In this document: positions 1 through 64,000 of the stretch, piece after piece
Layout of the letters: every line of letters begins with the position of its first letter
Numbering within the stretch: the first letter of the stretch is position 1
Assembly: GCF_003096195.1 (NCBI RefSeq)
Contig: NZ_CP023004.1
Location: 37,299-101,298 of the forward strand
Direction of reading: 5' to 3'
DNA: 64,000 nucleotides
Source of the DNA: Ereboglobus luteus
GTDB lineage: Bacteria > Verrucomicrobiota > Verrucomicrobiia > Opitutales > Opitutaceae
Made by a program: the position numbers and the translations under genes
The notes under the pieces: generated by a model
What the model was told of the DNA's origin: nothing
Seen by the model: the letters and a program-made list of their open reading frames with translations, nothing else
The model's database searches: none

Positions 1-2150
1 TCACCGCCTTCGCCGGCCAAGTTTACAGCATGTCGCGCGAAGACCTCATCCGCGCCGCGCGTCGCCACAAGATTCCCACAAACATCCCCTACGCGCAACT
101 CACCGAAAAACAACGCGAGTTTGTCATGCTCGGCGAACCCGAATATCGGAAACGCAAAACCCGCGGCGAGCAAATCGACTACGAAACCGACGACCTCTGG
201 TATGGATTGAAGGGCTTTTTCGAATGGCTCGAAAACAACACCTACAAAATGCACGTGCGCGTCTTCCTCTCGCGCTTTCGCGCCTACAATCCCTGCCCCG
301 CCTGCCACGGCCAGCGATTGCAACCCGACGCGCTCTGCTGGAAATGGCAAAAACGCACCATCCCCGAACTCTACACGCTCCCCGTCAGCGAGCTTCTCCC
401 GCTCGTTGAAAAGTCCACGATCTCCGACTCCGCCACATCCCTCGAAACGCACAGCGCCAAACTCGCGCGCGACAGCATCCTCACGCGCCTGCGCTACCTC
501 ATCCACGTCGGCCTCGGATACCTCACGCTCGACCGCCCCTCAAAAACGCTCTCCGGCGGCGAAGTCGAGCGCGTCAACCTCACCTCGTGCCTGGGCACCT
601 CGCTCGTCGACACCCTCTTCGTCCTCGACGAACCCAGTGTCGGCCTGCACCCGCGCGACATCGACCGACTCATCGCGATCATCCGCTCGCTCACCGACGC
701 CGGCAACACCGTCGTCGTTGTCGAGCACGACGAAACCATGATTCGCGCCGCCGACCACATCATCGAAGTCGGCCCCGAACCCGGCGCGCAAGGCGGCCAC
801 ATTGTATTCAGCGGACCACTACAAAAACTGCTCGCCGACAAAACAAGCATCACCGGCCGCTACCTCAGCGGACGCGAAACGATCCCCGCGCCACAAACCA
901 GAAGACCGGTGGAAAGCGACCAGAAGGTCAGAGGCCAGAGTGCCAGAGACCAGAATACTAGAGGCCAGAAATCCAGAAAAGCCGCGCCCAAATCTTCAGC
1001 ATCCGCATCATCCTCTGGCACTCTGGCTTCTGGCCTTCTGGCCGCTGGTATTCCGGCCTCCGCCTCCCTTCGCATCGAAGGCGCGTCCAAGCACAACATC
1101 CGCAACCTCTCCCTCTCCGTCCCACTCAACCGGCTCGTCTGCCTCAGCGGCGTTTCCGGCTCCGGCAAATCGACGCTCCTCGACAACATCATCTATCAAG
1201 GAATCCTCGTCTCGCGCCACCTGCTCGCCGAGGACCCCGCCGAAATCGCGCGCATCACCGGCGTCGATGCGTTTGGCGAAATCATCCTCGTCGACCAATC
1301 CCCGCTCAGCCGCACCCCGCGCTCCAACCCCGCGCTCTACAGCGAGGCATGGGAGCACATCCGCGACCTCTACGCATCCACCCCCGCCGCGCAAACGGCG
1401 GGCTTCACCGCGTCGAGCTTCTCGTTCAACAGCGGCGACGGACGCTGCGACCACTGCAACGGTCTCGGCTCCGAGCGCGTCGAAATGCAATTCCTCTCCG
1501 ACGTTTACGTCCCCTGCCCCATTTGCGAAGGCCGCCGTTTCAAACCCGAAGTCCTCGCAATCACATGGCGCGACCGCAGCATCCACGACCTCCTCAACAC
1601 AAGCATCGACGACGCGATCGCCCTCTTCGTTGACCACCCGCAAATCACCACCCGCCTCGCCCCCCTCGCCCAAGTCGGCCTCGGCTACCTCACCCTCGGC
1701 CAGCCGCTCAACACACTCAGCGGAGGCGAATCACAACGCCTGAAACTCGTCCGCCACCTGACGGCGCCAAACGCCGCAAATGTGGATTTCGGAATGCTGA
1801 ATGCGGAATTAAAAACCACCCAAGCCAACAAACCGCCGCTTGCGTCCGGCCGTTCCGCACTCCGCACTCCGCAATCCGCATTCAAACCCGCGCTGCTCCT
1901 GCTGGACGAACCCACCACCGGCCTCCACCGCCACGACGTCAAACGCCTGCTCGCCGTCCTGCACGCCCTCGTTGACCGAGGCCACAGCATCATCGTGATC
2001 GAGCACAACATCGATGTCCTCAAATCCGCCGACTGGATCATCGAAATCGGCCCCGAGGCCGGAGCCGACGGCGGCCGCATCGTCGCCGAAGGCACGCCCG
2101 AGCACCTCGCGCAAAGCAAAACCGAAACCGCGCCCTACCTGCTCGCTGCG
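1..2150 (+). CDS. uvrA: Excinuclease ABC subunit A (UvrA), 5'-truncated at the window edge: C-terminal ~700 aa (insertion domain, Zn finger, ABC signature I/Walker B, complete second ATPase module). Carries two in-frame palindromic-element insertions.
   Basis: Frame open from nt 3 (start of UvrA #1 lies upstream of the window). Motifs [95 protein letters not shown], all colinear with E. coli UvrA residues ~330-940. C-terminus at ..[11 protein letters not shown] (~2150). No stop codon; the frame continues into a linker. Confidence 0.85.
895..1052. repeat. Palindromic element with tandem-heptad arms ((G)GCCAGA(G) x~8 on the left, CTCTGGC-type on the right), inserted in-frame in uvrA (encodes ..[43 protein letters not shown]..).
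   Basis: Left CCAGAGTGCCAGAG is the exact reverse complement of right CTCTGGCACTCTGG; the insert falls between conserved UvrA blocks (E. coli KRKIEVPKK | LKLTGARGNNL). Confidence 0.6.
1778..1896. repeat. Palindromic element (GGAATGC heptad arms; core CCGCCGCTTGCGTCCGG) inserted in-frame in uvrA, just upstream of the second Walker B.
   Basis: Arms AATGTGGATTTCGGAATGCTGAATGCGGAATTAAAAACC / GTTCCGCACTCCGCACTCCGCAATCCGCATTCAAACCC; same family as 39207-39333 (shared CCGCCGCyTGCGTCCG core). Confidence 0.6.
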
Positions 2151-2151
2151 C

Positions 2152-2278
2152 TCGCAAATTCCAAATTCCAAAATCCCAAATTCCAAAAAAATCTCAAATC
2201 ACCAAAATCCAAATCTCAAAAAAACCAAACATCACTTCCCGCCGGGGATTCGCGTTCATTCGCGTCCATTCGCGGTTC
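2152..2278. repeat. Composite low-complexity linker between UvrA and the UvrA-like module, built from two arm types (CCAAATT/CCAAAAT heptads, then TTCGCGT/TTCATTCGCG repeats), translated in-frame.
   Basis: The same two arm types recur together at 49291-49482 and singly at 8099-8134. Confidence 0.45.
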
Positions 2279-2280
2279 AA

Positions 2281-4123
2281 CCCCCGCCTCGCTCAACATA
2301 ATCGGCGCGCGCGAAAACAACCTCAAAAACCTCTCCCTCGACATCCCGCACCACGGCCTCAACGTCGTCACCGGCGTCTCCGGCTCGGGCAAGTCCACGC
2401 TCGCGTTCGACATCGTTTTCGCCGAGGGCCAGCGCCGCTTCATGGAATCCATGTCGCCCTACGCGCGCCAGTTCGTCGAGCAACTCCCGCGCCCCGACAT
2501 CGACCTGCTCACCGGCATCCCGCCCACCGTCGCGATCGAGCAGCGCATCACGCGCGGCTCCCGCAAGTCCACCGTCGCCACCATCACCGAAGTCGCGCAA
2601 TACCTCCGCCTGCTCTACGCCCGCCTCGGCGTGCAGCACCACCCCGACACCGGCCGCCCCATTGTTCCGCTCACGCTCACGCAACTCCGCGCCCACCTCG
2701 CCAAAATCCTCGCCACCGACCCGCGCGCGAAGAAGGCAAAAAACTCTACCTCTGCGCCCCGCTCATCCGCGGACGCAAAGGCCACCACCAACCCATCGCC
2801 ACCTGGATCGAGAAACAAGGCTACACCCACATGCGCGCCGACGGAGACCTCTTCCCCGTCGAAAAATTCGAAAAACTCGACCGCTACAAAGAGCACAACA
2901 TCGAGGTGGTCGTGGCCGATTTGAAATCGGCCACGACCACCTCGAAGAGTGAAAAGCGAAGGGTGAAAAATGAAACACAAACCACTCAACCCACTCAACG
3001 TCCGCATCACTCGCCTGCGTCCGATTTTCACCCTTCACCCTTCACCCTTCACTCTTCCCTGGACGAGGCCCTCCGCCTCGGCCAGGGCTCCTGTTTCCTC
3101 CTCACAGGCGACAACAAAATCATCACCTGGCTCTCGACCACGCGCACCGATTCCGCCACGGGCGAGACATTCCCCGAACTCGATCCCAAGGACTTCTCGA
3201 TCAATTCCCCCCGCGGCTGGTGTCCCGCCTGTCGCGGACACGGGCGCATCTACCCTTGGATGCTCGCGCTCGACAAACAACAAAACGACACGCAGGAAAA
3301 CCGCGACATCGCGCTCCAACTCCGCGCCTACGGCATCTCCGACGCGGATGACATAAGCGACCACGGCCAGCCCTGCCCCGGATGCCACGGTGAACGCCTA
3401 AACCGCGTCGCGCGAGCAGTGCGCCTGCACTTTAGCGCCCCCGCCCCGATCGAAAAGAGTGAAGAGGGAAAGATGAAGAGTGAAAAGCAAGGCGCCAAAC
3501 GCCAGGCAACCAAACTCAAAGCCACTTCCGCTCCCTCTTTCACCCTTCACTCTTCACCCTTCAGCCTTTCCCTCCCCTCGCTCCTGCGCCTCACGCCGGG
3601 CGCGCTCCTCGCGCAACTTCGCCAGCTTGATCAAACCGACACCCGCACCCGCGCCATCACGCAGGACATCCTTCCGCAAATCGAGGAGCGCCTCCGATTC
3701 CTCGACCACGTCGGCCTCGGCTACCTCACGCTCGACCGCCCCACCGAAACGCTCAGCGGAGGCGAGTCGCAACGCATCCGCCTCGCCGCGCAACTCGGCA
3801 GCAACCTCAGCGGCGTGCTCTACGTGCTCGACGAACCTAGCATAGGATTGCACGCCCGCGACAACGACCGCCTGATCGAAACGCTCGAAACCCTCCGCGC
3901 CAAAGGCAACACGCTGCTCGTGGTCGAGCACGATGACGAACTCATGCGCCACGCCGACCGCATCATTGACCTTGGTCCCGCGGCGGGCATCCACGGCGGC
4001 GAGCTCCTTGCCAGCGGCACGCCGGAGGAAATCCGCCAAACCCCCTCCTCCATCACCGGTCTCTTCCTCAAAAAAGGCATCAAGCACCCCCTCCGCGGCG
4101 CCTACCGCCCGCTCCCGGCATGA
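2281..4123 (+). CDS. UvrA-like N-terminal ATPase module (Walker A, Zn fingers, signature I, Walker B) fused in-frame to the upstream uvrA through a low-complexity linker. Reading frame is broken by a -1 indel in an A6 run (2738-2743) and resumes in the +2 frame to the stop at 4123. Contains two in-frame palindromic-element insertions.
   Basis: [48 protein letters not shown] aligns to the E. coli UvrA N-terminus; no ATG/GTG/TTG start between 2150 and 2290. [24 protein letters not shown] then continues as [16 protein letters not shown] only in the other frame (needs A7, observed A6). Downstream [48 protein letters not shown]; ends at the equivalent of E. coli residue ~600. Confidence 0.6.
2905..2940. 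repeat. Perfect 14-bp-stem palindrome GTGGTCGTGGCCGAT-TTGAAA-TCGGCCACGACCAC inside the UvrA-like module, directly 5' of element 2944-3057.
   Basis: The left arm is native coding sequence (EVVVADL); the right arm is its exact inverted copy. Confidence 0.5.
2944..3057. repeat. Palindromic element, GAAGAGT/GAAGGGT-arm subfamily (core AAATGAAACACAAACCACTCAACCC..CGCCTGCGTCCGA), inserted in-frame in the UvrA-like module.
   Basis: Arms GAAGAGTGAAAAGCGAAGGGTGAAAAA / TTTTCACCCTTCACCCTTCACCCTTCACTCTTC; insert of ~44 aa between EVVVADL and [10 protein letters not shown]. Confidence 0.7.
3452..3566. repeat. Palindromic element, same subfamily as 2944-3057, second in-frame insertion in the UvrA-like module.
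   Basis: Arms GAAAAGAGTGAAGAGGGAAAGATGAAGAGTGAAAAGC / CTCTTTCACCCTTCACTCTTCACCCTTCAG; ~37 aa insert between VRLHF and [10 protein letters not shown]. Confidence 0.7.
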
Positions 4124-4303
4124 TCGACGTGTTCTAAAAAACTCAAAAACACACAACTCCGTTTCAGGCGGACGGTTGGCGGACTGTCACTGTCGCGCGT
4201 CCGCCACCCAGCATTGGTTTACGCAATCCGATCGTGGTAATCCCCTGCCCCGTCAAATCATGTAAAAAATCTCCGTCACTTTTTTATCGGACTTGCGTCT
4301 TTT

Positions 4304-4338
4304 GCAATGCGACCGGCATTTTCAGCCGGTCGCATTGT
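4304..4338. promoter_or_regulatory. Perfect 12-bp inverted repeat CAATGCGACCGG-N11-CCGGTCGCATTG ~70 nt upstream of macA; candidate operator or terminator.
   Basis: Sequence symmetry only. Confidence 0.25.
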
Positions 4339-4407
4339 TTAACGACAGCCCGCATCACCACTTTCCCTCACCTAAAAAACACGCACGCACCACGCGCTTT
4401 TTCAAAC

Positions 4408-5835
4408 ATGGCAAAATCCAGCAAGCCCTTCGGTAAAATCATCGTCCTTCTAATCCTCGCCGCAGGCGCCGCCTATGGCGTCTATTACTGGAAAAAAGCC
4501 GACGCCAAACCGCCCGAAATCTCGACCACCGCCGTCACCCGGGGCAGCATCATCCAAAGCATCACCGCCACCGGCGTGCTGCAGGCGCCCACCAGCGTCG
4601 ACGTCTCCTCGCAGATTTCCGGCAAGGTCATCGCGCGCAATGTCGATTACAACGACCACGTGAAGGAAGGCGACGTCCTCTGCCTCATCGACCCCGCCAC
4701 CTACAAATCCAAGCTCCTTCAATCCGAGGCCCAACTCGCCAACACCAAGGCCAGCCACACCCTCACGCGGCTCAACACCGAACGCACCCGCGAGCTCTTC
4801 CAGCAAAACCTCGTCTCGCAAGCCGACCTCGACCAGGCCAACGCCCAGCTCGCGCAGGCCGACGCCCAGCTCAAAATCCAGGAGGCAAATGTCGAAACCG
4901 CCCGCCTCGACCTCGAACGCTGCACAATCACCTCGCCCATCACCGGCATCGTCCTCGACCGCCAGACCGACGTGGGCAAAACCGTCGCCGCCAGCCTCAA
5001 CGCCCCCACCCTTTTCACCCTCATCAACGACCTCACGAAATTGGAAATCAGCGCCGACGTTTCCGAGGCCGACATCGGCGGCATCGCCGACGACCAGGAA
5101 GTGCTCTTCACCGTCGACGCCTATCCCGGCCGGCAGTTTCGCGGCAAGGTTTCCCAAATCCGCAACCTCCCGAAAACCTCCCAGTCCGTCGTCGTCTATT
5201 CGACAATCATCGATGTGAACAACAGCGACCTCCGCCTCAAGCCCGGCATGACGGCAAACGTCAACATCATCACCGCCCGCCGTGACAACGTGCTCGTAAT
5301 CGCAAACTCCGCGCTCCGCGCCCGCATCCCCGAAAAACTCGTCCCCGCAGGCGCCGCCACGACGGGACAATCCGCCGGCAAAAAGAAATCCGATCAGTCA
5401 GGCGACGCCTCAAAACGTAGCAAGCGCGGCGGCAGCAACCGCGAGCAAATGCGCGCGCTCTTTCAGGACGCCGGCATCACCATGGGCCAGCCCGCCACCA
5501 CCGAGGCCATTGAAAAACTCAAGGCCCTCGCCGCCGAGCGCAACATAACGCTCAGCGATCGCATGCTCTCCAACCTGGAGCGCCGCAGCGGCTCCGGCGG
5601 AAGCCCGACCGTCACCCAGCGCACTGTTTACCGCATCGCCACGCCATTGCCCGACCTCAAACTCGAGGCCGTCAACGCCCGCTTCGGCATTAGCGACGGC
5701 TCCAGCACCGAAATCATCGACGGCCTCGCCGAGGGCGAGGAAATCATCACCAGCGTTTACATCCCCGGCACCACCAGCACAACCGCATCCTCCTCCAACT
5801 CCACGCCCTTCGGCGGAGGCCCGAGGTTCCGGTAA
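4408..5835 (+). CDS. macA: Efflux periplasmic adaptor subunit, HlyD/MacA family, with a C-terminal extension.
   Basis: N-terminal TM anchor MAKSSKPFGKIIVLLILAAG, coiled-coil (QAQL..QANAQLAQADAQL), lipoyl/beta-barrel motifs; immediately upstream of a MacB-type ATPase and permease. Confidence 0.75.
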   Translation: MAKSSKPFGKIIVLLILAAGAAYGVYYWKKADAKPPEISTTAVTRGSIIQSITATGVLQAPTSVDVSSQISGKVIARNVDYNDHVKEGDVLCLIDPATYKSKLLQSEAQLANTKASHTLTRLNTERTRELFQQNLVSQADLDQANAQLAQADAQLKIQEANVETARLDLERCTITSPITGIVLDRQTDVGKTVAASLNAPTLFTLINDLTKLEISADVSEADIGGIADDQEVLFTVDAYPGRQFRGKVSQIRNLPKTSQSVVVYSTIIDVNNSDLRLKPGMTANVNIITARRDNVLVIANSALRARIPEKLVPAGAATTGQSAGKKKSDQSGDASKRSKRGGSNREQMRALFQDAGITMGQPATTEAIEKLKALAAERNITLSDRMLSNLERRSGSGGSPTVTQRTVYRIATPLPDLKLEAVNARFGISDGSSTEIIDGLAEGEEIITSVYIPGTTSTTASSSNSTPFGGGPRFR

Positions 5836-5852
5836 CCGCCGCCATCGCGGCG

Positions 5853-5968
5853 GAAGTTGGAAGAGTGAAGGGTGAAAACATGAAAGACAAACCATCCCAA
5901 CCATCAACCGCCACACCACGCCAAAGCCCGTTTTTCACTCTTCACCCTTCACGCTTCACTCTTCTTCC
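5853..5968. repeat. Palindromic element, same subfamily (core AACATGAAAGACAAACCATCCCAACCATCAACC), filling the macA-ATPase intergenic space; the right arm ends 3 nt before the ATPase ATG.
   Basis: Arms GGAAGTTGGAAGAGTGAAGGGTGAAAACA / TTTTTCACTCTTCACCCTTCACGCTTCACTCTTCTTCC; the core is homologous to the 2944-3057 core. Confidence 0.7.
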
Positions 5969-5971
5969 TCC

Positions 5972-6739
5972 ATGCAACCCGTTGTAAAACTCATCGACAT
6001 CCGCAAGACCTACACCACCGGCGAAATCGCGGTCCACGCCGTGCGCGGGGTCACGCTCGACATTTACCCGGGGGAATTCGTCGCGCTCATGGGCGCGTCC
6101 GGCTCCGGCAAGTCGACCCTCATGAACACGCTCGGCTGCCTCGACCGCCCCACCTCGGGCGAGTATTACCTCGACGGCGTCAATGTCGCCAACCTTGACC
6201 GCGACGACCGGGCCGACATCCGCAATCACAAACTCGGTTTCGTATTCCAAGGCTTCAACCTCCTCGCCCGCACCAGCGCCGTCGAAAACGTCGAACTGCC
6301 CATGCTCTACCAGCGCAACCGCACCTCGTCGAAGGAGATGCGCCAGCGCGCCATGGAGGCGCTCGAAATCGTCGGCCTCGCCCAGCGCGCCGACCATCAT
6401 CCCAGCCAGCTCTCCGGCGGCCAGCAGCAGCGCGTCGCCATCGCGCGCGCCCTCGTCAACCGCCCCCAAGTCATCCTCGCCGACGAACCCACCGGCAACC
6501 TCGACACCAAAACCTCCGTCGAAGTCATGGGCGTTTTTCAAAAACTCAACGATCAGGGCATCACGATCCTCATGGTCACGCACGAACTCGACATCGCGCG
6601 TTACTGCAAACGCAACCTCATCCTCCGCGACGGCAAACTCGTCAGCGACGTCCAAGTCGAGACCCGCATGAATTCCGAAGCCGAGCTCCGCAAACTCGCC
6701 GAAGCCGAGGCACAGGCGAAACTGACGGGAGATGAATGA
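5972..6739 (+). CDS. MacB/LolD-type ABC transporter ATP-binding protein.
   Basis: Walker [10 protein letters not shown], signature [15 protein letters not shown], Walker [13 protein letters not shown]-loop. Confidence 0.85.
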
Positions 6740-6796
6740 ACACCCGCCCGACCAGTCCGATCCGACAAATAAGGCCCATCCAAAATTAGACCCGTC

Positions 6797-8005
6797 ATGA
6801 GAATTTTCAGCACCATCGTCATCGCCCTCCGCGCGCTTCGGCGCAACCTCATGCGTTCCATGCTCACCGCGCTCGGCATGATCATCGGCGTCGGCGCCGT
6901 CATCACCGTCGTCGCCATGGGCAGCGGCACCAAGGCGCAAGTCGAGGCGCAAATCGCCGGCCTCGGTGACAACCTCATCACGGTCATCCCCGGCGTTCTC
7001 ACCACCGGCGGCGTGCGCGGCGGATGGAACACCGCGAGCTCCCTCACCATCGAGGACACCATCGCCATCAAGCAGGAAATCGCCGGCGTCACCGGCACCA
7101 GCCCCGAAACCCGCGACCGCGTGCAAGTCATCGCCGGCGGCCTCAACTGGAACACCTCCGCGCAAGGCGTCTCCGCCGACTATGCCGCCATTCGCTCCTG
7201 GTCCGTCGCGGAAGGCGATTTTTTCAGCGAGCAGGATTTGCGCACCAACGCCAAGGTCTGCGTCATTGGCAAGACCGTCGCCGACCAGCTTTACCCCGGG
7301 CTCGATCCCGTCGGTCAAAACATCCGCGCACGCAACATCCCGCTGCGCATCGTCGGCGTCATGGCAAGCAAGGGCTTCAACGCCTACGGCCAGGATCAGG
7401 ACGACTTCATCATGGTCCCCTACACCACCGCGATGAAACGCATCATCCGCCGCGACCGCATAAACCAAATCATGATTCAGGCCGCCAGCGCCGACATCCT
7501 CGACCGCGTGCAAGCCGAGGTCGGCGACCTCCTCCAACAACGCCGCGGCGGGCGCGACCCCGATTACACCGTTCGCAACCAGGAGGAAATTGCCAAGGCC
7601 CGCAACGCCACCAACGAATCCCTCTCGTGGCTGCTCACCGGCATCGCGCTCGTCTCGCTCCTCGTCGGCGGCATCGGCATCATGAACATCATGCTCGTCT
7701 CCGTGACCGAGCGCACCCGCGAAATCGGCATCCGCCTCGCCATCGGCGCGCATGGCAAGGACGTGCTCCTGCAATTCCTCACCGAGGCGATCGTGCTGAG
7801 CGTGCTCGGCGGCGGCATCGGCATCGCCTGCGGCATCGGCGCATCGCAATTCCTCGCACACTACAAGGGCTGGCTCATGGTGATCCCGACCGAATGGGTG
7901 GCGTTCTCCTTCCTCATCAGCGCGGGCGTCGGCATTGCATTCGGATTTTTCCCCGCCATGAAAGCCGCCCAGCTCGACCCCATCGACGCGCTTCGTTACG
8001 AGTGA
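6797..8005 (+). CDS. ABC transporter permease, FtsX/MacB type (N-terminal TM, periplasmic domain, 3 C-terminal TMs).
   Basis: MacB_PCD-like periplasmic region, FtsX C-terminal motif (ERTREIGIRLAIGA), operon context with adaptor and ATPase. Confidence 0.8.
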   Translation: MRIFSTIVIALRALRRNLMRSMLTALGMIIGVGAVITVVAMGSGTKAQVEAQIAGLGDNLITVIPGVLTTGGVRGGWNTASSLTIEDTIAIKQEIAGVTGTSPETRDRVQVIAGGLNWNTSAQGVSADYAAIRSWSVAEGDFFSEQDLRTNAKVCVIGKTVADQLYPGLDPVGQNIRARNIPLRIVGVMASKGFNAYGQDQDDFIMVPYTTAMKRIIRRDRINQIMIQAASADILDRVQAEVGDLLQQRRGGRDPDYTVRNQEEIAKARNATNESLSWLLTGIALVSLLVGGIGIMNIMLVSVTERTREIGIRLAIGAHGKDVLLQFLTEAIVLSVLGGGIGIACGIGASQFLAHYKGWLMVIPTEWVAFSFLISAGVGIAFGFFPAMKAAQLDPIDALRYE

Positions 8006-8007
8006 CC

Positions 8008-8134
8008 TGATTGTGGATTTTGGATTTTAAAAACCCGCGCGAGCTGGTTTGATCCGAGCTTCGTCATGCTTTTTTCATCGCATCGGCGCGGCAGCGCCCC
8101 AATCCAAAATCGAGAACCCAAAATCCCAAATTCA
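8008..8134. repeat. Palindromic element (GGATTTT/CCAAAAT heptad arms) occupying the whole permease-oxidoreductase intergenic region; the right arm ends at the ATG.
   Basis: CTGATTGTGGATTTTGGATTTTAAAAACCC ... CCAATCCAAAATCGAGAACCCAAAATCCCAAATTCA|ATG; the right arm is ~85% identical to the arm preceding the pnp ATG (49291-49328, minus strand). Confidence 0.65.
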
Positions 8135-9451
8135 ATGCACCGTCGCCGCTTCATCAAAACCCTCGCAGCCACCGGCGCCGCCGCGGCGGCGATCCCGCAA
8201 ATCCTGCGCGCGCAACCCGCCGCCCGCGCCGCCGCGAACTCGCGTCTAGCCATCGGCGTCATCGGCACCGGAGGCCAAGGGCTCAACATCATGGGCCAGG
8301 CCCTCGCCAGCCCGCTCGCGCAAGTGGTCGCCGTGTGCGACGTCGACAGCACACACGCCGAAAACGGACGCGCCCGCGTCGAAAAAGCCTATTCCGAAAA
8401 TTCACCCACCGGCGCCTGGCGCGGCTGCGCCGTTTACCGCGACTACCGCGAACTCCTCGCGCGCCCCGACATCGACGCCGTGCTCATCGGCAGCCCCGAC
8501 CACTGGCACGCCCTCCACACCATCCACGCCGCCCGCGCCGGAAAACACATCTTCTGCGAAAAGCCCGCCGCCACCACGCTCGACGAATCCCGAGCCATGA
8601 TCAACGCCGTCGCCCGCGCCGGAGTCGCCTGCCAGATCGGCTCCATGCAACGCTCCTGGGCCGAGTTCCAGCGCGCCATCGCCCTCGCGCGCGGCGGTTA
8701 TCTTGGCAAAATCACCTCAGTCAAAGTCGGCCTCCCCGCCGGGGCCACGCTCCCCAAGAACCCCGACGCCCCGCGCCCGCAACCCGTCCCGCCCGAGCTC
8801 GACTACGAACTCTGGCTCGGCCCCGCGCCCTACCGCCCCTATTTCGAGCAAGGCACGCATTATTTCTGGCGGCACAACTTCGCATTCTCCGGCGGACGCC
8901 TCACCGACTGGATCGGCCACCACCACGACATCGCCATGCTCGCCACCGGCGTCGAAAACCAGCTCCCCGTCGCCATCCGCAACGCCCGCGCCACCTTCAT
9001 CGAAGGCCGCGCGCTCTTCAACACCGCCTGGACCTACAACTTCGACGCCCACTACGCCAACGGCACCGTCATCAACCTCTGTGACAAAAACCGCCTCGGC
9101 GTCACGATTGAGGGCACCGAAGGCACGATTCACGTCACACGCGGACGCATCACGCACAGCACGTCCCTCCTCGAACGCGTCATCATTCCCCCGTGGAAAA
9201 ATCCCCTCGCCCGCGGCGTGCGCGGCCACATGGACAACTTCATCGACTGCGCGCTCCACGGCGGCGAACCCCGATGCCCCGTCATCAGCTCGCACGCGGC
9301 GGTCGGCGCCGGCATTCTCGCCAACGCCGCCTTCCGCTCCGGCCGGGCCAGCCTCGACATCGACCTAAAAACCGAGCGCGCCATCAACGCCCCCGACGCC
9401 AACGCCTTCCTCAAAAAAGTTTACCGCGCCCCGTGGGCCTTCCCCGCCTAA
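8135..9451 (+). CDS. Gfo/Idh/MocA family oxidoreductase with Tat signal peptide.
   Basis: MHRRRFIKTLAATGAAAAA twin-arginine signal; Rossmann GVIGTGGQG; EKP motif in IFCEKPAA. Confidence 0.8.
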   Translation: MHRRRFIKTLAATGAAAAAIPQILRAQPAARAAANSRLAIGVIGTGGQGLNIMGQALASPLAQVVAVCDVDSTHAENGRARVEKAYSENSPTGAWRGCAVYRDYRELLARPDIDAVLIGSPDHWHALHTIHAARAGKHIFCEKPAATTLDESRAMINAVARAGVACQIGSMQRSWAEFQRAIALARGGYLGKITSVKVGLPAGATLPKNPDAPRPQPVPPELDYELWLGPAPYRPYFEQGTHYFWRHNFAFSGGRLTDWIGHHHDIAMLATGVENQLPVAIRNARATFIEGRALFNTAWTYNFDAHYANGTVINLCDKNRLGVTIEGTEGTIHVTRGRITHSTSLLERVIIPPWKNPLARGVRGHMDNFIDCALHGGEPRCPVISSHAAVGAGILANAAFRSGRASLDIDLKTERAINAPDANAFLKKVYRAPWAFPA

Positions 9452-9460
9452 AAAATCCTC

Positions 9461-9590
9461 GGCTCATCAGTCCTACCTGTCCCATCGGTCATATCCCGTC
9501 CCATTAGTCCCATTTCCTAAAAATGAAACACCGCCTACACCGCGCCCTCCTACTTTCGCTCTTTACCCTTCACACTTCACTCTTTCTCCC
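9461..9590. repeat. Partial/composite element: GTCCCAT-repeat tract, core-start motif AAAAATGAAACAC (containing the ATG of the ThuA-HEAT gene) and one CACCCTTCAC-type arm that encodes the signal peptide.
   Basis: The AAATGAAACAC motif is shared with the cores at 2967-2977 and 49421-49431; the arm CTTTACCCTTCACACTTCACTCTTTCTCC matches the right arms of 2944-3057 and 5853-5968. Confidence 0.4.
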
Positions 9591-12195
9591 GGCGAAGCCG
9601 GGGGAACAATTTCCGCCACTCACCCCGCAGGAAACATCCGCCATCTTCGCCGCCGCGCCCGAGGACGCCCGCGCCAAACCGCAACGCCCGCGCAAGCTCC
9701 TCGTCTTCTACCGCACCGAGGGTTTTGTCCACAAATCGATCCCCAACGCCAACCACGCGCTCAAGCTCATGGGCGAGCTGACCGGCGCCTACACCGTCAC
9801 CCTCAGCGACGACATGGCGCAATTCGAGCCCGCCGCGCTCGCCGCCTACGACGCCGTCGTCTTCAACAACACCAGCCGGCTCAAGTTCGAAAACCCCGTC
9901 CACCGCCGGGCGCTTCTCGACTTCGTGCGCAACGGCAAGGGCATGATCGGCATCCACGCCGGCTCCGACAACTTCCCCACGTGGACGGAAGGACAGGCGC
10001 TCATGGGCGGCGTTTTCCACAGTCACCCCTGGGTTGCGAGGGACACCGTCGCCGTGAAAAACGACGACCCCGGACACATCCTCAACACCGCCTTTGAAAA
10101 ACGCGGCTTCTGGATCACCGAGGAAATCTACCAGCACGTCGGCCCCTACAGCCGCGAAAAACAGCGCGTCCTCCTCAGCCTCGACATGAGCCGCGAGGAA
10201 AACAAACGCCCCGCCAACAAAATCGTCCGCGACGACAACGATTTCGGAATCAGTTGGCTCAAAACCGAGGGCAAAGGCCGCGTCTTCTACACCTCGCTCG
10301 GCCACAACAAAAATATCTTCGAGGTTCCGCAAATCCTCCAACACCTCCTCGACGGCATCCAATACGCCCTCGGCGACCTCGAAGCCGACGCCGTCCCCAG
10401 CGCGAAACTCAAAACCCAACCCAAGCCCGCCCTCGCGCCGGACATCAAAATCCCGCTCCAAACCCTGACAGTGCTCCCTTCGCTCAAATCTCTCGCCGCC
10501 TACGAAGTCGGCGACCCGCTCGGCCCCCAGCTCACCTACGAAAAATTTATTCGCACTCAAAACGCCGAACAACGCGCCGCCATTGAAACCGAACTCACCG
10601 AGCTCATTGCCGCTCCCCAAACAACCACCGACGCCAAGCGCGTTTTCCTAAACTGGCTCGGCTGGATCGGCACCGAAAAATCCATCCCCACGCTCACCGC
10701 CGTCGCGAAAAACCCCGACCTCGCCCACGCCGCCATCAGCGCACTCGCCACGATCAACGCGCCCAATGCAGATGACACCCTTCTCGTTATTGCGCGCGAC
10801 GGATTCATATCCGAACCCCTGCCGGCTTCTACGCGCATCGAGGCGCTCAATGCGATAGGCCAGCGACGCGATGAAAAACAAAAAGGCCTTTTCACTCAAT
10901 CGCTCGGAGCATTGGCGAAGGACAAGGATCCCGCCGTTGCTGAGGCGGCGCGCGAGGTTCTCGCCCGCATCGCACCTTCCGCCACACTCGTCGGTCAGGG
11001 CGAGCTGCTTCCAATGGACGAGAACAACGCCCTCCTTTATTCCGCCGACTCCTTTGTTCCAAAAGATGTCGCCCGTTTTCTAAAACACGCGGCCGACAAT
11101 CCGCGCATTAGCGCCGCGGTTGCCTGTCGCATGGTCACATCAGGCGACGTCAAAGTGTTGGAAGCCCTCGAACGCCGCCTGGACGACATTCCGACCGGCA
11201 TCCAAGTCCGCATGATGAACGCGCTCGCCGCCAACCCCGTGCCGATTGCCGCCTTTCCGCTCATCAACCGACTGCTCGCATCCAAAAACACCGAAGTGCG
11301 CATCGCCGCAATCGCCGCTGCCGGATCATGCGCCTACATTTCGAGTATCGAAAAACTCGTCGCCCTTCTTTCATCCGAAGACAAAGACATCGCTGCCGCG
11401 GCCTTCACCGCCCTCACACAAATTCCCGACGAAAACGGCCATGTAAACCTCACAATTTACGAGGAATGGAAAGGCATTGCGGAAACAAATCCTTTATCGA
11501 AAAAACGGCTCTCGAAACTTCTCCTCATTCTCGCCCAACGACAGGAATATGGCATGTTCAGGTTTGCCCTCGCCGACACCGCATCCGACGACAACGACCT
11601 TCGTGCCGCCGCCTTCGAAGCCGTCGCACTTCTCGTGCGCGAGGGCGATTTTCCGCAAATCCTCGAACTCGCAGCCAACATCAAGCGCCCCGCCGACCGA
11701 CGCGAGTGGACGAAGGCGCTCTACACCAGCGCCGCCATTCATCCCGTGTCCGCCGAAGCGGTCTCGCTCATCGAAAAACAACTCAACGCCGCCAAGCCCG
11801 CCGATCGCCCCTCGCTCATTGCCGCGCTCACCATGATCGACGCGCCCGAGGCCAAGTCCGTGCTCCACGCCATGCTCACCTCGCCCGACATCGACGCGCG
11901 CAAGGAAACCATTCGCGCCCTTAGCAGCGCGCGCGGCGAAACCGCCTACGAACTCCTCCTCGAGCGCATCACCGCCGCCCCCAGCGAATCCGAGCGCCTC
12001 CTCGCCCAGCGCGGCGCAATCGACACCGTCGATCACCTCGCAATCCCCGCCAACGACAAGGTCAAGGCCTACCGCAAACTTTGGAAAACCGCCCAAACGC
12101 AGGAAGCCAGGGACGCCATCATCGCCGCCGTCAAAAATCTAGGAAACAGCAGCGCCAAAAGATTCCTGAAGGAAATTTCCCAAGCCGAAAAATAA
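9523..12195 (+). CDS. Secreted ThuA-domain (class I glutamine amidotransferase-like) protein fused to C-terminal HEAT/armadillo repeats.
   Basis: ThuA block KLLVFYRTEGFVHKS..MIGIHAGSDNF..GHNKNIF; repetitive alpha-helical C-terminal half. N-terminal signal peptide MKHRLHRALLLSLFTLHTSLFLPA is encoded by palindromic-element sequence (see findings). Confidence 0.7.
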   Translation: MKHRLHRALLLSLFTLHTSLFLPAKPGEQFPPLTPQETSAIFAAAPEDARAKPQRPRKLLVFYRTEGFVHKSIPNANHALKLMGELTGAYTVTLSDDMAQFEPAALAAYDAVVFNNTSRLKFENPVHRRALLDFVRNGKGMIGIHAGSDNFPTWTEGQALMGGVFHSHPWVARDTVAVKNDDPGHILNTAFEKRGFWITEEIYQHVGPYSREKQRVLLSLDMSREENKRPANKIVRDDNDFGISWLKTEGKGRVFYTSLGHNKNIFEVPQILQHLLDGIQYALGDLEADAVPSAKLKTQPKPALAPDIKIPLQTLTVLPSLKSLAAYEVGDPLGPQLTYEKFIRTQNAEQRAAIETELTELIAAPQTTTDAKRVFLNWLGWIGTEKSIPTLTAVAKNPDLAHAAISALATINAPNADDTLLVIARDGFISEPLPASTRIEALNAIGQRRDEKQKGLFTQSLGALAKDKDPAVAEAAREVLARIAPSATLVGQGELLPMDENNALLYSADSFVPKDVARFLKHAADNPRISAAVACRMVTSGDVKVLEALERRLDDIPTGIQVRMMNALAANPVPIAAFPLINRLLASKNTEVRIAAIAAAGSCAYISSIEKLVALLSSEDKDIAAAAFTALTQIPDENGHVNLTIYEEWKGIAETNPLSKKRLSKLLLILAQRQEYGMFRFALADTASDDNDLRAAAFEAVALLVREGDFPQILELAANIKRPADRREWTKALYTSAAIHPVSAEAVSLIEKQLNAAKPADRPSLIAALTMIDAPEAKSVLHAMLTSPDIDARKETIRALSSARGETAYELLLERITAAPSESERLLAQRGAIDTVDHLAIPANDKVKAYRKLWKTAQTQEARDAIIAAVKNLGNSSAKRFLKEISQAEK

Positions 12196-12265
12196 CACCG
12201 CAACAAACGCGCGGCCGTTGAATGCGTTTTATTAGAACTCTTTTGGTTCATTCAGTCGCCTTTGA

Positions 12266-12325
12266 GGTAGGGCGAACCGTCTCGGTGAGCCGAAAATATT
12301 GCGACTCACCGAGACGGTTCGCCCC
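12266..12325. repeat. REP-like hairpin, GGTAGGGCGAACCGTCTCGGTGAGCCG..CGACTCACCGAGACGGTTCGCCCC (~22-bp stem), downstream of the ThuA-HEAT gene.
   Basis: One of three copies with conserved ends GGTAGGGCGAA / TTCGCCC. Confidence 0.6.
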
Positions 12326-12461
12326 GCCAAAAGGCATCCCCCCGCCGCGCCAAGTTAAATCAACGCATCTCTAAGCACACCTGGGTCAATGGGATTTTCC
12401 CACGCCGCCAGCACTCCATTCAGGTTGCCCTATTTTATATTTTGTCCAACGACTCATAAAT

Positions 12462-12537
12462 TGGAGGCGCGGGCCGGAATCGAACCGGCGCATAGAGGTT
12501 TTGCAGACCTCGGCCTTACCACTTGGCTACCGCGCCC
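12462..12537 (-). tRNA. tRNA-Cys (anticodon GCA), 76 nt including CCA.
   Basis: Reverse complement GGGCGCGGTAGCCAAGTGGTAAGGCCGAGGTCTGCAAAACCTCTATGCGCCGGTTCGATTCCGGCCCGCGCCTCCA; 7-bp acceptor stem, GTTCGATTCC T-arm, anticodon loop CTGCAAA. Confidence 0.9.
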
Positions 12538-12998
12538 ATCTCAGTCTTATTCAGTGCTTTCCATATACGCTCATTCTATTTCTGCTCATTTCACACCGAT
12601 AGTTCGCACTTTCGGTGCATGCGCAGGAAAAAAATGAAACGCTGGAAAAGAACCAATGCGGCAACTCTGTGGCAAGCTGCCTCGACTGGCGGGCATTGCG
12701 CCCGCGTGAAGGGGAACGGAAAAGAAAAGTGACGCTGCCTCAAGACTAAACTTTCATCTGGTGCGAAATTACATCCCGCGGTTCCGATTACCGAGGCGAT
12801 TGCCATCACCAAAACACCGCCTGCCGCCGCGTCCTTTGCCCGACACAATTCCCATGCCCGCTCCGCGCGAGCAAACCGCGTTTTCCGCTGTTGACCGAGT
12901 CCCCCAAACACCTAGTTTTCACAGTTTCGCACATCAATAAAACTGAACCATTTGACACAAGCTGCAGTCTCACCCATCGGCAAACGATTCGTTCATCC

Positions 12999-14108
12999 AT
13001 GATATTTACCCGTTTTCACGCAACCAGTCTCCCTGCCGCCGCGCTCGCGGCGATCCTTTGCACAACTGCAGCATCCCCCAACCTCGGCGCCCAGTCGCCG
13101 TCGCTCCTTGATCCCGGTGCCGGCTCGATGTCGCTGGTTCCGGACATGCCCGCTCCCGCGCCCCAGCAGGCTGAACCCGCCGCGCCTCAGGAAATGGATC
13201 TTCGCCTTCAAAACGCCATCGTCGCCGTCGTCGAGGAGAAGGCGATCACGATGGACGACATCCGCCGCGAAATCACCCCCCTCCTCCCCCAGATCATACG
13301 CGAATCGACGAGCGAGCAGGATTACCTAAACAAAATCCAGGCGCTTCAGGACGACATTGTGCAAAACCACATTGATCGCGCCCTCATCGTAAAGGAATTC
13401 TACAAGGAAAAAGACGGCGAGCCCGTGAAAAGCATTCCCGCCAGCTACATCGACAACCAGCTTGAGGAAATCATCATCACGCAATACGACAACGACCGCT
13501 CAAAGTTCCTCGCCTACCTGCGCGCCAAGGGCCAGACCATCCGCGAATTCCGCAAGGAAATCGAGGAGGACATGATCAACGGCTACATGCGCCAGCAGCA
13601 ACGCAAGAGCCAGAGCGTCGTCAGCCCCGTGAAAGTCGAAACCTTCTACCGCGAAAACAAGGACAGGTTTTATCAAGACGACCAAGTCCACCTCCGCCTC
13701 ATCCAGTTCACGCGCAACAACCAGACCGACGGCGAGCTCATCTCCAAGGCAAACGATGTGGTCAATCGCATGAAAAACGGCGAGAAATTCGAGGACATCG
13801 CCAAGGAGGTCAGCCAGGACACTCGCCGCAGCAAGGGCGGCGACTGGGGCTGGCAAAAACGCAGCGATCTCAAGGCCGAGCTCAGCGAGCCGCTCTTCAA
13901 GTTGCAAAAAGGCGAGGTCACCGAACCGATTCTCATGCCCGAGGGCGCGTTTCTCATGTATGTCGAGGATCGCAAATACGCCGGCATCCAGCCCATCGAC
14001 GAGGTCCGCGACCAGATCGAGCGCATCGTCCTCCAGCAAATGGCCCGCGCCAGCCAGGAGCAGTGGCTCGAACGCCTCCGCCGCAACGGCTACATAAAAT
14101 ATTTTTAA
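12999..14108 (+). CDS. SurA-like chaperone / PpiC-type (parvulin) peptidyl-prolyl isomerase, secreted.
   Basis: Signal peptide MIFTRFHATSLPAAALAAILC; SurA N-domain-like region; parvulin motif KGGDWGWQKRSDL..PLFKLQKGEVTEPI. Confidence 0.7.
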   Translation: MIFTRFHATSLPAAALAAILCTTAASPNLGAQSPSLLDPGAGSMSLVPDMPAPAPQQAEPAAPQEMDLRLQNAIVAVVEEKAITMDDIRREITPLLPQIIRESTSEQDYLNKIQALQDDIVQNHIDRALIVKEFYKEKDGEPVKSIPASYIDNQLEEIIITQYDNDRSKFLAYLRAKGQTIREFRKEIEEDMINGYMRQQQRKSQSVVSPVKVETFYRENKDRFYQDDQVHLRLIQFTRNNQTDGELISKANDVVNRMKNGEKFEDIAKEVSQDTRRSKGGDWGWQKRSDLKAELSEPLFKLQKGEVTEPILMPEGAFLMYVEDRKYAGIQPIDEVRDQIERIVLQQMARASQEQWLERLRRNGYIKYF

Positions 14109-14142
14109 CAGGCGCCCGCCACTTGAACCCCAGTCTGATCGT

Positions 14143-14173
14143 AAGGGCGGCATCACAGCCGCCCTTGTTTTTT
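14143..14173 (+). terminator. Rho-independent terminator after the SurA-like gene.
   Basis: AAGGGCGGC-ATCACA-GCCGCCCTT followed by GTTTTTT. Confidence 0.6.
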
Positions 14174-14303
14174 GCCCCGTGTTTTCCTTGCTGAAAATTT
14201 TGCCCCGGCGCCCCCGAAAAAGTCTCAATCGCCCCGACACACACGCGCAATCGCGCCGCCTTTATTTGCCTTTTTCAAACAAATCCGCACATTGCGCTCC
14301 ATC

Positions 14304-14684
14304 ATGATTAAAAAACTTCTCCACACGCGGATGCGCGTGAACGACATCGAAAAAACAGTTCGCTTTTACGTCGACGTGCTTGGGCTCAAGGTCTCCGCCG
14401 ACACCGTTTCGCCGCGCGGCGCGCGCCTTGTTTTTATCCGGACACCCAACAGCGACGAGGAGATCGAGCTCTGCCAGTTGCCGAACAGCGAACCCGTCAG
14501 CGTGCAACCCGACCTCATGCATCTCGCGTTTCAAGTGGACGACCTCGCCGCCTTCGCTTCCGGGCTTGAAAAGAAGGGCGTCAAGCTAAGCGACGGTCCG
14601 ACCAAAACCATCGATGGCGACCTGATCGCATTCATCGACGCCCCCGAAGGCTACGAGGTGGAATTGATTCAAAAGACCCGGTAA
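14304..14684 (+). CDS. VOC/glyoxalase I family protein.
   Basis: MIKKLLHTRMRVNDIEKTVRFYVDVLGLK..HLAFQVDD..GYEVELIQ, typical lactoylglutathione lyase fold motifs. Confidence 0.7.
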   Translation: MIKKLLHTRMRVNDIEKTVRFYVDVLGLKVSADTVSPRGARLVFIRTPNSDEEIELCQLPNSEPVSVQPDLMHLAFQVDDLAAFASGLEKKGVKLSDGPTKTIDGDLIAFIDAPEGYEVELIQKTR

Positions 14685-14800
14685 AACGCGAAACTGCGTT
14701 TTGCGCGGACCGCTTTCGCGAGGGCAAGCGCCCGTCTTCTATCTTCGCGCATCACGCCATTGACCGCGCGGGCAACGTTCTTTTTTCTCTCAGGTTTTTC

Positions 14801-16687
14801 ATGCTCACTCTGGCCGACGTTTCCAAATCCTACGGCACGCGCGAACTCTTCAGCGACGTGTCGCTCTTCATTGCGCGCACCGACCGCCTCGGCCTCGTCG
14901 GCGCCAATGGCGCCGGCAAAACCACGCTCTTCAACCTCATCCTCGGCGAGGAGTGCGCCGACACCGGCACCATCGAATGGGAGCGCGGCGCCGACTTCGG
15001 TTTTCTCCCGCAGGAAAGCGCGCCCGTCGGCGACGAGACCATCCTCGAAATCGCCACCAGCGGCAAACAACTCGAACCGACCGAGGACAACTGGGACATC
15101 GACTACACGCTCGAACCGCGCGCCAAGCGCATCCTCGCCGGCCTCGGCTTCCGCGAGGGCGACCACCACAAGCAGGCGAAAACATTTTCCGGCGGCTGGG
15201 TCATGCGTGCCCACCTCGCGCGCCTCCTCGTCTCCGAACCCTCGCTCCTCCTCCTCGACGAACCCACCAACCACCTCGACCTCGAGGCGCTGCTCTGGTT
15301 TCAGGATTACCTCACGCGCTACCCCGGCGGCCTCGTCGTCATCTCGCACGACCGCGCGTTCCTCAACGCCCTCTGCACCGGCATCCTCGAACTGCGCGCC
15401 GGCACGCTCCACTACTACCACGGCAACTACGACAACTACGTCACCGAAAAGGAGGCGCGCAAAGCCCAGCAGGCCGCCCTCTACAAAAACCAGCAGCGCG
15501 AAATCGCCCACTTGCAGGAATTCGTGGACCGCTTCGGCGCCAAGGCCACCCTCGCCTCGCGCGCCAAGTCCAAGGAAAAACAAATCGCCCGCCTCAAGGA
15601 GGAGGCCATCGAGGAACCGCTCGACGAACTCAAGCGCATCAACTTCCGCTTTCCCCAGCCCGCGCGCTCCGGCCTGAAAGTCGTCGAGCTGAAGGACGTT
15701 TACCAAGCCTACGGCGACCATGTCGTGTATCGCGGCGACCTCGAATTCATGGCCGAGCGCGGCCAGCGCATCGTGCTCGTCGGCCCCAACGGCGCGGGCA
15801 AATCCACGCTCCTCAAAATCCTCGCCGACGTCATCCCGATCCAGGGCGGCACGCGCGAACTCGGCGCAAACGTCACCGCCGGTTATTTCGCGCAAAACCG
15901 CCTCGACACCCTGCGCGCCGACGCGACCGTCTTCGACAACGTCATGGAGCTGCGCACCGCCGAGAACCAGCTCACCGAGCAACAAGTGCGCGCCATCCTC
16001 GGCGCGTTCCTCTTCCGCAAGGACGACGTTTTCAAAAAAGTTTCCGTGCTCTCCGGCGGTGAAAAATCGCGACTCGCCCTCGCGCGCCTGCTCGTCAACC
16101 CGCCCAACCTCCTCCTCATGGACGAGCCGACGACGCACCTCGACATCCCCTCGATCGACGCGCTCATCGGCGCGCTGAAAAACTACGCGGGCACGCTCAT
16201 CTTCATCAGTCACGACGTGTATTTCATCAAGCAAATCGCTCAGCACGTCCTCCACATCAACGCCGGCCGCCTCACGCCCTACGCGGGCGATTACGATTAT
16301 TATTTGGAAAAATCCAAGGCCACCGACGCCCGCGCCGCGCTCACCACGGCCGGCTTCACCAACGCCCGCCCGCCGCAGGAAAAACAATCCGCCGCCGCCA
16401 CGGGAGCGTCGCAAACGGCTCCCGCCGCCGCACCGGCCAAACCCAGGCTCACCGCCAACCAGCTCCGCAAACTGCGCGAGGAAGTTGGCCAGTTGGAGAA
16501 ATATGTCTCCGAACTTGAGTCGCAGCAAAACCAGCTCACCGCCGAGCTCGAGGCGCCCGAAACCTACAACACGCCCGGCAAGGCGCAGCAGTTGAACCGC
16601 GACCTGTCGAGTGTCGTTGACCGCCTCCAAGCCGCCACCGCCGACTGGGAGGCCGCCGCCACCCGCCTGCTCGAAGCCGAGGGCTGA
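14801..16687 (+). CDS. ABC-F family ATPase (two ABC domains, no TMD; Uup/EttA-like) with C-terminal coiled coil.
   Basis: Two Walker A sites (GANGAGKTT, GPNGAGKST), two signatures (FSGGWVMRAHLA, LSGGEKSRLALA), inter-domain linker, C-terminal QLRKLREEVGQLEKYVSELESQQNQL. Confidence 0.85.
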   Translation: MLTLADVSKSYGTRELFSDVSLFIARTDRLGLVGANGAGKTTLFNLILGEECADTGTIEWERGADFGFLPQESAPVGDETILEIATSGKQLEPTEDNWDIDYTLEPRAKRILAGLGFREGDHHKQAKTFSGGWVMRAHLARLLVSEPSLLLLDEPTNHLDLEALLWFQDYLTRYPGGLVVISHDRAFLNALCTGILELRAGTLHYYHGNYDNYVTEKEARKAQQAALYKNQQREIAHLQEFVDRFGAKATLASRAKSKEKQIARLKEEAIEEPLDELKRINFRFPQPARSGLKVVELKDVYQAYGDHVVYRGDLEFMAERGQRIVLVGPNGAGKSTLLKILADVIPIQGGTRELGANVTAGYFAQNRLDTLRADATVFDNVMELRTAENQLTEQQVRAILGAFLFRKDDVFKKVSVLSGGEKSRLALARLLVNPPNLLLMDEPTTHLDIPSIDALIGALKNYAGTLIFISHDVYFIKQIAQHVLHINAGRLTPYAGDYDYYLEKSKATDARAALTTAGFTNARPPQEKQSAAATGASQTAPAAAPAKPRLTANQLRKLREEVGQLEKYVSELESQQNQLTAELEAPETYNTPGKAQQLNRDLSSVVDRLQAATADWEAAATRLLEAEG

Positions 16688-16779
16688 TGAATCAACGATA
16701 ACCGAGGGAACATGCGGAAAACTCTTTTCGTCATTTTTCCACTTGCCCGTCCCGCCGCGTTGCCAAGCATTTCCGCCCC

Positions 16780-17601
16780 GTGCTGCCAGAAACCGACTAT
16801 CGCATAAAACTTCCCGCCTTCGAAGGCCCGCTCGATCTCCTCCTTTTCCTGATCAAGAAAAACGAAATCGACATCTACGACATACCCATCGAGTCGGTCA
16901 CGCGCCAGTATATCGACGTCATTCACTCGCTCAAGGAGCTCGACCTCGAAATCGCCGGCGACTTTTTCGTGATGGCCGCCACGCTCATGGAAATCAAAAG
17001 CCGCATGCTCCTGCCCAAGGGCGAGCATGCCGTCGATCCCAACGCCTCCGACGACGACGCCATCGACCCGCGCTACGAACTCGTCCACCAACTCCTCCAA
17101 TACAAAAAGTTCAAGGAGGCCGCGCAGGAATTGCAGGGTCTCGCCACCTTCAACCACGACAAGCTCCCGCGCATCGTCAAATCCGACGCACCCGACGAAA
17201 GCGACCGTCCCCTCAAAAACGTCGACCGCATCGAACTCTGGAACGCGTTCAACATCATCCTGCGCCGCCTCGCCGAAAAACTCGTTGTCGGCGAAATCAA
17301 GGACGAGCAAATCACCGTGGCCGACCAGATGGAACACATCCTCGAGCGCATCCGCACCGAAAAGTCCTTCATATTTTCGAATCTTTTCCCCGGCAAAACC
17401 ACGCTTCGCACGCTCGTCGCCACCTTCATCGCCGTCCTCGAGCTCACGCGCCTGCACAAGCTGCGCATCAGCCAAAACGAAGCCTACTCCGACATCCTCT
17501 GCACGGCGGTCGAGGACGAGCCGGACGCCACATCCACCGGGCAGTCCGCGGAAAACTTCACCTCGGAGTTCGACGCGCCTCCCGGGGATGAGACCGCCTG
17601 A
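16780..17601 (+). CDS. scpA: Segregation and condensation protein A (ScpA).
   Basis: LPAFEGPLDLLLFLIKKNEIDIYDIPI..EIAGDFFVMAATLMEIKSRMLLP. Confidence 0.85.
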   Translation: MLPETDYRIKLPAFEGPLDLLLFLIKKNEIDIYDIPIESVTRQYIDVIHSLKELDLEIAGDFFVMAATLMEIKSRMLLPKGEHAVDPNASDDDAIDPRYELVHQLLQYKKFKEAAQELQGLATFNHDKLPRIVKSDAPDESDRPLKNVDRIELWNAFNIILRRLAEKLVVGEIKDEQITVADQMEHILERIRTEKSFIFSNLFPGKTTLRTLVATFIAVLELTRLHKLRISQNEAYSDILCTAVEDEPDATSTGQSAENFTSEFDAPPGDETA

Positions 17602-17611
17602 GGAATAACCG

Positions 17612-17672
17612 CGAAGAGGCGCAAAAAAATCATCGGCCGCCTTTATCTTTGCGCCTTTTGTGCTTTTTTGTG
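17612..17672 (+). terminator. Hairpin plus T-rich tract after scpA.
   Basis: AGGCGCAAA..TTTGCGCCT then TTTGTGCTTTTTTG. Confidence 0.35.
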
Positions 17673-17729
17673 GATATCGCCTTATTCAATCCTTGCGCCT
17701 TTCAACACCGCGCCCACCTTCTTTTTTCC

Positions 17730-18107
17730 GTGAGCAAATCGCCATCCAACGACGACAAATCCCCGAAGCGCCGCGGCCGCCCCGCCAAGCGCAAGCCCGC
17801 CGCGTCCAAAGCCGAAAAACCCACCGCAAAAAAAGCCAAGATCACCGCGCCCGCGATCAAGAAATCCCCAAGGAAACCCGCCGGCGCATCCGCCCTTCTC
17901 GGCATCGGCCTCGACAATGCGGACGGGCACAAGCGCGTCACCACCGGCGAGCAATTCGCCATCGTCGGCGGCTCCGAGCAAACGCACGAGCGCATGACTG
18001 AAACCGTCATCAAAACTTTCGAGGAGCTCAAACACCGCGGCAAATACCTCTCCCAAGTCGAGCGCGCCGAACTCGCCGAAATCATCCACAAGGCAACGCC
18101 GAGATAA
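17730..18107 (+). CDS. Small basic protein with a lysine/proline/alanine-rich histone H1/Hc1-like N-terminal tail (GTG start inferred).
   Basis: VSKSPSNDDKSPKRRGRPAKRKPAASKAEKPTAKKAKITAPAIKKSPRKPA followed by a folded-looking C-domain; no recognisable family beyond composition. Confidence 0.45.
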   Translation: MSKSPSNDDKSPKRRGRPAKRKPAASKAEKPTAKKAKITAPAIKKSPRKPAGASALLGIGLDNADGHKRVTTGEQFAIVGGSEQTHERMTETVIKTFEELKHRGKYLSQVERAELAEIIHKATPR

Positions 18108-18293
18108 AAATTAAGGGCTGAGATTTAAGATTTAAGAAGCGCGGCCTCCCGCAAACGAAAATCTCCCGGCAGCCGCTTGACGACTCCGTTATCCTTAACA
18201 CCAGAAACACATATTGATTTTAAAACTTCACTCTTCGCATCCACCGTCGCAGTCTTCACTCCTCAATCCATAAACCTTAATTCTTAATTTCAC
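18107..18293. repeat. Palindromic element with ATTTAAG/CTTAATT heptad arms plus an internal CTTCACTCTTC block; ends 3 nt before the trxA ATG.
   Basis: AAAATTAAGGGCTGAGATTTAAGATTTAAGAAG ... CCTTAATTCTTAATTTCAC. Confidence 0.5.
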
Positions 18294-18296
18294 ATC

Positions 18297-18617
18297 ATGT
18301 CCGCCAACATTGCCGATCTCACCGCCGACACTTTCAAAACCGCCATCGCCAACGGCCTCGTTCTCATCGATCTCTGGGCTCCTTGGTGCGGTCCCTGCAA
18401 GGCCATGGCGCCCATCCTTGACGAACTCGCCACCGACCTTGAGGGCAAGGTGACAATCGCCAAGCTCAACATCGACGACCACGGCGCCGTCGCCGCCGAA
18501 TACAACGTCCGCGCGATTCCCACTTTCCTTCTCTTCAAGGACGGCAAACTCATCGACACCGTCGTCGGCATGCAATCCAAGGGCAGCTTCATCGCAAAGC
18601 TGCAGCCGCACTTCTGA
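18297..18617 (+). CDS. trxA: Thioredoxin.
   Basis: WAPWCGPCK active site, 106 aa. Confidence 0.9.
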   Translation: MSANIADLTADTFKTAIANGLVLIDLWAPWCGPCKAMAPILDELATDLEGKVTIAKLNIDDHGAVAAEYNVRAIPTFLLFKDGKLIDTVVGMQSKGSFIAKLQPHF

Positions 18618-18629
18618 GAAACGCCTTTT

Positions 18630-18696
18630 GGTAGGGCGAACCGTCACGGTGAGCCGCAGCAACACACCCGGCTCACCGTGACGGTTCGCCCCTATC
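18630..18696. repeat. REP-like hairpin, GGTAGGGCGAACCGTCACGGTGAGCCG-loop-CGGCTCACCGTGACGGTTCGCCCC (perfect 23-bp stem), between the convergent trxA and coaD.
   Basis: Differs from copy 12266 by a compensated T/A to A/T pair in the stem. Confidence 0.6.
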
Positions 18697-18775
18697 TCAA
18701 TGCGATAGAATAAACCAAAAAAGCTCTGGCAACCCCGCCCGCGACGATCCCTCGATCGCTGGTGTTTTGGCGGGA

Positions 18776-19255
18776 TTAACCTTGGTAGGCTTTTTTCAAC
18801 GCCGCGCCGACATTGTCGGGCACGAAATGGCTCACGTCGCCGTTGTAGCGCGCCACTTGCTTGATCAGGTTTGAACTCGTGAAACTGTAGGCGCCGCGCG
18901 GCATCACGAACAGCGTCTCGATGGCCGGCTGCAGGTGCCGGTTCATGAGCGCCATGTTGAACTCGAACTCGAAATCCGAAAGCGCGCGCAACCCGCGGAT
19001 AATCGCCGTCGCCTTTTGAGACAGGGCAAAATCGACCAGCAGGCCGTCGAAGATTTGCACGTCCACGTTTTTCAAGTTGGCGATGTTGGGGCGGATCATC
19101 TCGACGCGCTCCTCGACCGTGAAGAGCGGCCCCTTGCCCTCGTTGCTTGCCACCGCCATCGTCACGCGGTCAAAAAGCCGCGACGCGCGCGCGAGCACGT
19201 CGAGGTGCCCGTAGGTGACTGGATCAAAGGTGCCCGGATAGATGCAGTGTTGCAT
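18776..19255 (-). CDS. coaD: Phosphopantetheine adenylyltransferase.
   Basis: IYPGTFDPVTYGHLD nucleotidyltransferase motif, 159 aa. Confidence 0.9.
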   Translation of the reverse strand: MQHCIYPGTFDPVTYGHLDVLARASRLFDRVTMAVASNEGKGPLFTVEERVEMIRPNIANLKNVDVQIFDGLLVDFALSQKATAIIRGLRALSDFEFEFNMALMNRHLQPAIETLFVMPRGAYSFTSSNLIKQVARYNGDVSHFVPDNVGAALKKAYQG

Positions 19256-19441
19256 GAATAAAAGGATGAAGTGTGGTGGCTTTTCTGAAAAAGGTTTCTT
19301 GCTCGCCGCGTCAATCCTGGCCGTTATCGGAAATCACGAAACTCGCAACTTGTGGGTTGTTTCCAATACAAATTACCTCAACATGACGAGGCTCTTTTAT
19401 CGAGAAACGCTGTCAGTGCTTTGCGCCACTGTTGATCCCGA

Positions 19442-20077
19442 ATGAAATTAAATCTCCCAAATATCATCACTCTTTCCCGGATTCCGCTGATGTTCGTCAT
19501 CATTTGGTTGATGTTCTGCTCGTGGCGCGGCTCGGCGACGATTGCCTTCGTGCTTTTTATCATTTCCGCGATCAGCGACTGGTTCGACGGATACCTGGCC
19601 CGCAAACAAAACATCGTCACCAATTTCGGCAAATTCATGGATGCCCTCACTGACAAAATCCTCGTCATCGGCATCATGGTGGCGCTCGTCGCCTATTACG
19701 GAATCAAGCAGGGCAGCGACCGCAGCCACCTCGTCATCTTTTTTCTCGTGCTGGTGATGCTCACGCTTTGCAGGGAATTTTTGGTGAGCGGCATGCGCAT
19801 GGTCGCCGCGAGCAAGGGAGTGGTCGTGGCCGCCGAGCGCACCGGAAAAATCAAGACCATCGTCCAGCTCATCGCGGTCGCGTTCATGCTTCTCGAGCCC
19901 GCGATTGCGATCGATTGGGCACACAGGATGCCGGTGGATATTTCGATCTACTCCGACATCATTAATTACACCGGCCTCGGGCTCTTTGTCCTGGCAACAT
20001 TGCTCACGGTCAGTTCCGGCGTGAGCTACATCCTCAAATACCGGAAAGTTTTTGAGGAGGGCGCGCTCAAGGGATGA
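19442..20077 (+). CDS. pgsA: CDP-diacylglycerol--glycerol-3-phosphate 3-phosphatidyltransferase.
   Basis: CDP-alcohol phosphatidyltransferase motif DWFDGYLARK..G..DALTDK; multiple TM segments. Confidence 0.85.
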   Translation: MKLNLPNIITLSRIPLMFVIIWLMFCSWRGSATIAFVLFIISAISDWFDGYLARKQNIVTNFGKFMDALTDKILVIGIMVALVAYYGIKQGSDRSHLVIFFLVLVMLTLCREFLVSGMRMVAASKGVVVAAERTGKIKTIVQLIAVAFMLLEPAIAIDWAHRMPVDISIYSDIINYTGLGLFVLATLLTVSSGVSYILKYRKVFEEGALKG

Positions 20078-20607
20078 ATTTTCGCCAACCCACCTGGCCC
20101 CGTTTTGTGCCCTCGGGCATCGTGCTCGCCATCGCGCGCGTGGGCCCGTTCGGGCGCATGCGCCGCGCGCCCGGCACATGGGGTTCGCTCGCCGGGCTCC
20201 TTTTTCAACTGCTGGTGTTTCATTATCTCGCGCTGCCAGTCGTGATTTTAATCTGCCTGCTCCTGATCTGGCTCTCGGTCGCGTTTTGCGGCGAGGCCGA
20301 ATTCCGACTCGGCGAACGCGACCCCGGCCAGATCGTGCTCGATGAGTTTGTCGCGATTCCGCTCTGCTTTCTCGGCTGGCCGCATGTCGCCGGGTCGCTG
20401 CCAAACTGGGCCGCGCCCTGGGGCGTGTATGTGGCGGCGTTCGCGATTTTCCGGCTCTACGACATCACAAAACCCCTCGGCATCTCGCGCCTGCAAAACC
20501 TGCCCGGCGGCTGGGGAGTCACGCTCGACGACACCGCCGCCGCCCTCGCCACCTGCGCCACCCTGCACCTCGCGGCCTGGGCGCTGCGCACTTGGGTTGT
20601 TTTCTAA
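20074..20607 (+). CDS. pgpA: Phosphatidylglycerophosphatase A.
   Basis: GTWGSLAGL motif; 4-nt overlap with pgsA stop (ATGA). Confidence 0.8.
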   Translation: MNFRQPTWPRFVPSGIVLAIARVGPFGRMRRAPGTWGSLAGLLFQLLVFHYLALPVVILICLLLIWLSVAFCGEAEFRLGERDPGQIVLDEFVAIPLCFLGWPHVAGSLPNWAAPWGVYVAAFAIFRLYDITKPLGISRLQNLPGGWGVTLDDTAAALATCATLHLAAWALRTWVVF

Positions 20608-20610
20608 AAA

Positions 20611-21147
20611 TCAGGCGGACCGGTCCGAGTCGCCGCCTTTTCTTTTTTCCTGAAAAAACCGCTGCAACAACTCGCGGCACTCATCCTCGAGCACGCCGCC
20701 CGCGGTGATTTCGAGATGGTGGTTCACGCGTTGCAAATCGTTCAGGTTCGTGGCGCCGCCCAGGCATCCCATCTTCGGGTCGGGCACCGCGTAGCAAACC
20801 CGTTTTACGCGCGACATCAATGTCGCCCCCGAGCACATCGGGCACGGTTCCTTCGTCACATAAAGCGTCGCGTTTTCCAGGCGCCAGTCGCCCGCGCGCG
20901 ACGCGGCTTGCGTGATCGCAAGCATCTCCGCGTGCGCCGTCGGATCGTTCGTGCACTCCACGCGATTGTGCGCGCTCGCGATCACCTCGCCGCCCAGCTC
21001 GATCACGCACCCGATCGGCACCTCGTCCTCGCGCCACGCATCGATGCCCTGGTTGAACGCCAGGCTCATGTAAAACGTGTCATCGCGGACCAGTTGCGAG
21101 GGAAACCGTTTGTCGAACGGACAGGGGGGCGCGGCATTTTTTTGCAT
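20611..21147 (-). CDS. tadA: tRNA-specific adenosine deaminase TadA (start chosen at MQKN; ORF extends to 21219).
   Basis: HAEMLAI..TKEPCPMCSGA zinc-binding deaminase motifs. Confidence 0.85.
   Translation of the reverse strand: MQKNAAPPCPFDKRFPSQLVRDDTFYMSLAFNQGIDAWREDEVPIGCVIELGGEVIASAHNRVECTNDPTAHAEMLAITQAASRAGDWRLENATLYVTKEPCPMCSGATLMSRVKRVCYAVPDPKMGCLGGATNLNDLQRVNHHLEITAGGVLEDECRELLQRFFQEKRKGGDSDRSA
20612..20652. terminator. GC-rich hairpin with T-rich tail between the convergent pgpA and tadA.
   Basis: GGCGGACCGGTCCGAGTCGCCGCC followed by TTTTCTTTTTTCC. Confidence 0.5.
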
Positions 21148-21234
21148 GTTGTGCGATGAAACGGAATCCATTGATAAAGCGGAAAACCTTGACTTACGCG
21201 GAGCGCGCCCCTCTTTCAAGAGGCTTTTCGTTCA

Positions 21235-21255
21235 ACAGCGCGCGCGCTGTTTTTT
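21235..21255 (+). terminator. Terminator-like hairpin ACAGCGCGCGCGCTGT + T6 in the infA 5' leader (~70 nt before the ATG); possible attenuator.
   Basis: Stem CAGCG/CGCTG with CGCG loop, then TTTTTT. Confidence 0.35.
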
Positions 21256-21323
21256 CGCAAACACCAACAACCAACACAAACCGCAACCACACACCTGCAA
21301 AGGGGCGTCACGCCCCGTAACCT

Positions 21324-21587
21324 ATGGCTGACAGCAACGTAATCGAAGTAGAGGGCAAAATCGTCGCCGTGCTCCCCGGCACCATGTTCAAAGTGCAACT
21401 GGCAAACGGGCACATCGTGCTCGCGCACATCTCCGGCAAGCTCCGCAAGAACTTCATCAAGATCGCGGCAGGCGACTCGGTGAAAATGGAGATGAGCCCC
21501 TACGATCTCGAAAAAGCGCGCATCACTTACCGCATGAAGGACGAGTCGGCTTCCGGCTGGCGTCCGCCGCCGCGCCGCCGCTACTAA
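21324..21587 (+). CDS. infA: Translation initiation factor IF-1 with a short basic C-terminal extension.
   Basis: [48 protein letters not shown]1-like fold. Confidence 0.9.
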
Positions 21588-21593
21588 CAAAAA

Positions 21594-22154
21594 GTGGCGC
21601 GGGCCGCCAAAATCGCGCCTCCAGTTTTTCCCGCGATGGACATTAATATCCGCCGCGCCACCGAAGCGGACGCGTCGCTCGTCGCAGCGACAGGATTAAC
21701 CGTGTGGATCGACACCTACGCCCGCGACGCGGTCACCCGCGACATGGCCGGGCATGTGCTGGCCGAGTTCACCGAACCGCGAATCCGCCGGCATATCGCC
21801 GCCCCGTTCACCACAATTTGGATCGCCGAAACCGCCGGGGGCGTCATTGGGTTTGCGGACGTTACCCTCCCCGCCGCCACGCCCTCGCTGCCCGACGCCG
21901 CGCAAGCCGAAATCACACGCATCTACGTGCTCGAGCGCTTCACGCGCCAGGGTGTCGGCTCCAGGCTCCTCCGGCACGCCACCGCGCGCGCCTTCGCCGA
22001 CGGGGCGACCGTCGTCTGGCTTTCCGCCTGGGCGGGCAACCAGCGCGCAATCGACTTCTACAAAAAACACAACTGGCTCCATGTCGGCAAAACCAGTTTC
22101 ATGCTCGGCGCCGACGCCCACCCCAACCACATTTTCGCGATTCGCAAATCGTAG
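21594..22154 (+). CDS. GNAT family N-acetyltransferase (alternative start at 21636, MDINIRR).
   Basis: Acetyl-CoA binding motif RQGVGSRLLRHA; typical size. Confidence 0.65.
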   Translation: MARAAKIAPPVFPAMDINIRRATEADASLVAATGLTVWIDTYARDAVTRDMAGHVLAEFTEPRIRRHIAAPFTTIWIAETAGGVIGFADVTLPAATPSLPDAAQAEITRIYVLERFTRQGVGSRLLRHATARAFADGATVVWLSAWAGNQRAIDFYKKHNWLHVGKTSFMLGADAHPNHIFAIRKS

Positions 22155-22476
22155 GGACGCCGCGAATGCGCAATCCGGGCCGGCTTGCCGGACTCGCCCC
22201 GACTCAGCACCCCGCCCCACCCCAGCTAATACACCGCATAATTTCAGTTATTATTTGCGGGAAAACTTGAACTGCGCGCAAACAACTCTTCATTTTTACG
22301 CACTCACGAGTTTATCGTGAAAACGGTCACGCAACCGTGAAAAACTGACTGATTTGCCGCGCAACGCGTCGTTTTTTCGCCGTCTCCTGACTGTCACTTG
22401 AATCAGTTCATTACAATTTTCATAATCATCCGCAGCATCGCACGCACGCACACGCCAAGCGCTTTTTAATCACATC

Positions 22477-23970
22477 ATGTCATCAAAAATCCCAACACTC
22501 ACCGCCGCTGAAGCGGCGGCCCTGATCAATCACGGCAGCACCATTGGTGTTAGCGGTTTCACTCCCGCGGGCGCCGCCAAAGTCGTGCCCACCGCTCTCG
22601 CGGCGCGCGCGCGCGCCGAGCACGAGGCCGGACGCCCCTTCAAGGTCGCCGTCGTTTCCGGCGCCTCCACCGGCGACTCGCTCGACGGCGAACTCGCCCG
22701 CGCCGACGCCCTCTCCTGGCGCACGCCCTACCAGACCAACAAGTCGCTCCGCGCGGCCATCAATGCCGGCCAGGTTCAGTTCTTCGACATGCACCTCTCG
22801 CACGTCGCCCAGCAAATCCGCCGCGGCTTTCTCGGCAAAATCAATTGGGCCATTGTCGAGGCCTGCGACATCACCGACGACGGCGAAATCACGCTGACCA
22901 CCTCCGTCGGAAACTCCCCCACCATTCTCAATCAGGCCGAGCGCGTCATCATCGAGCTCAACCGCTACCACTCGCCCAAGCTCCGCGGTTTCCACGACAT
23001 CTACGAGCCGCTCGACCCGCCCTTCCGCAAAGTCATTCCCATCGAAAAACCCACCGACCGCATCGGCGTTGAAACCGTCAAGATCGACCCGAAAAAAATC
23101 GTCGGCATCGTTGAAAGCAACGCGCCCGACGAAGTCGGCGGCTTCGATCCCGCGGACGAACTCACCACCAAAATCGGCGCCAACGTCGCCGACTTCATCG
23201 CCAACGAAATCGCCGTCGGCCGCATCCCGCGCGAATTCCTTCCGCTTCAATCCGGCGTGGGCAACATCGCCAACGCCGTCCTCGGCGCGCTGGGCGCCAA
23301 TCCCGACATCCCGAACTTCCAGATGTATTCGGAAGTCATTCAGGATTCCGTCATCGGCCTCATCCGCTCGGGCAAGTGCACCTTCGCCACCGGCACCTCG
23401 CTCACCATCGCGCCCGACCTTCTCAAGAACACCATCTACGCCGACATGGAGTTCTTCCGCCCGCGCCTCCTCCTCCGTCCGCAGGAAATCACCAACAACC
23501 CCGAGATGGTCCGCCGCCTCGGCATCATCACGATGAACACCGCCATTGAGGCCGACATCTTCGGCAACATCAACTCGACGCACATCATGGGCAACAACCT
23601 CATGAACGGCATCGGCGGCTCGGGCGACTTCACGCGCAACGCCTACATCTCGATCTTCACCTGCCCGTCCGCGGCCAAGGGTGGCAAGATCAGCGCAATC
23701 GTGCCCTTCGCCAGCCACCTCGACCACACCGAGCACGACGTGCAAGTCATCATCACCGAGCAAGGTATCGCCGACCTGCGCGGCAAATCGCCCGCCGAGC
23801 GCTCGCTCGAGATCATCAACAAGTGCGCGCACCCCGACTACCGCGACGCGCTCATGCGCTACCGCGAAATGACGAAGAGCGGCCAGACGAAGACCTCGCT
23901 CGCGAACGCCTTCGCGTTCCACCAGCAGTTCCTCGCCACCGGCGACATGCACGGCGTGCAAATGCACTGA
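22477..23970 (+). CDS. Acetyl-CoA hydrolase/transferase family protein (succinyl-CoA:acetate / propionyl-CoA:succinate CoA-transferase type).
   Basis: Full-length match to Cat1/ScpC-type architecture: N-terminal GVSGFTPAGA..SGASTGDSLDG, C-terminal GIGGSGDF glutamate-thioester region. Confidence 0.8.
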   Translation: MSSKIPTLTAAEAAALINHGSTIGVSGFTPAGAAKVVPTALAARARAEHEAGRPFKVAVVSGASTGDSLDGELARADALSWRTPYQTNKSLRAAINAGQVQFFDMHLSHVAQQIRRGFLGKINWAIVEACDITDDGEITLTTSVGNSPTILNQAERVIIELNRYHSPKLRGFHDIYEPLDPPFRKVIPIEKPTDRIGVETVKIDPKKIVGIVESNAPDEVGGFDPADELTTKIGANVADFIANEIAVGRIPREFLPLQSGVGNIANAVLGALGANPDIPNFQMYSEVIQDSVIGLIRSGKCTFATGTSLTIAPDLLKNTIYADMEFFRPRLLLRPQEITNNPEMVRRLGIITMNTAIEADIFGNINSTHIMGNNLMNGIGGSGDFTRNAYISIFTCPSAAKGGKISAIVPFASHLDHTEHDVQVIITEQGIADLRGKSPAERSLEIINKCAHPDYRDALMRYREMTKSGQTKTSLANAFAFHQQFLATGDMHGVQMH

Positions 23971-23996
23971 TAACAGCGCGCAACAATATCAACCAA

Positions 23997-24026
23997 AAGC
24001 CAGCCTGATTAAGGCTGGCTTTTTTG
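23997..24026 (+). terminator. Rho-independent terminator after the CoA-transferase gene.
   Basis: GCCAGCCT-GATTA-AGGCTGGC followed by TTTTTT. Confidence 0.75.
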
Positions 24027-24193
24027 ATGCCAATTCGAGTCCATCGCCTTGATAACAAGCGTGCGCCCCGAGTGCGCCGAGACTCGCGGATGCCGAGATG
24101 AGCCCTCCGCCCATGCGCGCCAGCCCCCGTCAGACACAGACAGTCCCCGGTGGTGAGCGGAGCATAACCGCGCTTCCGCCCGCTTGCGCTGCC

Positions 24194-26074
24194 TCACTTT
24201 ACCACTAGATCGAGAGGCAGGCGCGCGTAGATGCCCTTGGGGTCGTTGAACTCATTGAGGATATGCGCCTCGTCCTGAATGCGCGACACCAGCTCGTTGA
24301 CCGCGCCCTTGTTTCCCACGCGCAGCCGCGCATCGGATTGATCCGGCGAGGAGCGTCCGCCAAGCATTTCGTTCAACACCTCGGACAGTTCCTTTTTGCG
24401 AGGAAACTCCTGCACGCGGTAGCTTGGGGCGAGACCCGCCTTTTCCACCGCATAAAGAATCGCGTCGTCCAGGCCGCCGATTTCATCGACCAGCCCGAGT
24501 TTCAACGCCTCCGTGCCCGACCACACGCGGCCTTGCGCAATTTCGTGCACGCGATCCTTCGGAATGTTGCGCGATTCGGCGACCTTGCCGACAAACTCCT
24601 CGTAAATCCAATCAACCATGCGCTGGTAAAGCGCCATTTCATCGGGCGTCTTCGGGCGCGCGATTGTCCTCGTGTCGGCATATTTGCCCGTCTTCACGCT
24701 GTCGAATGTCACGCCCACATTGTTCGCCAGTTTTTGCATGTCTAGCTGCATGCCGAACACGCCGATGGAGCCTGTGATCGTGCCCGGCTCCGCAAAAATC
24801 CGGTCGCCATAAGTCGCGATCCAGTAACCTCCCGACGCCGCATACGCGCCCATCGAAACGATCACCGGTTTCTCTTTCCGCGCCAGGCGGATTTCCCGCT
24901 GGATGTGCTCCGACGCCGTCGCGGAGCCGCCCGGGCTGTTCACACGCAACACGATCGCCTTCACCTTGTCGTCCTGGCGCAGGCGGCGGATTTGCCGCGC
25001 AAAACGCTCGCCGCCGACATCATTCACGCTGCCCCTGCCGTCAACAATCGCACCCTCGGCATACACAATCGCGACCGCGCCCTTCCCGCCTCCGCGCTTG
25101 CCCGCGGTTTCTGTTTTCGGGGGAATCGCCGGCCCCGTCGTCCGGGGGAGGGTGAATATGTAATCTTGCAGGCCGATCTGCTTGAACGGCTCCGCCGAGC
25201 CCGCGCGGCCCGTGCGTGTTTTCAAGTCGTCGATCACCTCGTCGCGATATGCGAGGCGCGTCACGAGTTTGCGTTGCAACGCGACCTCGGGCTGGATGAA
25301 ACCCTCGCGATCCACGAGCACCTGCAAATCCTGCGCGCGCAAACCGCGCCCGGCGGCGATGTCGTTGCGCAAATCGCCCCACAAATCGTCGAGCAGCTTT
25401 TGCATTTGCTCGCGGCTCTCGGGGCTCATGTCGGTGCGCGTGAAAGGTTCGATGGCGGACTTGTATTTTCCGACGCGTGTCACCTGCACGCCCACGCCGA
25501 ATTTCTCAAACGCGCCCGCATAATACATCGGCTGGCTCGCCAGCCCCGGCATCAAAACCACCCCGTAGGGATCGAGCACAAGCTCGTCGGCCAGCGACGC
25601 CACATACATCTCGCGCACCGTCGCCTGCTCTAGATACGCGATCACCGGTTTTTTGGCGGCGCGCACTTGTTCGAGCGCCTCGCGCACCTCGCGCAACGCC
25701 GCGTAACCCGTGCCGTAACCGTTCGGCTCGAAGCCGCCGCACAAAAACACGCCCGCGATCCGGCTGTCCTCGGCGGCGGCCTTGAGCGCCTTCGTGACTT
25801 GGCGCAGTTGCAACCGGTCGGGTTCGTTTCGACCTCCCGCCAACGCCCCCATCAACGCGCTCGAATCCATCTGCGCCGGCGCGTCGGTGATGTTCACCGA
25901 CATGTCGAAAACCAGATACGCGCCCTTCTCCACCGTCACCTGCTTGCTGTCGCCGCCTCCGCCGATCATGGAGCCTATCACTGCGAAAAACATGATTCCG
26001 CATATCACCGCCCCAATCGAAAAAATGGCCAGCGCGGTCAATGTGCCCAACAGCGATGTGTAGAAATTTTTCAT
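24194..26074 (-). CDS. sppA: Signal peptide peptidase SppA, 67K type (two S49 domains).
   Basis: N-terminal TM anchor; two ClpP/crotonase-like S49 repeats with catalytic Ser/Lys regions (SMGAYAASGGYW). Confidence 0.85.
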   Translation of the reverse strand: MKNFYTSLLGTLTALAIFSIGAVICGIMFFAVIGSMIGGGGDSKQVTVEKGAYLVFDMSVNITDAPAQMDSSALMGALAGGRNEPDRLQLRQVTKALKAAAEDSRIAGVFLCGGFEPNGYGTGYAALREVREALEQVRAAKKPVIAYLEQATVREMYVASLADELVLDPYGVVLMPGLASQPMYYAGAFEKFGVGVQVTRVGKYKSAIEPFTRTDMSPESREQMQKLLDDLWGDLRNDIAAGRGLRAQDLQVLVDREGFIQPEVALQRKLVTRLAYRDEVIDDLKTRTGRAGSAEPFKQIGLQDYIFTLPRTTGPAIPPKTETAGKRGGGKGAVAIVYAEGAIVDGRGSVNDVGGERFARQIRRLRQDDKVKAIVLRVNSPGGSATASEHIQREIRLARKEKPVIVSMGAYAASGGYWIATYGDRIFAEPGTITGSIGVFGMQLDMQKLANNVGVTFDSVKTGKYADTRTIARPKTPDEMALYQRMVDWIYEEFVGKVAESRNIPKDRVHEIAQGRVWSGTEALKLGLVDEIGGLDDAILYAVEKAGLAPSYRVQEFPRKKELSEVLNEMLGGRSSPDQSDARLRVGNKGAVNELVSRIQDEAHILNEFNDPKGIYARLPLDLVVK

Positions 26075-26419
26075 AATAATAAGCTTTCTAGATTAACTCA
26101 TTTGCCGGACTCGACCAGAGAAAAGGCGACGGCGACGGAGAGCCGCCATTACAACAACCAAAATCCCAGCAATCCCAGGACGATCAACAGCGCGATCACG
26201 GCCAGGGCCTTTTTCTCAAGCGATGTCAGTTTGAAAAGCATCTCTGCCCGCAAATGCAAACAACATGACAGCGATCCCGCCACGATAATTTTGAGGCAAA
26301 GGGAAAAACTTTCCGCCCGAAAAAGCGTCGCGTCATGCCGAAAAATCAAGATGGATCCCCGGCGATTACGGAGCGGCAGTTAAGACAGCTTTAGCATGCG
26401 CGATCGCACTTCCGCCAAA

Positions 26420-26863
26420 TCATGAAGCGGTCGCTTTCTGGCGGCAAAACTCGCTTATCATCACAATCAACCCCGTCAGCTCCTTGAGCAAATCCGGTGA
26501 AACGCCGGCCTCGTCCAGCATGGCGTCGAATTGAGCCAGCTCGTTTGCGTAATCCGCATACGACACCTCCCAAAGCCTCCGACCTTTTGCCGAAAGGCGC
26601 GCCACATGCATGCGCGCATCCTCGGGGGAGCGCTTGGTCACCAGCAACCCGTCGCGCTTCATGCGCTGCAGCAGCCCGGTGACGTTCGACGGATCAACAA
26701 CGAGCTCTTCCGCAAGCACGCCGGCGCTGAGGCCGTCGGGCTGGTCGGAAAGCAAATTGAGCACATTGAACTGCGCCGGAGAAAGCCCGTGCCTGCGAAA
26801 AACGCGCGCCGCCGCCTTCCGAAGATCCCCCGCCGTGCCAAGTATGTGAGTGGTGATGTGCAT
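26420..26863 (-). CDS. MarR family transcriptional regulator.
   Basis: Winged HTH LSPAQFNVLNLLS..DPSNVTGLLQRMKRDGLV. Confidence 0.8.
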   Translation of the reverse strand: MHITTHILGTAGDLRKAAARVFRRHGLSPAQFNVLNLLSDQPDGLSAGVLAEELVVDPSNVTGLLQRMKRDGLLVTKRSPEDARMHVARLSAKGRRLWEVSYADYANELAQFDAMLDEAGVSPDLLKELTGLIVMISEFCRQKATAS

Positions 26864-26909
26864 GAGGGCGCATCAATCGTCATATTATTTTACATGTCAA
26901 GCAATTTAT

Positions 26910-26921
26910 TTGATGAATCAA
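26910..26921. promoter_or_regulatory. Palindrome TTGATGAATCAA in the AT-rich region between the marR gene start and the divergent OMP gene; candidate MarR operator.
   Basis: Dyad symmetry and position only. Confidence 0.2.
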
Positions 26922-27206
26922 CTAATTTTAGAATGGAATTGTTTTTCAGCGGAGATTTCAAAAATTTTGCCCCCTGTCGCGCATGTGACACAGATCGGTA
27001 ATTGACGGATGTCGGCCTTCGACCTCGAAAGCAAGTCCCTGAATGTTACTGAGTCGTGCGCTGCTTAGAAAGCGAAGACATAGACCACATCGAATGGAAA
27101 CCGGATGGCATGCGACGAGACACGTCACACCATGTCTTGACGTCCACAAAAAATTACAGAACATCAGACGTAACCCATTAACGGGTGCTTAACTCCAAAT
27201 AACACA

Positions 27207-27926
27207 ATGAAACCCACCACCACCAGCAAAACGATTTGTGCATTATTCACGAGCCTGCTCGTCGCAAGCACGTCTGTCCTCGCCCAAGTTGCCCCGCCAA
27301 CGCCCGCACAAGCAGCCGGCCCAGCTTATTTCTCTGATGGCGATTCGTTTGCCCTCCCAAAGACATCCGGCCCTAATTTCTATTTGGAAGGGGGGCTCGC
27401 ATATATGAATGCCAAGATTGGTCTTGATCAAGACAACTCTGATTTGTGGGGCGCCCACGTTGCGTTTGGGTGGCGCATCGACAAACATAGTAAAATCCAA
27501 GTTGAAATGCAGGCGTTGTTTTCAAGCGACGATTATTACGCATCTTATGGTGGATATAGTGGAAAAATAACCCAAGAGGTTGTCGCCGTGCCCACGCTCT
27601 TTTCCTATAGCTATTGCCTTCCTCTGGATAAAAACGGGCAGTGGGAACTGCACTTCACCCCCACGGTTGGGTTTTATACAGCCAACATGAAACTAAAAGG
27701 AAGCATATATGGGTATGGCTCGGCCAGTGACGATGATACTGACACAAGCTTTGTGTTTGGCGGTGGTGTTGGCTTTACCTACCATATCAACAAGAATTTA
27801 TATCTTGATTTGAGCTACCGTTATATGCGTGCGGGTTCGACCGACTATCAATTGTTTGGCACAAGCTTCGATCAAGATGCCTTTAATGCAAATGGTGCCA
27901 CGTTCAGCATTGGTTGGAAATTCTGA
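27207..27926 (+). CDS. Outer-membrane beta-barrel protein (OmpA-like beta-barrel / OmpW-like), paralog A; lower GC.
   Basis: Signal peptide, alternating amphipathic strands, C-terminal ..FSIGWKF (aromatic terminal residue). Confidence 0.6.
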   Translation: MKPTTTSKTICALFTSLLVASTSVLAQVAPPTPAQAAGPAYFSDGDSFALPKTSGPNFYLEGGLAYMNAKIGLDQDNSDLWGAHVAFGWRIDKHSKIQVEMQALFSSDDYYASYGGYSGKITQEVVAVPTLFSYSYCLPLDKNGQWELHFTPTVGFYTANMKLKGSIYGYGSASDDDTDTSFVFGGGVGFTYHINKNLYLDLSYRYMRAGSTDYQLFGTSFDQDAFNANGATFSIGWKF

Positions 27927-27950
27927 TTCGGCAACCACCACTTTGTAAAC

Positions 27951-27980
27951 AAAACTCCGGCGCTTTGGGTCGGAGTTTTT
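27951..27980 (+). terminator. Rho-independent terminator after OMP paralog A.
   Basis: AAACTCCGG-loop-CCGGAGTTT followed by TTTTT. Confidence 0.7.
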
Positions 27981-28178
27981 CTGAGTATCATTACTCCGGT
28001 TGCGATCATGACCCTACGCGCCACAATTCCGAGCGCGACTTAAAGAAGAAACACACGCACAAGAGCTGCACGTTAATACAAAAACTATAAACACCTGCGT
28101 CCTTATAATTTGACGCACACAGGCAATAAAAAATCAGCAGACATCACCTTGTTACGAAGCGATTACACCAAAAACACC

Positions 28179-28871
28179 ATGAACCCCACTGATATGACAA
28201 AAACGATTTGTGCATTATTCACGGGCCTGCTCATCGCAAGCGCGTCCGCCCTCGCCCAAACAACCCCACCCACACCCGCCCAAGCTGCCGGGCCAAGTCA
28301 TTCATCCAAACCCGATTCATCGTATGCCATGCCCAAGGCAACCGGTCCCAATTTTTATTTCGAAGTTGGCGGCACCTACATGAAAGCCAAAACAGAGGGC
28401 CAGAAACAGGATTTCTACGGCGGCACCATCGCCATCGGCGGACGCCTTGACAGAATCAGCAAGGTTCAACTCGAAATCGGCCGCCTATCCGGCGATGACA
28501 AACACTCCGAGCCGGGTTACAGCGAAAAAAATGATTTTACTGTGACAACAGCGCTGCTCTCAGCCAGTGCCTGCATCCCCCTTGGGAAGAAAGAACAATG
28601 CGAACTGCGCCTCACACCCCTGGCTGGCCTTTACTCAATGAAATGGAAGGTAAACAGCAGCTATTACGGCTCCGGCAACGACACCGACACAGCATTTTCA
28701 TGGGGCGGCGGAGCGGGAATAACCTACCACATCAACACGCGCTTTTACGTGGATGCCGGATACCGGTATATCCGTGTTGGATCGACCGAATATAAAATGC
28801 TCGGGGTAAAACTCAAACTCGACAGCATGGACACCCATTCCGCAACCGTCTCAGTTGGATGTAAATTCTAA
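28179..28871 (+). CDS. Outer-membrane beta-barrel protein, paralog B of 27207-27926.
   Basis: Same N-terminal KTICALFTxLLxAS..AQxxPPTPAQAAGP and C-terminal ..VSVGCKF; own terminator with the same AAACTCCGG stem. Confidence 0.6.
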   Translation: MNPTDMTKTICALFTGLLIASASALAQTTPPTPAQAAGPSHSSKPDSSYAMPKATGPNFYFEVGGTYMKAKTEGQKQDFYGGTIAIGGRLDRISKVQLEIGRLSGDDKHSEPGYSEKNDFTVTTALLSASACIPLGKKEQCELRLTPLAGLYSMKWKVNSSYYGSGNDTDTAFSWGGGAGITYHINTRFYVDAGYRYIRVGSTEYKMLGVKLKLDSMDTHSATVSVGCKF

Positions 28872-28896
28872 CTCTTTCATAACGAACCCAAAACAT

Positions 28897-28927
28897 AAAC
28901 TCCGGTCTCCCAAACCGGAGTTTTTTT
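28897..28927 (+). terminator. Rho-independent terminator after OMP paralog B (same stem as 27951).
   Basis: AAACTCCGG-TCTCCCAAA-CCGGAGTTT followed by TTTTTTT. Confidence 0.7.
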
Positions 28928-29029
28928 GTCGAAACATCATTTCTTCATTTGCCACCGCGCAAACCCTCGCACACCGTTCCCCCATCTCTTTTTAACCAAA
29001 CCAACACACACATAAAACACCCGCCTCAC

Positions 29030-30124
29030 ATGTCCAAAGCATCGCCCGCCAAAACCGCCGCCGCAACTCCCGCAACCGCTGACGCCATCGACGCCGCCAC
29101 ACGCAAAAACCTCGACCTCGCAGTCTCCTCCATCACCAAACAATTCGGCGAAGGCTCAATCATGCGCCTCGGTGACGCGCGCAAAATGAAAGTCGAAACC
29201 CTCTCGACCGGCTCCATCGCCATCGACCTCGCCCTCGGCGTCGGCGGCCTGCCCCGCGGCCGCATCATCGAAATCTACGGCCCCGAATCCTCCGGCAAAA
29301 CCACCTTCTGCTTAAGCGCCATCGCCGAGGCCCAGAAACGCGGCGGCCTCGCCGCCTTCATCGACGTCGAGCACGCCCTCGACCCGAAATACGCCAAGGT
29401 TGTCGGCGTAAACCTCGACGACCTCCTCGTATCCCAACCCGACTCCGGCGAGGACGCGCTCAACATCATGGAGACGCTCATCCGCTCCAACGCCATCGAC
29501 ATCATCATCCTCGACTCCGTCGCCGCGCTCACCACCCGCGCCGAACTCGACGGCCAGATGGGCGACGCCACCGTCGGCGCGCAAGCCCGCCTCATGAGCC
29601 AGGCCATGCGCCGCCTCACCGCCGTTGTCAGCAAAACCAACTGCGTGTGCATCTTCACAAACCAGATTCGCGAAAAAATCGGCGTCATGTTCGGCAACCC
29701 CGAAACGACCTCGGGCGGCCGCGCGCTGAAGTTCTTCTCGTCCATCCGCATCGACATCCGCCGCAAGGACCAGATCAAGACCCCCGACGGCAAAGTCGTC
29801 GGCAACCGCACCAAGATCAAAGTTGTCAAAAACAAAGTCGCGCCGCCCTTCACCGAATGCGAGTTCGACATCATGTATAACGAGGGCATTTCGCACACCG
29901 CCTCGATTCTCGATCTCGGCATCGAGCACAAAATCGTGGAGAAAAAAGGCGCGTGGATATCCTATCAGGGCGAGCTCATCGGCCAGGGCCGCGACGCCGC
30001 CAAGGCCACGCTCCGCGAACGTCCCGACCTCGCCGAAAAAATCATCACCGCCGTCATGGAAAAAGTGACCGTCAAGGGCGGCACCACGCTCGGCGAAGGC
30101 AATGCCGACAACGACAAGGAATAA
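29030..30124 (+). CDS. recA: Recombinase RecA.
   Basis: [12 protein letters not shown], Walker [11 protein letters not shown]1/L2 loops, 365 aa. Confidence 0.95.
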
Positions 30125-30142
30125 GGCCCGAAACCAATCACC

Positions 30143-30176
30143 AAACGCGCCGTCCTCCAACAGCGCGTTTTTTTTC
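30143..30176 (+). terminator. Rho-independent terminator after recA.
   Basis: AACGCGC-loop-GCGCGTT followed by T8. Confidence 0.75.
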
Positions 30177-30205
30177 GCATGACGCGAACCGCGAGGCTCG
30201 CTTTC

Positions 30206-31048
30206 ATGTCAGTGTCAAACATGCAGCCGACTATCCGCATACTCATCATCGCCAGCCTCGCGCTCCTGGCGCCCGTCATCGCGCAAGCCCGGGAATCCGG
30301 AGCCACAGCGAAAAAATCGCGCTCAAAAAAATCATCCAGCGTCAAAGTCGGAACCGCCACCGTCGTTTCAGACGACTCGGGGCCGAAGCTCATTTCCACA
30401 ACCGGAGGCGGCGGGGCGGACAATAAATGGCCCAGCTTTGAAGCCCTGCAAAAAGCCGCCGAAAATCAAAACCCCGACGCGCTCTACGAACTCGGCCAGA
30501 TGTATCTCGACGGCACCCCGGAAACGCCGAAAAACGTCACGCGCGCAATGCTCTATCTCGACGACGCCGCGCAACTCGGGCACACCGCCGCCAACTTCCG
30601 CCTCGGCAAGATTTACGCCGACGGCACGGAAACGCCGCGGGATTACGCCAAGGCCCTCAAATACTACAAAACCGCGGCCCTCGCCGGGGACGCCACCGCG
30701 CAACACAACATCGGCGCAATGCTCTCCAGCGGCCGCGGCGTGAAACGCGACTACACCGAGGGCCTGGCGTGGCTCATCATCGCCGCGAAAAAAAATACCG
30801 AGGCAGTGCAAAGCGAAAAAAAGCTCCGCGAATTTCTGGCCAAGTATCCCAAGACCATCGCCGCCGGCGAAACCCGCGCGGAGGAGCTCACAAGGGAACT
30901 CGCCGCCGCCAAAACCGCCCGCGAGCCAACCGCCGCCCCCGCCCCATCCAAGCCCGCCCCCATGAAAATCGACATCGCGCCCATTACGCCAACCGTTGAT
31001 CCCATGCCAATCACCCCAATGCCCGCGCCCTTCACAAACACCAATTAG
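30206..31048 (+). CDS. Secreted Sel1-repeat (TPR-like) protein.
   Basis: Signal peptide; at least 4 Sel1 repeats (ALYELGQMYLDG.., ANFRLGKIYADG.., AQHNIGAMLSSG..). Confidence 0.7.
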   Translation: MSVSNMQPTIRILIIASLALLAPVIAQARESGATAKKSRSKKSSSVKVGTATVVSDDSGPKLISTTGGGGADNKWPSFEALQKAAENQNPDALYELGQMYLDGTPETPKNVTRAMLYLDDAAQLGHTAANFRLGKIYADGTETPRDYAKALKYYKTAALAGDATAQHNIGAMLSSGRGVKRDYTEGLAWLIIAAKKNTEAVQSEKKLREFLAKYPKTIAAGETRAEELTRELAAAKTAREPTAAPAPSKPAPMKIDIAPITPTVDPMPITPMPAPFTNTN

Positions 31049-31185
31049 GACAGTTTTTAAACAAAACGGTATTCAATATCCGTGTGGGGCGCGCTCGCCG
31101 AGCGCGCCGGGAATGCGAGGCGCACACACGACCGTTTCGAGCGTTAGCGACAGTCTGCCAAACGCCCTACCAAAAACAGGAATGC

Positions 31186-31235
31186 TCAAAAAAATGCCCA
31201 ACCAGAATACCCGCAGGGATTGCATTCTGGTTGGG
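31186..31235 (-). terminator. Rho-independent terminator after the yqiJ-flotillin operon (minus strand).
   Basis: 12-bp stem CCCAACCAGAAT/ATTCTGGTTGGG, then (minus strand) CATTTTTTTGAG. Confidence 0.6.
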
Positions 31236-31249
31236 ATACTTGGCGATTA

Positions 31250-32752
31250 TCAGGCTTTGTTTTTCGGCGGTGTCGCTGTTGTCGGCGCGACGGGGGCGGA
31301 GGCTGCTTGTTGCGGCGCTGTTTTTCCAGCTTCCGTGCCGAGGAATCCCGGCAGGACGACACCGGCGGCCTTGGCCACTTCATGAAGCGGGAGCACGTTT
31401 TTGTAAAGGTCCTGGACAAAACCGCCAGCGCTCGCGCCGTCCTTGCCGCCGCCCATGACGACAACTTTGTCGAACTTGAGCTTTTGGATCGCGTCGGATT
31501 GCACGCGGGCGACTTCGACGACTTGCTGCGCGAGGATGAGGTTGATCGCGGCGGTGGCGTCGCGACCGCCTTGGGTGAATTTCGCAAGGCCGTCGGCTTG
31601 CGCGTCGAGGAGTGCCTGGCGGCCTTTCGCCTCGGCCTCGAGAATGGCTTGTTTGCCTTTCGCCTCGGCGGTGAGTTTTAGCTCAATCGCGGCGGCATCG
31701 GCTTCAGCGCGAGTTTTCACGGATGCGGCGTCACCCTCGGCCGCTATGCGCACGGCGGCGGCCTGGCCCTCGGCGGTCACTTTGGCGCGGATGGCGGTGG
31801 CCTCGGCGTCGACGCGAACTTTTTCCTTGGCGGCGTTGGCTTGGGCGACTTGGTCGGCCACGGCGCTGGCTTCGTCGCGCATGGCGCGGGCGTCCTCGGT
31901 GGCTTTTTGCGCCTCATAGGCGGCTTGCTCGGCTTTCGCCTTGGCGGTTTTTTGCGCAACCTCGGCGCGACGGTCGGCCTCGGCTTTCTTCTCGGCGAGT
32001 TCGGCTTGCGAGGCGACGATGTCCTGCTCGGCCTTGTTGCGTCCGATCGCGGCTGAGGCCTCGGCTTCGGCAACACGGATGGCTTGCAGTTTTTCGGCCT
32101 CGGCCTTGCCGATGGCGCCGCGCTGGTTTTCCTGCGCGACTTTGATTTGCGCATCGTTGATCGCCTTGGCGGCGGCTTCCTTGCCGAGCGCGTCGATGTA
32201 GCCGGATTCGTCCGTGATGTCGGTGATGTTACAGTTGATGAGGTGGAGGCCGATTTTGCGGAGTTCCACTTCGACGCCCTTGGTGATGAGCGAGATGAGT
32301 TTTTCGCGGTCGGCGTTGATTTCCTCAATGGTCATCGAGGCGATCACAACGCGCATCTGGCCGGTGATGATTTCGCGGGCGAGCTCGGCGATTTCAGGCG
32401 GTGCCTTGCCGAGGAGGCGCGTGGCGGCGTTGCCCATGACAGCGGGGTCGTTCGAGATGGCGACGGCGAAGTTTGCGGGGGCGTTGACGCGGATGTTCTG
32501 GCTGGAAAGGGCGCTGCGCAGCGGAATCTCGATCGTGATCGGTGTGAGGTTCAGGTAGGCGTAGCTTTGGAAAATCGGCATGACAAAGGTCGAGCCGCCG
32601 TTGTAGCAGCGCGCCGCGCCGGCGCCGACCTTGCCGTAAACGACGAGGATGCGGTCGGGTGGGCACATGCGGTAACGGCGCGCCACGCCGATGCCGATCA
32701 TGACGATGAAGATTACGAAAACTGCGAGTAGCGGAACGGTGATGTCGCTCAT
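31250..32752 (-). CDS. Flotillin/SPFH (band 7) family protein, YqiK-like, with a long Ala/Glu/Lys coiled-coil.
   Basis: N-terminal TM, SPFH domain, extended AEAE..KAKAEQAAYEAQKA repeats. Confidence 0.8.
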   Translation of the reverse strand: MSDITVPLLAVFVIFIVMIGIGVARRYRMCPPDRILVVYGKVGAGAARCYNGGSTFVMPIFQSYAYLNLTPITIEIPLRSALSSQNIRVNAPANFAVAISNDPAVMGNAATRLLGKAPPEIAELAREIITGQMRVVIASMTIEEINADREKLISLITKGVEVELRKIGLHLINCNITDITDESGYIDALGKEAAAKAINDAQIKVAQENQRGAIGKAEAEKLQAIRVAEAEASAAIGRNKAEQDIVASQAELAEKKAEADRRAEVAQKTAKAKAEQAAYEAQKATEDARAMRDEASAVADQVAQANAAKEKVRVDAEATAIRAKVTAEGQAAAVRIAAEGDAASVKTRAEADAAAIELKLTAEAKGKQAILEAEAKGRQALLDAQADGLAKFTQGGRDATAAINLILAQQVVEVARVQSDAIQKLKFDKVVVMGGGKDGASAGGFVQDLYKNVLPLHEVAKAAGVVLPGFLGTEAGKTAPQQAASAPVAPTTATPPKNKA

Positions 32753-32810
32753 AAGTATTTAAGTTTGGGTTTGAAGTTTATGGTTTGGAATTTGCGGGCG
32801 TTTCGAAAAT

Positions 32811-33395
32811 TCAGATCGGCTCGACGAGCGCCGTGTGCGAATCAATGAGCGCGGTGACTTTAACCTTGGCGTCCGAGGGAATCGGCGCGGCGCCTTTTTG
32901 CAGTGCTCCGAGCGTGATCGTGCGTCCGTCGAGCGGCACGATGATCTGTCCGCCGCTCTGGCTTTCGGGAGGGATTGTCACGTAAACGGTGGCGATTTTT
33001 CCGATGGCGTCCTCTTTTTTGAGCGTGCCGTCAACCTTGAGACGCTGGGTCGCGCGCAGTATCCAAACGATGCCGAGCATCACCGCGCCACCTGCCGCAA
33101 GCGCGATCACGCTCGCCACCAAAACGCTCAGTCCGCTGCTCAGCGAGGCGCCGCCCGCCCAGCCGAATGCGAACAAGAAGCCGATGATCGGCTTCACCGA
33201 AAAAAGGCTGCCGCCGCCGTCGGCCACGTCGGCGTCGAGCTCGGCGTCGTCGCCGATGCCAAACATCGAGACGACCGCCATGACGATGACGAGGAACGCG
33301 GCAAAAATCGCGATACCGTAGAAAATCTGTTTGGCGAGCGACAGCGCGCCCCACCAATCAGTGAGGAAGCTGGCGAGTATTGTCGGGTATGCCAT
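32811..33395 (-). CDS. NfeD/YqiJ-like membrane protein (flotillin partner, OB-fold C-terminus).
   Basis: TM segments plus C-terminal GKIATVYVTIPPESQSGGQIIV OB-like beta region; immediately upstream of the flotillin on the same strand. Confidence 0.65.
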   Translation of the reverse strand: MAYPTILASFLTDWWGALSLAKQIFYGIAIFAAFLVIVMAVVSMFGIGDDAELDADVADGGGSLFSVKPIIGFLFAFGWAGGASLSSGLSVLVASVIALAAGGAVMLGIVWILRATQRLKVDGTLKKEDAIGKIATVYVTIPPESQSGGQIIVPLDGRTITLGALQKGAAPIPSDAKVKVTALIDSHTALVEPI

Positions 33396-33927
33396 GGCGT
33401 GAAGGAGGATGTTTTGGGTTGCTGGCCGCGCGCAACACAAACGCTGTGCGGGCTTCGCAGATGTGAAGTCCTCCCCGATGTGTCTGCAAGCCAGATATGC
33501 GCGCCTTGGAAAAATCCCCCGGTTTTCCATGAATGTTATTAATTGGCCGCCTGATTCGTAAAACTTCCGCTCGTGATTGCTCAAAAATAAGCAAAAACCC
33601 TTGACCGGTTTGCGATTCAAGGCGTCATCTTTTCGCTTTTAACGGCCTGTGAAGATCAACGACCAGACAATACGGGATCATCCGCTGGACGTCACTCAAA
33701 GTGACGGCGGGCAAGGCTGCGAAAACACAGGCGCCGCGCGCGCGATGTCCTGTCCTGCGCATGGAGCCGGACGTCGATGAGCGGGCGACATCCAGCCATA
33801 ATGCGCCTCCATCCCCAATCCCGGAATGTCCGGGAAAATCCCCCCGCCACCGTCGCAAACGAACGCATCCGCGCGCCGCGCACGGGCGCGACCCATTTCC
33901 CAACACCAGTTTCAACCCGCCTTCATC

Positions 33928-35838
33928 ATGTCCGATAAACTCACGCACGAGTGCGGCATCGCGCTCATCCGACTCAAAAAACCGCTCTCGTATTACCAAA
34001 ACAAATACGGCACGCCGCTCTGGGGCTTCACAAAACTGTTTCTCCTCATGGAAAAGCAGCACAACCGCGGCCAGGACGGCGCGGGCGTCGCCGCCGTGAA
34101 GCTCGACATGCCCCCGGGCGAGCAATACATGTTCCGCGACCGCTGCGTGGAGGCCAACCCCCTCGACCGCGTCTTCAAGCGCATTTGGAGCGACTACAAC
34201 CAGAAGGTCGCCGAAGGCACCATCCACCCCGAGTTCGCCGACACCGTCAAAAAGAACTTCGACTTCGGCGCCGAGCTCTACATGGGCCACCTGCGCTACG
34301 GCACCAGCGGCGGCTACAGCCTCAGCTCCTGCCACCCCTTCTACCGCCGCAGCCCATGGCAAACCCGCAACCTCGCCCTCTGCGGAAACTTCAACATGAC
34401 CAACACCGCGGAGCTGAACCAAAGCCTCATCACCATGGGCCAGCATCCGATCTTCGCCACCGACACCCAGGCCATCCTTGAGCGCATCGGCTTCTTCCTC
34501 GACGAGGAACACGAGGACATCTACCGCTACCTGCGCACCCGCGGCCTCTCCGGCGAGGAAATGTCCCGCCGAATCAGCGAGGATCTCGACCTCACCCGCG
34601 TCATCACCAAGGCCGCCCAGCAATGGGACGGCGCCTACTCCCTCTGCGGACTCATCGGCAACGGCGACGCCTTTGTCACGCGCGACCCATCCGGCATCCG
34701 CCCCTGCTTCTGGTATCAGGACGACGAAGTCGTCGCCTTCGCCTCCGAACGCGCCCCGCTCATGACCGTGTTCGACGCCGCCATCGAGCAAGTCCAGGAA
34801 GTCACCCCCGGCCACGTCATCGTCATCAAGCGCCGCGGCACCATCACCGACACGCAAGTCACCACGCCCCTCCCCCGCGCCGCGTGCTCCTTCGAGCGCA
34901 TCTATTTCTCGCGCGGCAACGACCAGGACATCTACTCCGAGCGCAAGGCCCTCGGCGGCCAGCTCGCCGACCAAGTCCTCGACGCCACCAACCACGAATG
35001 GGGCAACACCATCATCAGCTTCATCCCCAACACCTCCGAAATCGCCTACTTCGGCCTCCTCCACTCCCTGCGCGAGCGCCGCCGCGACGAAGTCAAAAAA
35101 ATCCTCCTCGAGGCGCAGAATGAAAACCGCCTCACCGAAAACCTCCTCGACGAAGTGATCCTGCGCAACTGGCCGCGCGGCGAAAAAATCGTCAGCAAGG
35201 ACATCAAGCTGCGCACCTTCATCGGGCAGGAATCCACCCGCAACCAGCTCGCCAGCCACGTTTACGACATCACCTACGGCACCATCCGCCCCGGCATCGA
35301 CAACCTCGTGTGCGTTGACGACTCCATCGTGCGCGGCACCACGCTCCGCAAATCGATCCTGCGCATGCTCGCCCGCCTCCAGCCCAAGCGCATCGTGATC
35401 GCCTCCACCGCGCCGCAAATCCGCTACCCCGACTGCTACGGCATCGACATGTCCGAGCTCGGCAAACTCATCGCCTTCGAAGCCGCCATCTCGCTCATCA
35501 AGGAACGCGGCCAGACTCCGCTCCTGCAGGAAGTCTACCAACTCTGCCGCGACGAAGTCGCCCGCAACGGCACGGTCAATCACGTCGCAAAAATCTACGA
35601 CGGCTTCACGCCGGAGGAAATCTCCGCGCGCATCGCCGAACTCGTCCGCCCCCGCAAACTCGACTGGAAGGGCGAGCTCAGCGTGATCTTCCAGACGATC
35701 GAAAACCTGCACAAGGCGGTTCCCAACCACACCGGCGACTGGTATTTCTCGGGCAACTACCCCACCCCCGGCGGCTACCGCATCGTCAACCAAGCCTACG
35801 TGAACTACTACGAAAAATCCGAGGGCAGAAGCTATTAA
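33928..35838 (+). CDS. purF: Amidophosphoribosyltransferase (class II glutamine amidotransferase, long Bacteroidetes-type).
   Basis: N-terminal nucleophile ..THECGIALIRL, Ntn hydrolase domain, PRTase region; 636 aa. Confidence 0.8.
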   Translation: MSDKLTHECGIALIRLKKPLSYYQNKYGTPLWGFTKLFLLMEKQHNRGQDGAGVAAVKLDMPPGEQYMFRDRCVEANPLDRVFKRIWSDYNQKVAEGTIHPEFADTVKKNFDFGAELYMGHLRYGTSGGYSLSSCHPFYRRSPWQTRNLALCGNFNMTNTAELNQSLITMGQHPIFATDTQAILERIGFFLDEEHEDIYRYLRTRGLSGEEMSRRISEDLDLTRVITKAAQQWDGAYSLCGLIGNGDAFVTRDPSGIRPCFWYQDDEVVAFASERAPLMTVFDAAIEQVQEVTPGHVIVIKRRGTITDTQVTTPLPRAACSFERIYFSRGNDQDIYSERKALGGQLADQVLDATNHEWGNTIISFIPNTSEIAYFGLLHSLRERRRDEVKKILLEAQNENRLTENLLDEVILRNWPRGEKIVSKDIKLRTFIGQESTRNQLASHVYDITYGTIRPGIDNLVCVDDSIVRGTTLRKSILRMLARLQPKRIVIASTAPQIRYPDCYGIDMSELGKLIAFEAAISLIKERGQTPLLQEVYQLCRDEVARNGTVNHVAKIYDGFTPEEISARIAELVRPRKLDWKGELSVIFQTIENLHKAVPNHTGDWYFSGNYPTPGGYRIVNQAYVNYYEKSEGRSY

Positions 35839-36016
35839 AAAGTGGAAAGTAAAAAGTAGGAATTAGAAAGTGGCCTCGACAAACCAGAAGGCAACTGACG
35901 GCTTGCGAATCGACCGCCTCCAAACCCGCATTCTAAAAATCTCCTGCTTGCAGACGCCGCCCGGTGCCTGATTCTTTACTTTTTAATTTCTAATTTCTAC
36001 TTCTTACTTTTCCACC
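35837..36016. repeat. Palindromic element (AGTGGAA/AGTAAAA/AGTAGGA heptad arms) filling the purF to purM-like intergenic region; the right arm ends at the ATG.
   Basis: TTAAAAAGTGGAAAGTAAAAAGTAGGAATTAGAAAGTGG ... CTTTACTTTTTAATTTCTAATTTCTACTTCTTACTTTTCCACC|ATG. Confidence 0.65.
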
Positions 36017-37123
36017 ATGTCTCTCAGCTACGAATCCTCCGGTGTAAACTACGACCAGCTCGACGCCTTCAAGCGCGCCTGCCAGAAAGCCGCGCGCGCC
36101 ACCGCCGGGCTCCTCGCGCCGCACGGCTACGCCGAACCCGCCGCCACACGCGGCGAGAGCGCCTACCTCATCGAGGCGTCCGACCATTACCTCGCTCACG
36201 TTGAGGAAGGCCTCGGCACCAAAAACCTCGTCGCCGACGCCTACCAAGCCGCCACCGGCAAGACCTTCTACCGCGAAATCGCCATCGACACCGTCGCCAC
36301 CATCGTCAACGACCTCATCACCTGCGGCGCGCTCCCGATTTCCGTCGCCATGCACGCCGCCGTCGGCGACTCCGCATGGTTCACCGACGAAGCCCGCATG
36401 AACGCCCTCGTTGATGGCTGGGCCGAGGGTTGCCGCCAGTCCGGCGCCGTCTGGGGCGGCGGCGAAACGCCCACACTCCGCGGCATCGTCAACAGCGAGA
36501 CCATCGTCCTCGCCGGCTCCGCCATTGGAAAAATCTCCCCGAAAAACCTCCGCATCACCGGCGACGTTCACGACGGCGACTCGATCATCTTTCTCGCCTC
36601 CTCCGGCGTGCAAACCAACGGACTCACGCTCTGCCGGAAAATCGCCGACTCGCTCCCGCAAGGTTACCTCACACCCATCGGCCACGGCGACCCGCGCAAC
36701 TACGGCGAGGCGCTCCTCGCCCCGTCGGTGATCTACGTCACGTTCGTCCGCGAATGCCAGCGCCGCAACATCAAGCTCAACTACGTCGCGCATGTCACCG
36801 GACACGGCTGGCGCAAACTCATGCGCCTCGACGAACCCTTCGTTTACGAAATCACCGACCCGCGCCCGGCCCCCGCGCTCTTCAAGTTTCTTCAGGAAGC
36901 CGGCCCCATTTCCCAGCGCGAAATGTATGCCACCTTTAACCAAGGCATCGGTTTCGCCGCCTACGTCTCGCCCGAAAACGCCGAGGCCACCCTCGCCGCC
37001 GCCAAAGCCACCGGCTACGATGCCTGGCTCGCCGGCCGTGTCCGCAAGGACGGCCAGCGCAAAGCCGTCACCATCCCCTCGCTCGGCCTCGAATACGACG
37101 GCGAAACACTCGCGCTGCGCTGA
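36017..37123 (+). CDS. AIR synthase-related protein (PurM-like superfamily).
   Basis: PurM N and C domain-like regions (GLGTKNLVADA, DGDSIIFLASSGVQTNG). Confidence 0.7.
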   Translation: MSLSYESSGVNYDQLDAFKRACQKAARATAGLLAPHGYAEPAATRGESAYLIEASDHYLAHVEEGLGTKNLVADAYQAATGKTFYREIAIDTVATIVNDLITCGALPISVAMHAAVGDSAWFTDEARMNALVDGWAEGCRQSGAVWGGGETPTLRGIVNSETIVLAGSAIGKISPKNLRITGDVHDGDSIIFLASSGVQTNGLTLCRKIADSLPQGYLTPIGHGDPRNYGEALLAPSVIYVTFVRECQRRNIKLNYVAHVTGHGWRKLMRLDEPFVYEITDPRPAPALFKFLQEAGPISQREMYATFNQGIGFAAYVSPENAEATLAAAKATGYDAWLAGRVRKDGQRKAVTIPSLGLEYDGETLALR

Positions 37124-37147
37124 GTGCGCGCTGTCGCCACCCGCGCA

Positions 37148-37783
37148 ATGCACGATCAGTCGCATCAGCCAGATCTGGCCGTTTCATCCGATTCGCCACC
37201 CGCGCGACCGCGCCTCATCCTCGCCTCCGCGTCGCCGCGCCGCCGGCAACTCCTCGCCGAGCTCGGCATCCCCTTCGATGTGATCGTCGCCGATGTCACC
37301 GAGCACGAAGATCCCGCCACGCATCCGCGCACGATGGTCGCGCACAACGCCGCGCTCAAGGCCGACCATGTCGCCGCGCTCCATCCCGACGCGTTCGTGC
37401 TCGGGGCCGACACCACCGTTTTCATTGACGACACCGTGCTCAATAAACCCGCCGATCTCGACGAGGCGCGCGCCATGCTCAAACGCCTTGCCGGGCGCAC
37501 CCACACCGTTTTCACCGGCGTCGCACTCAGAAATATTTCCCGACAAATCCGCATCGACGACGGCGTCACCAGCCAAGTCACCTTCAAGCCCCTCGACGAT
37601 GCCGTGATCGACGCCTATTTCCGCATCGTCAACCCGCTCGACAAAGCCGGCGCCTACGGAATCCAGGAAGGCCGCGACCTCATTATCGACCACTGGGACG
37701 GCTCCTTCACAAACATCATGGGGCTGCCCATGGAAGCCACGAAACAAATTTTGACCCACTGCGGTCTCATCGGCACATTTTGA
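37148..37783 (+). CDS. maf: Maf-like nucleoside triphosphate pyrophosphatase (alternative GTG start at 37124).
   Basis: LILASASPRRRQLLAELGIPF..GADTTV motifs. Confidence 0.8.
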   Translation: MHDQSHQPDLAVSSDSPPARPRLILASASPRRRQLLAELGIPFDVIVADVTEHEDPATHPRTMVAHNAALKADHVAALHPDAFVLGADTTVFIDDTVLNKPADLDEARAMLKRLAGRTHTVFTGVALRNISRQIRIDDGVTSQVTFKPLDDAVIDAYFRIVNPLDKAGAYGIQEGRDLIIDHWDGSFTNIMGLPMEATKQILTHCGLIGTF

Positions 37784-37798
37784 ACATTCCAGCGTCTG

Positions 37799-39013
37799 TT
37801 GTTGTATAACAACAAACAATCACACATGCCGCCGCCGCTCAAAGAACGTCCCTCCAGCCTGCTCGAAGCAGCGCCGCCGTCGCGCCGCAAATCGCGCTAC
37901 GCGCTGCTCGAAACCGGGGACCCTGCGGATCGCCGCCGCACCATCGGCCTCGGCATTGTGCTCACCATCGGAGTCTGGCTCCTCTGCCTTTTCCTGTTCA
38001 ACCTGCTCATCACCCACCTCGACCGCCAGCACACCAGCAACACCGGCGACATCGCCACCCCGAAACCCACTTTCGACATCGAGCTCCAGCCCGAGGAGTT
38101 TCTCCTCCCCAAGCCGCCTCCCCCGCCCCCGCAAAACTTCGTCGAAACCAATCCCGACGCCCCCGAAAACATTCCCGACAAAACCGACAACTTCGGCGCG
38201 CACAACCAGCAGGCCGCGCAGGAAACGCCCACCCCCGGAGGCAAAAGCGACCGCCCCGCAATCGAGGGTCAGGACGAAATCGACTCCACTCAAATTGTTG
38301 ATGGCGATCTCCGCCAGCAACCCATCATCATCCCCCCGCCCCCGCCGCCCACGCCCGAACTCAAGGAGTCGAGCAGCGTCACCGAAGTCACTCCCGCCCA
38401 GCGCGAGCAAAACCCGCTCTCCGGCGAGCAGAAAATTCAGGGCGACAGCGAAACCGGCTACGGAATGAATGAATACAAACTTCCCGAAGTGCTGAAAGAC
38501 ATCACACCCGACGCCACCGAGCGCACCGAAGGCCTCCCCGACGCCCCGCTCATCACCGGTGTCCCCCAAACCACACAACCCCAAATCGACCCCAAGCGCC
38601 CGCAACCCCGCATCACGCTCAACCGGCAAAAAGTTCGTCCCGCAATTTTTAAGGAAAACAAATTCGGCACCCAAAACATCGGCGCCATGGCCTACGACGC
38701 CAAATGGAGCAACTACGGCCAGTATCTCCAAAAGTTGATCGACACCGTCCAAATCCAATTTGAGGACCTCAATGAAAAAAGCCGCTTCTGGCCGCCCACC
38801 GGCACGAAGGTCACCGTCCGCTTCATTCTCGATTCCGAAGGCAAGATCGCTGAAATCGTCGAGGCCGACGGCAACGGTGGCAGTCAGGCCACAAACATCT
38901 GCATGAGCGCGATCACCGACCGCGCGCCCTACGGCAAATGGACCGACGACATGATCGCCATCCTCGGCGAGAAACAGGAAATGACCTTCACCTTCTACTA
39001 CGGCAGGCCGTGA
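37799..39013 (+). CDS. TonB-like protein: N-terminal TM anchor, proline-rich spacer, C-terminal TonB-type domain.
   Basis: TM IGLGIVLTIGVWLLCLFLF; PPPPPP tracts; C-terminal GTKVTVRFILDSEGKIAEIVE. Confidence 0.6.
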   Translation: MLYNNKQSHMPPPLKERPSSLLEAAPPSRRKSRYALLETGDPADRRRTIGLGIVLTIGVWLLCLFLFNLLITHLDRQHTSNTGDIATPKPTFDIELQPEEFLLPKPPPPPPQNFVETNPDAPENIPDKTDNFGAHNQQAAQETPTPGGKSDRPAIEGQDEIDSTQIVDGDLRQQPIIIPPPPPPTPELKESSSVTEVTPAQREQNPLSGEQKIQGDSETGYGMNEYKLPEVLKDITPDATERTEGLPDAPLITGVPQTTQPQIDPKRPQPRITLNRQKVRPAIFKENKFGTQNIGAMAYDAKWSNYGQYLQKLIDTVQIQFEDLNEKSRFWPPTGTKVTVRFILDSEGKIAEIVEADGNGGSQATNICMSAITDRAPYGKWTDDMIAILGEKQEMTFTFYYGRP

Positions 39014-39900
39014 GCGAAATCCCGGGCCCAATCGACGACTACTGGCAAACACTCCCCCTCGGGCGCGGCGTGGCCGTCATCACCCGCGATCCCAACGGCC
39101 TCGTCGCCCTCAACAAACCCGCGGGCACCCTCTCCCACCCCAACGAATCCCGCGACCAGCCCCGTTCGCTCCTCAACGCCCCCTATGAACCCGACGGCGA
39201 ATATTATATGTGGAATGCGGAATGCGGAATGCGGATTTCGGAATTGCAAACCGACAAAACTGATCATGCCACTCGCCCGCCGCCTGCGTCCGATCATTCC
39301 GCATTCCAAAATCCGCATTCCACATTCAAAGAGGAATCCCGCCGACTCTGGCTGCTCAACCGCCTTGATTCCGCCACCTCCGGCGTGATCCTTGCCGCGA
39401 CCACGGAAGAACTCGCGCGCGAAATCCGCGCGCTCTTTCGCGAACGCCACATCAGCAAAACCTACGCCGCGCTCGTCTTCGGCAGCCCCTCCGAAAAAAC
39501 GCAACTCTGGCGCGACCGGCTCGCCGTGCAAAAACGCGGAGGCCAAATCCGCGCCGCCGCCCGGGCCGGAAACATCCCCGCCGAGGCGCGCATGAGCCTT
39601 CTGCGCACCAGCCGCAACACCCCCGCCGCAGCAGGCGCACCCATTTCGCTCATCCAGCTCGAACCCAAGACCGGACGCAGCCACCAGCTCCGGGTGCAAT
39701 GCGCCAGGCGCCGTCTTCCCATCATCGGCGACGCCACTTACGGCGATTTTCGAGCCAACCGCGACTTCGCCAAACGCACACGCGAAAAACGCCTATTTCT
39801 CCATTCGCTCGAAACCCGCTTCGACTACACCCACGCCGGACGCGCGTTCACCTTCGCCGCCAAGGCTGACCTCCCTGGGGCGTTCACCGCGCATCTTTGA
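39010..39900 (+). CDS. RluA-family pseudouridine synthase (GTG start overlapping the upstream stop, GTGA) carrying an in-frame palindromic-element insertion (39207-39333).
   Basis: LNKPAGTLSHP..RLDSATSGVILAA..catalytic Asp in LNRLD; PsiRSP-like C-terminus. Inserted ~42 aa (YYMWNAECGMRISELQTDKTD..HSTFKEES) lies in the loop before the HRLD motif. Confidence 0.8.
   Translation: MSEIPGPIDDYWQTLPLGRGVAVITRDPNGLVALNKPAGTLSHPNESRDQPRSLLNAPYEPDGEYYMWNAECGMRISELQTDKTDHATRPPPASDHSAFQNPHSTFKEESRRLWLLNRLDSATSGVILAATTEELAREIRALFRERHISKTYAALVFGSPSEKTQLWRDRLAVQKRGGQIRAAARAGNIPAEARMSLLRTSRNTPAAAGAPISLIQLEPKTGRSHQLRVQCARRRLPIIGDATYGDFRANRDFAKRTREKRLFLHSLETRFDYTHAGRAFTFAAKADLPGAFTAHL
39207..39333. repeat. Palindromic element (GGAATGC heptad arms; core ..CACTCGCCCGCCGCCTGCGTCCGATC) inserted in-frame in the RluA-family gene.
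   Basis: TGGAATGCGGAATGCGGAATGCGGATTTCGGAATTGCAAA ... ATTCCGCATTCCAAAATCCGCATTCCACATTCAAAG; the core shares CGCCTGCGTCCGAT with element 2944-3057. Confidence 0.7.
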
Positions 39901-39908
39901 CGGATTTT

Positions 39909-39935
39909 GCGCCGGCAATGAGCGGCGTTTTTTTC
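39909..39935 (+). terminator. Rho-independent terminator after the rluA-family gene, preceding the rpmI promoter region.
   Basis: GCGCCG-GCAATGA-CGGCG followed by TTTTTTT. Confidence 0.65.
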
Positions 39936-40000
39936 ATTCGGGAAGTTTTCCCTTTACACGCGCTTGAGCAGCCTATTTTTTGAACGGCTCTACTGTAATC

Positions 40001-40192
40001 ATGCAAAAGACAAAAAAGTCCGTTGCCAAACGATTCAAGGTGTCCGCCAAGGGCAAATTGATCTATCGTTCGCCAGGCACTCGCCACATCGCGAGCACCA
40101 AGTCCTCCAAGCAGAAACGCCGCTTGGGCAAGGCCAAGGCTCTCTCCGAGACCCACACGCCTCCGCTCCTGCGTTGCCTGCCCCACGCCTAA
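40001..40192 (+). CDS. rpmI: 50S ribosomal protein L35.
   Basis: MQKTKKSVAKRFKVSAKGKLIYRSPGTRH. Confidence 0.85.
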   Translation: MQKTKKSVAKRFKVSAKGKLIYRSPGTRHIASTKSSKQKRRLGKAKALSETHTPPLLRCLPHA

Positions 40193-40294
40193 ACCGCCGA
40201 GGGACCGCGCGAACGATCAAACCATAACCACGCCAACCGGGTGAATCCCAACGAGACGACCCGGCGGCGACTAAAAAAATACACATAATATAAC

Positions 40295-40681
40295 ATGGCT
40301 CGTGTCAAAAACTCCCCCGCGTCGCGCAAGCGCCGCAAGAACATGCTGAAGCATGCCAAAGGCTACTTCGGCAACAAATCGAAGCTCTATCGCTACGCGA
40401 AAGAAGCCGTCCATCACGCCTGGCAATACGCCTACCGTGACCGCCGCAAAAAGAAGGCCGAGTTCCGCGCCCTCTGGATCGTGCGCATCAGCGCCGCCTG
40501 CCGCGAGGCCGGCATCAGCTACAACCGCTTCATCGAAGGTCTCAACGCCGCCGGCGTCGCCCTCGATCGCAAGGTCCTCTCCGACCTCGCAATCCGCGAC
40601 GAAGCGGCCTTTACCGCCCTGGTCAAACAAGCCCAGGACGCGTTGAAGAAAAAAGCCGAGGCCAAAAAGGCCGCGGCCTAA
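40295..40681 (+). CDS. rplT: 50S ribosomal protein L20.
   Basis: MARVKNSPASRKRRKNMLKHAKGYFG..YRDRRKKK. Confidence 0.95.
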   Translation: MARVKNSPASRKRRKNMLKHAKGYFGNKSKLYRYAKEAVHHAWQYAYRDRRKKKAEFRALWIVRISAACREAGISYNRFIEGLNAAGVALDRKVLSDLAIRDEAAFTALVKQAQDALKKKAEAKKAAA

Positions 40682-40733
40682 AAGCTTAAACGCGAGCCCG
40701 GACGCGGCTCGCCTCTCATTTTCAGAAATCATC

Positions 40734-40779
40734 AGAGGACGGGCCTCGTTCGAGCGAGGTGCCGTCCTCTTTGCTTTTG
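40734..40779 (+). terminator. Rho-independent terminator after rplT, immediately upstream of the inserted GxxExxY cassette.
   Basis: AGAGGACGG..CCGTCCTCT followed by TTGCTTTTG. Confidence 0.75.
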
Positions 40780-40792
40780 AAACATTCCTCTT

Positions 40793-41229
40793 GGGACAGA
40801 ATGAACAAAATTAAAAAAATGGGAGAGACTCCAAGCTACGATTTGGCCGGCCAAATCATAGGGCTCGCCATGAAAGTTCATTCAACGCTCGGCGGCGGAT
40901 TTCTCGAATCTGTTTATCAAAACGCGCTCGCCTTTGAACTGACTCGAGCAGGCATGGCTTTCCAAACAAGCGTCCCCCTCAAGGTGAAATACGAAGGCGC
41001 AATTGTCGGTGAGTTCGAAGCCGACATGCTCATCGCCAATACGCTCATTATCGAAAACAAAGCCGTCCAAACCCTCGCCGTCGCCCATGAGGTTCAACTT
41101 GTCAATTATCTTACCGCCACCGGCATCAACGAAGGACTTCTTCTCAATTTCGGCGCGGAAAAACTCCAGTTCAAAAAGAAATTCCGCACATACCGGGCCG
41201 CCGGCCCCAATTGATCTTCATTCTGTTCC
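40793..41229 (+). mobile_element. GxxExxY gene cassette bounded by 12-bp inverted repeats (GGGACAGAATGA ... TCATTCTGTTCC, 11/12 match), inserted between rplT and pheS.
   Basis: The IR-L includes the gene's ATG; it lies downstream of the rplT terminator and upstream of the pheS start. Confidence 0.4.
40801..41214 (+). CDS. GxxExxY family protein (PD-(D/E)XK superfamily) inserted between rplT and pheS.
   Basis: GGGFLESVYQNAL (GxxExxY), E..D..K core ..EFEADMLIANTLIIENK; homologous to the 53343-53726 gene. Confidence 0.75.
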   Translation: MNKIKKMGETPSYDLAGQIIGLAMKVHSTLGGGFLESVYQNALAFELTRAGMAFQTSVPLKVKYEGAIVGEFEADMLIANTLIIENKAVQTLAVAHEVQLVNYLTATGINEGLLLNFGAEKLQFKKKFRTYRAAGPN

Positions 41230-41271
41230 ATTCCGTTAATTCTGTCTAAAAACACTTCCCAAAATTTCCAC

Positions 41272-42315
41272 ATGCAAGACCAACTCAAAGCCCTGCTCGA
41301 CAAAGCCCGCACCGAACTCTCCGCGACAAAGATCCGCGCCGACTTCGAGGCCGCGAAAGCCCGTTACGTCGGCCCCAACGGCTCGCTCACCGCGTTCATG
41401 AAACAAATGGGCAGCCTGCCCAAGGAGCAAAAACCCATCGTCGGCAAGCTCATCAACGAGGCCAAGACCACCCTCACCGGCCTCCTCGAAAACGCGCTCC
41501 GCGCCATCGAGTCCAACGAGCTCGCCGCGCAACTCGGCCCCGAAATCGACCCCACCCTCCCCTCGCCCGACGCCCTCGCCGGCACCTATCATCCCCTCAC
41601 GCTCGTGCGCGAGGAAATGTGCCGCATCCTCGCAAAGGCCGGGTTCAACGTCGTCGAGGGTCCCGAGGTCGAAACCGAATTCTACTGCTTCGACGCGCTC
41701 AACACACCCGCCGACCATCCGGCCCGCAACGAGCAGGACACGTTCTATTTCCCCGCCGCCACGCGCTTCGGCAACGTCTCGCGCAAGGTCGCCGACGAAA
41801 AATACCTCCTCCGCACGCACACCTCCTCCGTGCAAATCCGCACGATGCTCAAGGGCCCGCCGCCCATCCGCATCGTCTCGCCCGGGCGCGTTTACCGTCG
41901 CGACACCACCGACGCCACGCACTCCGCCAACTTTCACCAACTCGAGTGCCTCTACGTCGACAAAAACGTCACCGTTCGCGACCTCAAGGCGCTCCTCGAT
42001 TACATCTTCGCCTCGCTCCTCGGCAAGGACACCAAGACCCGTTTCCGCCCGCACTATTTCGGCTACACCGAGCCCAGTTTCGAAGTCGATCTCAGCGCAA
42101 GGCACCTCCCCAAGGTGAACAAGGAATGGATCGAAATCGGCGGCTGCGGCATGGTCGATCCGACCGTCTTCGACGCCGTCGGCTACGACTCAAGCGTCTG
42201 GACCGGCTACGCCTTCGGCATGGGCCTCGAACGCCTCGCCATGCTCCTCTACGGCATCGACGACATCCGCTACTTCTACCAAAACGACCTGCGCTTCCTC
42301 AGGCAATTCGCCTGA
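41272..42315 (+). CDS. pheS: Phenylalanine--tRNA ligase alpha subunit.
   Basis: Class II aaRS motifs (FNVVEGPEVE..FDALN, RTHTSSVQIR, GMGLERLAML). Confidence 0.95.
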   Translation: MQDQLKALLDKARTELSATKIRADFEAAKARYVGPNGSLTAFMKQMGSLPKEQKPIVGKLINEAKTTLTGLLENALRAIESNELAAQLGPEIDPTLPSPDALAGTYHPLTLVREEMCRILAKAGFNVVEGPEVETEFYCFDALNTPADHPARNEQDTFYFPAATRFGNVSRKVADEKYLLRTHTSSVQIRTMLKGPPPIRIVSPGRVYRRDTTDATHSANFHQLECLYVDKNVTVRDLKALLDYIFASLLGKDTKTRFRPHYFGYTEPSFEVDLSARHLPKVNKEWIEIGGCGMVDPTVFDAVGYDSSVWTGYAFGMGLERLAMLLYGIDDIRYFYQNDLRFLRQFA

Positions 42316-42320
42316 CGGAA

Positions 42321-42497
42321 AGCAGTGAGCGGCGGGTAGCGAGTAGTGAGTAGAAAAAATCACCGCTCGCCCCGCTCGCAACCAACCTTAAAAATTTTCA
42401 CAACCATCACACCATCCTCCCACCACCATGCGGGCGCAGCCCGCCACTGACATCCTACTCGCTACCCGCTACTCACTACTCGCTACTTTTTCTTCCT
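42321..42497. repeat. Palindromic element (AGTGAGC/AGCGAGT/AGTGAGT heptad arms) filling the pheS-pheT intergenic region; the right arm ends 3 nt before the pheT ATG.
   Basis: GCAGTGAGCGGCGGGTAGCGAGTAGTGAGTAGAAAAAA ... CTACTCGCTACCCGCTACTCACTACTCGCTACTTTTTCTTCC. Confidence 0.65.
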
Positions 42498-42500
42498 CCC

Positions 42501-44996
42501 ATGAAAATCTCCCTCTCCTGGCTCAACGACTACGTCGATCTCTCCGGCATCGCCACCGACGAAATCTCCCGCGCCATCACCTTTCTCGGCCTTGAAGTCG
42601 AGGAGGTCATCAACACCGGCGCGCCCCAGTTCAACAACGTCGTTGTCGGGCGCATCCTCACACGCGACAAACACCCCAACGCCGACAAGCTCTCCCTCTG
42701 CACCGTCGATGTCGGCCCCGCCGGCGGCGTGAAGACAATCGTCTGCGGCGCGCCCAACTGCGACGCGGGCAACCTCGTTCCCGTCGCGCTCCCCGGCGCC
42801 ATCCTCCCCGGCAATTTCGAAATCAAACAATCCAAAATCCGCGGCCAGTCCTCCGACGGCATGATGTGCTCGTCCAAGGAACTCGCGCTCGAGGGCGGCG
42901 ACCACGCCGGCCTCATGATCCTCGCCACCCCCGCGACGGAAACCCCGCCCGCCCTCGGCACTCCCATCAACGACATTCTTCCCCCGGGCGACATCGTTTT
43001 CGACATCGAAGTCACACCCAACCGCCCCGACTGCCTCAGCCACATCGGCATCGCGCGCGAACTCTCCGCGTGGTTCAAAAAACCGCTCCGGTATCCGGAA
43101 ATCAAATACGATCCGCGCAACACACGCGCCCCCTTTGCCGCCTTCGCCGCGCGCCCCGACCTGCTCGAATCCATCCGCGTCGACGCGCCCGAGATGTGCC
43201 CGCTCTACACCGCCACCGTCATCACCGGCATCAAGATCGGCCCCAGCCCCGAGTGGATGCAACGCCGTCTCCTCGCCGCGGGCATGCGCCCGATCAGCAA
43301 CATCGTCGACATCTCCAATTACGTGATGCTCGAATACGGCCAGCCCACGCACGCCTTCGACGCGAAAAAAATCGGCGGGCACAAACTCATCATCCGCCCG
43401 GCCAACGAGGGTGAAAAAATCATCACCCTCGACGAAAAGGAGCGCGCGCTCAGCAGTCGCATGCTCGTCATCGCCGACGCCGAGAAACCGCTCGTCATCG
43501 CCGGTGTCATGGGCGGCGAAAACTCGGGCATCGACGACACCACGACCGACATCATTCTCGAGGCCGCCAGTTTCGCGCGCAGCCTCATCCGCTGGACATC
43601 GCGCCGCCTCGGACTCTCCTCCGACTCATCCTACCGTTACGAACGCGGCGTCGATCCGCACATGCTCGACGAAGCCACGCGCCGCGCCATCTCGCTCATC
43701 CTTGAGCTCTGCGGCGGGCAAGTCGCCGGCGCCACGCACAAGGCCGGGGGCGACGTCCCCTGGCAACGCGAGGTTCAAGTCACCGCGTCCTTTGTGAACG
43801 AACGCGTCGGCTTCGAAATCCCCGTCGCCGAGCAACGCGCCGCGCTCGAGGCGCTCGAGCTTCGAATCACACGCGAGGATAAAAACGCCCCCGGCGGCCC
43901 CGCATGGACGGTTGCCATCCCGAGCTGGCGCAACGACCTCGACCGTCCCATCGACCTCGTCGAGGACGTCCTTCGTGTTTACGGCACGGAAAAAATCCCC
44001 CCCGCGCCCGTGCTCGCGCCGACGATCATCGGCAACGACGCCCCCATCGTGCTCTTCAACCGCGAAGTTTCCGCATACCTTGTCGGCCAGGGTTTCAACG
44101 AATGCGTGAACTACACGCTGCGCTCCAAGCGCGAAGTCGAGACGTGGGTTTCACAAGCCGCCGGGGCCGAGCTTGCGCTCCTTAATCCCTTCACCGAGGA
44201 CCAGTCGCACCTTCGCCCCACCCTCGTGCTCGGACTCCTCGAAACGCTCAAACTCAACCAATCGCGTGGCGTGCCGACGGCGCGCCTCTTTGAAACCGGG
44301 CGTGTCTTCATCGAGCGCGACGGACAAAACTTCGAGTGTGTTTCGGTCGCCTTCATCATTGCCGAAAACGACCTCGACCGCGCCTGGCTCAAGCGCGAGC
44401 CCGCCGACTTCTACACGACAAAACGCCTCGTCGAAACCCTCGCCGGCATCGGCGGCATCGACATTGCCCGCCAGCCCGTGAAAGCGCCCGGCGGTTCGTT
44501 CTTCGGATGGCAGGAAGGCCAGTCCGCCATCATCGGCGACATCGCCCACGGCTGGACCGCGCGCCTCGGCCTGATCAACCTCGCCATGGTTCGCAGCCTC
44601 GGCATCGAGGGCAAGGTCTACGGCGGCACGCTCTCGATTCTCTCCGAGCGCGTCAAAACCGTCTCCGACCGCCGCCGCTATCAACCCATCACGATGCACC
44701 CCGCCGCGCTCCGCGACATCGCGCTCGTGGTCGATGAAAAGCTCCCCGCCGGCGACGCGCAAAAAACACTGGCCAAGCACGCCCGCGCCACGCTGCCGAA
44801 AACCTTTGCGCTCGAAGCCGCGAACATCTTCGACGTCTACCAAGGCAAGGGCCTGCCCGAGGGCAAAAAAAGCCTCGCGTTCAGCCTCGTCTATCGCGCC
44901 CCCGACCGCACCCTCACCGACGACGAAGTCAACACCGCCTTCGCCAAGCTTCAGGAAATCCTCGCCAAGGAAACCGACTGGCAGATCAGAAAGTAG
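42501..44996 (+). CDS. pheT: Phenylalanine--tRNA ligase beta subunit.
   Basis: MKISLSWLNDYVDL; tRNA-binding, B3/4, B5, FDX-ACB domains; 831 aa. Confidence 0.95.
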   Translation: MKISLSWLNDYVDLSGIATDEISRAITFLGLEVEEVINTGAPQFNNVVVGRILTRDKHPNADKLSLCTVDVGPAGGVKTIVCGAPNCDAGNLVPVALPGAILPGNFEIKQSKIRGQSSDGMMCSSKELALEGGDHAGLMILATPATETPPALGTPINDILPPGDIVFDIEVTPNRPDCLSHIGIARELSAWFKKPLRYPEIKYDPRNTRAPFAAFAARPDLLESIRVDAPEMCPLYTATVITGIKIGPSPEWMQRRLLAAGMRPISNIVDISNYVMLEYGQPTHAFDAKKIGGHKLIIRPANEGEKIITLDEKERALSSRMLVIADAEKPLVIAGVMGGENSGIDDTTTDIILEAASFARSLIRWTSRRLGLSSDSSYRYERGVDPHMLDEATRRAISLILELCGGQVAGATHKAGGDVPWQREVQVTASFVNERVGFEIPVAEQRAALEALELRITREDKNAPGGPAWTVAIPSWRNDLDRPIDLVEDVLRVYGTEKIPPAPVLAPTIIGNDAPIVLFNREVSAYLVGQGFNECVNYTLRSKREVETWVSQAAGAELALLNPFTEDQSHLRPTLVLGLLETLKLNQSRGVPTARLFETGRVFIERDGQNFECVSVAFIIAENDLDRAWLKREPADFYTTKRLVETLAGIGGIDIARQPVKAPGGSFFGWQEGQSAIIGDIAHGWTARLGLINLAMVRSLGIEGKVYGGTLSILSERVKTVSDRRRYQPITMHPAALRDIALVVDEKLPAGDAQKTLAKHARATLPKTFALEAANIFDVYQGKGLPEGKKSLAFSLVYRAPDRTLTDDEVNTAFAKLQEILAKETDWQIRK

Positions 44997-45308
44997 CAAA
45001 TCGGCCCGGCAAACGCACAGGATTGCCTCATGGGGCAATCACCAGTCCAATCCAGCCACAAAGCGTGTTCTTCGGAAGGCGCCAATAGGTGGGACGGTTG
45101 GCGGGCTTTCGCTCGAAATAACAAAACGCCGTGCGATAGGCATCGCGCGAAGTGTTTTGGTGTTCAAATCAAATAAACCGCATTCCTTGCGCCTTCCACG
45201 CCTCGTTGCGACGGTGCGTTGCGCAAAGACCAATCCGAGGTTTGGTTGCCCTCGCTTTCTTGAGCGGGAATCCTTTCGTTGCGCTCACCCCCAACCGCCC
45301 GTTATTCA

Positions 45309-46199
45309 ATGATCACCATGCTTTCATCCAAAACCATTCCGTTTCTTGTTTTCATTTCGTGCTGCCTGCCCCCGCTTTGCGCCGCCTCGGGGACATTTGC
45401 CCTTTCGCCGCCCGCGGGGGAAAATTATGTGACCTGCGAGGGCGTTTATCCCGGCCATTTGCAGGGGATCACGACAAATGGCGCGGATGCCATTTATTGG
45501 TCGTTCACCACCGCGCTGGTCAAAACCACCCCCGCCGGAAAGGTTCTCAAAAAAATCAACGTGATCAACCATCACGGCGACCTGACTTTCGCGAACGGCA
45601 AGGTTTATGTGGCGGTGAACGATTACGTCAGCGAGAAGCCGGGGCAGTTTAACCATCCCAACCCAAACAATCCCGCGAGACAGTGGGTTTACGAATACGA
45701 CGCCGGCCTCAATTTTCTAGCCCGCCATTCGGTTCCGCAGGTTATCCACGGCGCGGGCGGTGTGGCGCATCACAAGGGGCATTTTTGGGTGGTCGGCGGA
45801 CTGCCCGGTCCGTGGGCTGGCGGTTTCGATCCCGAGAAATACAACAAAAACCACCTCTATGAATATGATGCCGCGTTTCGGTTCGTGAGGGTTCACGAGC
45901 TGGCCACGGGCAACACCGACATGGGCATTCAGACAGTGGAGTTCGGCGGCGGCAGATGGTGGTTTGGCACCTATGAGGGCTCGCCCCGGCGTCCGGTCGG
46001 CGGTAAAGGCACGCCGGGCTGGCGGCACCAAGTTTTCTCGACCGGCGAAAACCTCGCCGCATTTGTGCGCTTCGGCTTCCATGCGAAAAAGCCCGAGGGT
46101 ATCTATCCGAATGCCTCGTTGGGAATCGCCGCGCTGCCCGGCGGCCAGTTTTTAATCGGAGGCGGAAGCGGCAAAAAGAATGAACGCCGAGGCCACTGA
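45309..46199 (+). CDS. Hypothetical secreted protein (lower-GC region).
   Basis: Signal peptide MITMLSSKTIPFLVFISCCLPPLCAAS; no recognisable motif. Confidence 0.45.
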   Translation: MITMLSSKTIPFLVFISCCLPPLCAASGTFALSPPAGENYVTCEGVYPGHLQGITTNGADAIYWSFTTALVKTTPAGKVLKKINVINHHGDLTFANGKVYVAVNDYVSEKPGQFNHPNPNNPARQWVYEYDAGLNFLARHSVPQVIHGAGGVAHHKGHFWVVGGLPGPWAGGFDPEKYNKNHLYEYDAAFRFVRVHELATGNTDMGIQTVEFGGGRWWFGTYEGSPRRPVGGKGTPGWRHQVFSTGENLAAFVRFGFHAKKPEGIYPNASLGIAALPGGQFLIGGGSGKKNERRGH

Positions 46200-46270
46200 T
46201 GATGGACGGTTGAAGGTGCTTGATAGGGTTCCTGTGAAATGAAGGAGAAAACAACAAACTAATCCTGATC

Positions 46271-46453
46271 ATGAAAATATTATATACTGTCTTGCTGTTC
46301 ATATTTGGTGCGGTGCCAATGATGCGGGCGGACTGGAGTTTATTGAGGAATGACGACGGACAGATTGTGGAGGTCGCAATCGACTTCACTATTGAGAAGA
46401 AAACAGAAACCTCGGACGGTGGCATTTCGTTAGTAGTGAGTTCCGAAAAATGA
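46271..46453 (+). CDS. Small hypothetical protein with signal peptide (AT-rich islet).
   Basis: ORF only; MKILYTVLLFIFGAVPMMRA signal-like N-terminus. Confidence 0.2.
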   Translation: MKILYTVLLFIFGAVPMMRADWSLLRNDDGQIVEVAIDFTIEKKTETSDGGISLVVSSEK

Positions 46454-46610
46454 AGGTCAAACCTACGGGTTTTCCGCGGAGATTTTAAAACCCCGTGACT
46501 CCGAAACCTTAGCGAAAAGAAAGAGGGATCGTCGGCCCATTACGAGAAGCAGCATAATTATCACATCCACGGGCGAATCTACAAAATCCCTCGAAAAGAA
46601 ACTCAATCAC

Positions 46611-46901
46611 TTGCTTAACATGCAGGATGATTCCGAAGCGCCGACTCGCGTTGCAGGTTTGTATTCTGCGGTATCGCCTGCGGCGTCTTTTTCAACACCC
46701 TCGCTCTTTGATGCCGTGGATATCGGAATTGTTTTCGATCATGAGGGGAAACAGGTGAACGCCCGCGGTTTTCACATTAAAATATTCATGGATATTCCCA
46801 TGAATCGCTTTACTGTGTATTTTTCAGAACGAGGAGGCATAGGAGGAACTTCCGAGGCCACACGAACACGGATGAAGAAATACCCGAATAAGAAGTCATA
46901 A
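46611..46901 (+). CDS. Hypothetical protein (AT-rich islet).
   Basis: ORF only. Confidence 0.2.
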   Translation: MLNMQDDSEAPTRVAGLYSAVSPAASFSTPSLFDAVDIGIVFDHEGKQVNARGFHIKIFMDIPMNRFTVYFSERGGIGGTSEATRTRMKKYPNKKS

Positions 46902-47008
46902 CCAAAGCGAGCAAACGATAGTCCAGCAAAGTGGTCTTGGCAAACCCGACGGCGCACTCGTGGCGTCAGCCTCGCTGATCAAACAGGCAAACTTGGCAGT
47001 CCGCGCTA

Positions 47009-47030
47009 CAAAAAAACGGCGTCCGTTTTA
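47009..47030 (-). terminator. Terminator after pnp (minus strand; symmetric A7-ACGG-CGT-CCGT-T4, so potentially bidirectional).
   Basis: Minus strand reads AAAACGGACGCCGTTTTTTT. Confidence 0.55.
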
Positions 47031-47076
47031 TGGGACACCGTTGAGTGTTTGTGAATGTTGATGACCTTTCCGCTGC

Positions 47077-49290
47077 TTAGCTGGCCGGGGTTTCCGGAGC
47101 GGCGGGAGGAGGCGTGTCGGCGGCGGGTGCGGCTTCGCCGTTGGCGGCTTGCTGCTGGGTTTCCATTTCCTTCATCGCGGCTTTGCGCGAGAGGCGGACT
47201 TTGCCGGAGCGCTCGTCGATGCCGATGCACTTGACCCACATTTCGTCACCGACTTTGCAGACGTCCTCGGTGCGGCGCACGCGGAAATCAGCGAGTTCGC
47301 TGATGTGCACGAGGCCTTCCTTGCCGGGGATGCATTCGACAAAGGCGCCGAATTCTTTCGTGCCTTTCACGACGCCGCGGTAGAGCTTGCCGACTTCGAT
47401 TTGCGCGCCACCGCCGCAGAGGATGTCGATTTCCTGGATGGCGCGGGCCATCGAGTCGGCGTTGTTCGAGTAGATGAAGACCTTGCCGGAGTCGTCCTCG
47501 GCGATGTCGATTTGCGCGCCGGTGGTCTCGACGATGCGACGGATGGTCTTGCCGCCCGGGCCGATGAGGAGGCCGATGTTGTCCGGATCGATCTGGATGG
47601 TCTGGATGCGCGGCGCGTAGGTGCTGAGCTGGGCGCGGGGCGCGGGGATCGAGGCGAGCATGACTTTCAGGATTTCAATGCGCGCGTCGCGGGCCTGATA
47701 GATGGCTTTCTTGGCGATCTCGAAGGGGAGGCCGTTGATCTTGAGGTCGAGCTGGAAGCCGGTGATGCCGGTGGTGGTGCCGGCGAGCTTGAAGTCCATG
47801 TCGCCGAAGTGATCTTCCTCGCCGAGGATGTCGGTGACGGTGACCCATTTGGAGATCGAGCCGTCATCGGCGTTCTCGGTCATGAGGCCGCAGGAGATGC
47901 CGGCGACGGGCGCGATGATGGGCACGCCGGCGTCCATGAGCGAGAGGCAGCCGCCGCAGATGGAGGCCATCGAGGTGGAGCCGTTGGAGGCCATGATGTC
48001 GGAGACGACGCGGATCGAATACGGGAAGACGTCCTCGGGCGGGAGCACGGGAACGAGGGAGCGCTCGGCGAGCGCGCCGTGGCCGACTTCGCGGCGGCCG
48101 GGGCTGCCGAAGCGGCCGGTTTCGCCGACGGAATACGGCGGGAAGTTGTAGTGGAGGATGAACGATTTCGACTTGGCGCCGCCGGTGAGGGCGTCGAGGT
48201 CCTGGGCTTCCTTGGTGGGGCCGAGGGTGGTGGTGACGATGGTCTGGGTGTCGCCGCGCTTGAACATGGCGGAGCCGTGCACGCGGGGGAGGATGCCGGC
48301 CTCGGCGGCGATGGGGCGCAGCGAGGTCGAGTCGCGTCCGTCGGCGCGGGTGCCGCGTTCGAGAACGGCCTTGCGGTAGGCGCTGTATTGGAGGTCTTCG
48401 AAGACGATGCCGATGTCGTGGTCCGCGAAATTGCCTTCGCCGAGCTCGGCGGTGAGGGCGGCTTTGCACTCCTCCTTGAGGGCGGCGACGTTGGCGGAGC
48501 GAACTTGTTTTTCCTTGCCGAAGATGGCGTCAACGATCTTGGGGGCGGCGATGCGCTCGACGATGGCGCGGGCCTCGGGCTTGGCGGAGACGAGCGGGTA
48601 TTCGCGCTTGGGTTTGCCGGCGATGGAGACGAGCTGCTTGATTCCGGCGATGATGGGCTGGATGGCCTTGTGCGCAAATTCGAGCGCCTCGATGAAGCGG
48701 TCCTCGGGGAGCTGCGCGGCGGAGCCCTCGATCATGAGCATGTCTTTTTCGGTGCCGACGTAGATGAGGTCGAGGTCGGACGAATACATTTGCTCGATGG
48801 TGGGGTTGGCGACGAACTGGCCGTCGATCTGGCCGACGCGCACGGCGCCGATGGGGCCGGACCAGGGAATGTCGGAGATGGCGAGCGCGGCGCTGGCGCC
48901 GTTGACCATGGAGATGTCGGCGTCGTTGATTTGGTCGGCGGAGAGGAGCAGGCCGATGACCTGCACTTCATTGAGGAAGCCGGCGGGAAAGAGCGGACGG
49001 CAGGGGCGGTCGCAAAGGCGCGAGGTGAGGATTTCCTTTTCGGAGGGGCGGCCTTCGCGCTTGAAATAACCCCCGGGGAAACGTCCTGCGGCGGAATATT
49101 TTTCGCGGTAATCGACTGTGAGCGGGAAGAAGTCCTGGCCGGGCTTGATGTTTTCGGCGGCGGTGGCGGCGACGAAGAGCGTGGTTTCGCCGACTTGGAC
49201 GGTGACCGCGCCGTTGGCGAGGTGCGCGAGCGAGCCGGTGCCAAAGGTGATGCCGAGCTCGGGGACTGTGACTGTGTGTTTTTGATTCAT
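47077..49290 (-). CDS. pnp: Polyribonucleotide nucleotidyltransferase (PNPase); start at MNQKHTVTV (the upstream part of the ORF is element sequence).
   Basis: Two RNase PH domains, KH, S1 ([11 protein letters not shown]), 737 aa. Confidence 0.95.
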
Positions 49291-49482
49291 GTTCGTATTT
49301 TGGATTTTGTATTCTCGATTTTGGATTGATGAACCACGGAAGATAATTCGAGAGGGTATTGATGGTTTCCGGGTTTTGTTTTTTAACCGCGAATGGACGC
49401 TAAAGGACGCGAATAAATACAAATGAAACACGGGTCGAAAATCGGCCTGTTATTCGCGTCTATTCGCGTTCGTTCGCGGTTC
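49291..49482. repeat. Composite element in the rpsO-pnp intergenic/pnp leader: CCAAAAT-heptad arm abutting the pnp ATG (49291-49328), plus a palindrome with CGCGAAT-type arms and core AAATGAAACACGGG (49387-49482).
   Basis: CCGCGAATGGACGCTAAAGGACGCGAATAAATAC-AAATGAAACAC..-TTATTCGCGTCTATTCGCGTTCGTTCGCGGTTC; both arm types are also found in the uvrA linker 2152-2278. Confidence 0.55.
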
Positions 49483-49694
49483 TAAATCTCTGACTGGTTT
49501 TTATTATGGGCAAAAACTCGCGGACAATGGTGTTCGCGTTGCTTTTGCCGGGAGGTGTCTTTTTTGCATCCTCGTTCAGTGTTCGAGAGATTTCCGTTTG
49601 GCGCCTGCGCTGTTTTTTGCGGCGGAAGAGACAAGCGGAAATGTCCCGGAATCTGTGGCGAGTGTCGTTGGCTGCGCGGGGCAGTTAAGACAAC

Positions 49695-49719
49695 GGGCGA
49701 CCCGCGGATCGGGTCGCCC
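49695..49719 (-). terminator. Hairpin after rpsO (rpsO terminator / pnp leader structure).
   Basis: GGGCGACCCG-CGGATC-GGGTCGCCC ~20 nt past the rpsO stop. Confidence 0.5.
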
Positions 49720-49737
49720 GTGTGCTGAAAAGAGTGG

Positions 49738-50001
49738 TTAGCGACGGAGGCTGAGCCTTTGCAGCATCTCGTTATACTTGGGCAGATCGTTGCGCTTCAA
49801 GTAATCGAGGAGTTTGCGGCGGCGGCTGGCCATCTGGAGAAGGCCGCGGCGGCTGTGGAAGTCCTTGCGATGCGTGCGCAGATGCTCGGTCAAGTGATTG
49901 ATGCGAGCGGTGAGCAACGCGATCTGGACTTCGGAAGAGCCGGTGTCCTTCTCGTGTGTTTTGAACTGACTGATGATTTCTGGTTTTACTACTGTTGACA
50001 T
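49738..50001 (-). CDS. rpsO: 30S ribosomal protein S15.
   Basis: [48 protein letters not shown]. Confidence 0.9.
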
Positions 50002-50384
50002 GTGGTTTTGTGGTTTTGAACTGCACGACCGTAGGGGCGCCTTGTTGAAGGGCGTCCGCGCAACCCGCTCCTGCCTGCGAAGTTGTGAGACAACGCGGGC
50101 GTTTGCCGGTGGCACCGTTCCAATCCGGCGGGATGCCGGACCGGTCATGGTGGGAATCCGCAACCGACGGACTTCCACTAACGCAAGCCGCGATATATCT
50201 AGGAGCGCGCAAGGCGGCGCAAGAAGAATTTACGCAAATCCTCACGGAGTCGACCTCGCGAATGCCCCCACCCTTTCCCAAAAAATTCGATAGGACCCAA
50301 AACACACTCATCGTCACCACCCAAACCTTTGTCCGGAAAAACGCAGGGAACCCCACACACACGCATTGTGCGCGCATCGAATGC

Positions 50385-51821
50385 TCACTTTGCGATCAGC
50401 TTTATCAGCGCGGCGCGGTCGGTTTTGCCGCGCTGGGTGAGCGGGAATGCCGGCAGCACAACAATGCGGTCGGGGATTTTCCACGCGGCGAGACGCGGGG
50501 TGAGCTGGCGGCGGATGTCGGCGGCGGTCGGCGAGGGCGCGTCGCTGGCGACGGCGGCGGCGATGGCGTCGGGGCGCGTTGGATGCGCGGCGACAAAGGC
50601 TTCGCGCACACCGGGCAGGGCGCGGAGCATCGTTTCCACTTCGCCGGGGTCGAGACGGCGGCCCGCGATTTTCAGCGTGCGTCCGGCACGGCCAAGCAGG
50701 GTGAGTTCGCCGGCAGGGTTGAATTCACCGCGATCGGGCGGCGAATAGCGTCCGCGTCCGTGGACAGAGGGGCTTTCGACGGTGAAGCGTTTGCCGCGGC
50801 GGAAGGTGATGCGCACGCCGTCGATGAGTTGCCCGATGGCGCGGCCAGTTTCCGCGGCGTCGCCTTTGCGGTCGTAGGCGATGCCGCCGGTTTCGCTGGT
50901 GCCGTAGAAATTGTGGACGTGTTTGCCGTATTTGTTTGCGAAAGCGAGCGCGTCGGCGGGCTGGAGCGGCGCGCCGGCGGAAATGACGAGGCGCAGGCTG
51001 GCGAGCGCGGCGGGCGAAACGTCGGTGCTTGAGAGCGCGCGCAGGAGCGTGGGCACGGCGGGAAAAACGGTCGGTTTCCAACGGGCGCAATCGGCGGCGA
51101 TGGATTGCGGAAACGGGCTGGCGGCGCTGAGGAGGGGCGTGCCTTGTTCGAGGAGCGGAATGACGAGGTGGCCGAGTCCGTAGGAGTGCCCGAAGGGGAT
51201 GATGCCAAGGTTGAGGTCGCCGGGGCTGATGCGCATGGTTGCGCAAATCTGGCGTCCGTCGGCGAGCATTTGCGTGTGGGTGAAAACGAGCGCCTTGGGA
51301 ACGCCGGTGCTGCCGCTGGTGAGTTTGATGAGCAATTCGTCGCGGCGTCGAACGGGCGGGCGAGGCGCGAGCAGGGTGAGTTCACCGTCGCGCAAGATCG
51401 AGGCAGCGCGGCTGACGTCGGCAATGGCGGCAAGGCGGTCGGGTGTTTCCTTGGAGTCGGCGAGCGCGGGGACAGCACCGATTTCGAGCAGACCGAGGAA
51501 GATGTAAAACCAGCGCGCGCTGTTCGGCTCGGCCATGACCACGCGGCGACGCGTGATGTGCGCGCGGGTGTCGGTGGGAAGTGAATCGAGCCAGACACGT
51601 GCGGCGGCGGCGAGTTCAGCGCGACTCCAGACGCGCGCGGTGTCGCCGTCGATGACGGCGGTGGCGGATGGCGATTGCGCGACAAGTGCGCGCCAGGTGG
51701 CGAGGAGGTTTGTTGGGTAGGGCGAAACCTCCGGCTGAGCCGATTGCTTTTTCGCGTTCGGTGACAATTCCGGCTCAGCCGGAGGCTTCGCCCTACCTTT
51801 GGTATCGCCGACCGGAGCCAT
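50385..51821 (-). CDS. AMP-dependent synthetase/ligase (acyl-/aryl-CoA ligase family); start ATG overlaps the gatB stop (TAATG). Its 5' end contains a GGTAGGGCGAA-family hairpin in-frame.
   Basis: AMP-binding motifs LTSGSTGVPKA, YGTSETGG, ..GDxxxxxxDG..; 478 aa. Confidence 0.75.
   Translation of the reverse strand: MAPVGDTKGRAKPPAEPELSPNAKKQSAQPEVSPYPTNLLATWRALVAQSPSATAVIDGDTARVWSRAELAAAARVWLDSLPTDTRAHITRRRVVMAEPNSARWFYIFLGLLEIGAVPALADSKETPDRLAAIADVSRAASILRDGELTLLAPRPPVRRRDELLIKLTSGSTGVPKALVFTHTQMLADGRQICATMRISPGDLNLGIIPFGHSYGLGHLVIPLLEQGTPLLSAASPFPQSIAADCARWKPTVFPAVPTLLRALSSTDVSPAALASLRLVISAGAPLQPADALAFANKYGKHVHNFYGTSETGGIAYDRKGDAAETGRAIGQLIDGVRITFRRGKRFTVESPSVHGRGRYSPPDRGEFNPAGELTLLGRAGRTLKIAGRRLDPGEVETMLRALPGVREAFVAAHPTRPDAIAAAVASDAPSPTAADIRRQLTPRLAAWKIPDRIVVLPAFPLTQRGKTDRAALIKLIAK
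51715..51797. repeat. REP-like hairpin, variant GGGTAGGGCGAAACCTCCGGCTGAGCCG-loop-CGGCTCAGCCGGAGGCTTCGCCCTACC, lying within the 5' coding region of the AMP-ligase gene (translated in-frame).
   Basis: Same conserved termini as copies 12266 and 18630; the stem interior differs on both sides so pairing is kept. Confidence 0.6.
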
Positions 51822-53290
51822 TATTCTGCCAACAGACGGCGGAGGGTTTCATCAACTAACTTCGGGTTCGCTTTGCCTTTGCTGGCTTTCATTACGGGGC
51901 CTTTTAGGCCGTTGATGGCACTTTCCTTGCCGGCTCGGAATTCTTCGGCGGCTTTGGCGTTGGCGGCTATCGCGTCGCGGCACCATTGTTCGAGTTCGTT
52001 GGCGTCGGTCGGGACGGCTTTTAGGTTTTTGCGGTCGGCGATTGGCTCAGGGGCGTCGCCGGTGGCGAACATTTCGGCGAAGACTTCCTTGGCGGTGTTG
52101 GTTGTGAGCGTGCCGGCGGCGATGAGTTTAACGAGCGCGACGAGGTGCGCGGGCGGGATTTTTGCGACGGCTTCCTTGAAGGTGGCCTTGGTCGCGCCGA
52201 GTTCGCGGAGGAGGTCGTTGGTGATCCAGTTGCCGAGGGGTTGCGCGAGCGCGGGGGCGTCGGAGCCGGCGAGTTTCACGGCGGCGTCGTAGTAGTCGGC
52301 GAGGGGTTTGTCCCAGATGAGGACGGAGGTGATTGTGTAGGGGAGATTGTGGTCGGCCATGAGGCGGCGCTGTCGGTCGAAGGGGCGCTCGGGGAGCGTG
52401 GCGGCAAGGGAGTTTTTCCACTCGGCGCTGACGTGCACGGGCATGAGGTCGGGGTCGGGGAAGTAGCGGTAGTCGTGCGCGTCCTCCTTGGTGCGGAGCG
52501 ATTGCGAGACGCCGGTCAGTCCGTCGTAATCGCGGGTTTCCTGGACGACGGAGCCGCCTTTTTCAACGAGGGCGGTCTGGCGCTTGATTTCGTGCTCGAT
52601 GGCGTCGCGGACGTAGGAGATGGAGTTGAGGTTTTTCATCTCGACCTTGGTGCCGAGCGTGGTCGAGCCGACGGGGCGGATGGAGACGTTGGCGTCGCAG
52701 CGCATCTGGCCTTTTTCCATGTCGCAATCGGAGACGCCGCCTTGCTGCATCGTGGCGCGGAGGATGGTGAGGAACGCGGCGGCTTCGTCGCCGCTGGCGA
52801 GCGCGGGTTCGGTGACGAGTTCCATGAGCGGGGTGCCGGCGCGGTTGTAATCGACGAGCGACTCGGTAGCGAAGTGGTTGAGCTTGCCAACATCCTCCTC
52901 GAGGTGGATGCGGTTGAGCGGAATCGTCTTGTGCTCGCCCATGATGTTGCGCGCGGAGCCGGGGAGTTCGATTTCGACGGAGCCGCCGAGGCAGATGGGG
53001 GCGAACTGCTGTGTGAGCTGGTAGTTTTTGGGCGAGTCGGGGTAGAAGTAGTTTTTGCGGTCCCAACGGCATTCGTCGGCGATGCGGCAGTTGACGAGGA
53101 GGCCGGCGCGGATGATCTGGTCGATGGCGGCTTTGTTGAGCACGGGCAGCGCGCCGGGAAGCGCGAGGACAACCGGGTCGGTGAGCGTGTTGGGTTCGTG
53201 CCCGTAACCGGAGGCGGCACGGGTGAACATTTTTGTGCGGGTCTTGAGCTGGATGTGAACTTCAAGACCGATGACGGCTTCGTATTTCAT
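51821..53290 (-). CDS. gatB: Asp-tRNA(Asn)/Glu-tRNA(Gln) amidotransferase subunit B.
   Basis: MKYEAVIGLEVHIQL.., full-length GatB with C-terminal YqeY-like domain. Confidence 0.95.
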   Translation of the reverse strand: MKYEAVIGLEVHIQLKTRTKMFTRAASGYGHEPNTLTDPVVLALPGALPVLNKAAIDQIIRAGLLVNCRIADECRWDRKNYFYPDSPKNYQLTQQFAPICLGGSVEIELPGSARNIMGEHKTIPLNRIHLEEDVGKLNHFATESLVDYNRAGTPLMELVTEPALASGDEAAAFLTILRATMQQGGVSDCDMEKGQMRCDANVSIRPVGSTTLGTKVEMKNLNSISYVRDAIEHEIKRQTALVEKGGSVVQETRDYDGLTGVSQSLRTKEDAHDYRYFPDPDLMPVHVSAEWKNSLAATLPERPFDRQRRLMADHNLPYTITSVLIWDKPLADYYDAAVKLAGSDAPALAQPLGNWITNDLLRELGATKATFKEAVAKIPPAHLVALVKLIAAGTLTTNTAKEVFAEMFATGDAPEPIADRKNLKAVPTDANELEQWCRDAIAANAKAAEEFRAGKESAINGLKGPVMKASKGKANPKLVDETLRRLLAE

Positions 53291-53311
53291 TTTTTTGGAA
53301 AAATTCTTTTT

Positions 53312-53792
53312 TTAACCACGGAGGACACGGAGAGGCACGGAGTCAGAGGACTCTGCGAAATATGCCATCCTTGAGCAGGGGAACGTTGAAATTGATGAGG
53401 AAACCGATGCGGTGTCCGGAGAGTTTTAGGTAGGTGATGAGTTGCGCCTCGTGAACGTCGTGCAGTTCTTCCACCGCCTTGAGTTCAAGGATGACTTCGT
53501 TTTCCACTAGCAAATCCAAACGATAACCAACGTCGATGAGGGAACCCTTATAGTTCACGGGCACTTCTTTTTGGCGCTCATATTCCAGGCCCCTCAGTCC
53601 GAGCTCGAATGCGAGGGCGGCCTCATAGGTTGACTCAAGCAGTCCCGGCCCGAGCACCTTGTGCACCTCAATGGCCGCTCCGATAATTTTCTCTGTGAGT
53701 TCTTCCTGCAACAACGTGGTTTTCATTTGGAGGATTAAAATAAACCGGTCATCTCTGTATTCTCCGTGTTTCTCAGTGTTCTCCGTGGTTAA
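53312..53792 (-). mobile_element. GxxExxY cassette: 31-bp terminal inverted repeats TTAACCACGGAGGACACGGAGAGGCACGGAG / CTCCGTGTTTCTCAGTGTTCTCCGTGGTTAA flanking the GxxExxY gene; inserted in the gatA-gatB spacer.
   Basis: The TIRs abut the gene stop (53343) and lie 5 nt from the gatA stop and 21 nt from the gatB start; the TIRs contain a CACGGAG periodic repeat. Confidence 0.6.
53343..53726 (-). CDS. GxxExxY family protein (PD-(D/E)XK superfamily), inserted between gatA and gatB and bounded by 31-bp terminal inverted repeats.
   Basis: GPGLLESTYEAAL (GxxExxY); ..YRLDLLVENEVILELK core; 127 aa. Confidence 0.8.
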   Translation of the reverse strand: MKTTLLQEELTEKIIGAAIEVHKVLGPGLLESTYEAALAFELGLRGLEYERQKEVPVNYKGSLIDVGYRLDLLVENEVILELKAVEELHDVHEAQLITYLKLSGHRIGFLINFNVPLLKDGIFRRVL

Positions 53793-53796
53793 TAAA

Positions 53797-55251
53797 TCAG
53801 AGATTCGGCAGGTGCTTCGCCCAGTCGTGCGCGCTGTCGTAGGCGTGGGCGATTGAGAGCAACTCGGCTTCCTTGAAGGGCTGGCCGATGAGTTGCACGC
53901 CGATCGGGAGGCCGGTTTGCGTGAAGCCGCAGGGCATGCTCAGGCCGGGGAGTCCGGCCATGTTCACGCCGATGGTGTAGATGTCGCCGAGGTAGGCTTC
54001 GAGGGGCGTCTTGTGCGAGCCTTTGAGGAAGGCGGGCGTGGGCGAGGTGGGCGCGATGATGGCGTCAACTTGCTTGTAGGCGTCGATGAAATCCTGGCGG
54101 ATGAGCGTGCGGACTTTTTGCGCGCGCAAATAATAGGCGTCGTAATATCCGCTGCTGAGAACGTAGGTGCCGAGGATGATGCGGCGCTTGACTTCCTCGC
54201 CGAAACCTTCGGCGCGGGTTTTCGAGTAGATGTCAACGGCGTCGGTCGCGGCGGTCGAGCGGTGACCGTAGCGAATGCCATCGAAACGGGCCATGTTGGA
54301 GGAGCACTCGGCGGTCGCGACGATGTAGTAAACGGCGATGCCGTATTCGGTGTGCGGGAGCGAGACTTCGCGGATTTCGCAGCCTTGGTTTTTGTAGAAA
54401 TTGATCGCGGTTTGGACGGCGGCGGCGACTTCGGGGTCGAGTCCGTCGCCAAAATATTCCTTCGGGACGCCGAGCCGCCACGGGCCTTTTTTCTGGTGGA
54501 GCGCGGCGCGGTAGTCGGGGATTTCGGCGAGGATGGAAGTGGAGTCGAGCGGGTCGTGCCCGGCGATGGCGGAGAGCATGATGGCGGCGTCCTCGACAGT
54601 GCGGGCGATGGGGCCGACTTGGTCGAGCGAGGAGGCGTAGGCGGAGACGCCGTAGCGCGAGACGAGGCCGTAGGTGGGCTTGAGGCCGACGAGGTTGCAG
54701 AACGACGCGGGCTGGCGGATCGAGCCGCCGGTGTCAGTGCCGAGCGCGGCGGTGACTTCGCCCGCGGCGATGGCGGCGGCGCTTCCGCCGGAGGAGCCGC
54801 CCGCAACGCGCGCGAGGTCGTAGGGGTTGTTGGTGGGACCCATCGCGGAATTTTCGGTGGAGGAACCCATCGCAAATTCGTCGAGATTGAGGCGTCCCCA
54901 AAAGACGGCGCCGGCTTCGCGGAGCTTGCGCGTCACGGTGGCGTCGTAGGGCGAGATGTAATTGGCGAGCATCTTCGACGAGGCTGTGAGCGGCTGATCC
55001 TTTACGGAGATGATGTCCTTGAGGCCGACGGGAATGCCGTCGAGCGGGCCGAGCGTTTTGCCTGCGGCGCGGCGTTCGTCGGACGCGCGAGCTTGGGCGA
55101 GCGCGGCGGCTTCGTCGAAGGAATTGAACGCGCCGACGCGGGAATCAACGGCCTTGGTGCGGTCGATGCAGGCTTGGAGGAGTTCGACGGCGGAGATCGC
55201 GCGGGAGTCGAGTTGCGAGGAGACTTGGGTGAGCGGGAGGTTGATTGGCAT
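53797..55251 (-). CDS. gatA: Glutamyl-tRNA(Gln) amidotransferase subunit A (amidase signature).
   Basis: GGSSGGSAAAIAAG amidase signature, 484 aa. Confidence 0.95.
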   Translation of the reverse strand: MPINLPLTQVSSQLDSRAISAVELLQACIDRTKAVDSRVGAFNSFDEAAALAQARASDERRAAGKTLGPLDGIPVGLKDIISVKDQPLTASSKMLANYISPYDATVTRKLREAGAVFWGRLNLDEFAMGSSTENSAMGPTNNPYDLARVAGGSSGGSAAAIAAGEVTAALGTDTGGSIRQPASFCNLVGLKPTYGLVSRYGVSAYASSLDQVGPIARTVEDAAIMLSAIAGHDPLDSTSILAEIPDYRAALHQKKGPWRLGVPKEYFGDGLDPEVAAAVQTAINFYKNQGCEIREVSLPHTEYGIAVYYIVATAECSSNMARFDGIRYGHRSTAATDAVDIYSKTRAEGFGEEVKRRIILGTYVLSSGYYDAYYLRAQKVRTLIRQDFIDAYKQVDAIIAPTSPTPAFLKGSHKTPLEAYLGDIYTIGVNMAGLPGLSMPCGFTQTGLPIGVQLIGQPFKEAELLSIAHAYDSAHDWAKHLPNL

Positions 55252-55286
55252 CGGAAACAGGAGAGGGATTCGGGCGGTTGTTTTAA

Positions 55287-55380
55287 TTAACCACGGAGGA
55301 CACGGAGAGCGCGGAGGGACGGAAGAAGATGAGTTTGGAGTTTTGTTTTTCTCCGGGAACTCCGTGTTCTCCGTGGTTAA
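55287..55380. repeat. Solo 94-bp palindrome with the same TIRs as the GxxExxY cassette (TTAACCACGGAGGACACGGAGAGCGCGGAG ... CTCCGGGAACTCCGTGTTCTCCGTGGTTAA) but no ORF; sits in the gatC-gatA spacer.
   Basis: ~90% identity of both ends to 53312-53342 and 53762-53792. Confidence 0.7.
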
Positions 55381-55394
55381 TCTTTCTGAGTGAG

Positions 55395-55688
55395 TTATTC
55401 GACGACCTTGGGCACACTGATCATATTGTCGCGCTGGGCGGGGGCGTTGCGGAGGGCTTCGTCGGCGGTGAAGCCGGGCGTGACGTTGTCCTCGGCCCAG
55501 ACGTTGGAAATGGGGAAGCCGTGCGCGGTCGGCTCGATGCCGGTGATGTCAACGCGCTTGAGCTGATCGACGTATTTGAGGACGTCGCCGAGCTGCGCGG
55601 CGAACTTCTCCTTTTCGTCGGGCGCGAGGTCGATGCGCGCGAGCGAGGCGAGTTTTTCGATGTCGAGATTTGGTGATGTGGCGGCCAT
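55395..55688 (-). CDS. gatC: Glutamyl-tRNA(Gln) amidotransferase subunit C.
   Basis: IEKLASLARIDL..EKFAAQLGDVLKYVDQL. Confidence 0.85.
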   Translation of the reverse strand: MAATSPNLDIEKLASLARIDLAPDEKEKFAAQLGDVLKYVDQLKRVDITGIEPTAHGFPISNVWAEDNVTPGFTADEALRNAPAQRDNMISVPKVVE

Positions 55689-55835
55689 GTGAAAAATAAG
55701 AGGATGATCCGTTCTGAGAAAGTTGCACAGAAGGAAATGAAGGGAATTTCAAGAAAATCCGGCTTCCATTCGCAAGCTATTGATTGCATCCCTTCGGCCT
55801 TTAAACTTAGACTTTGCCTAACTTGATTCCTCGTA

Positions 55836-56525
55836 ATGAATTTCTTGGCAACAACCCCACGGCCATTTAAGCGCATCTTGCGTGCACTCCTCCTATCCAC
55901 GCTCCTGTCGGCAACAGCTTTTGCAACAGCGCAAATGCCGGACATTTTAATATATAAAGGGGAAGAATATTCTCTTCATATAAATCCGCTTGATGAGTTT
56001 TTTTACAAAAATCCCGACGTGAAATTGCCAAAATCATCCACCCTCGTAATATCATCGGCATTATGGCGTGGATACCTTGCCACGTTTGAAATTAAAAATG
56101 ATTATTTTTTTATCAAGAACGTGCAAACACTGACCGGCGATGGGAAAGGCACAGCCGAATCAAGATGGAAAAGCGTGATCAATGATATCTTCAAGGAGAC
56201 AATGAGCAGGCGACTTGATTGGTTTTCGGGATTACTGATTTTGCCCCGAGGAAAAGTGGTTGATTATGTCCACTTAGGATATGCATCTACCTTTGAAAAT
56301 TATACGCTACTAGAGATAGACAAGGGGAAATGTGTTAAAGAAAGGCATTTTTCAACCGAAGGGTATTCTAAATTTAAAAAGAAACAATTCAAGGCGTTTA
56401 AAAAAACTGATGAATACAATAGACTTATTAATAAATTTAATGAACAAGGAGTGAGTAAAAAACGAGCAATTGCAAATATAAGAAATCGAGTAGTTTATTA
56501 CTCAAAAAAGATACTGGTTGACTGA
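55836..56525 (+). CDS. Hypothetical secreted protein, markedly low GC (~38%).
   Basis: Signal peptide; composition atypical for this replicon. Confidence 0.45.
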   Translation: MNFLATTPRPFKRILRALLLSTLLSATAFATAQMPDILIYKGEEYSLHINPLDEFFYKNPDVKLPKSSTLVISSALWRGYLATFEIKNDYFFIKNVQTLTGDGKGTAESRWKSVINDIFKETMSRRLDWFSGLLILPRGKVVDYVHLGYASTFENYTLLEIDKGKCVKERHFSTEGYSKFKKKQFKAFKKTDEYNRLINKFNEQGVSKKRAIANIRNRVVYYSKKILVD

Positions 56526-56579
56526 TGTATTTCAAAAATCACTCAAGTTTAGCCATTAAAGCGGCCAGTCGGAAACAAT

Positions 56580-57311
56580 CTACTCGCAAGCAACGTCTGC
56601 GATTGTGACGGCGCCGTCGTTGCCGGAATACATGCGGCGGTTATTTGAGTTGAATTCGTATTTCACGTCGAGCGCGAGTTGCTCGATCGAGACGAGTTTG
56701 TAGTGGACGAGCTGGTAGGTGTCGCCGGCGCGCGAGGTCTCGAAGGCGATGAGGAGGTGGACGGCGTCGCACGCGATTTTCGGGTCGTCGGAGGGCGAGA
56801 GATAAAATGTGCGCATGGTGGTGCCGGCCGTGGCGGCGCTGTAGGTTTTGCACTCCATGTAAAAACGCTCGTCGTTGAATGTGAAAGTGATGTCGGGGTA
56901 GCCGACCTCGCGAGCCCTGCCGCTTTTCGCGCCGGTGGGAACGGCGGAGGGCAAGCCCTCGGCGTCGAGTGCGGCGCGGACGTATTTTTCGACGGCGTTG
57001 CCGACTTCGTTGACGCGTTTGCTGTTGATGCCGCCCTCGGATTTTATTTTCGCGACGACCGCGGCGGCGGCGCGATTCAGGCGCTTGAGGACCTCGGCGT
57101 GGCTTGGGTTTTCGGAATCGAAGGGGAGCACCTTGTGGCCGGTGAGCGACTCGACGACGACGCTAAGCGGCACGGAGCGGATCGGCGCGCGCATTTGCGC
57201 GATGGCGGCCTTGGTTTGCCCGGGATCGGCGGCGGGTGGCGCGACAGTGCCCGAGGCTGTTTGCGCGACGGCGGCGGCGCAGAGGAGAAAAACAAAACAT
57301 GCGCAAGACAA
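56580..57311 (-). CDS. Hypothetical secreted protein; possible PD-(D/E)XK-like motif (YPDITF..FYMECKTY). Inference only.
   Basis: Signal peptide MSCACFVFLLCAAAVAQTASG; D..E-x-K spacing. Confidence 0.4.
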   Translation of the reverse strand: MSCACFVFLLCAAAVAQTASGTVAPPAADPGQTKAAIAQMRAPIRSVPLSVVVESLTGHKVLPFDSENPSHAEVLKRLNRAAAAVVAKIKSEGGINSKRVNEVGNAVEKYVRAALDAEGLPSAVPTGAKSGRAREVGYPDITFTFNDERFYMECKTYSAATAGTTMRTFYLSPSDDPKIACDAVHLLIAFETSRAGDTYQLVHYKLVSIEQLALDVKYEFNSNNRRMYSGNDGAVTIADVACE

Positions 57312-57422
57312 CGCGAACGGTCGCGAGCCCGGACGCCGGCGGGGGATAGTAAATCGGGCGGGGTATTCATGTCGGAGTTGGGTTGTGTGCCTTGGGGGGC
57401 GGCGCGGACCGGAGTGCTTGCG

Positions 57423-59696
57423 CTACTGCGCCATCACGCGCTTGAGCAACAAGTGCGGAAACGAGGGCGCGTAGTTCCAGTCCCTGGCTTCGCTCCAAAA
57501 GGCTTCGCGTTGCGCGGGATGGCGGAAACCGAGAAGGCAAAAGATTATACGATTATCCAGGGGCGTCACCAGGCACGTCCGCACAGCGGCGATATCAGGC
57601 GCGGTGTCGCGGGAGGATTCGAGAATGCCGGCAAGCGTGCGCGGGTTGCGCCCGGCATTGCGCAGGGCCTCGATGCCTTTTGCGTAACAGGCGTCCGCGC
57701 TGGCGGCGTCGTTTTCATGATGCGCGACGATGGCGGCGAGAAACCAGTTTTGCGCCGCGGGGTTTTCAATCCCGGAGAGCGTTTCAGCCGCGGCCGCGTG
57801 GTTGCCGGTGCTGAGCGCGTGGTTCAACGCCAGCGCGCCCCACTGCTCCCGCTTGGCGAGCTGCCCGAGTTGCGACGCGTAACGTTTTTCATCCCCGGAA
57901 CCGTAGGCAAAAAGTGTCTCCAGATACGCGCGACAATCGGCGAGATCCTCCTTGGACATTTGATTGCCCGCCGCGTTTGCATAGGTGATGAGCGCGCGCG
58001 TGATTTCCGTGCTCGGACGTTTGCAAAAACCGAGCATGAGCATGACATTGCCCGCGAGATCCATGCGGGCGGGCGACTCATGAAACCACTTGTTCGCAAG
58101 CTCAAACGCATCGTCGGGGCGGTTGAGCGCGACAAGGAGATTGACGCGCTCCTCGTTGTAATTTCCGCCCTCGGCGCCGGAGGCAACTTTTTCAAAACAA
58201 TCAAGCGCGCCGGCGAAATCGCGATCGCGAAGCGCCTCGTATGCGAGGCCGTTCCATGCGTATGCGCACGGCTCGACGGGGGAGGTTAGCGCCTTTTTAT
58301 AAAACACGCGCGCCTCGCGTCCGTCGGGAAGAATGCGCGCCAGCAAATAATTGCACGCGCCGTTATCCGGGTTTTCGGCAAGGCGCGCGCGATAGTCGGC
58401 GACCAGGTCGAGATCGCGAAATTTGGCGTCCGCATAATCCTGATAATAACGATGCCATTGCACGTTGACCGGGCGGCTGTCGAGGTGCTGTTCAAAAATG
58501 CGCCGCGCATCGTCGGGTTTCAGTTGATTGATCACACCGATGAGCGAGGGGATCGCGTCCGAGCCATGCACAAAAGTGGCGCGCGCCGCGTAAGCCGCCG
58601 CGTCCTCCAGCGTGCCATATCTTTGGATGAGGTTGACCGCCGCCATGGTGGAGGGGGAAGGCACAACATCGAGATGCGTGCGCGTGGAGTTCGAACCTTT
58701 TTTCAAGCGAAGCGTGGACGGCGCATCCGTGAAATAATAGTCGGGCTTCCGGATGTCGTAAACGCCCTCGTTGACAAACAACTCGATGGGCTTGGGTGCG
58801 TCGTCGCCGCCCTTGCCGGCCGCGGAGCGCGCGGTGTAGGTGATTATTTCGCGATAGATGATGGCGAGCCGGTCGGGGTTTATCATGACGGCGCGATGAA
58901 GCCCGCCGGGCCACGTCCAGATGGAAACCGGCCCCACGTGAATCGTGGCGTTGAACTCCTGGCTCACGCCGGGAAGCTCGGCGCGCACTTCGTAGCGGCC
59001 CGCCGGAAGCTCGATGTGCCTGACCGGGGCGCCCTCCCCCGTCGCCGCGGGACACTCGTGCGAAGCGTCGTTAAACGCGACCTCGTAGGAAACGCCCAGC
59101 CCGTTGACGAGCGTGACCGTGCGCGTCGTGTTCATCGTCCAGAAACCGAGGCAAACATAGACGGCCAAAGCAAACACGCACAACACGGCGGCGAGCCTGA
59201 ACGCGGCAAACACCGGCGACGGGCGCGAGGTGTGTTGCGCATCGTCGCGAAAACTGGCGGGCGTTGACGGATCAGGACCGAACTGCGTCGGCATCGGCGC
59301 GGCGGGTTGCGGACGGCCGGAGTGCGAGGAAGTCGAATGCTGTTGTTCAGGCGCAAGATTCGCCGCCTGTCCGGCGCGCAACGACTCATCGTAGTGTTTG
59401 CGCCAATCGTCGGTCAGGTCGGTGCCGCCGCTGATTGTCCGCCAGAGCGCGGCGGGCGTGTAAATGATTCCCCACGGAAAACCCCACCAACCGAAGAGGA
59501 GCGAGACAAGCACCCACGGAAGCGCGCAGCCGAATCCGCCGCCCCCCGGATGAATCAGATACGCGCGCGTGCTGCGGCGAAGAGTGACCACGAGAAATGA
59601 CACGCAGTAGGAATAAACAACGAGACGCGCGCCGCGCTCGATCTCGCCGCGCAATTCCGCCTCGGTGTAGTCGGCCGGGTTGTTGCTGGATTTCAT
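57423..59696 (-). CDS. Hypothetical membrane protein: two N-terminal TM regions, then a large TPR-like alpha-helical domain.
   Basis: TM segments near aa 25-75 and 170-195; no catalytic motif recognised. Confidence 0.5.
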   Translation of the reverse strand: MKSSNNPADYTEAELRGEIERGARLVVYSYCVSFLVVTLRRSTRAYLIHPGGGGFGCALPWVLVSLLFGWWGFPWGIIYTPAALWRTISGGTDLTDDWRKHYDESLRAGQAANLAPEQQHSTSSHSGRPQPAAPMPTQFGPDPSTPASFRDDAQHTSRPSPVFAAFRLAAVLCVFALAVYVCLGFWTMNTTRTVTLVNGLGVSYEVAFNDASHECPAATGEGAPVRHIELPAGRYEVRAELPGVSQEFNATIHVGPVSIWTWPGGLHRAVMINPDRLAIIYREIITYTARSAAGKGGDDAPKPIELFVNEGVYDIRKPDYYFTDAPSTLRLKKGSNSTRTHLDVVPSPSTMAAVNLIQRYGTLEDAAAYAARATFVHGSDAIPSLIGVINQLKPDDARRIFEQHLDSRPVNVQWHRYYQDYADAKFRDLDLVADYRARLAENPDNGACNYLLARILPDGREARVFYKKALTSPVEPCAYAWNGLAYEALRDRDFAGALDCFEKVASGAEGGNYNEERVNLLVALNRPDDAFELANKWFHESPARMDLAGNVMLMLGFCKRPSTEITRALITYANAAGNQMSKEDLADCRAYLETLFAYGSGDEKRYASQLGQLAKREQWGALALNHALSTGNHAAAAETLSGIENPAAQNWFLAAIVAHHENDAASADACYAKGIEALRNAGRNPRTLAGILESSRDTAPDIAAVRTCLVTPLDNRIIFCLLGFRHPAQREAFWSEARDWNYAPSFPHLLLKRVMAQ

Positions 59697-59750
59697 GATT
59701 GGTTAAATGGATTGCGCTCCTTGCGTGGAAAAAACTCCGCGCGCCGCGCC

Positions 59751-60149
59751 TTAGATTTCCGGCACCTTTGCGCGCTTGAACTCCACCTCGATCGCGTCAA
59801 TCGAAAGCGTGATCTCGTGCACGCACGTCGCGAGCGATGACACGAAGCAGACCAGCGCAAGCGCGAGTGTGATTTCGCCGGAATACCACGGCACGGAAAA
59901 ATACATGAGCCCCATCGACAACGCCGCGAGCAACAGCGCCGCGAGGCCGAGCATCTGCATGCGCTTGATCAGATGCAGCCGGTGCCGGATGTTGATCAAC
60001 TGCACCTCCCAATGCGGCTGCGGCGCGACCGAGTGTTCCTTCAGGATTCCGCGCGCCAGCGTCGTCAGCGCGAGAAACCGGTTTGTGTAGGCAAGGCACA
60101 ACAGCGAGATCGCGGGAAAAATCAGCGCGGGGATGGAGGCGTTGTTCAT
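59751..60149 (-). CDS. Small membrane protein (DUF2721-like, 3 TM).
   Basis: MNNASIPALIFPAISLLCLAYTNRFLAL.. hydrophobic profile; start at the second Met of a longer ORF. Confidence 0.45.
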   Translation of the reverse strand: MNNASIPALIFPAISLLCLAYTNRFLALTTLARGILKEHSVAPQPHWEVQLINIRHRLHLIKRMQMLGLAALLLAALSMGLMYFSVPWYSGEITLALALVCFVSSLATCVHEITLSIDAIEVEFKRAKVPEI

Positions 60150-60269
60150 GCGCGCAAGCGTGCAATCCCGAGGCCCCGGTGAAAAGGCAAAAGCACGGCA
60201 AATGCCCCGCGGGCATCGCGGCTTGCCCGTTTTTGTCGAAATGTCATTTATTGCGCGCAACACACGCCG

Positions 60270-61223
60270 ATGCCGCCTCCGAAAAAATACCTCAAACTTG
60301 AGCCAAGCCGCGCCCCCGCCGGGCTCGCGGAACGCATCGACGCATTCATCGCCTACCTCAACCTCGAACGCGGCCTCTCGTTCAACACCCAGTCCGCCTA
60401 TCAAAACGACCTCGACGCCTGCGCCGCGTTCCTCGCCGAAAAACGCGGCGTCAAGTCGTGGCTCGACGCAAGCGCCGACGACGCCACCGCGTGGCTGCAC
60501 GCGCTGCGCGACAACGGCATGAGCGCCGCGAGCAGCGCGCGCAAGCTCACCTCGCTGCGCGTGTTCGCCCGGCATCTCGTGCGCGACCAACTGCGCCCCG
60601 ACGATTTCACCGAGCTCATTTCAATGCCCAAGCTCCCGCGCCGCATCCCCGGCACATTGAGCGAGGCGGAAATGGGAAAAATACTCTCGGCACCAACCGG
60701 CGGCTCCGCGCTGGCGGTGCGCGACCGCGCCATCCTCGAACTGTTTTACTCGAGCGGACTGCGCGCCTCCGAACTCTCCACGCTCACAATCCCGCAAATC
60801 AACCTCGACGACGGATTCCTGCGCGTGTTTGGCAAAGGATCCAAGGAGCGCGTCGTGCCGATCGGCGGCAAGGCAATCGAGGCGCTGCGCGTCTATCTCG
60901 ACGCCGCCCGCCCGGGCTTCGTGCGCACGGGAAAAACCGGCGCCGAGGTTTTTTTGAGCAAGCGCGGCACGGCGATTTCCCGCAAAACGCTCTGGGTGCT
61001 CGTCACGCAATACGCGCGGCGCGCCGGACTCGAAAAAAAAGTGAAACCGCACCTGCTGCGCCACTCGTTCGCCACGCACCTGCTCGGCGGCGGCGCGGAC
61101 CTGCGCGCGATCCAGGAAATGCTCGGCCACGCGAGCCTCGCCACCACGCAAATCTACACGGCTGTCGAATCCAAGCGCCTGATCGACCAGCACGCGCAAT
61201 TCCATCCGCGAAACAAGGGATGA
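60270..61223 (+). CDS. Tyrosine recombinase XerC/XerD family.
   Basis: R..HxxR..Y catalytic set: ..ARRAGLEKKVKPHLLRHSFATHLL..LGHASLATTQIYTAV. Confidence 0.85.
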   Translation: MPPPKKYLKLEPSRAPAGLAERIDAFIAYLNLERGLSFNTQSAYQNDLDACAAFLAEKRGVKSWLDASADDATAWLHALRDNGMSAASSARKLTSLRVFARHLVRDQLRPDDFTELISMPKLPRRIPGTLSEAEMGKILSAPTGGSALAVRDRAILELFYSSGLRASELSTLTIPQINLDDGFLRVFGKGSKERVVPIGGKAIEALRVYLDAARPGFVRTGKTGAEVFLSKRGTAISRKTLWVLVTQYARRAGLEKKVKPHLLRHSFATHLLGGGADLRAIQEMLGHASLATTQIYTAVESKRLIDQHAQFHPRNKG

Positions 61224-61325
61224 CCGCCGCCACCGCCCCACCGCCCGCAATCCCCGTGTTCACGCATTGACGCGCGGCCCCGCTTGCAACTTAAACTTCA
61301 TCCTCAACCTTAAACCTTTTTTGCG

Positions 61326-62653
61326 ATGAGCAACGTATCCACATCCCCCGCGCCCGCCGCCACCGCCACGACGATCAAACCCGTGGATCTGCGCGGCATC
61401 CTCAAATACGTGCCCCGCTTCAAGGACCAAATCTTTGTCATCGCGCTCGATGGCGCCATCATCGCCGACGAAAATTTCGGCAACCTCCTCGTCGACATCG
61501 CCGTGCTCCGCAGCCTCGGCATCAAGGTCGTGCTTGTCCACGGCATCGGCAAACAACTCCGCGAACTCTCCGAACTGCGCCGCGTTCCCATCACCGACGA
61601 AGCCGGCACAGGCGTGGCCGACGCCGCCACGCTCGACCTCGCCATCCGCGCCTCCTCGCGCGTGTCGCACGTCATCCTCGAGGGACTCACGCAAAACGCC
61701 ATCAAGTGCGCCATCACCAACGCCGTCCGCGCCCTCCCCTCGGCATCCTCCGCGGCATCGACCATCAGTTTACCGGCAAAGTTGACCAAATCGACACCGA
61801 GTTCCTCAACACGCTCATCGAAAAAAACATCACCCCAATCGTCTCGCCCATCGGTTTCGGTCCCGACGGGAAGGCGCTCCGCATAAACTCCGACCTCCTC
61901 GCCGCCGAGCTCGCCGAGGCGCTCCGCGCCACAAAAATCATTTACCTCGCCCCCCTGCCCGGCCTCGAAATCAAGGGCGAGTTGCGCCGCGACATTCCCG
62001 CGCCCACGCTCAAAAACATCCTCGAAAAAACATCCGAGCAGATCGCGCCCGACGCGCAAAGCAAGGCGGTCAACGCCCTTCGCGCCATCGAAACCGGCAC
62101 CCCGCGCGTGCACATCATCGACGGACGCGCATTCGACAGCCTTCTCAATGAGATCTTTTCCAACGAAGGCGTCGGCACGCTCATCTACGGAAACGAATAC
62201 CAGCAAATCCGCCGCGCCAGGCGCGGCGACGTGCGCGCCATCCACAACCTCACCCGCGGGGCGGTTCGCCGCGAGGAGCTCATCTACCGCACGCAGCAGG
62301 CCATTGAAAAAAATATCGATCAGTTTTACCTTTTCGAAATCGACGACACCCTTATCGGCTGCGTGTCGCTTTACTTTTATCCCGACAAACCCGCGCTCGC
62401 CGAAATCGGTTCGCTGTATGTCTCGCCAAACCATCAAAACCGGGGCATCGGCCACAAACTCGTCGCCTACGCCTGCATGAAGGCGCAGGAACGCGGCGCG
62501 ACAACCGCCGTCGCCCTCTCCACGCAAAGCTATTCCTTCTTCACCACCGCAATGGATTTCGAGGAAACCGACAAAAAAATCCTCCCCGAGGCCCGCCTCA
62601 AACTCTACGAGGAAAGCGGCCGCAACCCGAAGGTGCTGGTAAAGACGCTGTGA
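61326..62653 (+). CDS. argA: Amino-acid N-acetyltransferase (N-acetylglutamate synthase: amino-acid kinase domain + GNAT). Frame interrupted by a -1 indel in a C4 run (61736-61739) and continues in the +2 frame.
   Basis: Colinear with E. coli ArgA (GKTFVI.LGG, ..AQPLGVDDGVD.. corresponds to RA[L]PLGILRGID across the shift); C-terminal GNAT. Confidence 0.8.
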
Positions 62654-62737
62654 CCGGCCGCAGGGCGAGGCGCCGAGGCCGGTTGGTTGTTCGCGCGCGG
62701 CAGCCGTTACAATTCGTGGCACTTGCGGCGCGTTGAG

Positions 62738-63484
62738 ATGTCTTGCATCATGCGGAGCAGATGCGATTTTCACTTTCCCGACACAGTGAGCCAAAAAACC
62801 GACAACATCGAAACACAGGTCGTGACCATATGCGGCTGGAAACGCATGCTGATATGGCCGCTCGGCATGCTCGTGCGACTCTGGTGCGCATCGATCCGTT
62901 TTGATTGCGACGAGAAAAGCGAAAAAGCCCTCCGAAACGAAGACACGCCCATCGCGTTCATCCTCTGGCACAACCGGCTGTTCATGATCGGCGAGGTTTT
63001 CAGGCGCTACCGCAGGCGCAATCTCTACGCGCTCGTCAGCGCAAGCAAGGATGGCGCGTGGCTCGCCGCGTTTTTCGACATCATCGGCATCAAATGCGTG
63101 CGCGGATCCAGCAGCTTCAACGCGCGAGAATCAGTCGGCCTGCTCATCAATGTGATGCAACAGGGCCACGACATCGGAATCACGCCCGACGGACCGCGCG
63201 GCCCCATTTACGAATTCAAGGGCGGCGGCATGATCGTGGCGCGCCGCGCAAAAGCCGCCGCCGTGCTCATCGGCATGCAATTCCAGCACGCCCGGCAACT
63301 GCGCAGTTGGGACCGTTTTTATCTGCCGCGCCCGTTCTCGCGCGTGCGCCTGCGCAGCGAACTGGTGACGCCCGGGGAATTGCGCGACCGCGCCACGACG
63401 CCCGAATCGCTCAGCCGGCGTCTTTGCGCGATTAGTCCCGACAAAAAATTGGTCGCGGGCCGTGATGCGAAAGTCGTAGTCTGA
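62738..63484 (+). CDS. DUF374/lysophospholipid-acyltransferase-like protein (start uncertain: 62738 or 62846).
   Basis: ..FILWHNRLFMIGEVF..SKDGAWLAAFFDIIGIKCVRGSS..ITPDGPRGP. Confidence 0.55.
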   Translation: MSCIMRSRCDFHFPDTVSQKTDNIETQVVTICGWKRMLIWPLGMLVRLWCASIRFDCDEKSEKALRNEDTPIAFILWHNRLFMIGEVFRRYRRRNLYALVSASKDGAWLAAFFDIIGIKCVRGSSSFNARESVGLLINVMQQGHDIGITPDGPRGPIYEFKGGGMIVARRAKAAAVLIGMQFQHARQLRSWDRFYLPRPFSRVRLRSELVTPGELRDRATTPESLSRRLCAISPDKKLVAGRDAKVVV

Positions 63485-63490
63485 AGCCGC

Positions 63491-64000
63491 ATGGAAGCCT
63501 CCCACACGCACGCAGCCGTCCGCAAGGAGCGCGTCGCCCGCTGGTCCATCGTCGCGAGCGCGGTGATCACAGTCGGCAAGTTGCTGGCGGGATTGTTTTC
63601 GGGGTCGCTCGCGCTGCTCTCCGAGGCCGCGCACGCGCTGGTCGACACATTCGCGACCACCGTCACCTGGTTTGCCATCCGCGCCTCAAACAAACCCGCC
63701 GACGACGAGCATCAATACGGCCATGCGAAATTCGAAAGCGTCGCCGCGCTCGTGGAAACAGGAATCCTGTTTTTGCTCGCGCTTGCCGTGCTTGCGCAAG
63801 CGGCCAGAAATATTTTCTCGGGCGGACACATCATCGAGGCCACGCCGCTGGTGTTTGCCATTGTCATTGCTTCAATCCTGATCGACCTAAACCGCATTCG
63901 CGCGCTCCGCAAAGTGGCGCGCGACACGGGCAGCCAGGCGCTCGCGGCGGATGTGCTGCATTTTTCGTCCGACATGGCCGGATCGGTGCTCGTGCTGCTC
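63491..64000 (+). CDS. Cation diffusion facilitator family transporter (3'-truncated by the window end).
   Basis: TM1-4 with ..LSEAAHALVDT.. and ..HFSSDMAGS metal-site motifs. Confidence 0.8.
   Translation, partial: MEASHTHAAVRKERVARWSIVASAVITVGKLLAGLFSGSLALLSEAAHALVDTFATTVTWFAIRASNKPADDEHQYGHAKFESVAALVETGILFLLALAVLAQAARNIFSGGHIIEATPLVFAIVIASILIDLNRIRALRKVARDTGSQALAADVLHFSSDMAGSVLVLL

Follow-up and report, generated by a model that had tools for sequence, protein, structure and literature searches.

Hairpin elements with tandem-unit arms recur in genes and spacers of Ereboglobus luteus

Two genes of the gut Verrucomicrobium Ereboglobus luteus, one UvrA-like and one of the RluA family, carry extra segments that a preliminary description took for six palindromes with arms of tandem ~7-bp units. 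What are these segments, and how did they come to lie within reading frames? The DNA studied was a 64,000-nt window (the whole stretch analysed; GCF_003096195.1, NZ_CP023004.1 positions 37,299-101,298). We consider it probable that the segments are selfish hairpin-forming dispersed repeats, resembling Rickettsia palindromic elements (RPEs) and REPINs, which are tolerated in protein linkers, with a GxxExxY protein as the candidate enzyme. The sampling, ~64 kb of window and roughly 100 kb of relatives, is less than a whole genome, which counts against this explanation. The earlier observation is partly confirmed, and its interpretation is supported.

Hairpins within two reading frames

Inverted 10-mer seeds at most 220 nt apart numbered 139 in the window, compared with a mean of 14 and a maximum of 21 in 30 composition-matched shuffles. 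The coding features are as follows.

915-1046, plus strand: hairpin insert 1 of the UvrA-like gene, NBD-I/NBD-II linker
1776-1886, plus strand: hairpin insert 2, family B (GGAATGC units), core CTTGCGTCCG at 1839
2155-2222, plus strand: first half of 'insert 3', solo CAAATTC/AAATCYC array (TRF period 7/15), pyrimidine-type arm of family E
2243-2282, plus strand: second half of 'insert 3', solo 3' arm of family C, ATTCGCGTYC units ending CATTCGCGGTTC
2901-2945, plus strand: perfect 22+22-nt palindrome abutting insert 4
2944-3057, plus strand: hairpin insert 4, family A (GAAGRGT/TTCACYC units), core CCTGCGTCCG at 3014
3455-3568, plus strand: hairpin insert 5 of the UvrA-like gene, family A
39208-39327, plus strand: hairpin insert in the RluA-family (TruC-like) pseudouridine synthase gene, family B, core CCTGCGTCCG at 39283

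Of the six segments, five proved to be hairpins, with complementary arms and RNA folding z from -3.4 to -8.2, and the heptad units were borne out by TRF, which detected arrays of period 7 (or 7+8 = 15) with 3.9-5.3 copies in the arms. Insert 1, built of CCAGAGG/CCAGAGTG units with a periodicity of 7+8 = 15 nt, has 34-nt arms (915-948/1013-1046) that are 91% complementary and a fold of -74.5 kcal/mol (z -8.2). Insert 2 forms one long imperfect hairpin (-42.0 kcal/mol, z -3.7) with TRF arrays at 1779-1809 and 1854-1880. The arms are 81% complementary over 32 nt in insert 4 (2944-2975/3026-3057; -37.8 kcal/mol, z -4.8), 83% over 24 nt in insert 5 (3455-3478/3531-3554; -37.3 kcal/mol, z -3.4) and 81% over 32 nt in the rluA insert (39213-39244/39296-39327; -50.4 kcal/mol, z -5.3).

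The sixth segment, 2152-2278, does not form a palindrome and consists of two unrelated, non-complementary half-arrays (fold -15.8, z -2.2). The first, at the junction of two fused UvrA units, is solo, with no complementary partner and no hairpin fold, and GGATTTT arrays complementary to it lie at 8009-8028 and 49297-49327. The second, whose ATTCGCGTYC units span 2248-2279, shares 87-90% identity with the arms of an intergenic hairpin at 49380-49486 and belongs to the same class as the arms around GxxExxY genes.

The host gene described as uvrA is indeed UvrA-like but fused to an extra half-unit, and neither host gene, although both had been called essential, is known as such. A 1-nt frameshift lies near 2736 in this locus, the lost nucleotide adjoining an A run. 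The palindrome at 2901-2945 consists of the native IEVVVADL coding sequence followed by its own reverse complement (100% complementary, 1-nt loop; -42.7 kcal/mol, z -10.6). Artefacts of assembly or sequencing, in the form of palindromic chimeras or low-complexity errors, could account for that 1-nt loss and for this palindrome, at which the two short-read assemblies of relatives both break. As an account of the elements, artefacts are very improbable: inserts 1-3, the rluA insert, the 49380 element and a gene-carrying element (g2, below) occur, with ordinary divergence, in two other strains that were assembled independently, and the reading frames are open throughout the inserts.

All six coding segments are in frame and between conserved blocks, as first reported, when aligned to orthologues and solved UvrA sequences, and the inserts of the UvrA-like gene fall in gaps or short linkers of the solved chains (2r6f, 9gxk). 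Insert 1 is placed between 2r6f residues 624 and 629, and insert 2, in the NBD-II loop from the ABC signature helix to Walker B, between residues 860 and 868; the regions of inserts 4 and 5 comprise 44 and 70 residues, against 12 and 26 in 9gxk. The rluA insert precedes the catalytic LLNRLD strand and is predicted to be disordered, residues 98-131 of its AF2 model having pLDDT <50 between confident flanks.

The inserts are lineage-specific rather than ancient native linkers, with no counterpart in other Opitutaceae orthologues. All those of the UvrA-like gene are missing from the UvrA orthologues P0004 and P0006, insert 1 also from P0018 (alignment), and the rluA insert is missing from the RluA-family orthologues P0124, P0125, P0164 and P0179, with L208 supplying empty-site DNA. 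Since the inserts are missing from the nearest insert-free orthologues, we infer that they arrived by insertion rather than by growth in place.

No coding copy contains a frame-0 stop. Each of the two family A coding copies has one arm unit that would bring a TGA into frame, and precisely that unit is mutated: the unit at 2957 in insert 4, which reads CGA, and that at 3467 in insert 5. These mutated units, and arm indels between strains of 15 or 30 bp, show that the inserts are kept readable.

Intergenic copies and exchange among strains

The elements are mainly intergenic, and the coding copies are a surviving minority. At least seven intergenic spacers of the window are filled by the same kind of element, and there are two solo arrays.

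5843-5974, no strand: family A hairpin filling the spacer between two co-directional efflux genes (fold z -5.4)
8009-8028, no strand: solo GGATTTT array, family E, in a 60-nt spacer
35836-36010, no strand: intergenic hairpin with TAAAAAG-type, stop-codon-containing units (inverted repeats and TRF)
42321-42487, no strand: hairpin with stop-containing GTAGCGA/GTAGTGA units, pheS/pheT spacer (fold z -4.6)
49297-49327, no strand: solo ATTTTGG array, family E
49380-49486, no strand: intergenic family C hairpin, TAACC-GCGAATGG... / ...CATTCGCGGTT
55286-55381, no strand: gene-less family D hairpin, gatC/gatA spacer, with the termini of g2

The preliminary description had passed over these intergenic elements and solo arrays, together with the palindrome at 2901-2945, the frameshift near 2736 and two gene-carrying versions.

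That description had made its reading depend on recurrence of arms and cores elsewhere, and in the window several arm families do occur at two or more places. GAAGRGT arms (family A) are found at three and GGAATGC arms (family B) at two, the latter with homologous centres; CGCGAAT, CACGGAG and AAAATCC arms recur too, as does each of families C, D and E. Insert 2 and the rluA copy are homologous, aligning through arm and centre at 81% across 54 nt, and the hairpin at 5843-5974 is similar to insert 4, also in its centre. The related cores noted earlier were recovered as CYTGCGTCCG, found at exactly three positions of the window (1839, 3014 and 39283), each time directly 5' of a right arm, although the count is marginal by itself (0.59 expected; 4 of 100 shuffles reach 3). 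The hairpin at 49380-49486 has 37-nt arms, 81% complementary (-55.5 kcal/mol, z -9.9), while that at 55286-55381 matches the left arm of g2 at 23/23 nt (-55.5 kcal/mol, z -9.2).

Comparison with other strains revealed turnover. Spacers 35837-35999, 40786-41260, 42316-42494 and 55253-55393 hold unrelated elements between flanks that are 95-98% identical. The hairpin at 35836-36010 gives way to unrelated arrays in PH5-5 and PH5-10 (flanks ~95% identical), the pheS/pheT hairpin by AAGTCGA-type arrays in PH5 strains, and the gatC/gatA hairpin there by one with CGAAAAT arms; the hairpin at 49380-49486 is kept. The CGAAAAT-arm family occupies three loci in PH5 strains, with 47-nt centres oppositely oriented at two of them. 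Within genes, insert 2 is found in PH5-5, while PH5-10 carries a GAAATTT array at that site (91% protein identity), and the arms of insert 1 differ among strains by 15- and 30-bp indels.

Such variation could also arise locally, if linker codons seeded a unit, slippage expanded it and template switching produced the palindrome, with nothing moving between loci. We regard this as unlikely. Several observations speak for local generation: unit numbers are polymorphic among strains, native coding sequence is followed by its perfect inverted copy at 2901-2945, the rluA empty site has a native TGGAATG that resembles the element unit CGGAATG, and the same linkers carry different unit types in other lineages. 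So does the lack of a visible target-site duplication at definable junctions (by empty-site comparison and flank inspection), and of any transposase among ten unassigned ORFs of the window; this lack and the native TGGAATG also count against the favoured explanation. Against it stand the non-repetitive centres common to unrelated loci (uvrA2/rluA, uvrA4/5843), the exact 10-mer core in three copies and the opposite orientations of the CGAAAAT-family centre; slippage and template switching probably act after arrival.

Elements carrying a GxxExxY gene

Two GxxExxY genes of the window, encoding nuclease-like PD-(D/E)XK proteins, lie between tandem-unit arrays, one of them within a strong hairpin.

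40793-41246, plus strand: gene-carrying element g1, GxxExxY gene (40801-41214) with CAGAATG-type units either side
53312-53792, minus strand: gene-carrying element g2, GxxExxY gene (53343-53726, minus) in the gatA/gatB spacer

The g1 gene scores 133 bits against TIGR04256 and 127 bits against PF13366, and the g2 gene 155 and 149 bits. The inverted arms of g2, of CACGGAG-type units with TTAACC/GGTTAA termini, match at 30/35 positions. Those of g1 are weak (left arm of 14 nt, flank alignment score just 11.5), which counts against the favoured explanation; the g1 cassette is missing in PH5-5 and PH5-10, where a CGAAAAT-arm hairpin fills the spacer. The g2 arrangement is also found in PH5 strains and another Opitutaceae genus. 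Because it is syntenic between genera, the g2 cassette is a long-term resident and not a frequent mover, and this too counts against the favoured explanation.

The gatA-gatB arms are conserved across genera while the GxxExxY protein there is only ~73% identical, as would be expected if the elements were selected cis-acting structures, either protein-binding sites or RNA for RNase III processing, mRNA stabilisation or translational pausing, with coding copies serving their host gene. Their precise placement in operon spacers points the same way, as does the interpretation of similar Geobacter sites as global-regulator binding sites (PMC2700814). Nevertheless, near-identical strains swap spacer occupants for unrelated sequences, coding inserts are variable among strains and missing from close orthologues, and coding-copy arms are degraded exactly where the frame demands, protein constraint beating structure. 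We consider selected structures improbable, somewhat more so than local generation.

At metagenomic GxxExxY loci, pairing between upstream and downstream flanks had a median score of 19.5 versus 9.0 in mismatched controls, exceeding the control 95th percentile at 39/74 loci. Of 73 loci, 48 had two or more purine units on the upstream side and two or more complementary ones downstream, with conserved arm termini (TCACC/TAACC and GGTGA/GGTTA). The 73 loci are almost all in different contexts, distal flanks being common to just two pairs, and the same arm design around cassettes in >70 contexts is further evidence against local generation.

The GxxExxY PD-(D/E)XK protein, whose genes lie between arms built like those of the other elements, is a candidate mobilising enzyme, the only one seen. 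A clear match to GxxExxY-type arms is limited to families C and D; for families A, B and the CCAGAGG type (most coding copies), no cognate gene was identified. Ten unassigned ORFs of the window include no transposase or RAYT. Both points weigh against the favoured explanation. The gene-less hairpins are not simple deletion derivatives of the cassettes, because their centres resemble the cassette interior no more than shuffled sequence does.

If the elements are selfish dispersed repeats, Ereboglobus and other Opitutaceae would harbour a genome-wide population of them. In each element, an A/C-rich centre of 30-130 nt is enclosed by a pair of inverted arms, both made of 3-6 tandem units of 7-10 nt. 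The usual habitat would be short spacers separating co-directional genes, whose occupants change rapidly from strain to strain, and a genic copy would survive only if its length kept the frame, its units lacked an in-frame stop and it lay in a tolerant linker or surface loop. It would then be transcribed and translated with the host gene into a disordered low-complexity loop. Resident arms may go on changing through unit slippage, and fold-back copying might extend a palindrome into its flank. The arms could be binding sites of the GxxExxY protein, by analogy with REP sequences for RAYT transposases.

Relation to known repeat systems

Cyanobacterial STRR heptamers are comparable intergenic repeats with a 7-nt period. 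Tandem heptamer repeats, abundant in prokaryotic intergenic DNA (PMC6344855), and TAACTGA repeats (PMC4679880) share this period, the intergenic position and a wide phylogenetic spread; however, all three are described as direct arrays, whereas the Ereboglobus arrays are inverted pairs, form hairpins and also occur in coding sequence.

Although the preliminary description knew of no matching family, similar sites had already been catalogued, without explanation, in Geobacter metallireducens, as paired inverted heptanucleotide arrays and intragenic heptanucleotide elements (PMC2700814). These are opposite-strand sites of 4-5 tandem 7-8-nt units each, tens of bases apart, in spacers between co-directional genes, and in the sister species the spacer is occupied by another sequence; paired octanucleotide sites and GGACCGG x4 elements are also listed. 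They differ in their units (MTYCTGA, GTTGCTYN, GGACCGG) and in having been read as regulator-binding sites or regulatory RNAs, and that paper reports neither an analysis of reading frames nor a comparison of strains, and describes no associated gene.

MITEs that fuse in frame (Coxiella QMITE, ERIC, Correia; PMC10969869, PMC5896051) are likewise small, non-coding, inverted-repeat and present in many copies, with occasional in-frame fusions. Classical MITEs, in contrast, have defined terminal inverted repeats that match an insertion sequence, and they generate target-site duplications; neither feature was found in the window elements.

The REPIN-RAYT system (PMC3116915) shares dispersed hairpins in intergenic spacers and a small gene between inverted copies of the same repeats, which far outnumber the gene. 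Here, however, the bracketed gene encodes a ~125-aa PD-(D/E)XK GxxExxY protein, a candidate enzyme, in place of a Y1/HUH transposase; the arms consist of tandem-unit arrays, and some copies lie in frame within genes.

RPEs (Ogata et al. 2000, via PMC10969869) are palindromic repeats of ~100-150 bp that occur in frame in housekeeping genes, sometimes in several genes per genome, are translated, are sited where the fold tolerates them, and have intergenic copies and no transposase of their own (PMC10969869). The resemblance first proposed is sound to this extent, the coding segments likewise being translated, in-frame palindromes of ~110-160 bp. RPE families, however, are confined to Rickettsia and conserved in sequence and peptide along their length, without arms of 7-10-nt tandem arrays, whereas the Ereboglobus elements vary widely in unit sequence, turn over among strains and include gene-carrying versions. 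They are not members of the RPE families, and the comparison with RPEs is apt as an analogy.

Tandem-unit segments in the UvrA-like and rluA genes

The preliminary description held that six segments, five in the uvrA locus and one in rluA, are in-frame palindromes of 110-160 bp with arms of tandem ~7-bp units. As delimited here, they are:

915-1046, insert 1, UvrA-like gene
1776-1886, insert 2, UvrA-like gene
2155-2282, insert 3, UvrA-like gene
2944-3057, insert 4, UvrA-like gene
3455-3568, insert 5, UvrA-like gene
39208-39327, rluA insert

An inverted-repeat search detected arms of 24-34 nt with 81-91% complementarity at 915-1046, 2944-3057, 3455-3554 and 39213-39327, and RNA folding gave a single long imperfect hairpin at 1776-1886. 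These five segments are real hairpins, with folding energies 3.4-8.2 SD below those of dinucleotide shuffles (z -3.4 to -8.2). The remaining one (2152-2278) is not a palindrome; it consists of a CAAATTC-type array followed by one of ATTCGCGTYC type and does not fold as a unit. The arms were resolved by TRF into arrays with 3.9-5.3 repeats of 7-nt units, or of 7- and 8-nt units in alternation, in agreement with the unit structure first proposed. Across the elements of the window, each composed of two inverted arms around a centre, the arms measure 24-37 nt with 76-91% complementarity and the element length is 96-175 bp; short-range inverted 10-mer seeds number 139 in the window vs 14 in shuffled sequence, an approximately tenfold excess.

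If the segments were ancient native linkers, they would be carried at the same positions by distant orthologues. However, every UvrA insert is missing from the aligned orthologues P0004 and P0006, whose linkers are short there, and the insert in the RluA-family protein is missing from P0124, P0125, P0164 and P0179, as the empty-site DNA confirms. The alignments thus indicate that the segments are insertions. Their location in loops between conserved blocks, as originally suggested, was upheld on comparison with solved UvrA chains: insert 1 falls between residues 624 and 629 of 2r6f, within the linker that connects its nucleotide-binding domains, insert 2 between 860 and 868 of the same structure and insert 3 at the junction of fused UvrA units, while inserts 4 and 5 place 44 residues where there are 12 and 70 where there are 26, respectively. 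In the AlphaFold model of the pseudouridine synthase, the inserted residues 98-131 have a pLDDT below 50, with confident strands on either side. Other lineages (Nibricoccus, Termitidicoccus and one MAG) carry inserts of different unit types at the same sites, which, as judged from sequence comparison, makes the UvrA and RluA linkers recurrent landing or survival sites. The uvrA gene of that MAG contains five in-frame 7-8-nt arrays together with a palindrome with 38-nt arms. No direct repeat indicative of target-site duplication was seen at the filled/empty rluA junction or at the inspected intergenic copies, the junctions being imprecisely defined.

The window derives from an Ereboglobus-like bacterium of the Opitutaceae (Verrucomicrobiota). 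Its UvrA-like gene starts outside the window and terminates at 4123. Alignment to orthologues and solved chains identified the product of 1-4123 as a full UvrA plus an extra N-terminal-type half (a second NBD-I with signature domain), rather than a canonical UvrA; relatives are 1.3-1.58 kaa long, and identity is 96% to Ereboglobus sp. PH5-5 and 91% to PH5-10. The loss of one nucleotide near 2736 (2730-2745), beside an A run (window GGCAAAAAAC, Ereboglobus PH5-10 GGCGAAAAAAC), divides the gene into ORFs 30..2924 and 2831..4123, and is due either to an error of sequencing or to pseudogenisation that occurred recently. The avoidance of stops by inserts 4 and 5 argues for a frame downstream of 2736 that was still functional in the recent past.

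Adjoining insert 4, at 2901-2945, lies a perfect 22+22-nt palindrome consisting of the native IEVVVADL codons followed by their reverse complement. Two short-read assemblies of relatives (L001 and L002) both end inside it, at window position ~2909, with poly-G/poly-C artefacts, and the deposited proteins P0001 and P0002 have acquired bogus GGGGG/PPPPP tails from these ends. Such hairpins break short-read assemblies, yield bogus protein tails and inflate the low-complexity regions of annotated proteins.

Families, turnover and the record of selection

All-against-all comparison of the copies within the 64 kb gave five families, named by unit:

Family A, GAAGRGT units: inserts 4 and 5 and spacer copy 5843 (3 copies)
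Family B, GGAATGC units: insert 2 and the copy in rluA, whose homology extends through arm and centre (81% over 54 nt)
Family C, CGCGAAT units: right half of insert 3 and spacer copy 49380 (2 copies)
Family D, CACGGAG units: 53312, 53752 and 55286 (3 arm sets)
Family E, AAAATCC units: left half of insert 3, 8009 and 49297 (3 copies)

Hairpin repeats also occur extragenically, with at least seven spacer copies in the window. Five spacer elements are listed here, followed by two solo arrays:

5843-5974, spacer element of the same architecture
35836-36010, spacer element of the same architecture
42321-42487, spacer element of the same architecture
49380-49486, spacer element of the same architecture
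55286-55381, spacer element of the same architecture
8009-8028, solo array
49297-49327, solo array

Arms and centres thus recur within the window at unrelated loci, as had been anticipated, and the proposed relatedness of the cores was likewise supported. The 10-mer CYTGCGTCCG occurs exactly three times in the window, each time immediately 5' of the right arm, in copies with different arms; by count alone its enrichment is marginal, and its positions relative to the right arms are persuasive. A further match in a relative (L079) lies outside any element. The purine-rich arm is 5' in all ten window hairpins, and likewise precedes the pyrimidine-rich arm in 19/19 of the GAGTGAA-type hairpins (L003-L122) among the matches listed; in the PH5 strains, this polarity is reversed in a CGAAAAT-arm family. 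The window as a whole shows very strong strand asymmetry, with GC skew of about -0.25 to -0.3 at plus-strand genes and about +0.2 at minus-strand genes, so that the coding strand is C-rich and G-poor.

The family A arm pattern is found in many phyla, in at least 120 stretches, of which 19 among the matches listed have a complementary arm within 500 nt, the purine arm being 5' in each. In a Gemmatimonadota MAG (L018 5560-5850), a nested hairpin of ~290 nt was observed with serial heptad types, GAGTGAA outside and CGTACAA-type inside. A second, unrelated REP-like palindrome family (GGGCGAAcCGTCnCGGTGAGCC) is present in the window at 12270-12324, 18634-18691 and 51716-51797, the last copy lying in frame within the annotated N-terminus of an AMP-binding enzyme gene (50385..51821, minus strand).

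When ~35 kb of the window was compared with two further strains, in which the flanking genes are 95-98% identical, four spacers (35837-35999, 40786-41260, 42316-42494 and 55253-55393) proved to hold unrelated sequence, the replacement usually being another tandem-unit hairpin; in one strain, the position of insert 2 is taken by another array, which is not palindromic. A host-beneficial structural role for the hairpins is hard to reconcile with this turnover. The CGAAAAT-arm family occupies three loci in the PH5 strains, two of which have a common 47-nt centre in opposite orientations, as a dispersed, inserted element would produce. Local generation by slippage and template switching explains some features of the arrays and palindromes, but leaves the shared centres at unrelated loci unaccounted for. 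Two other differences between strains were observed: a non-homologous replacement downstream of pheT (46197-46971 vs L124 16783-18730), and an 880-nt low-GC insertion at 55697-56576, encoding an ORF of 229 aa (55836..56525) with no Pfam match, in whose place PH5-5 and PH5-10 have just 17 nt.

The preliminary claim that the segments are translated through is consistent with the ORFs, which are continuous across all six with frame-0 stops avoided; none of the coding copies has a stop in its reading frame, and a predicted inserted peptide is, for example, SDHSAFQNPHSTF. The left-arm unit of family A contains TGA, so that a perfect array would give a stop in every frame. The units at 2957 (insert 4) and 3467 (insert 5) are precisely those in which the TGA would be in frame, and just these two are mutated, the other TGAs falling in the remaining two frames; the left arms are consequently more degraded than the stop-free right arms. 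Units of family B, the CCAGAGG type and families D and E are free of stops in all six frames, and two hairpins with stop-containing units (35836 and 42321) are intergenic only, an anecdotal observation given the few elements. Between strains, the UvrA arms differ in unit number by 15 and 30 bp. The coding copies would therefore appear to be read through and constrained, with stop avoidance and 15-bp indels as the visible record of selection on the elements.

The best-supported interpretation is that the elements are selfish, hairpin-forming dispersed repeats, of which the coding copies are survivors of a filter for frame, stops and structure. After arrival, elements would have been reshaped by unit slippage and palindromes may have been extended into the flank.

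GxxExxY cassettes

Two GxxExxY genes lie between tandem-unit arrays in the window, one of them within a strong hairpin:

53343-53726, minus strand, g2, between gatA and gatB; 35-nt CACGGAG-type arms with TTAACC/GGTTAA termini
40801-41214, g1, present in the window and absent from the PH5 strains; weak inverted arms

The cargo genes g1 and g2 score, respectively, 133 and 155 bits against TIGR04256 (cut-off 35), and 127 and 149 bits against PF13366 (PDDEXK_3, of the PD-(D/E)XK superfamily; cut-off 22). The gene-less hairpin at 55286 has 23/23 terminal bases in common with g2. A GxxExxY gene with TTAACCACGGAG... arms is located between gatA and gatB in both Ereboglobus and another Opitutaceae lineage (L210-L217, L205-L207), whose protein is ~73% identical to that of g2; the arms abut the start and stop codons. 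This synteny across genera with conserved arms identifies the g2 cassette as an old resident, the arms of which may act in RNA processing or in expression of the cassette itself.

The generality of this arrangement was assessed in 80 metagenomic loci encoding g2-like proteins (74 for flank pairing, 73 for unit count). Pairing between upstream and downstream flanks had a median of 19.5 vs 9.0 in mismatched-locus controls; 39/74 loci exceeded the 95th percentile of the controls and 20 exceeded their maximum. At 48 of the 73 loci, the upstream flank has two or more C-R-C-N-R-A-R units and the downstream flank two or more complementary ones, unit density being ~2.4 per 130-nt flank vs 0.07-0.33 inside genes, and the outer termini are conserved (TCACC/TAACC/TTACC on one side, GGTGA/GGTAA/GGTTA on the other). 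A single ancestral gatA-gatB insertion was ruled out as the source of the 74 loci, since none lies beside gatA or gatB and distal flanks are common to just two pairs; the arms thus accompany the gene in many independent contexts. One Bacteroidales locus has the same arm-gene-arm design. Unit type co-varies with GxxExxY protein identity (60.0% vs 58.1%; 2/2000 permutations), a significant but tiny effect that may reflect host composition.

The arms of window family C, to which the right half of insert 3 belongs, conform to the g2-like arm class. In an Opitutales MAG, GCAGAAT heptads are linked to a g1-type terminus (GTTAATTCTGTC), which hints at a relation between family B and g1-type arms; a viral-contig scan and an exact-sequence look-up gave no further g1 relatives. 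A cognate gene was not found for families A and B or the CCAGAGG type. At the 120 or more loci with GAAGRGT arms, across many phyla, paired arms enclose just short hairpins or unrelated genes, and the one locus listed with a GxxExxY gene has different arms. Internal deletion of GxxExxY cassettes was rejected as the origin of the gene-less hairpins, centre-to-interior alignments being no better than shuffles. The ten unassigned ORFs of the window include no transposase or canonical mobility gene.

From these data we infer an enzyme and a mechanism of spread, for which GxxExxY is a candidate and not a conclusion. It is conceivable, but in our judgement unlikely, that GxxExxY cassettes with inverted arrays of 7-10-nt units form an unrecognised selfish class, in which the PD-(D/E)XK protein would recognise the units on hairpin or cruciform DNA and spread or maintain both the cassette and gene-less derivatives. 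If so, the derivatives would explain part of the excess of tandem heptamers in prokaryotic intergenic DNA and would colonise coding sequence in frame, remodelling protein linkers. PDDEXK_3 is listed as being of unknown function (PMC3424549) and no literature linking it to repeats was found; the association offers a first testable handle on the function of this very large family.

Comparison with known systems

The elements resemble MITEs as short non-coding elements with terminal inverted repeats and multiple dispersed related copies. They differ in having no target-site duplication where inspected and no parent insertion sequence in the window with a transposase and matching termini; the gene-carrying versions hold a GxxExxY gene instead, and hairpin centres are unrelated to cassette interiors. 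REPIN-RAYT systems share extragenically dispersed hairpin repeats, whereas some copies here are intragenic and the repeat-flanked gene is TIGR04256/PF13366 rather than a Y1/HUH (RAYT) transposase. Small mobile repeats have reportedly been described within cyanobacterial heptamer arrays by Elhai et al. in 2008.

Geobacter metallireducens has eight inverted-site pairs with five heptanucleotides in tandem and 24 with four octanucleotides in tandem, read by the authors as regulator-binding sites or regulatory RNAs, and one site-pair spacer holds different sequence in a sister species (PMC2700814). The elements here resemble those in Figure S5 and Table S4 of that study, in that they occur in operon spacers as inverted pairs of sites, tens of bases from each other, with 4-5 tandem units of 7-8 nt; their units (GAAGRGT, GGAATGC, CCAGAGG, CACGGAG, CGCGAAT and others) differ from the Geobacter consensus MTYCTGA or GTTGCTYN.

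An Rfam search of the elements matched no family. Palindromic repeats lying in frame have been described in Rickettsia and Coxiella (PMC10969869, PMC5896051), and the elements here likewise lie in frame in ORFs and are predicted to be read through as peptide. Homology to an RPE family consensus is unlikely in view of the unit-based arms and the Verrucomicrobial host. Selfish hairpin DNA read as protein has been known mainly from Rickettsia and Coxiella; the window suggests its extension to a gut Verrucomicrobium that can be cultivated, where a single gene holds five segments. What is new here is the presence of arms built of tandem units within coding sequence, the record that selection has left on these arms and the GxxExxY association.

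Follow-up and report, generated by a model that had tools for sequence, protein, structure and literature searches.

In a strain of Ereboglobus (Opitutaceae, Verrucomicrobiota), the uvrA gene encodes the DNA-damage sensor UvrA followed, in the same chain, by the first half of a second UvrA, giving a protein with three ATPase modules. The gene lies at the start of the 64-kb stretch of DNA analysed here (the window), which begins approximately 350 codons inside the gene; the predicted full-length product has approximately 1723 aa. In the Opitutaceae the norm is a tandem, single-chain UvrA–UvrA of approximately 2000 aa with four ABC ATPase modules. The three-module form arose once, in an ancestor shared by Ereboglobus, Termitidicoccus and termite-gut lineages related to them, when the region coding for NBD-II of the second UvrA (half B) was deleted cleanly at the inter-domain linker to leave a protein of approximately 1720 aa. 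The third module is the remainder of a complete second UvrA, not an extra module I that has been gained. The best explanation, which we consider probable, combines this old, clade-wide loss of the fourth module with a single-chain asymmetric pseudo-dimer that would load one UvrB.

Frame 3 is free of stop codons from 3 to 2924 and encodes the first UvrA (half A) from the middle of NBD-I onwards. An earlier note on this DNA had described a UvrA that runs through a low-complexity linker into a second UvrA N-terminus, with neither a stop nor an alternative start for the second module. This is confirmed: no stop codon occurs in the linker (2154–2288), and no in-frame ATG, GTG or TTG between 2050 and 2442; the second N-terminus begins at 2289. 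Relatives have a linker of other sequence at the same position. The one frameshift that had been mentioned is real in the sequence and is placed at 2738, where a deletion of 1 nt requires a −1 shift from frame 3 to frame 2 at GGCAAAAAACTC (2735–2746). After correction of this base the frame is open to the stop at 4121–4123, so that a single reading frame leads from UvrA through the 45-aa linker into the second N-terminus and ends at 4123, 8 codons past the conserved HPLRG of the inter-domain linker. The features are as follows.

3–905, + strand: half A, C-terminal part of NBD-I (translation, motifs, TIGR00630/NF001503 match)
within 3–905, + strand: half A, tail of the insertion (DNA-binding) domain
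294–311, + strand: half A, Zn2, CPACHG
549–572, + strand: half A, NBD-I signature, LSGGEVER
615–638, + strand: half A, NBD-I Walker B
714–731, + strand: half A, NBD-I H-loop
906–1075, + strand: repeat element E1, in the NBD-I/NBD-II linker of half A, in frame
1068–2153, + strand: half A, NBD-II (translation, profile match, motifs)
1149–1181, + strand: half A, NBD-II Walker A
1446–1532, + strand: half A, C-terminal zinc module (Zn3)
1716–1745, + strand: half A, NBD-II signature
approximately 1760–1885, + strand: repeat element E2, between NBD-II signature and Walker B, in frame
1893–1916, + strand: half A, NBD-II Walker B
1995–2009, + strand: half A, NBD-II H-loop
2130–2153, + strand: half A, canonical C-terminus, APYLLAAL
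2154–2288, + strand: inter-half linker, element E3, 45 aa of low complexity with heptamer/decamer repeats, in frame
2289–4120, + strand: half B, the third module (NBD-I′), in frame 3 to 2737 and frame 2 from 2738
2373–2405, + strand: half B, Walker A
2433–2474, + strand: half B, dimer-interface/DNA-probing stretch
2532–2546, + strand: half B, Q-loop
2724–2945, + strand: half B, canonical UvrB-binding domain (PF17760; matches the isolated UvrA interaction domain 4dfc_B)
2735–2746, + strand: frameshift site GGCAAAAAACTC, one base short against all relatives
2750–2788 and 2894–2923, + strand: half B, stretches of the UvrB-binding domain
2925–3068, + strand: repeat element E4, directly after the UvrB-binding domain, in frame
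3221–3238 and 3374–3391, + strand: half B, Zn2 cysteine pairs, approximately 45 aa apart
3440–3570, + strand: repeat element E5, between Zn2 and signature domain I′, in frame, same family as E4
3752–3781, + strand: half B, signature
3818–3841, + strand: half B, Walker B
3917–3934, + strand: half B, H-loop
4052–4123, + strand: remnant of the NBD-I/NBD-II linker, then the stop (4121–4123); the fourth NBD sits here in four-module relatives

The corrected third module of 611 aa aligns with solved UvrA structures over residues 28–615 of 9gxk_A, from NBD-I to the inter-NBD linker (E = 2e-152), and with TIGR00630 (E = 7e-146). It ends near residue 600 of canonical UvrA, as the earlier note had placed it, within the linker that ordinarily leads into ATPase module II. 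In half A, NBD-II is complete, whilst for NBD-I the window covers the signature, Walker B and H-loop, and the Walker A, which lies upstream, can be seen in strain PH5-5; half A of the orthologue aligns to residues 10–623 of Bst UvrA (2r6f). The full-length orthologue from an Ereboglobus MAG (P0002) exceeds the equivalog cut-offs of TIGR00630 (1382 bits against 729.8) and NF001503 (1379 against 1147). Being partial, the window fragments taken alone score lower against these models, at 644 and 488 bits.

The five element insertions reported previously correspond to five inverted arrays of heptamer repeats, all of them in frame; the arrays themselves span 915–1069 (E1), approximately 1760–1885 (E2), 2155–2280 (E3), 2940–3068 (E4) and 3455–3562 (E5). 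E1 consists of CCAGAGG-type heptamers (arms 915–948 and 1013–1046) and contains two 15-nt length differences between the window and PH5-5. E4, with GAAGAGTGAA / TTCACCC arrays (arms 2944–2975 and 3026–3057), is preceded by a perfect 22-nt palindrome at 2901–2945, and the equivalent insert is disordered in an AlphaFold model of the orthologous module.

The top protein matches are all Opitutaceae proteins annotated 'excinuclease ABC subunit A', with 62–65% identity over 100% of the query, and nearly all are 1900–2100 aa long. The closest are from PH5-5 (96%), P0002 (1763 aa, 75%) and Termitidicoccus mucosus (P0015, 1727 aa, 69%). Counted from sequence, there are four NBDs in Opitutus terrae and strain TAV1, and three in P0002 and P0015. 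At about 70 of 80 related genomic loci a fourth NBD directly follows module 3. By contrast, in P0002 and P0015, and at the genomic loci of the window, L001, L002 and the termite MAG L006, a stop codon falls 2–10 aa past module 3. The window, L001, L002, L006 and L007 are monophyletic in 100 of 100 bootstraps and share the C-terminal motif YR[PED]LP; besides the window, this clade takes in an Ereboglobus MAG, T. mucosus and termite-gut MAGs. The long three-module homologues that the earlier note proposed looking for in related genomes exist (P0002 and P0015), and its suggestion of a novel UvrA with three NBDs holds for the architecture, which is conserved in P0002, P0015 and L006; what does not hold is the gain of an extra module I, the fourth NBD having been lost instead. 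Two separate genes in relatives, including a complete second UvrA, had been named as an objection. The relatives carry one fused gene, and this objection therefore does not arise.

The other reading offered in that note, a decaying partial duplication, is not supported for the lineage. The dN/dS of module 3 (0.20–0.42) is close to that of half A (0.24–0.34), and module 3 has diverged 0.81–1.0 times as much as half A, the median of this ratio in four-module pairs being 0.78. Module 3 retains 321 of the 326 positions conserved at ≥95% in the family, the other five being changed conservatively, and its ATPase motifs, dimer-interface residues and UvrB-binding domain are all intact. The AlphaFold model of the orthologous module has a pLDDT of 88.3 and its best structural matches are UvrA chains. 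Conservation of the three-module form across a small insect-gut clade points to a working variant maintained by purifying selection and not to decay. The almost perfectly conserved Walker A, signature and D-loop surfaces suggest that module 3 still pairs with something, perhaps another chain or an NBD-II′ encoded separately.

The two halves differ in their accessory domains. The UvrB-binding domain, PF17760, scores 66 bits in half B of the window and 76–82 bits in P0019 and P0002, while in half A it reaches approximately 30 bits over the last third of the profile only. Half A alone passes the Pfam threshold for PF17760 and may bind UvrB too. The insertion (DNA-binding) domain, PF17755, is found in half A (35–41 bits), and half B gives no match to it even at E ≤ 10. 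The UvrB-binding domain is the most conserved accessory domain, and its sole canonical copy sits in half B. Both halves conserve the dimer-interface residues R54, Y/F55, Y62, Q65, F66 and P83 (residue list: PMC12796330), and two differences between the halves are fixed, Y55(A)/F55(B) and N80(A)/G80(B). The halves of the Opitutaceae fusion have become specialised, half A keeping the DNA-binding insertion domain and half B the UvrB-binding domain.

In canonical UvrA2 the protomers are joined via their ATP-binding-I domains (PMC12796330). ABC ATPases act as pairs of modules, and UvrA is understood to be a symmetric dimer with four ATP sites which brings in two UvrB molecules, one for each DNA strand (PMC12796330). 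In the three-module protein half A would fold with half B as an intramolecular pseudo-dimer. One complete UvrB-loading site would be kept, formed by B's UvrB-binding domain, signature II of A and the interface at which both ATP-binding-I domains meet. The surface lost would be signature II of B, the would-be partner of the already divergent UvrB-binding domain of A. Half A would carry DNA binding and damage sensing, with half B acting as an ATP-binding adaptor to recruit UvrB and presumably Mfd as well. Against such a mechanism, an ABC module without a partner is unusual, and half B, which lacks NBD-II′ and the insertion domain, would be expected to make little contact with DNA. More tentatively, the clade may possess a single-chain, asymmetric UvrA whose ATPase modules are odd in number and which is kept by selection; its partner-less NBD-I would serve as the arm that forms the dimer interface and recruits UvrB, and nucleotide excision repair (NER) would operate with only one complete UvrB-loading site per sensor.

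Two chains might instead associate as an ordinary UvrA dimer through their A halves, the two NBD-I′ modules pairing head-to-tail, to give six modules and two canonical UvrB-binding domains. Pairing of NBD-I′ as in an ordinary ABC homodimer would explain the conserved ABC motifs, half A alone passes the NCBI UvrA thresholds (residues 14–998 of P0019 cover positions 5–942 of the 943 in the model), and two UvrB molecules would be kept, as the two-UvrB strand-sampling model requires. However, heterotypic A:B pairing accounts no less well for the fixed Y55/F55 and N80/G80 differences, and the divergence of the UvrB-binding domain in half A would be left without evident reason. We regard this arrangement as unlikely. 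Quite unlikely, too, is a split protein in which NBD-II′, encoded elsewhere in the genome, joins module 3 in trans to restore four modules. The retention in module 3 of nearly all residues conserved in four-module relatives, ABC-sandwich motifs included, would be accounted for, and natural splits at the same linker exist in other lineages: L046 has a vapBC-like toxin–antitoxin pair between module 3 and NBD-II′, and in L084/P0186 a gene for UvrA plus NBD-I′ is followed by an overlapping ORF with NBD-II′. Yet the 60 kb downstream in the window yielded no NBD-II′ homologue, and no relic was found downstream of the stop or elsewhere in its 64 kb; neither was present within approximately 6 kb to each side in L001 and L002, or in 2 kb downstream in L006. 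Moreover, the genes downstream of the three-module uvrA differ in each genus, and relocation would require a new promoter and start codon.

The base missing at 2738 is a lesion specific to this strain and reflects either an error in sequencing or a mutation of recent date. At this site GCGAAAAAACTC or GCAAAAAACCTC is found in relatives, and it is on this account that the window is taken to lack one base; the deletion occurs in none of the relatives examined, PH5-5 included, and no other 1-nt indel separates the window from that strain over 2.9 kb. It may be a real inactivating mutation, and if so the window strain makes no intact third module. The gene would then be a pseudogene in this strain only, its product consisting of half A and a short out-of-frame tail, which we judge distinctly improbable. 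The deletion is present in the sequence, and no further frameshifted gene was found among the approximately 45 of the window, which argues against a generally error-prone assembly. Annotation as a pseudogene would also fit the finding that no protein on record is identical to the downstream 430-aa ORF and that no 100% identical full-length product occurs among the protein matches. On the other side, assemblies commonly contain single-base miscalls beside an A6 run, PH5-5, the closest strain, is intact at the site, and frame 2 past the shift is stop-free for 1.4 kb and conserved like the rest (dN/dS of 0.20 against L001); any inactivation must therefore be very recent. It is highly improbable that the full-length protein is restored at GCA AAA AAC by −1 ribosomal frameshifting, whether programmed or fortuitous, or by slippage during transcription: the zero-frame reading does contain an A6C heptamer (the motif used by IS1) whose A AAA AAC fits the slippery pattern X XXY YYZ, the shift required is exactly −1 and the product (...AKN-LYLCAP...) would be identical to that of P0002, but no relative needs a shift here, RNA structure downstream is not significant (z = −1.1; 28 shuffles out of 200 fold equally well) and such control has no evident reason in a housekeeping repair gene.

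A number of parallels can be drawn with known systems. The four-module Opitutaceae proteins (O. terrae, 1995 aa; Nibricoccus aquaticus, 1998 aa; TAV1, 2136 aa) share with the window protein orthologous versions of all three modules, the A/B asymmetry, the linker positions and loops that accept low-complexity inserts. The window protein does not have NBD-I′ followed by NBD-II′ in one ORF; with the rest of its clade it stops in the linker between them and lacks the fourth module of approximately 370 aa. No experimental study of the Opitutaceae tandem UvrA was found, its annotation being simply 'excinuclease ABC subunit UvrA'. Half A corresponds to a full class I UvrA, as in E. coli, G. stearothermophilus (2R6F/3UWX), T. 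maritima (3PIH) and C. thermocellum (9GXK), and module 3 aligns to NBD-I of that class including the UvrB-binding domain, ATPase motifs and dimer-interface residues. Class I UvrA, by contrast, is a homodimer of two-module chains and not one chain with three; the two ABC modules per protomer (each with Walker A, signature, Walker B and H-loop) are present in half A, whereas half B has NBD-I only. Half B also lacks the insertion domain, and the UvrB-binding domain of half A is divergent. The N-terminal zinc module of class I (CxxC pairs flanking the UvrB-binding domain) is missing from module 3, which has no cysteines there and reads HHPDTG in place of the CYLC of C. thermocellum UvrA; the equivalent position in half A has a single Cys only. 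This zinc module is dispensable in E. coli.

The double-length chlamydial UvrA (NF001885 / PRK00635, model length 1809) is likewise a tandem UvrA, and the nearest cluster representatives include one Chlamydiales protein 1885 aa long. Assignment to that equivalog was rejected on scores of 818 bits (P0002) and 1049 bits (P0019) against a cut-off of 3054; the best-matching stretches, 593–826 and 6–921 respectively, lie in the first half of the model. Class II UvrA proteins (D. radiodurans UvrA2, 2VF7; Ecm16, 7SH1; DrrC) are also UvrA relatives with a non-standard domain set, but they lack the UvrB-binding domain and act outside NER. The window protein retains a canonical UvrB-binding domain and was not placed in this class.

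Sequence databases commonly contain UvrAs of the tandem single-chain type: the best 150 cluster representatives are nearly all 1500–2300 aa long and include Chlamydiales and Spirochaetota. No paper on them was found in the literature searched. For annotation, three-module uvrA genes should not be labelled pseudogene or 'partial' on length alone. The three-module UvrA also provides a ready construct for asking whether one UvrB-loading site is enough, whether an unpaired NBD binds or hydrolyses ATP, and how much symmetry damage recognition needs. If the reading with an odd number of modules is true, it would represent a natural experiment on the number of UvrB molecules that have to be loaded and on the contribution of each UvrA ATPase site. 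In the Ereboglobus/Termitidicoccus clade a whole ATPase module of the second half appears to be dispensable, whilst the remainder is strongly constrained.

The three-module UvrA of Ereboglobus luteus arose when a four-module fusion lost a module, not when a UvrA gained one. A homologue search covering 5.8 billion proteins returned a uniform Opitutaceae family, named 'excinuclease ABC subunit A' (1900–2100 aa, 62–65% identity, 100% query coverage). By sequence, these relatives are complete tandem UvrA–UvrA fusions with four ATPase modules, among them the proteins of Opitutus terrae (1995 aa), Nibricoccus aquaticus (1998 aa) and strain TAV1 (2136 aa). The nearest matches are shorter, namely those of an Ereboglobus MAG (P0002; 1763 aa, 75% identity), Termitidicoccus mucosus (P0015; 1727 aa, 69% identity) and Ereboglobus sp. 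PH5-5 (96% identity, cut by a contig end). The partial PH5-5 protein was discarded as evidence on the 3' half, since it ends in poly-G/poly-P junk at the contig end and is therefore uninformative there. P0002, P0015 and the window protein all stop a few residues past the motif GLFL.KGI.HP.RG.YR.LP, within the linker that joins modules I and II of the second UvrA (half B). Of 80 related genomic loci, approximately 70 have the fourth module (NBD-II of half B) directly after module 3 (NBD-I of the same half), whereas in the window and the relatives' loci L001/L004, L002 and L006 a stop codon lies 2–10 codons past module 3 and the fourth module is missing. The genes downstream of uvrA vary among these loci, and neither the 64-kb window nor the relatives' downstream flanks yielded a homologue of the fourth module or a relic of it, the downstream search giving noise only. 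Regular-expression module counts over 150 representatives were too noisy for a census of three-module proteins. Of the earlier note's proposal of a novel UvrA with an extra module, the three ATPase modules stand, with intact motifs and an architecture found across the clade; the gain does not, a fourth module having been lost instead.

On the forward strand, frame 3 is free of stop codons from 3 to 2924 and encodes a UvrA starting in the middle of the first ATPase module, its N-terminus being taken from PH5-5; frame 2 is open from about 2010 to the stop codon at 4121–4123. The frame-3 translation places the landmarks of the first, complete UvrA (half A) as follows.

549–572, + strand, NBD-I signature LSGGEVER
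615–638, + strand, NBD-I Walker B
1149–1181, + strand, Walker A of the second module
1446–1532, + strand, C-terminal zinc module
1716–1745, + strand, NBD-II signature
1893–1916, + strand, NBD-II Walker B
2130–2153, + strand, canonical C-terminus APYLLAAL

The 135 nt after APYLLAAL consist of low-complexity repeats without a stop codon, the second UvrA N-terminus starts at 2289, and no in-frame ATG, GTG or TTG occurs within 2050–2442, so that one frame runs through both UvrAs with neither stop nor start between them, as had been claimed. The further claim that the second UvrA ends after ATPase module I is also borne out. With one base restored, half B yields a 611-aa module which, among solved UvrA structures, matches residues 28–615 of chain 9gxk_A (E = 2e-152), a span comprising ATPase module I and the UvrB-binding domain up to the linker leading to module II. 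The corrected module matches the NCBI UvrA model at E = 7e-146, and on the strength of these two matches the fusion is confirmed far beyond chance. No promoter-like site for separate expression of module 3 was found inside uvrA.

The frameshift recorded earlier is likewise present, the UvrA sequence passing from frame 3 into frame 2. It was at first placed in the CGCGCGCG run at 2720–2730 and was moved to 2738 by alignment with relatives. The window and PH5-5 share 96.75% DNA identity over 2.9 kb with only three indels: one base missing from the window at 2738 and two 15-nt changes, both within a repeat element. The codons at this site are GCG AAA AAA CTC in PH5-5, GCA AAA AAC CTC in the Ereboglobus MAG and GCA AAA AAC TC in the window, and the shift occurs in no relative compared. 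Three candidate frameshifted ORF pairs in the window (pgsA/pgpA, gatC/gatA, and gatB with an AMP-binding enzyme gene) proved to be separate genes; no other frameshifted gene was found among its approximately 45 genes, and the lesion is therefore isolated. The deletion reflects either a recent mutation or a rare error of assembly next to the A6 run. Programmed frameshifting restoring full-length UvrA is unlikely: although a −1 shift is required and the zero frame offers a classical −1 slippery heptamer, A AAA AAC, the hairpin 3' of this heptamer is no better than in shuffled sequence (z = −1.1) and no relative requires a shift here.

A module 3 tree (86 sequences, 524 columns, 100 bootstraps) united the window with L001, L002, L006 and L007, the last a locus ending at a contig end, in 100/100 bootstraps. 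This monophyly and the common end point indicate that Ereboglobus, Termitidicoccus and related termite-gut lineages inherited one deletion of the fourth module from their ancestor. The dN/dS ratio of module 3 (0.20–0.42) is the same as that of half A (0.24–0.34), and module 3 diverges at 0.81–1.0 times the rate of half A, the median for four-module pairs being 0.78 (5–95% range 0.63–0.92). At 326 module 3 positions at least 95% conserved in four-module proteins, only five are changed in most three-module proteins, all conservatively (S/T, W/Y, L/H). Walker A, Q-loop, signature, Walker B and H-loop are intact. An AlphaFold model of the orthologous module, run with a 90-sequence alignment (pLDDT 88.3, pTM 0.85; pLDDT 34 without alignment), is disordered only in the repeat-element inserts, and its best Foldseek matches are UvrA structures. 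Together these data show that module 3 has been kept under constraint since the deletion; the dN/dS values, the conserved positions and the intact motifs speak against the decay envisaged in the earlier note.

The inserts derive from heptamer-repeat elements, listed here.

915–1069, element in uvrA
1779–1880, element in uvrA
2155–2280, element in uvrA
2940–3068, element in uvrA (E4)
3455–3562, element in uvrA
5934–5961, similar element outside uvrA

Each is built of two inverted heptamer arrays (CCAGAGG/CCTCTGG, GAAGAGTGAA/TTCACCC and others) flanking a 50–65-nt spacer. The 64 kb contain nine heptamer arrays, five of them within the 4-kb uvrA, where the elements are in frame and within surface loops; the same loops in relatives hold different elements. 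A perfect 22-nt palindrome at 2901–2945 (TCGAGGTGGTCGTGGCCGATTT / AAATCGGCCACGACCACCTCGA) adjoins E4, its left arm supplying the codons for IEVVVADL, the conserved stretch with which the UvrB-binding domain ends, and the PH5-5 assembly breaks to poly-G/poly-C junk exactly at the palindrome. Directly 3' of uvrA, window 4234–9451 carries a MacA/HlyD-type adaptor ORF, a MacB-like ABC ATPase ORF and two further ORFs, a neighbourhood not common to L001 or L002.

Split or rearranged uvrA genes occur in other lineages. In a freshwater Opitutaceae MAG (L046, 9381–10219) a vapB/vapC-like toxin–antitoxin pair, including a PIN-type ORF of 141 aa, interrupts the linker that joins module 3 to the fourth module, so that the tandem gene is divided: one ORF of 1625 aa covers three modules, and the second NBD-II is encoded separately downstream of it. 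In an unrelated metagenomic lineage (L084, 958–7919) a 1705-aa protein (P0186) consists of a class-I-like UvrA and a second NBD-I ending in the linker, with UvrB-binding and insertion domains in both halves; the overlapping next ORF holds a long low-complexity region, the second NBD-II and an extra C-terminal domain. Scaffold Ns lie nearby, and a sequencing frameshift is possible. The uvrA of Geminisphaera colitermitum TAV2 (L035, 5491–6116) stops 15 codons past module 3. Because its sister is the four-module TAV1 (100% bootstrap), it was not counted in the three-module clade. The contig runs on for 577 nt past the stop codon, and the early stop reflects either an effect of the draft assembly or a truncation or split that arose independently. 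The top-scoring homologue (P0001, 2403 aa) contains an exact repeat of approximately 400 aa, corresponding to NBD-II of half A and joined at the shared Walker A motif, probably through misassembly or recombination between paralogous modules.

The two halves are specialised in complementary ways, in three- and four-module forms alike, since Pfam detects the insertion (DNA-binding) domain in half A only and a strong UvrB-binding domain (66–82 bits) in half B only. Scanned alone, the UvrB-binding region of half A reaches about 30 bits with only the last third of the profile aligned, and its conserved RGRKGEH strand is replaced. In half B no insertion domain is found by Pfam even at E ≤ 10, and only some 45 residues lie between the two Zn2 cysteine pairs. 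Interface and DNA-probing residues R54, Y/F55, Y62, Q65, F66 and P83 are conserved in both halves. Two lineage-wide differences between A and B are fixed at the canonical UvrA dimer interface (window 2433–2474 and orthologues), Tyr55/Phe55 and Asn80/Gly80, the pattern expected if A pairs with B and not each half with itself. Cryo-EM of UvrA has shown DNA to be held mainly by the signature-II, ATP-binding-II and insertion domains (PMC12796330).

In the favoured model, the two halves of one chain would pair to give an intramolecular A:B pseudo-dimer. One complete UvrB site, formed by the UvrB-binding domain of B and signature-II of A, would then remain in the three-module protein, and all that the loss of the fourth module would take away is the surface partnering the UvrB-binding domain of half A, which is divergent already. 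The chief objection to this model is the full conservation of the ABC-sandwich motifs in module 3, a module that would have no ABC partner. This conservation would be answered if a fourth module were provided in trans, an arrangement with precedents in L046, split at exactly this linker, and in L084; it would equally be answered if the third modules of two chains paired with each other.

Full-length orthologues score above the NCBI thresholds for canonical UvrA, but not above the cut-off of the chlamydial double-length model NF001885 (818 bits for P0002 and 1049 for the full-length orthologue P0019, against 3054). Class II UvrAs lack a UvrB-binding domain, whereas the Opitutaceae fusions have one and so are not class II. 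Further UvrA classes were reportedly defined by Goosen and Moolenaar (2008). A literature search on tandem, duplicated or class III UvrA and on Verrucomicrobia UvrA, its results partly swamped by UVRAG, gave nothing relevant. Tandem UvrAs are abundant: nearly all of the best 150 cluster representatives (50% identity) are 1500–2300 aa long, and they include Chlamydiales, Spirochaetota and one Pseudomonadales MAG. The three-module UvrA is a new form of this tandem UvrA, itself known but unstudied.

Follow-up and report, generated by a model that had tools for sequence, protein, structure and literature searches.

Three hairpins in Ereboglobus luteus as probable GTAG-type REP doublets, one of them in frame with a ligase gene

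Described REP systems and the Ereboglobus repeats

Among the REP families of Opitutus terrae, which like Ereboglobus belongs to the Opitutaceae, GTAG-17 to GTAG-20 (Di Nocera et al., 2013, PMC3733652) consist of short palindromes, each with a GTAG (or GTGG) tag left unpaired, that frequently form larger hairpins as head-to-head dimers. The same text locates most of these REPs between ORFs of convergent or unidirectional orientation, and about 70 inside genes, with many in-frame intragenic copies that include N-termini (e.g., residues 1-15 of Oter_4632), and reports RAYT "REPtrons" flanked by repeats. It also cites Rickettsia palindromic elements (RPEs), which lie in frame within genes that stay functional, are longer, bear a CGTC tag and in that description lack a RAYT association. 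In the REP/BIME system of E. coli, a 5' GTAG stands at the foot of a mismatched hairpin, the gene for TnpA_REP (RayT; PDB 4ER8) is itself REP-flanked, and binding and cleavage by this protein require both the tag and the stem mismatch (Messing et al., 2012, PMC3479197). For Pseudomonas fluorescens, two inverted REPs with a short variable spacer (a REPIN) are the presumed replicative unit; compensatory hairpin changes are reported to be common and the RAYT is single-copy (Bertels and Rainey, 2011, PMC3116915).

The repeats of Ereboglobus luteus share this design of tag, mismatched hairpin and inverted doublet, and we consider it highly probable that the three hairpins described here are REPINs of a GTAG-type REP family mobilised by a RAYT, one of which was captured as the N-terminus of a ligase. 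The unit differs from those of O. terrae when judged by the listed REP peptides (VAGVADPG, VGPALAAG, GTGVPPV/HGRDARAT vs. GRAKPPAEP / AQPEVSPY in Ereboglobus), and the O. terrae families are described there from one species, whereas the Ereboglobus type is common to several classes. The E. coli stem differs in sequence and carries a bulge instead of a tandem G.A/A.G mismatch; the REP sequences of E. coli do not extend beyond enterobacteria, whereas the Ereboglobus-type core, known from sequence alone, spans a phylum. Unlike RPEs, only one of the three copies lies in a coding region.

Anatomy, covariation and spread of the repeat unit

The window, as we call the whole 64-kb stretch of E. luteus DNA that was analysed, contains three hairpins (Table 1) with the stems of about 23-27 bp reported in the initial annotation; an inverted-repeat search returned arms of 26 nt (92% complementary), 23 nt (100%) and 27 nt (96%) for copies 1, 2 and 3, respectively. 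Folded as RNA, they reach -50 to -64 kcal/mol (z-scores -9.7 to -11.9), which none of 200 shuffles matched. The 11-mer GGTAGGGCGAA occurs exactly four times in the window (12266+, 18630+, 51716+ and 51787-), while about one occurrence is expected by chance even with one mismatch permitted; a one-mismatch match at 44212- lies within pheT without a hairpin and was dismissed as chance. The copy number of three applies to the 64-kb window, where a covariance-model search returned no copy besides these.

Table 1. Hairpins, repeat units and neighbouring genes in the window
Feature	Position	Strand	Details
ThuA/HEAT-repeat protein gene	9523..12195	+	Pfam PF06283, PF13646
Hairpin copy 1 (REPIN 1)	12266-12328
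REP unit 1a, canonical, left arm	12266..12292	+	GGTAGGGCGA-ACCG-TCT-CGGT-GAGCCG; R1 41.4 bits, E = 1.7e-10
REP unit 1b, degenerate, right arm	12302..12328	-	GGCG-GGGCGA-ACCG-TCT-CGGT-GAGTCG; inverted repeat; R1 18.8 bits, E = 0.0014, model positions 4-25 only
tRNA-Cys gene	12462..12536	-	ARAGORN, Rfam
Thioredoxin gene trxA	18297..18617	+	Pfam PF00085
Hairpin copy 2 (REPIN 2)	18630-18696
REP unit 2a, canonical, left arm	18630..18656	+	GGTAGGGCGA-ACCG-TCA-CGGT-GAGCCG; R1 41.2 bits
REP unit 2b, degenerate tag, right arm	18669..18696	-	GATAG-GGGCGA...; inverted repeat 23 nt, 100%; R1 26.8 bits, E = 5e-06, model positions 4-25
coaD, phosphopantetheine adenylyltransferase-like	18776..19255	-	Pfam PF01467 (CTP_transf_like)
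AMP-dependent ligase / acyl-CoA synthetase gene	50385..51821	-	Pfam PF00501, PF13193
Hairpin copy 3 (REPIN 3)	51716-51797
REP unit 3a	51716..51742	+	GGTAGGGCGA-AACC-TCC-GGCT-GAGCCG; one A.C mismatch; R1 38.9 bits
REPIN 3 spacer (loop)	51743..51770	.	28 nt
REP unit 3b, canonical	51771..51797	-	GGTAGGGCGA-AGCC-TCC-GGCT-GAGCCG; R1 43 bits, E = 5e-11
gatB	51821..53290	-	ORF; GatB_N and GatB_Yqey domains in orthologous genes

All six arms fit one unit model of 27 nt, G-GTAG-GGCGA-N4-TCC(C)-N4'-GAGCC-G, in which an unpaired 5' GTAG tag precedes a 9-bp imperfect hairpin made up of 3 G-C pairs, a tandem G.A/A.G mismatch and 4 covarying pairs; TGAGCCG is common to all arms at a constant offset. The unit thus has both the tag and the stem mismatch that TnpA_REP requires. 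Judged by sequence, each arm is a GTAG-type repetitive extragenic palindrome (REP) and each long hairpin is a doublet of inverted REPs (a REPIN) enclosing a spacer of only 9-28 nt. Scores with the covariance model of the unit (R1) were 39-43 bits for the four canonical arms and fell to 19-27 bits for the two degenerate partner arms, and nothing else in the window reached E < 0.01. For unit 1a, DNA folding predicts a small hairpin with GGTAG unpaired. Of the termini described earlier as shared by the hairpins, the GTAG tag is gone from the right arms of copies 1 (GGCG) and 2 (GATAG-G), leaving copy 3 as the only symmetric hairpin. Its stem, once called perfect, has a single A.C mismatch on the + strand, which is a G.U pair on the mRNA (-) strand.

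Among 49 distinct units, pairing holds in 98% of cells and double-sided changes affect 4 pairs, the inner stem varying as ACCG/CGGT, ACCC/GGGT, ATCC/GGAT, AGCC/GGCT, GGCG/CGCC, GTCG/CGAC and GTTC/GAAC; none of 500 shuffles reached this covariation score, and slid controls were 21-47% paired. In 194 units the inner stem is 99% paired (745 Watson-Crick and 22 G.T pairs vs. 2 A.C), although for about 70% of units the search pattern itself dictated A-T at unit position 10/21, the outermost covarying inner pair, which inflates that pair only. The excess of G.T over A.C identifies the GTAG-bearing strand as the folding strand. The unit edges are sharp, and the flanks outside G(-1) and G(+1) carry no information. 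On its own the unit hairpin has little thermodynamic stability (-5 to -7 kcal/mol as DNA, z about -1.2); its support comes from covariation and not from energy.

The long hairpin behaves differently. Of 40 canonical doublets, 38 have unlike arms, and at inner-stem positions the long hairpin is only 63% paired; the structure that covaries family-wide is the 9-bp hairpin within each arm, not the long hairpin. Most genomes with the Ereboglobus-type family pair arms of unlike subtype while keeping the arm hairpins, in contrast to the REPINs of P. fluorescens, and the perfect homodimers of the E. luteus window are an exception within the family; doublets may behave differently in this organism. These data do not bear out the proposal of the initial annotation that selection acts on structure rather than on sequence, as the core GTAGGGCGA...GAGCC is kept across a phylum among the matches listed. 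The compensated base pair noticed between copies 1 and 2 is real (T12282-A12312 vs. A18646-T18679) and falls in the REP-unit loop. Being a single case, it would fit descent from different symmetric master copies and selection on the REPIN hairpin equally well, the latter because compensatory changes are reported to be common in REPINs (PMC3116915).

Exact matches to the scan pattern GGTAGGGCGAA-N9-TGAGCCG (18 specified bases) were present in at least 120 contig stretches; those listed come from about 70 species-level genomes, nearly all of them Verrucomicrobiota, with Kiritimatiellia and Lentisphaeria represented. Both orientations of the unit are found, as are tandem arrays (L035) and copies within coding regions, and about 28% of left arms are singletons. 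While the GTAG REP type is already known, including from O. terrae, a family with the Ereboglobus unit sequence appears not to have been described before.

RAYT transposases and the insertion in the ligase gene

As in the REPtrons described for O. terrae (PMC3733652), RAYT genes with inverted units on both flanks were found at seven independent loci of other genomes, reached either from the motif (L025, L024, L100, L087) or from the protein (L125, L126, L127); the RAYT locus L124 bears a related GTAG-GGACGGCCA REP instead. The RAYT gene lies between mpl and a radical-SAM gene in L100, L125 and L126, where in-frame REPINs of this family are also found within mpl; in L024, L025 and L127 it is part of an ars/thioredoxin cluster. 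The encoded proteins score 83-106 bits with NCBIfam NF047646 ("REP-associated tyrosine transposase"; cutoff 80) and are homologous to TnpA_REP (PDB 4ER8, E = 1.7e-10), with HUH motif, catalytic Tyr and NP motif aligned. No RAYT gene was found in the 64-kb window or in 16 kb of Ereboglobus sp. PH5-10, and mpl/rimO, the site of the Opitutae RAYTs, is absent from the window. If E. coli TnpA_REP is a guide, a HUH/Y1 RAYT present in single copy would bind the unit hairpin and GTAG tag on single-stranded DNA, then cut and rejoin the DNA and so spread REPs and REPINs around the chromosome. With a putative RAYT partner in the E. luteus genome, two REPINs of the window would have landed between convergent 3' ends and one at the gatB-ligase junction.

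As first annotated, the stop codon of gatB and the ligase ATG share letters in TAATG, and the first ~35 ligase codons include copy 3 in frame; they comprise 8 junction codons followed by REPIN 3, with unit 3b encoding residues 9-17 (GRAKPPAEP) and unit 3a, on the - strand, residues ~27-35 (...SAQPEVSPY). The AMP-binding domain begins at residue 47. Ereboglobus sp. PH5-10 has the same REPIN and a ligase of 478 aa with 96% identity and a matching N-terminus, while orthologs at 64-76% identity are 437-457 aa long, start with MTP..LL.TWR and lack residues ~1-35, so that the segment is not conserved at the protein level. Because of this absence, and because the gatB-ligase spacers of the orthologs (240-650 nt) contain other GTAG hairpins, the comparison identifies copy 3 as an insertion at the gatB-ligase junction that covers the ancestral ligase start codon. 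The ORF is intact and, at dN/dS = 0.23, the ligase is still under purifying selection. The only other in-frame start candidate is a TTG in the REPIN 3 loop (codon 19), and no ATG, GTG or TTG lies in frame between REPIN 3 and the conserved N-terminus. After the insertion, the ligase would start at the upstream ATG overlapping the gatB stop or at this TTG, and the REPIN codons would be translated as a dispensable N-terminal extension.

Alternative origins of the hairpins

Copies 1 and 2 lie between the 3' ends of convergent genes, REPIN 1 starting 70 nt past the ThuA/HEAT stop codon opposite tRNA-Cys and REPIN 2 starting 12 nt past the trxA stop codon opposite coaD. Rho-independent terminators share a G+C-rich hairpin directly 3' of stop codons between convergent genes; unlike these, neither copy is followed by a T tract on either strand, and canonical T-tract terminators exist in the same window (e.g., 14141-14168, followed by TTTTTG). 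The earlier description of both copies as REP-like 3'-end hairpins rather than intrinsic terminators agrees with their GTAG-tagged units and doublet form and with the unit-flanked RAYT genes of related genomes.

If transcribed, REPINs 1 and 2 would probably stabilise 3' ends or cause pausing. We regard it as improbable that such roles are their origin, i.e., that the host selected structured RNA elements (terminators lacking a U-tract, 3'-end stabilisers or a cis-regulatory hairpin for ligase translation) and that the RAYT link is incidental. The exact placement of copies 1 and 2, the stability of the hairpins as RNA and the low divergence of the REPIN within the ligase gene (1 of 82 nt changed vs. 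a dS of 0.086 elsewhere in the gene) would suit RNA elements, as would strand-specific folding, which is, however, likewise expected for single-stranded DNA read by a Y1 transposase. Against this stand the singletons, tandem arrays, coding-region copies and both orientations of the units, the conservation of a weak 9-bp hairpin with an unpaired GTAG instead of the stable long one, the seven RAYT loci, and Rfam matches that are sub-threshold and limited to generic hairpin models. RNA roles could also be secondary uses of REPs, and are in this respect compatible with REPINs mobilised by a RAYT.

In their length of 60-85 bp, inverted termini and variable centre the doublets also resemble MITEs, in which case they would derive from a classical DDE insertion sequence as non-autonomous elements, with GGTAGGGCGAA... 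serving as the terminal inverted repeats. This origin is very unlikely, as none of the three copies shows a target-site duplication, flank conservation stops at one G per side, single arms with their own covarying internal hairpin are common, and the sole type of transposase gene found beside units is the Y1 HUH RAYT, with no DDE enzyme found. We attach just as little probability to an origin from an IS200/IS605-family element (TnpA/TnpB), either as its end hairpins or as its remnants. A sub-terminal imperfect hairpin with a 5' guide tetranucleotide belongs to that design too (PMC3479197), and the associated Y1 HUH proteins match Pfam Y1_Tnp and the IS200 model weakly; yet they score only about 20 bits on the latter (cutoff 55) and pass the RAYT equivalog cutoff, their genes occupy conserved host positions instead of being scattered in many copies, the flanking units are inverted and not direct, no tnpB was seen, and the window's doublets enclose merely a short spacer. 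Chance palindromes or unrelated gene-specific hairpins, for which nothing but the small copy number in the window speaks, are refuted by the 11-mer count, the fold z-scores of about -10 and the recurrence of the same 18 specified bases across contig stretches of related phyla.

Anatomy and classification of the hairpins

All three hairpins reported in the initial annotation were present where it had placed them. An inverted-repeat finder returned arms of 26 nt (92% complementary) for REPIN 1, 23 nt (100%) for REPIN 2, and 27 nt (96%) for REPIN 3, and the three elements folded as RNA with energies of -50 to -64 kcal/mol (z -9.7 to -11.9), a stability that none of 200 shuffled sequences attained. 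The compensated base-pair swap between copies 1 and 2 was recovered as well (T12282-A12312 versus A18646-T18679). Three features had been overlooked. A further block, TGAGCCG, follows at a constant distance in every left arm (GGTAGGGCGAA-N9-TGAGCCG). The GTAG tag is no longer present on the right arm of copy 1 or of copy 2. Copy 3 has a single A.C mismatch on the plus strand, which reads as G.U in the mRNA. There are four exact matches to GGTAGGGCGAA in the window, with copy 3 matching on both strands; a fifth match with one mismatch, inside pheT, has no hairpin and was set aside as chance.

Inspection of the flanks of the matches revealed that the seemingly variable N9 segment is itself palindromic. 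The real repeat unit is one half of each long hairpin. It reads G-GTAG-GGCGA-N4-TCC(C)-N4'-GAGCC-G, with N4 complementary to N4', GGC pairing with GCC, and GA standing opposite AG. Each unit thus spans 25-27 nt and possesses a stem of nine positions (three G-C pairs, two G.A mismatches, and four covarying pairs) and a loop of 3-4 nt. When we scanned the window with R1, a covariance model of the 27-nt unit, exactly six units were found, four canonical ones and two degenerate partners, with no other at E < 0.01; GTAG is present on four of these six arms. Every window copy consists of inverted units around a short variable spacer (9, 12, and 28 nt), which amounts to three doublets in the 64-kb window.

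The fold of the single unit, ....(((..((((....))))..))), was 98% paired across an alignment of 49 distinct units, and double-sided changes were observed at four pairs. None of 500 shuffles reached the observed score, and pairing fell to 21-47% when the structure was slid along the alignment as a control. The inner stems of all 194 units contained 745 Watson-Crick, 22 G.T, 2 A.C, and 7 other combinations; since G.T is so much more frequent than A.C, the GTAG-bearing strand is the folding strand. Apart from a single flanking G at either end, the sequence around the units is uninformative, and the unit ends are therefore sharp; an extended 5' flank (GCCTTT..GGTAG), present in a few copies, did not prove to be conserved when 185 units were compared. 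Folded as DNA, a single unit adopts this same hairpin at minimum energy, with GGTAG left unpaired, but the hairpin is weak (-5 to -7 kcal/mol, z about -1.2), and support for the unit hairpin rests on covariation, not on energy. Of the partner arms left free by the search pattern, 46 have CTACC at their end, which is GGTAG when read on the opposite strand; GGTGG, GGCAG, and GGCGG were seen six, four, and two times, respectively. A tandem G.A/A.G mismatch (GGCGA...GAGCC) interrupts the stem of every matched unit, although its invariance is in part imposed by the search pattern.

The initial annotation had regarded the hairpins as a signature of selection on structure, not sequence. This is right only in part. 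Covariation is clear within the arms, and the window has one compensated swap and perfect interiors, but family-wide the long hairpin behaves differently. In other loci we collected 40 canonical doublets, whose spacers measure 0-121 nt, and the arm interiors differed in 38 of them, typically combining A-CCG-TCC-CGG-T with G-GCG-TCCC-CGC-C. The same eight positions were paired in 98.8% of cases within an arm versus only 63% between arms, the pairing that makes up the long hairpin. Family-wide, the conserved structure is not the long hairpin. Furthermore, about 28% of the left arms had no partner inside 170 nt, and tandem arrays were found as well. Because so many arms elsewhere differ from their partner or lack one, the perfect homodimers of the window are a local peculiarity. 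A metagenome scan for ACCG-type homodimers yielded three more, with complementary unit loops in two of them and not in the third, which is too few to judge inter-arm compensation.

By their anatomy, the hairpins are GTAG-type REPs and REPINs, and the 'REP-like' label given to them earlier was well chosen. REPs are sorted by GTAG or CGTC tags, their dimers fold into larger structures, and they prefer the space between convergent and unidirectional ORFs, with intragenic copies also known (PMC3733652, Di Nocera et al., 2013). Copies 1 and 2 are located where the 3' ends of convergent genes face each other, and copy 3 occupies a same-strand gene junction at which it is now intragenic. Compensatory changes across the hairpin are reported to be common in REPINs, as defined by Bertels and Rainey (2011; PMC3116915). 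Binding and cleavage by TnpA_REP require the 5' GTAG tag and a stem mismatch (PMC3479197, Messing et al., 2012); the imperfect stem on which RAYT (REP-associated tyrosine transposase) binding depends in E. coli has a putative counterpart in the mismatch of the GTAGGGCGA-family units.

Other classes fared less well. The hairpins do not fit intrinsic terminators: REPINs 1 and 2, as noted before, have no T tract, and none follows on either strand; a terminator scan left the REPINs uncalled, and canonical terminators exist near REPINs 1 and 2. For a known RNA family, a search of Rfam at gathering thresholds returned tRNA-Cys only, and at permissive E-values the REPINs matched solely generic long-hairpin models of eukaryotic miRNA precursors at 20-42 bits, far from the thresholds of 45-168. 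A MITE is not indicated, given flanks that are uninformative beyond one G per side, the absence of direct repeats around the three copies, and no related DDE insertion sequence in sight.

A full-text literature search for GTAGGGCGA returned only unrelated primer sequences. Opitutus terrae has been described as 'highly enriched in GTAG repeats', and about 70 intragenic REPs of this bacterium, several of them N-terminal, are listed in the supplement of that study (PMC3733652). The peptides that these encode are unlike those of the GTAGGGCGA family, and judged by them the consensus differs (PMC3733652). As a sequence family, the GTAGGGCGA repeats are undescribed, but the kind of element to which they belong is well described; such elements, translated ones included, have already been reported in O. 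terrae, and the basic picture is unchanged.

Genomic distribution and the associated transposase

An exact scan for GGTAGGGCGAA-N9-TGAGCCG with one genome per species returned matches in at least 120 contig stretches from about 70 assemblies, nearly all of them Verrucomicrobiota in the broad sense. The matches listed include Opitutae (Lacunisphaera, Opitutus, Didemnitutus, Oleiharenicola, and Puniceicoccales), Verrucomicrobiales and Akkermansiaceae, Chthoniobacterales and Spartobacteria, Kiritimatiellia, and Lentisphaerae with Victivallales, and several MAGs contribute 5-8 separate contigs each. One match from Dehalococcoidales has no internal palindrome and looks like chance. A scan of viral contigs gave two matches and no RAYT, and thus no sign of phage carriage. 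In one Verrucomicrobia MAG (L035), at least four near-identical REPIN-like units of about 104 nt stand in tandem, each combining one GGTAGGGCGAAGCGTCTCGCTGAGCCG arm with a partner that has diverged from it (...TTCGCGCCACC).

In L025, one of these contig stretches, an ORF of about 156 residues begins 19 nt after a unit and encodes PDHLH (the HUH motif) and HYVRMNPV. It scored 83 bits against NF047646, the NCBIfam model 'REP-associated tyrosine transposase' (cutoff 80). In its match to E. coli TnpA_REP (PDB 4ER8; E = 1.7e-10), the HUH motif, Tyr115, and Asn119 were in register. Using tblastn, we found RAYT homologs in L024, L100, and L087, each with inverted units on its flanks. In the reverse test, four homologs were picked by protein similarity alone, and all four passed the NF047646 cutoff; three of them (L125, L126, and L127) have GTAGGGCGA units on both sides, while the flanks of the fourth (L124, 53% identity) carry a related GTAG-GGACGGCCA REP. 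A RAYT gene flanked by inverted REPs is therefore present in L024, L025, L087, L100, L125, L126, and L127. Its host position is conserved: the order mpl / RAYT / radical-SAM/TRAM gene recurs in L100, L125, and L126, and an ars/thioredoxin cluster surrounds the RAYT gene in L024, L025, and L127. For the L024 ORF, the Pfam Y1_Tnp model gave 25.4 bits and NF047646 gave 76.6 bits, a little short of the cutoff. In this Victivallales MAG, the RAYT reading frame seems to be shifted near its 5' end, as the tblastn match is broken into two segments that differ in frame; the gene may be undergoing decay.

RAYT was found by tblastn neither in the 64-kb window nor in the 16-kb stretch from Ereboglobus sp. 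PH5-10, and mpl and rimO, the neighbors of the Opitutae RAYT, are absent from the window. Two RAYT protein searches returned no protein named Ereboglobus among the best 120 hits. We considered a RAYT homolog beside gatB in an Opitutia MAG (L040) as a link to copy 3 and rejected it, since its flanks carry a different REP, GTGG-AACGCATTGA...; the gatB position that the two have in common is a coincidence or a shared insertion hot spot. This distinct REPtron has doublets on either side of its ORF that read GTGG-AACGCATTGA-CCTC-AATGCGTT / GTGG-AGCGCGTTG-CTCC-CAACGCGCT, and its more distant RAYT homolog scored 72.8 bits against NF047646, under the cutoff of 80.

REPIN 3 in the ligase gene and the proposed mechanism

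As had been stated from the outset, copy 3 lies in frame within the ligase gene; the ATG of this gene and the stop codon of gatB overlap as TAATG. The AMP-binding domain of the protein begins at residue 47. The ligase of the window, which belongs to an Ereboglobus (family Opitutaceae), is 96% identical to its counterpart in Ereboglobus sp. PH5-10, which has the same insertion and is annotated with the same 478-aa product. Orthologs with 64-76% identity have 437-457 aa and an N-terminus of the form MTP..LL.TWR, and their gatB-ligase spacers (240 and about 650 nt) contain other GTAG hairpins. In the alignment, the ancestral ATG falls within the terminus of REPIN 3, which means that the original start codon was lost through the insertion. 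Ahead of the conserved N-terminus, the reading frame offers just two start codons, ATG 51821 and, in the loop, a TTG (codon 19). Since dN/dS for the ligase is 0.23 between the E. luteus window and PH5-10, the gene is functional, and its translation must pass through one arm at the least. The 82 nt of REPIN 3 differ by one change between the strains versus about seven expected under neutrality (dS 0.086). The gene illustrates neatly, in a natural setting, how a mobile hairpin can replace a start codon while the gene survives.

The spacer hairpins in relatives belong to other GTAG-tagged families, e.g., GTAGGGCCTGACCTTGTGTCAGGCC and GTAGGGCGCGACCTTGCGTCGCGCC, and the gatB-ligase junction looks like a recurrent REP landing site. 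In-frame GTAGGGCGA units or REPINs also occur at a conserved position inside mpl (Mur ligase) in three Opitutae genomes, adjoining the RAYT locus.

Most likely, the RAYT would bind single-stranded DNA at the unit hairpin with its GTAG tag and mobilize units or doublets; copies that are transcribed would then behave as RNA hairpins. By analogy with the REPs of enterobacteria, REPINs 1 and 2 are probably 3' hairpins that protect or pause transcripts. A broader reading, which we put forward tentatively and as a whole consider rather doubtful, would take GTAGGGCGA...GAGCC as one ancient and mostly vertical REPIN-RAYT partnership of the whole phylum Verrucomicrobiota, encompassing Opitutae, Verrucomicrobiae, Chthoniobacterales, Kiritimatiellia, and Lentisphaeria. 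The REP core would be frozen by RAYT recognition while the inner stem diversifies per lineage alongside the RAYT, which would be fixed at the mpl / radical-SAM locus in Opitutae and at the ars/thioredoxin cluster in Kiritimatiellia and Lentisphaeria. REPINs would usually take the heterodimeric (A/B-arm) form, and the Ereboglobus elements would have been co-opted by the host, with one of them giving a conserved enzyme its start codon and N-terminus and forcing its translation into coupling with gatB through a hairpin of -64 kcal/mol.

REPIN-RAYT systems have reportedly been studied almost only in Proteobacteria so far. A 14-nt core across several classes, together with conserved RAYT loci and mostly heterodimeric elements, would be useful for studies of persistence and transposase recognition; specialists might take up the persistence of the core throughout the phylum and the constancy of the RAYT locus in its hosts. 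For annotation of Verrucomicrobiota genomes and MAGs, recognizing REPs and REPINs keeps them from being mistaken for terminators, small RNAs, or unusual N-termini of proteins, and it explains recurring spurious peptides such as GRAKPPAEP and GSAGTPRPT.

Coordinates of the repeat elements and associated genes in the window and in contig stretches from other genomes
Feature	Source	Position	Remark
REPIN 1	window	12266-12328	70 nt past ThuA/HEAT gene; faces tRNA-Cys
REPIN 2	window	18630-18696	begins 12 nt past trxA stop codon; faces coaD
REPIN 3	window	51716-51797	codons 9-35 of ligase ORF
Ligase gene	window	50385-51821(-)	AMP-dependent ligase / acyl-CoA synthetase
One-mismatch GGTAGGGCGAA match	window	44212(-)	inside pheT
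UvrA-like gene	window	30-4123(+)	split into 30-2924 and 2831-4123
Palindrome	window	2901-2945	perfect, 22 bp
Heptamer-arm hairpin	window	915-1046	
Heptamer-arm hairpin	window	~1779-1880	
Heptamer-arm hairpin	window	~2155-2280	
Heptamer-arm hairpin	window	2940-3068	
Heptamer-arm hairpin	window	3455-3562	
Heptamer-arm hairpin	window	5843-5974	
Heptamer-arm hairpin	window	39199-39327	
Heptamer-arm hairpin	window	42321-42480	
Heptamer-arm hairpin	window	49380-49486	
Heptamer-arm hairpin	window	55286-55381	
mpl insertion	L100	~1139-1213	
mpl insertion	L125	1327-1401	
mpl insertion	L126	1262-1286	
RAYT gene	L024	7221-7773	Victivallales MAG
RAYT homolog ORF	L040	6462-6929	Opitutia MAG
REP doublet	L040	6335-6395	
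REP doublet	L040	6917-6978	
Tandem array	L035	43-380	Verrucomicrobia MAG
gatB-ligase spacer hairpins	L121	2760-3000	
gatB-ligase spacer hairpins	L123	2357-3000	

Other features of the window

The strand composition of the window is strongly skewed, with a GC skew of -0.17 to -0.28 and an AT skew of about +0.15 over 1-44 kb, and it flips to +0.2 and -0.1, respectively, at 48-56 kb. The switch near 44-48 kb coincides with a change of the coding strand; a replication origin or terminus could lie here, or the pattern could just reflect gene orientation.

The window also contains a second class of hairpins, unrelated in sequence to the REPs, in which two inverted arms of 3-5 tandem units of about 7 nt stand 30-110 nt apart. 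The units vary per element (GAAGAGT/TTCACCC, GGAATGC/GCATTCC, CCAGAGG/CCTCTGG, CACGGAG/CTCCGTG, GCGAGTA/CTACTCG, and CGCGAAT/ATTCGCG). We know of no described family that matches them. Similar heptamer arrays were seen beside REP singletons in other Verrucomicrobiota (L012, L015, L016, L041, L048, L050, and L075). Five of the heptamer-arm hairpins lie in the reading frame of a giant UvrA-like gene with ABC_tran and UvrA_inter matches, where they are translated as K/S/Q/P-rich linkers. This gene is split into two parts in different frames, with the palindrome at their junction. UvrA genes of O. terrae are listed among those with intragenic REPs (PMC3733652, supplement).
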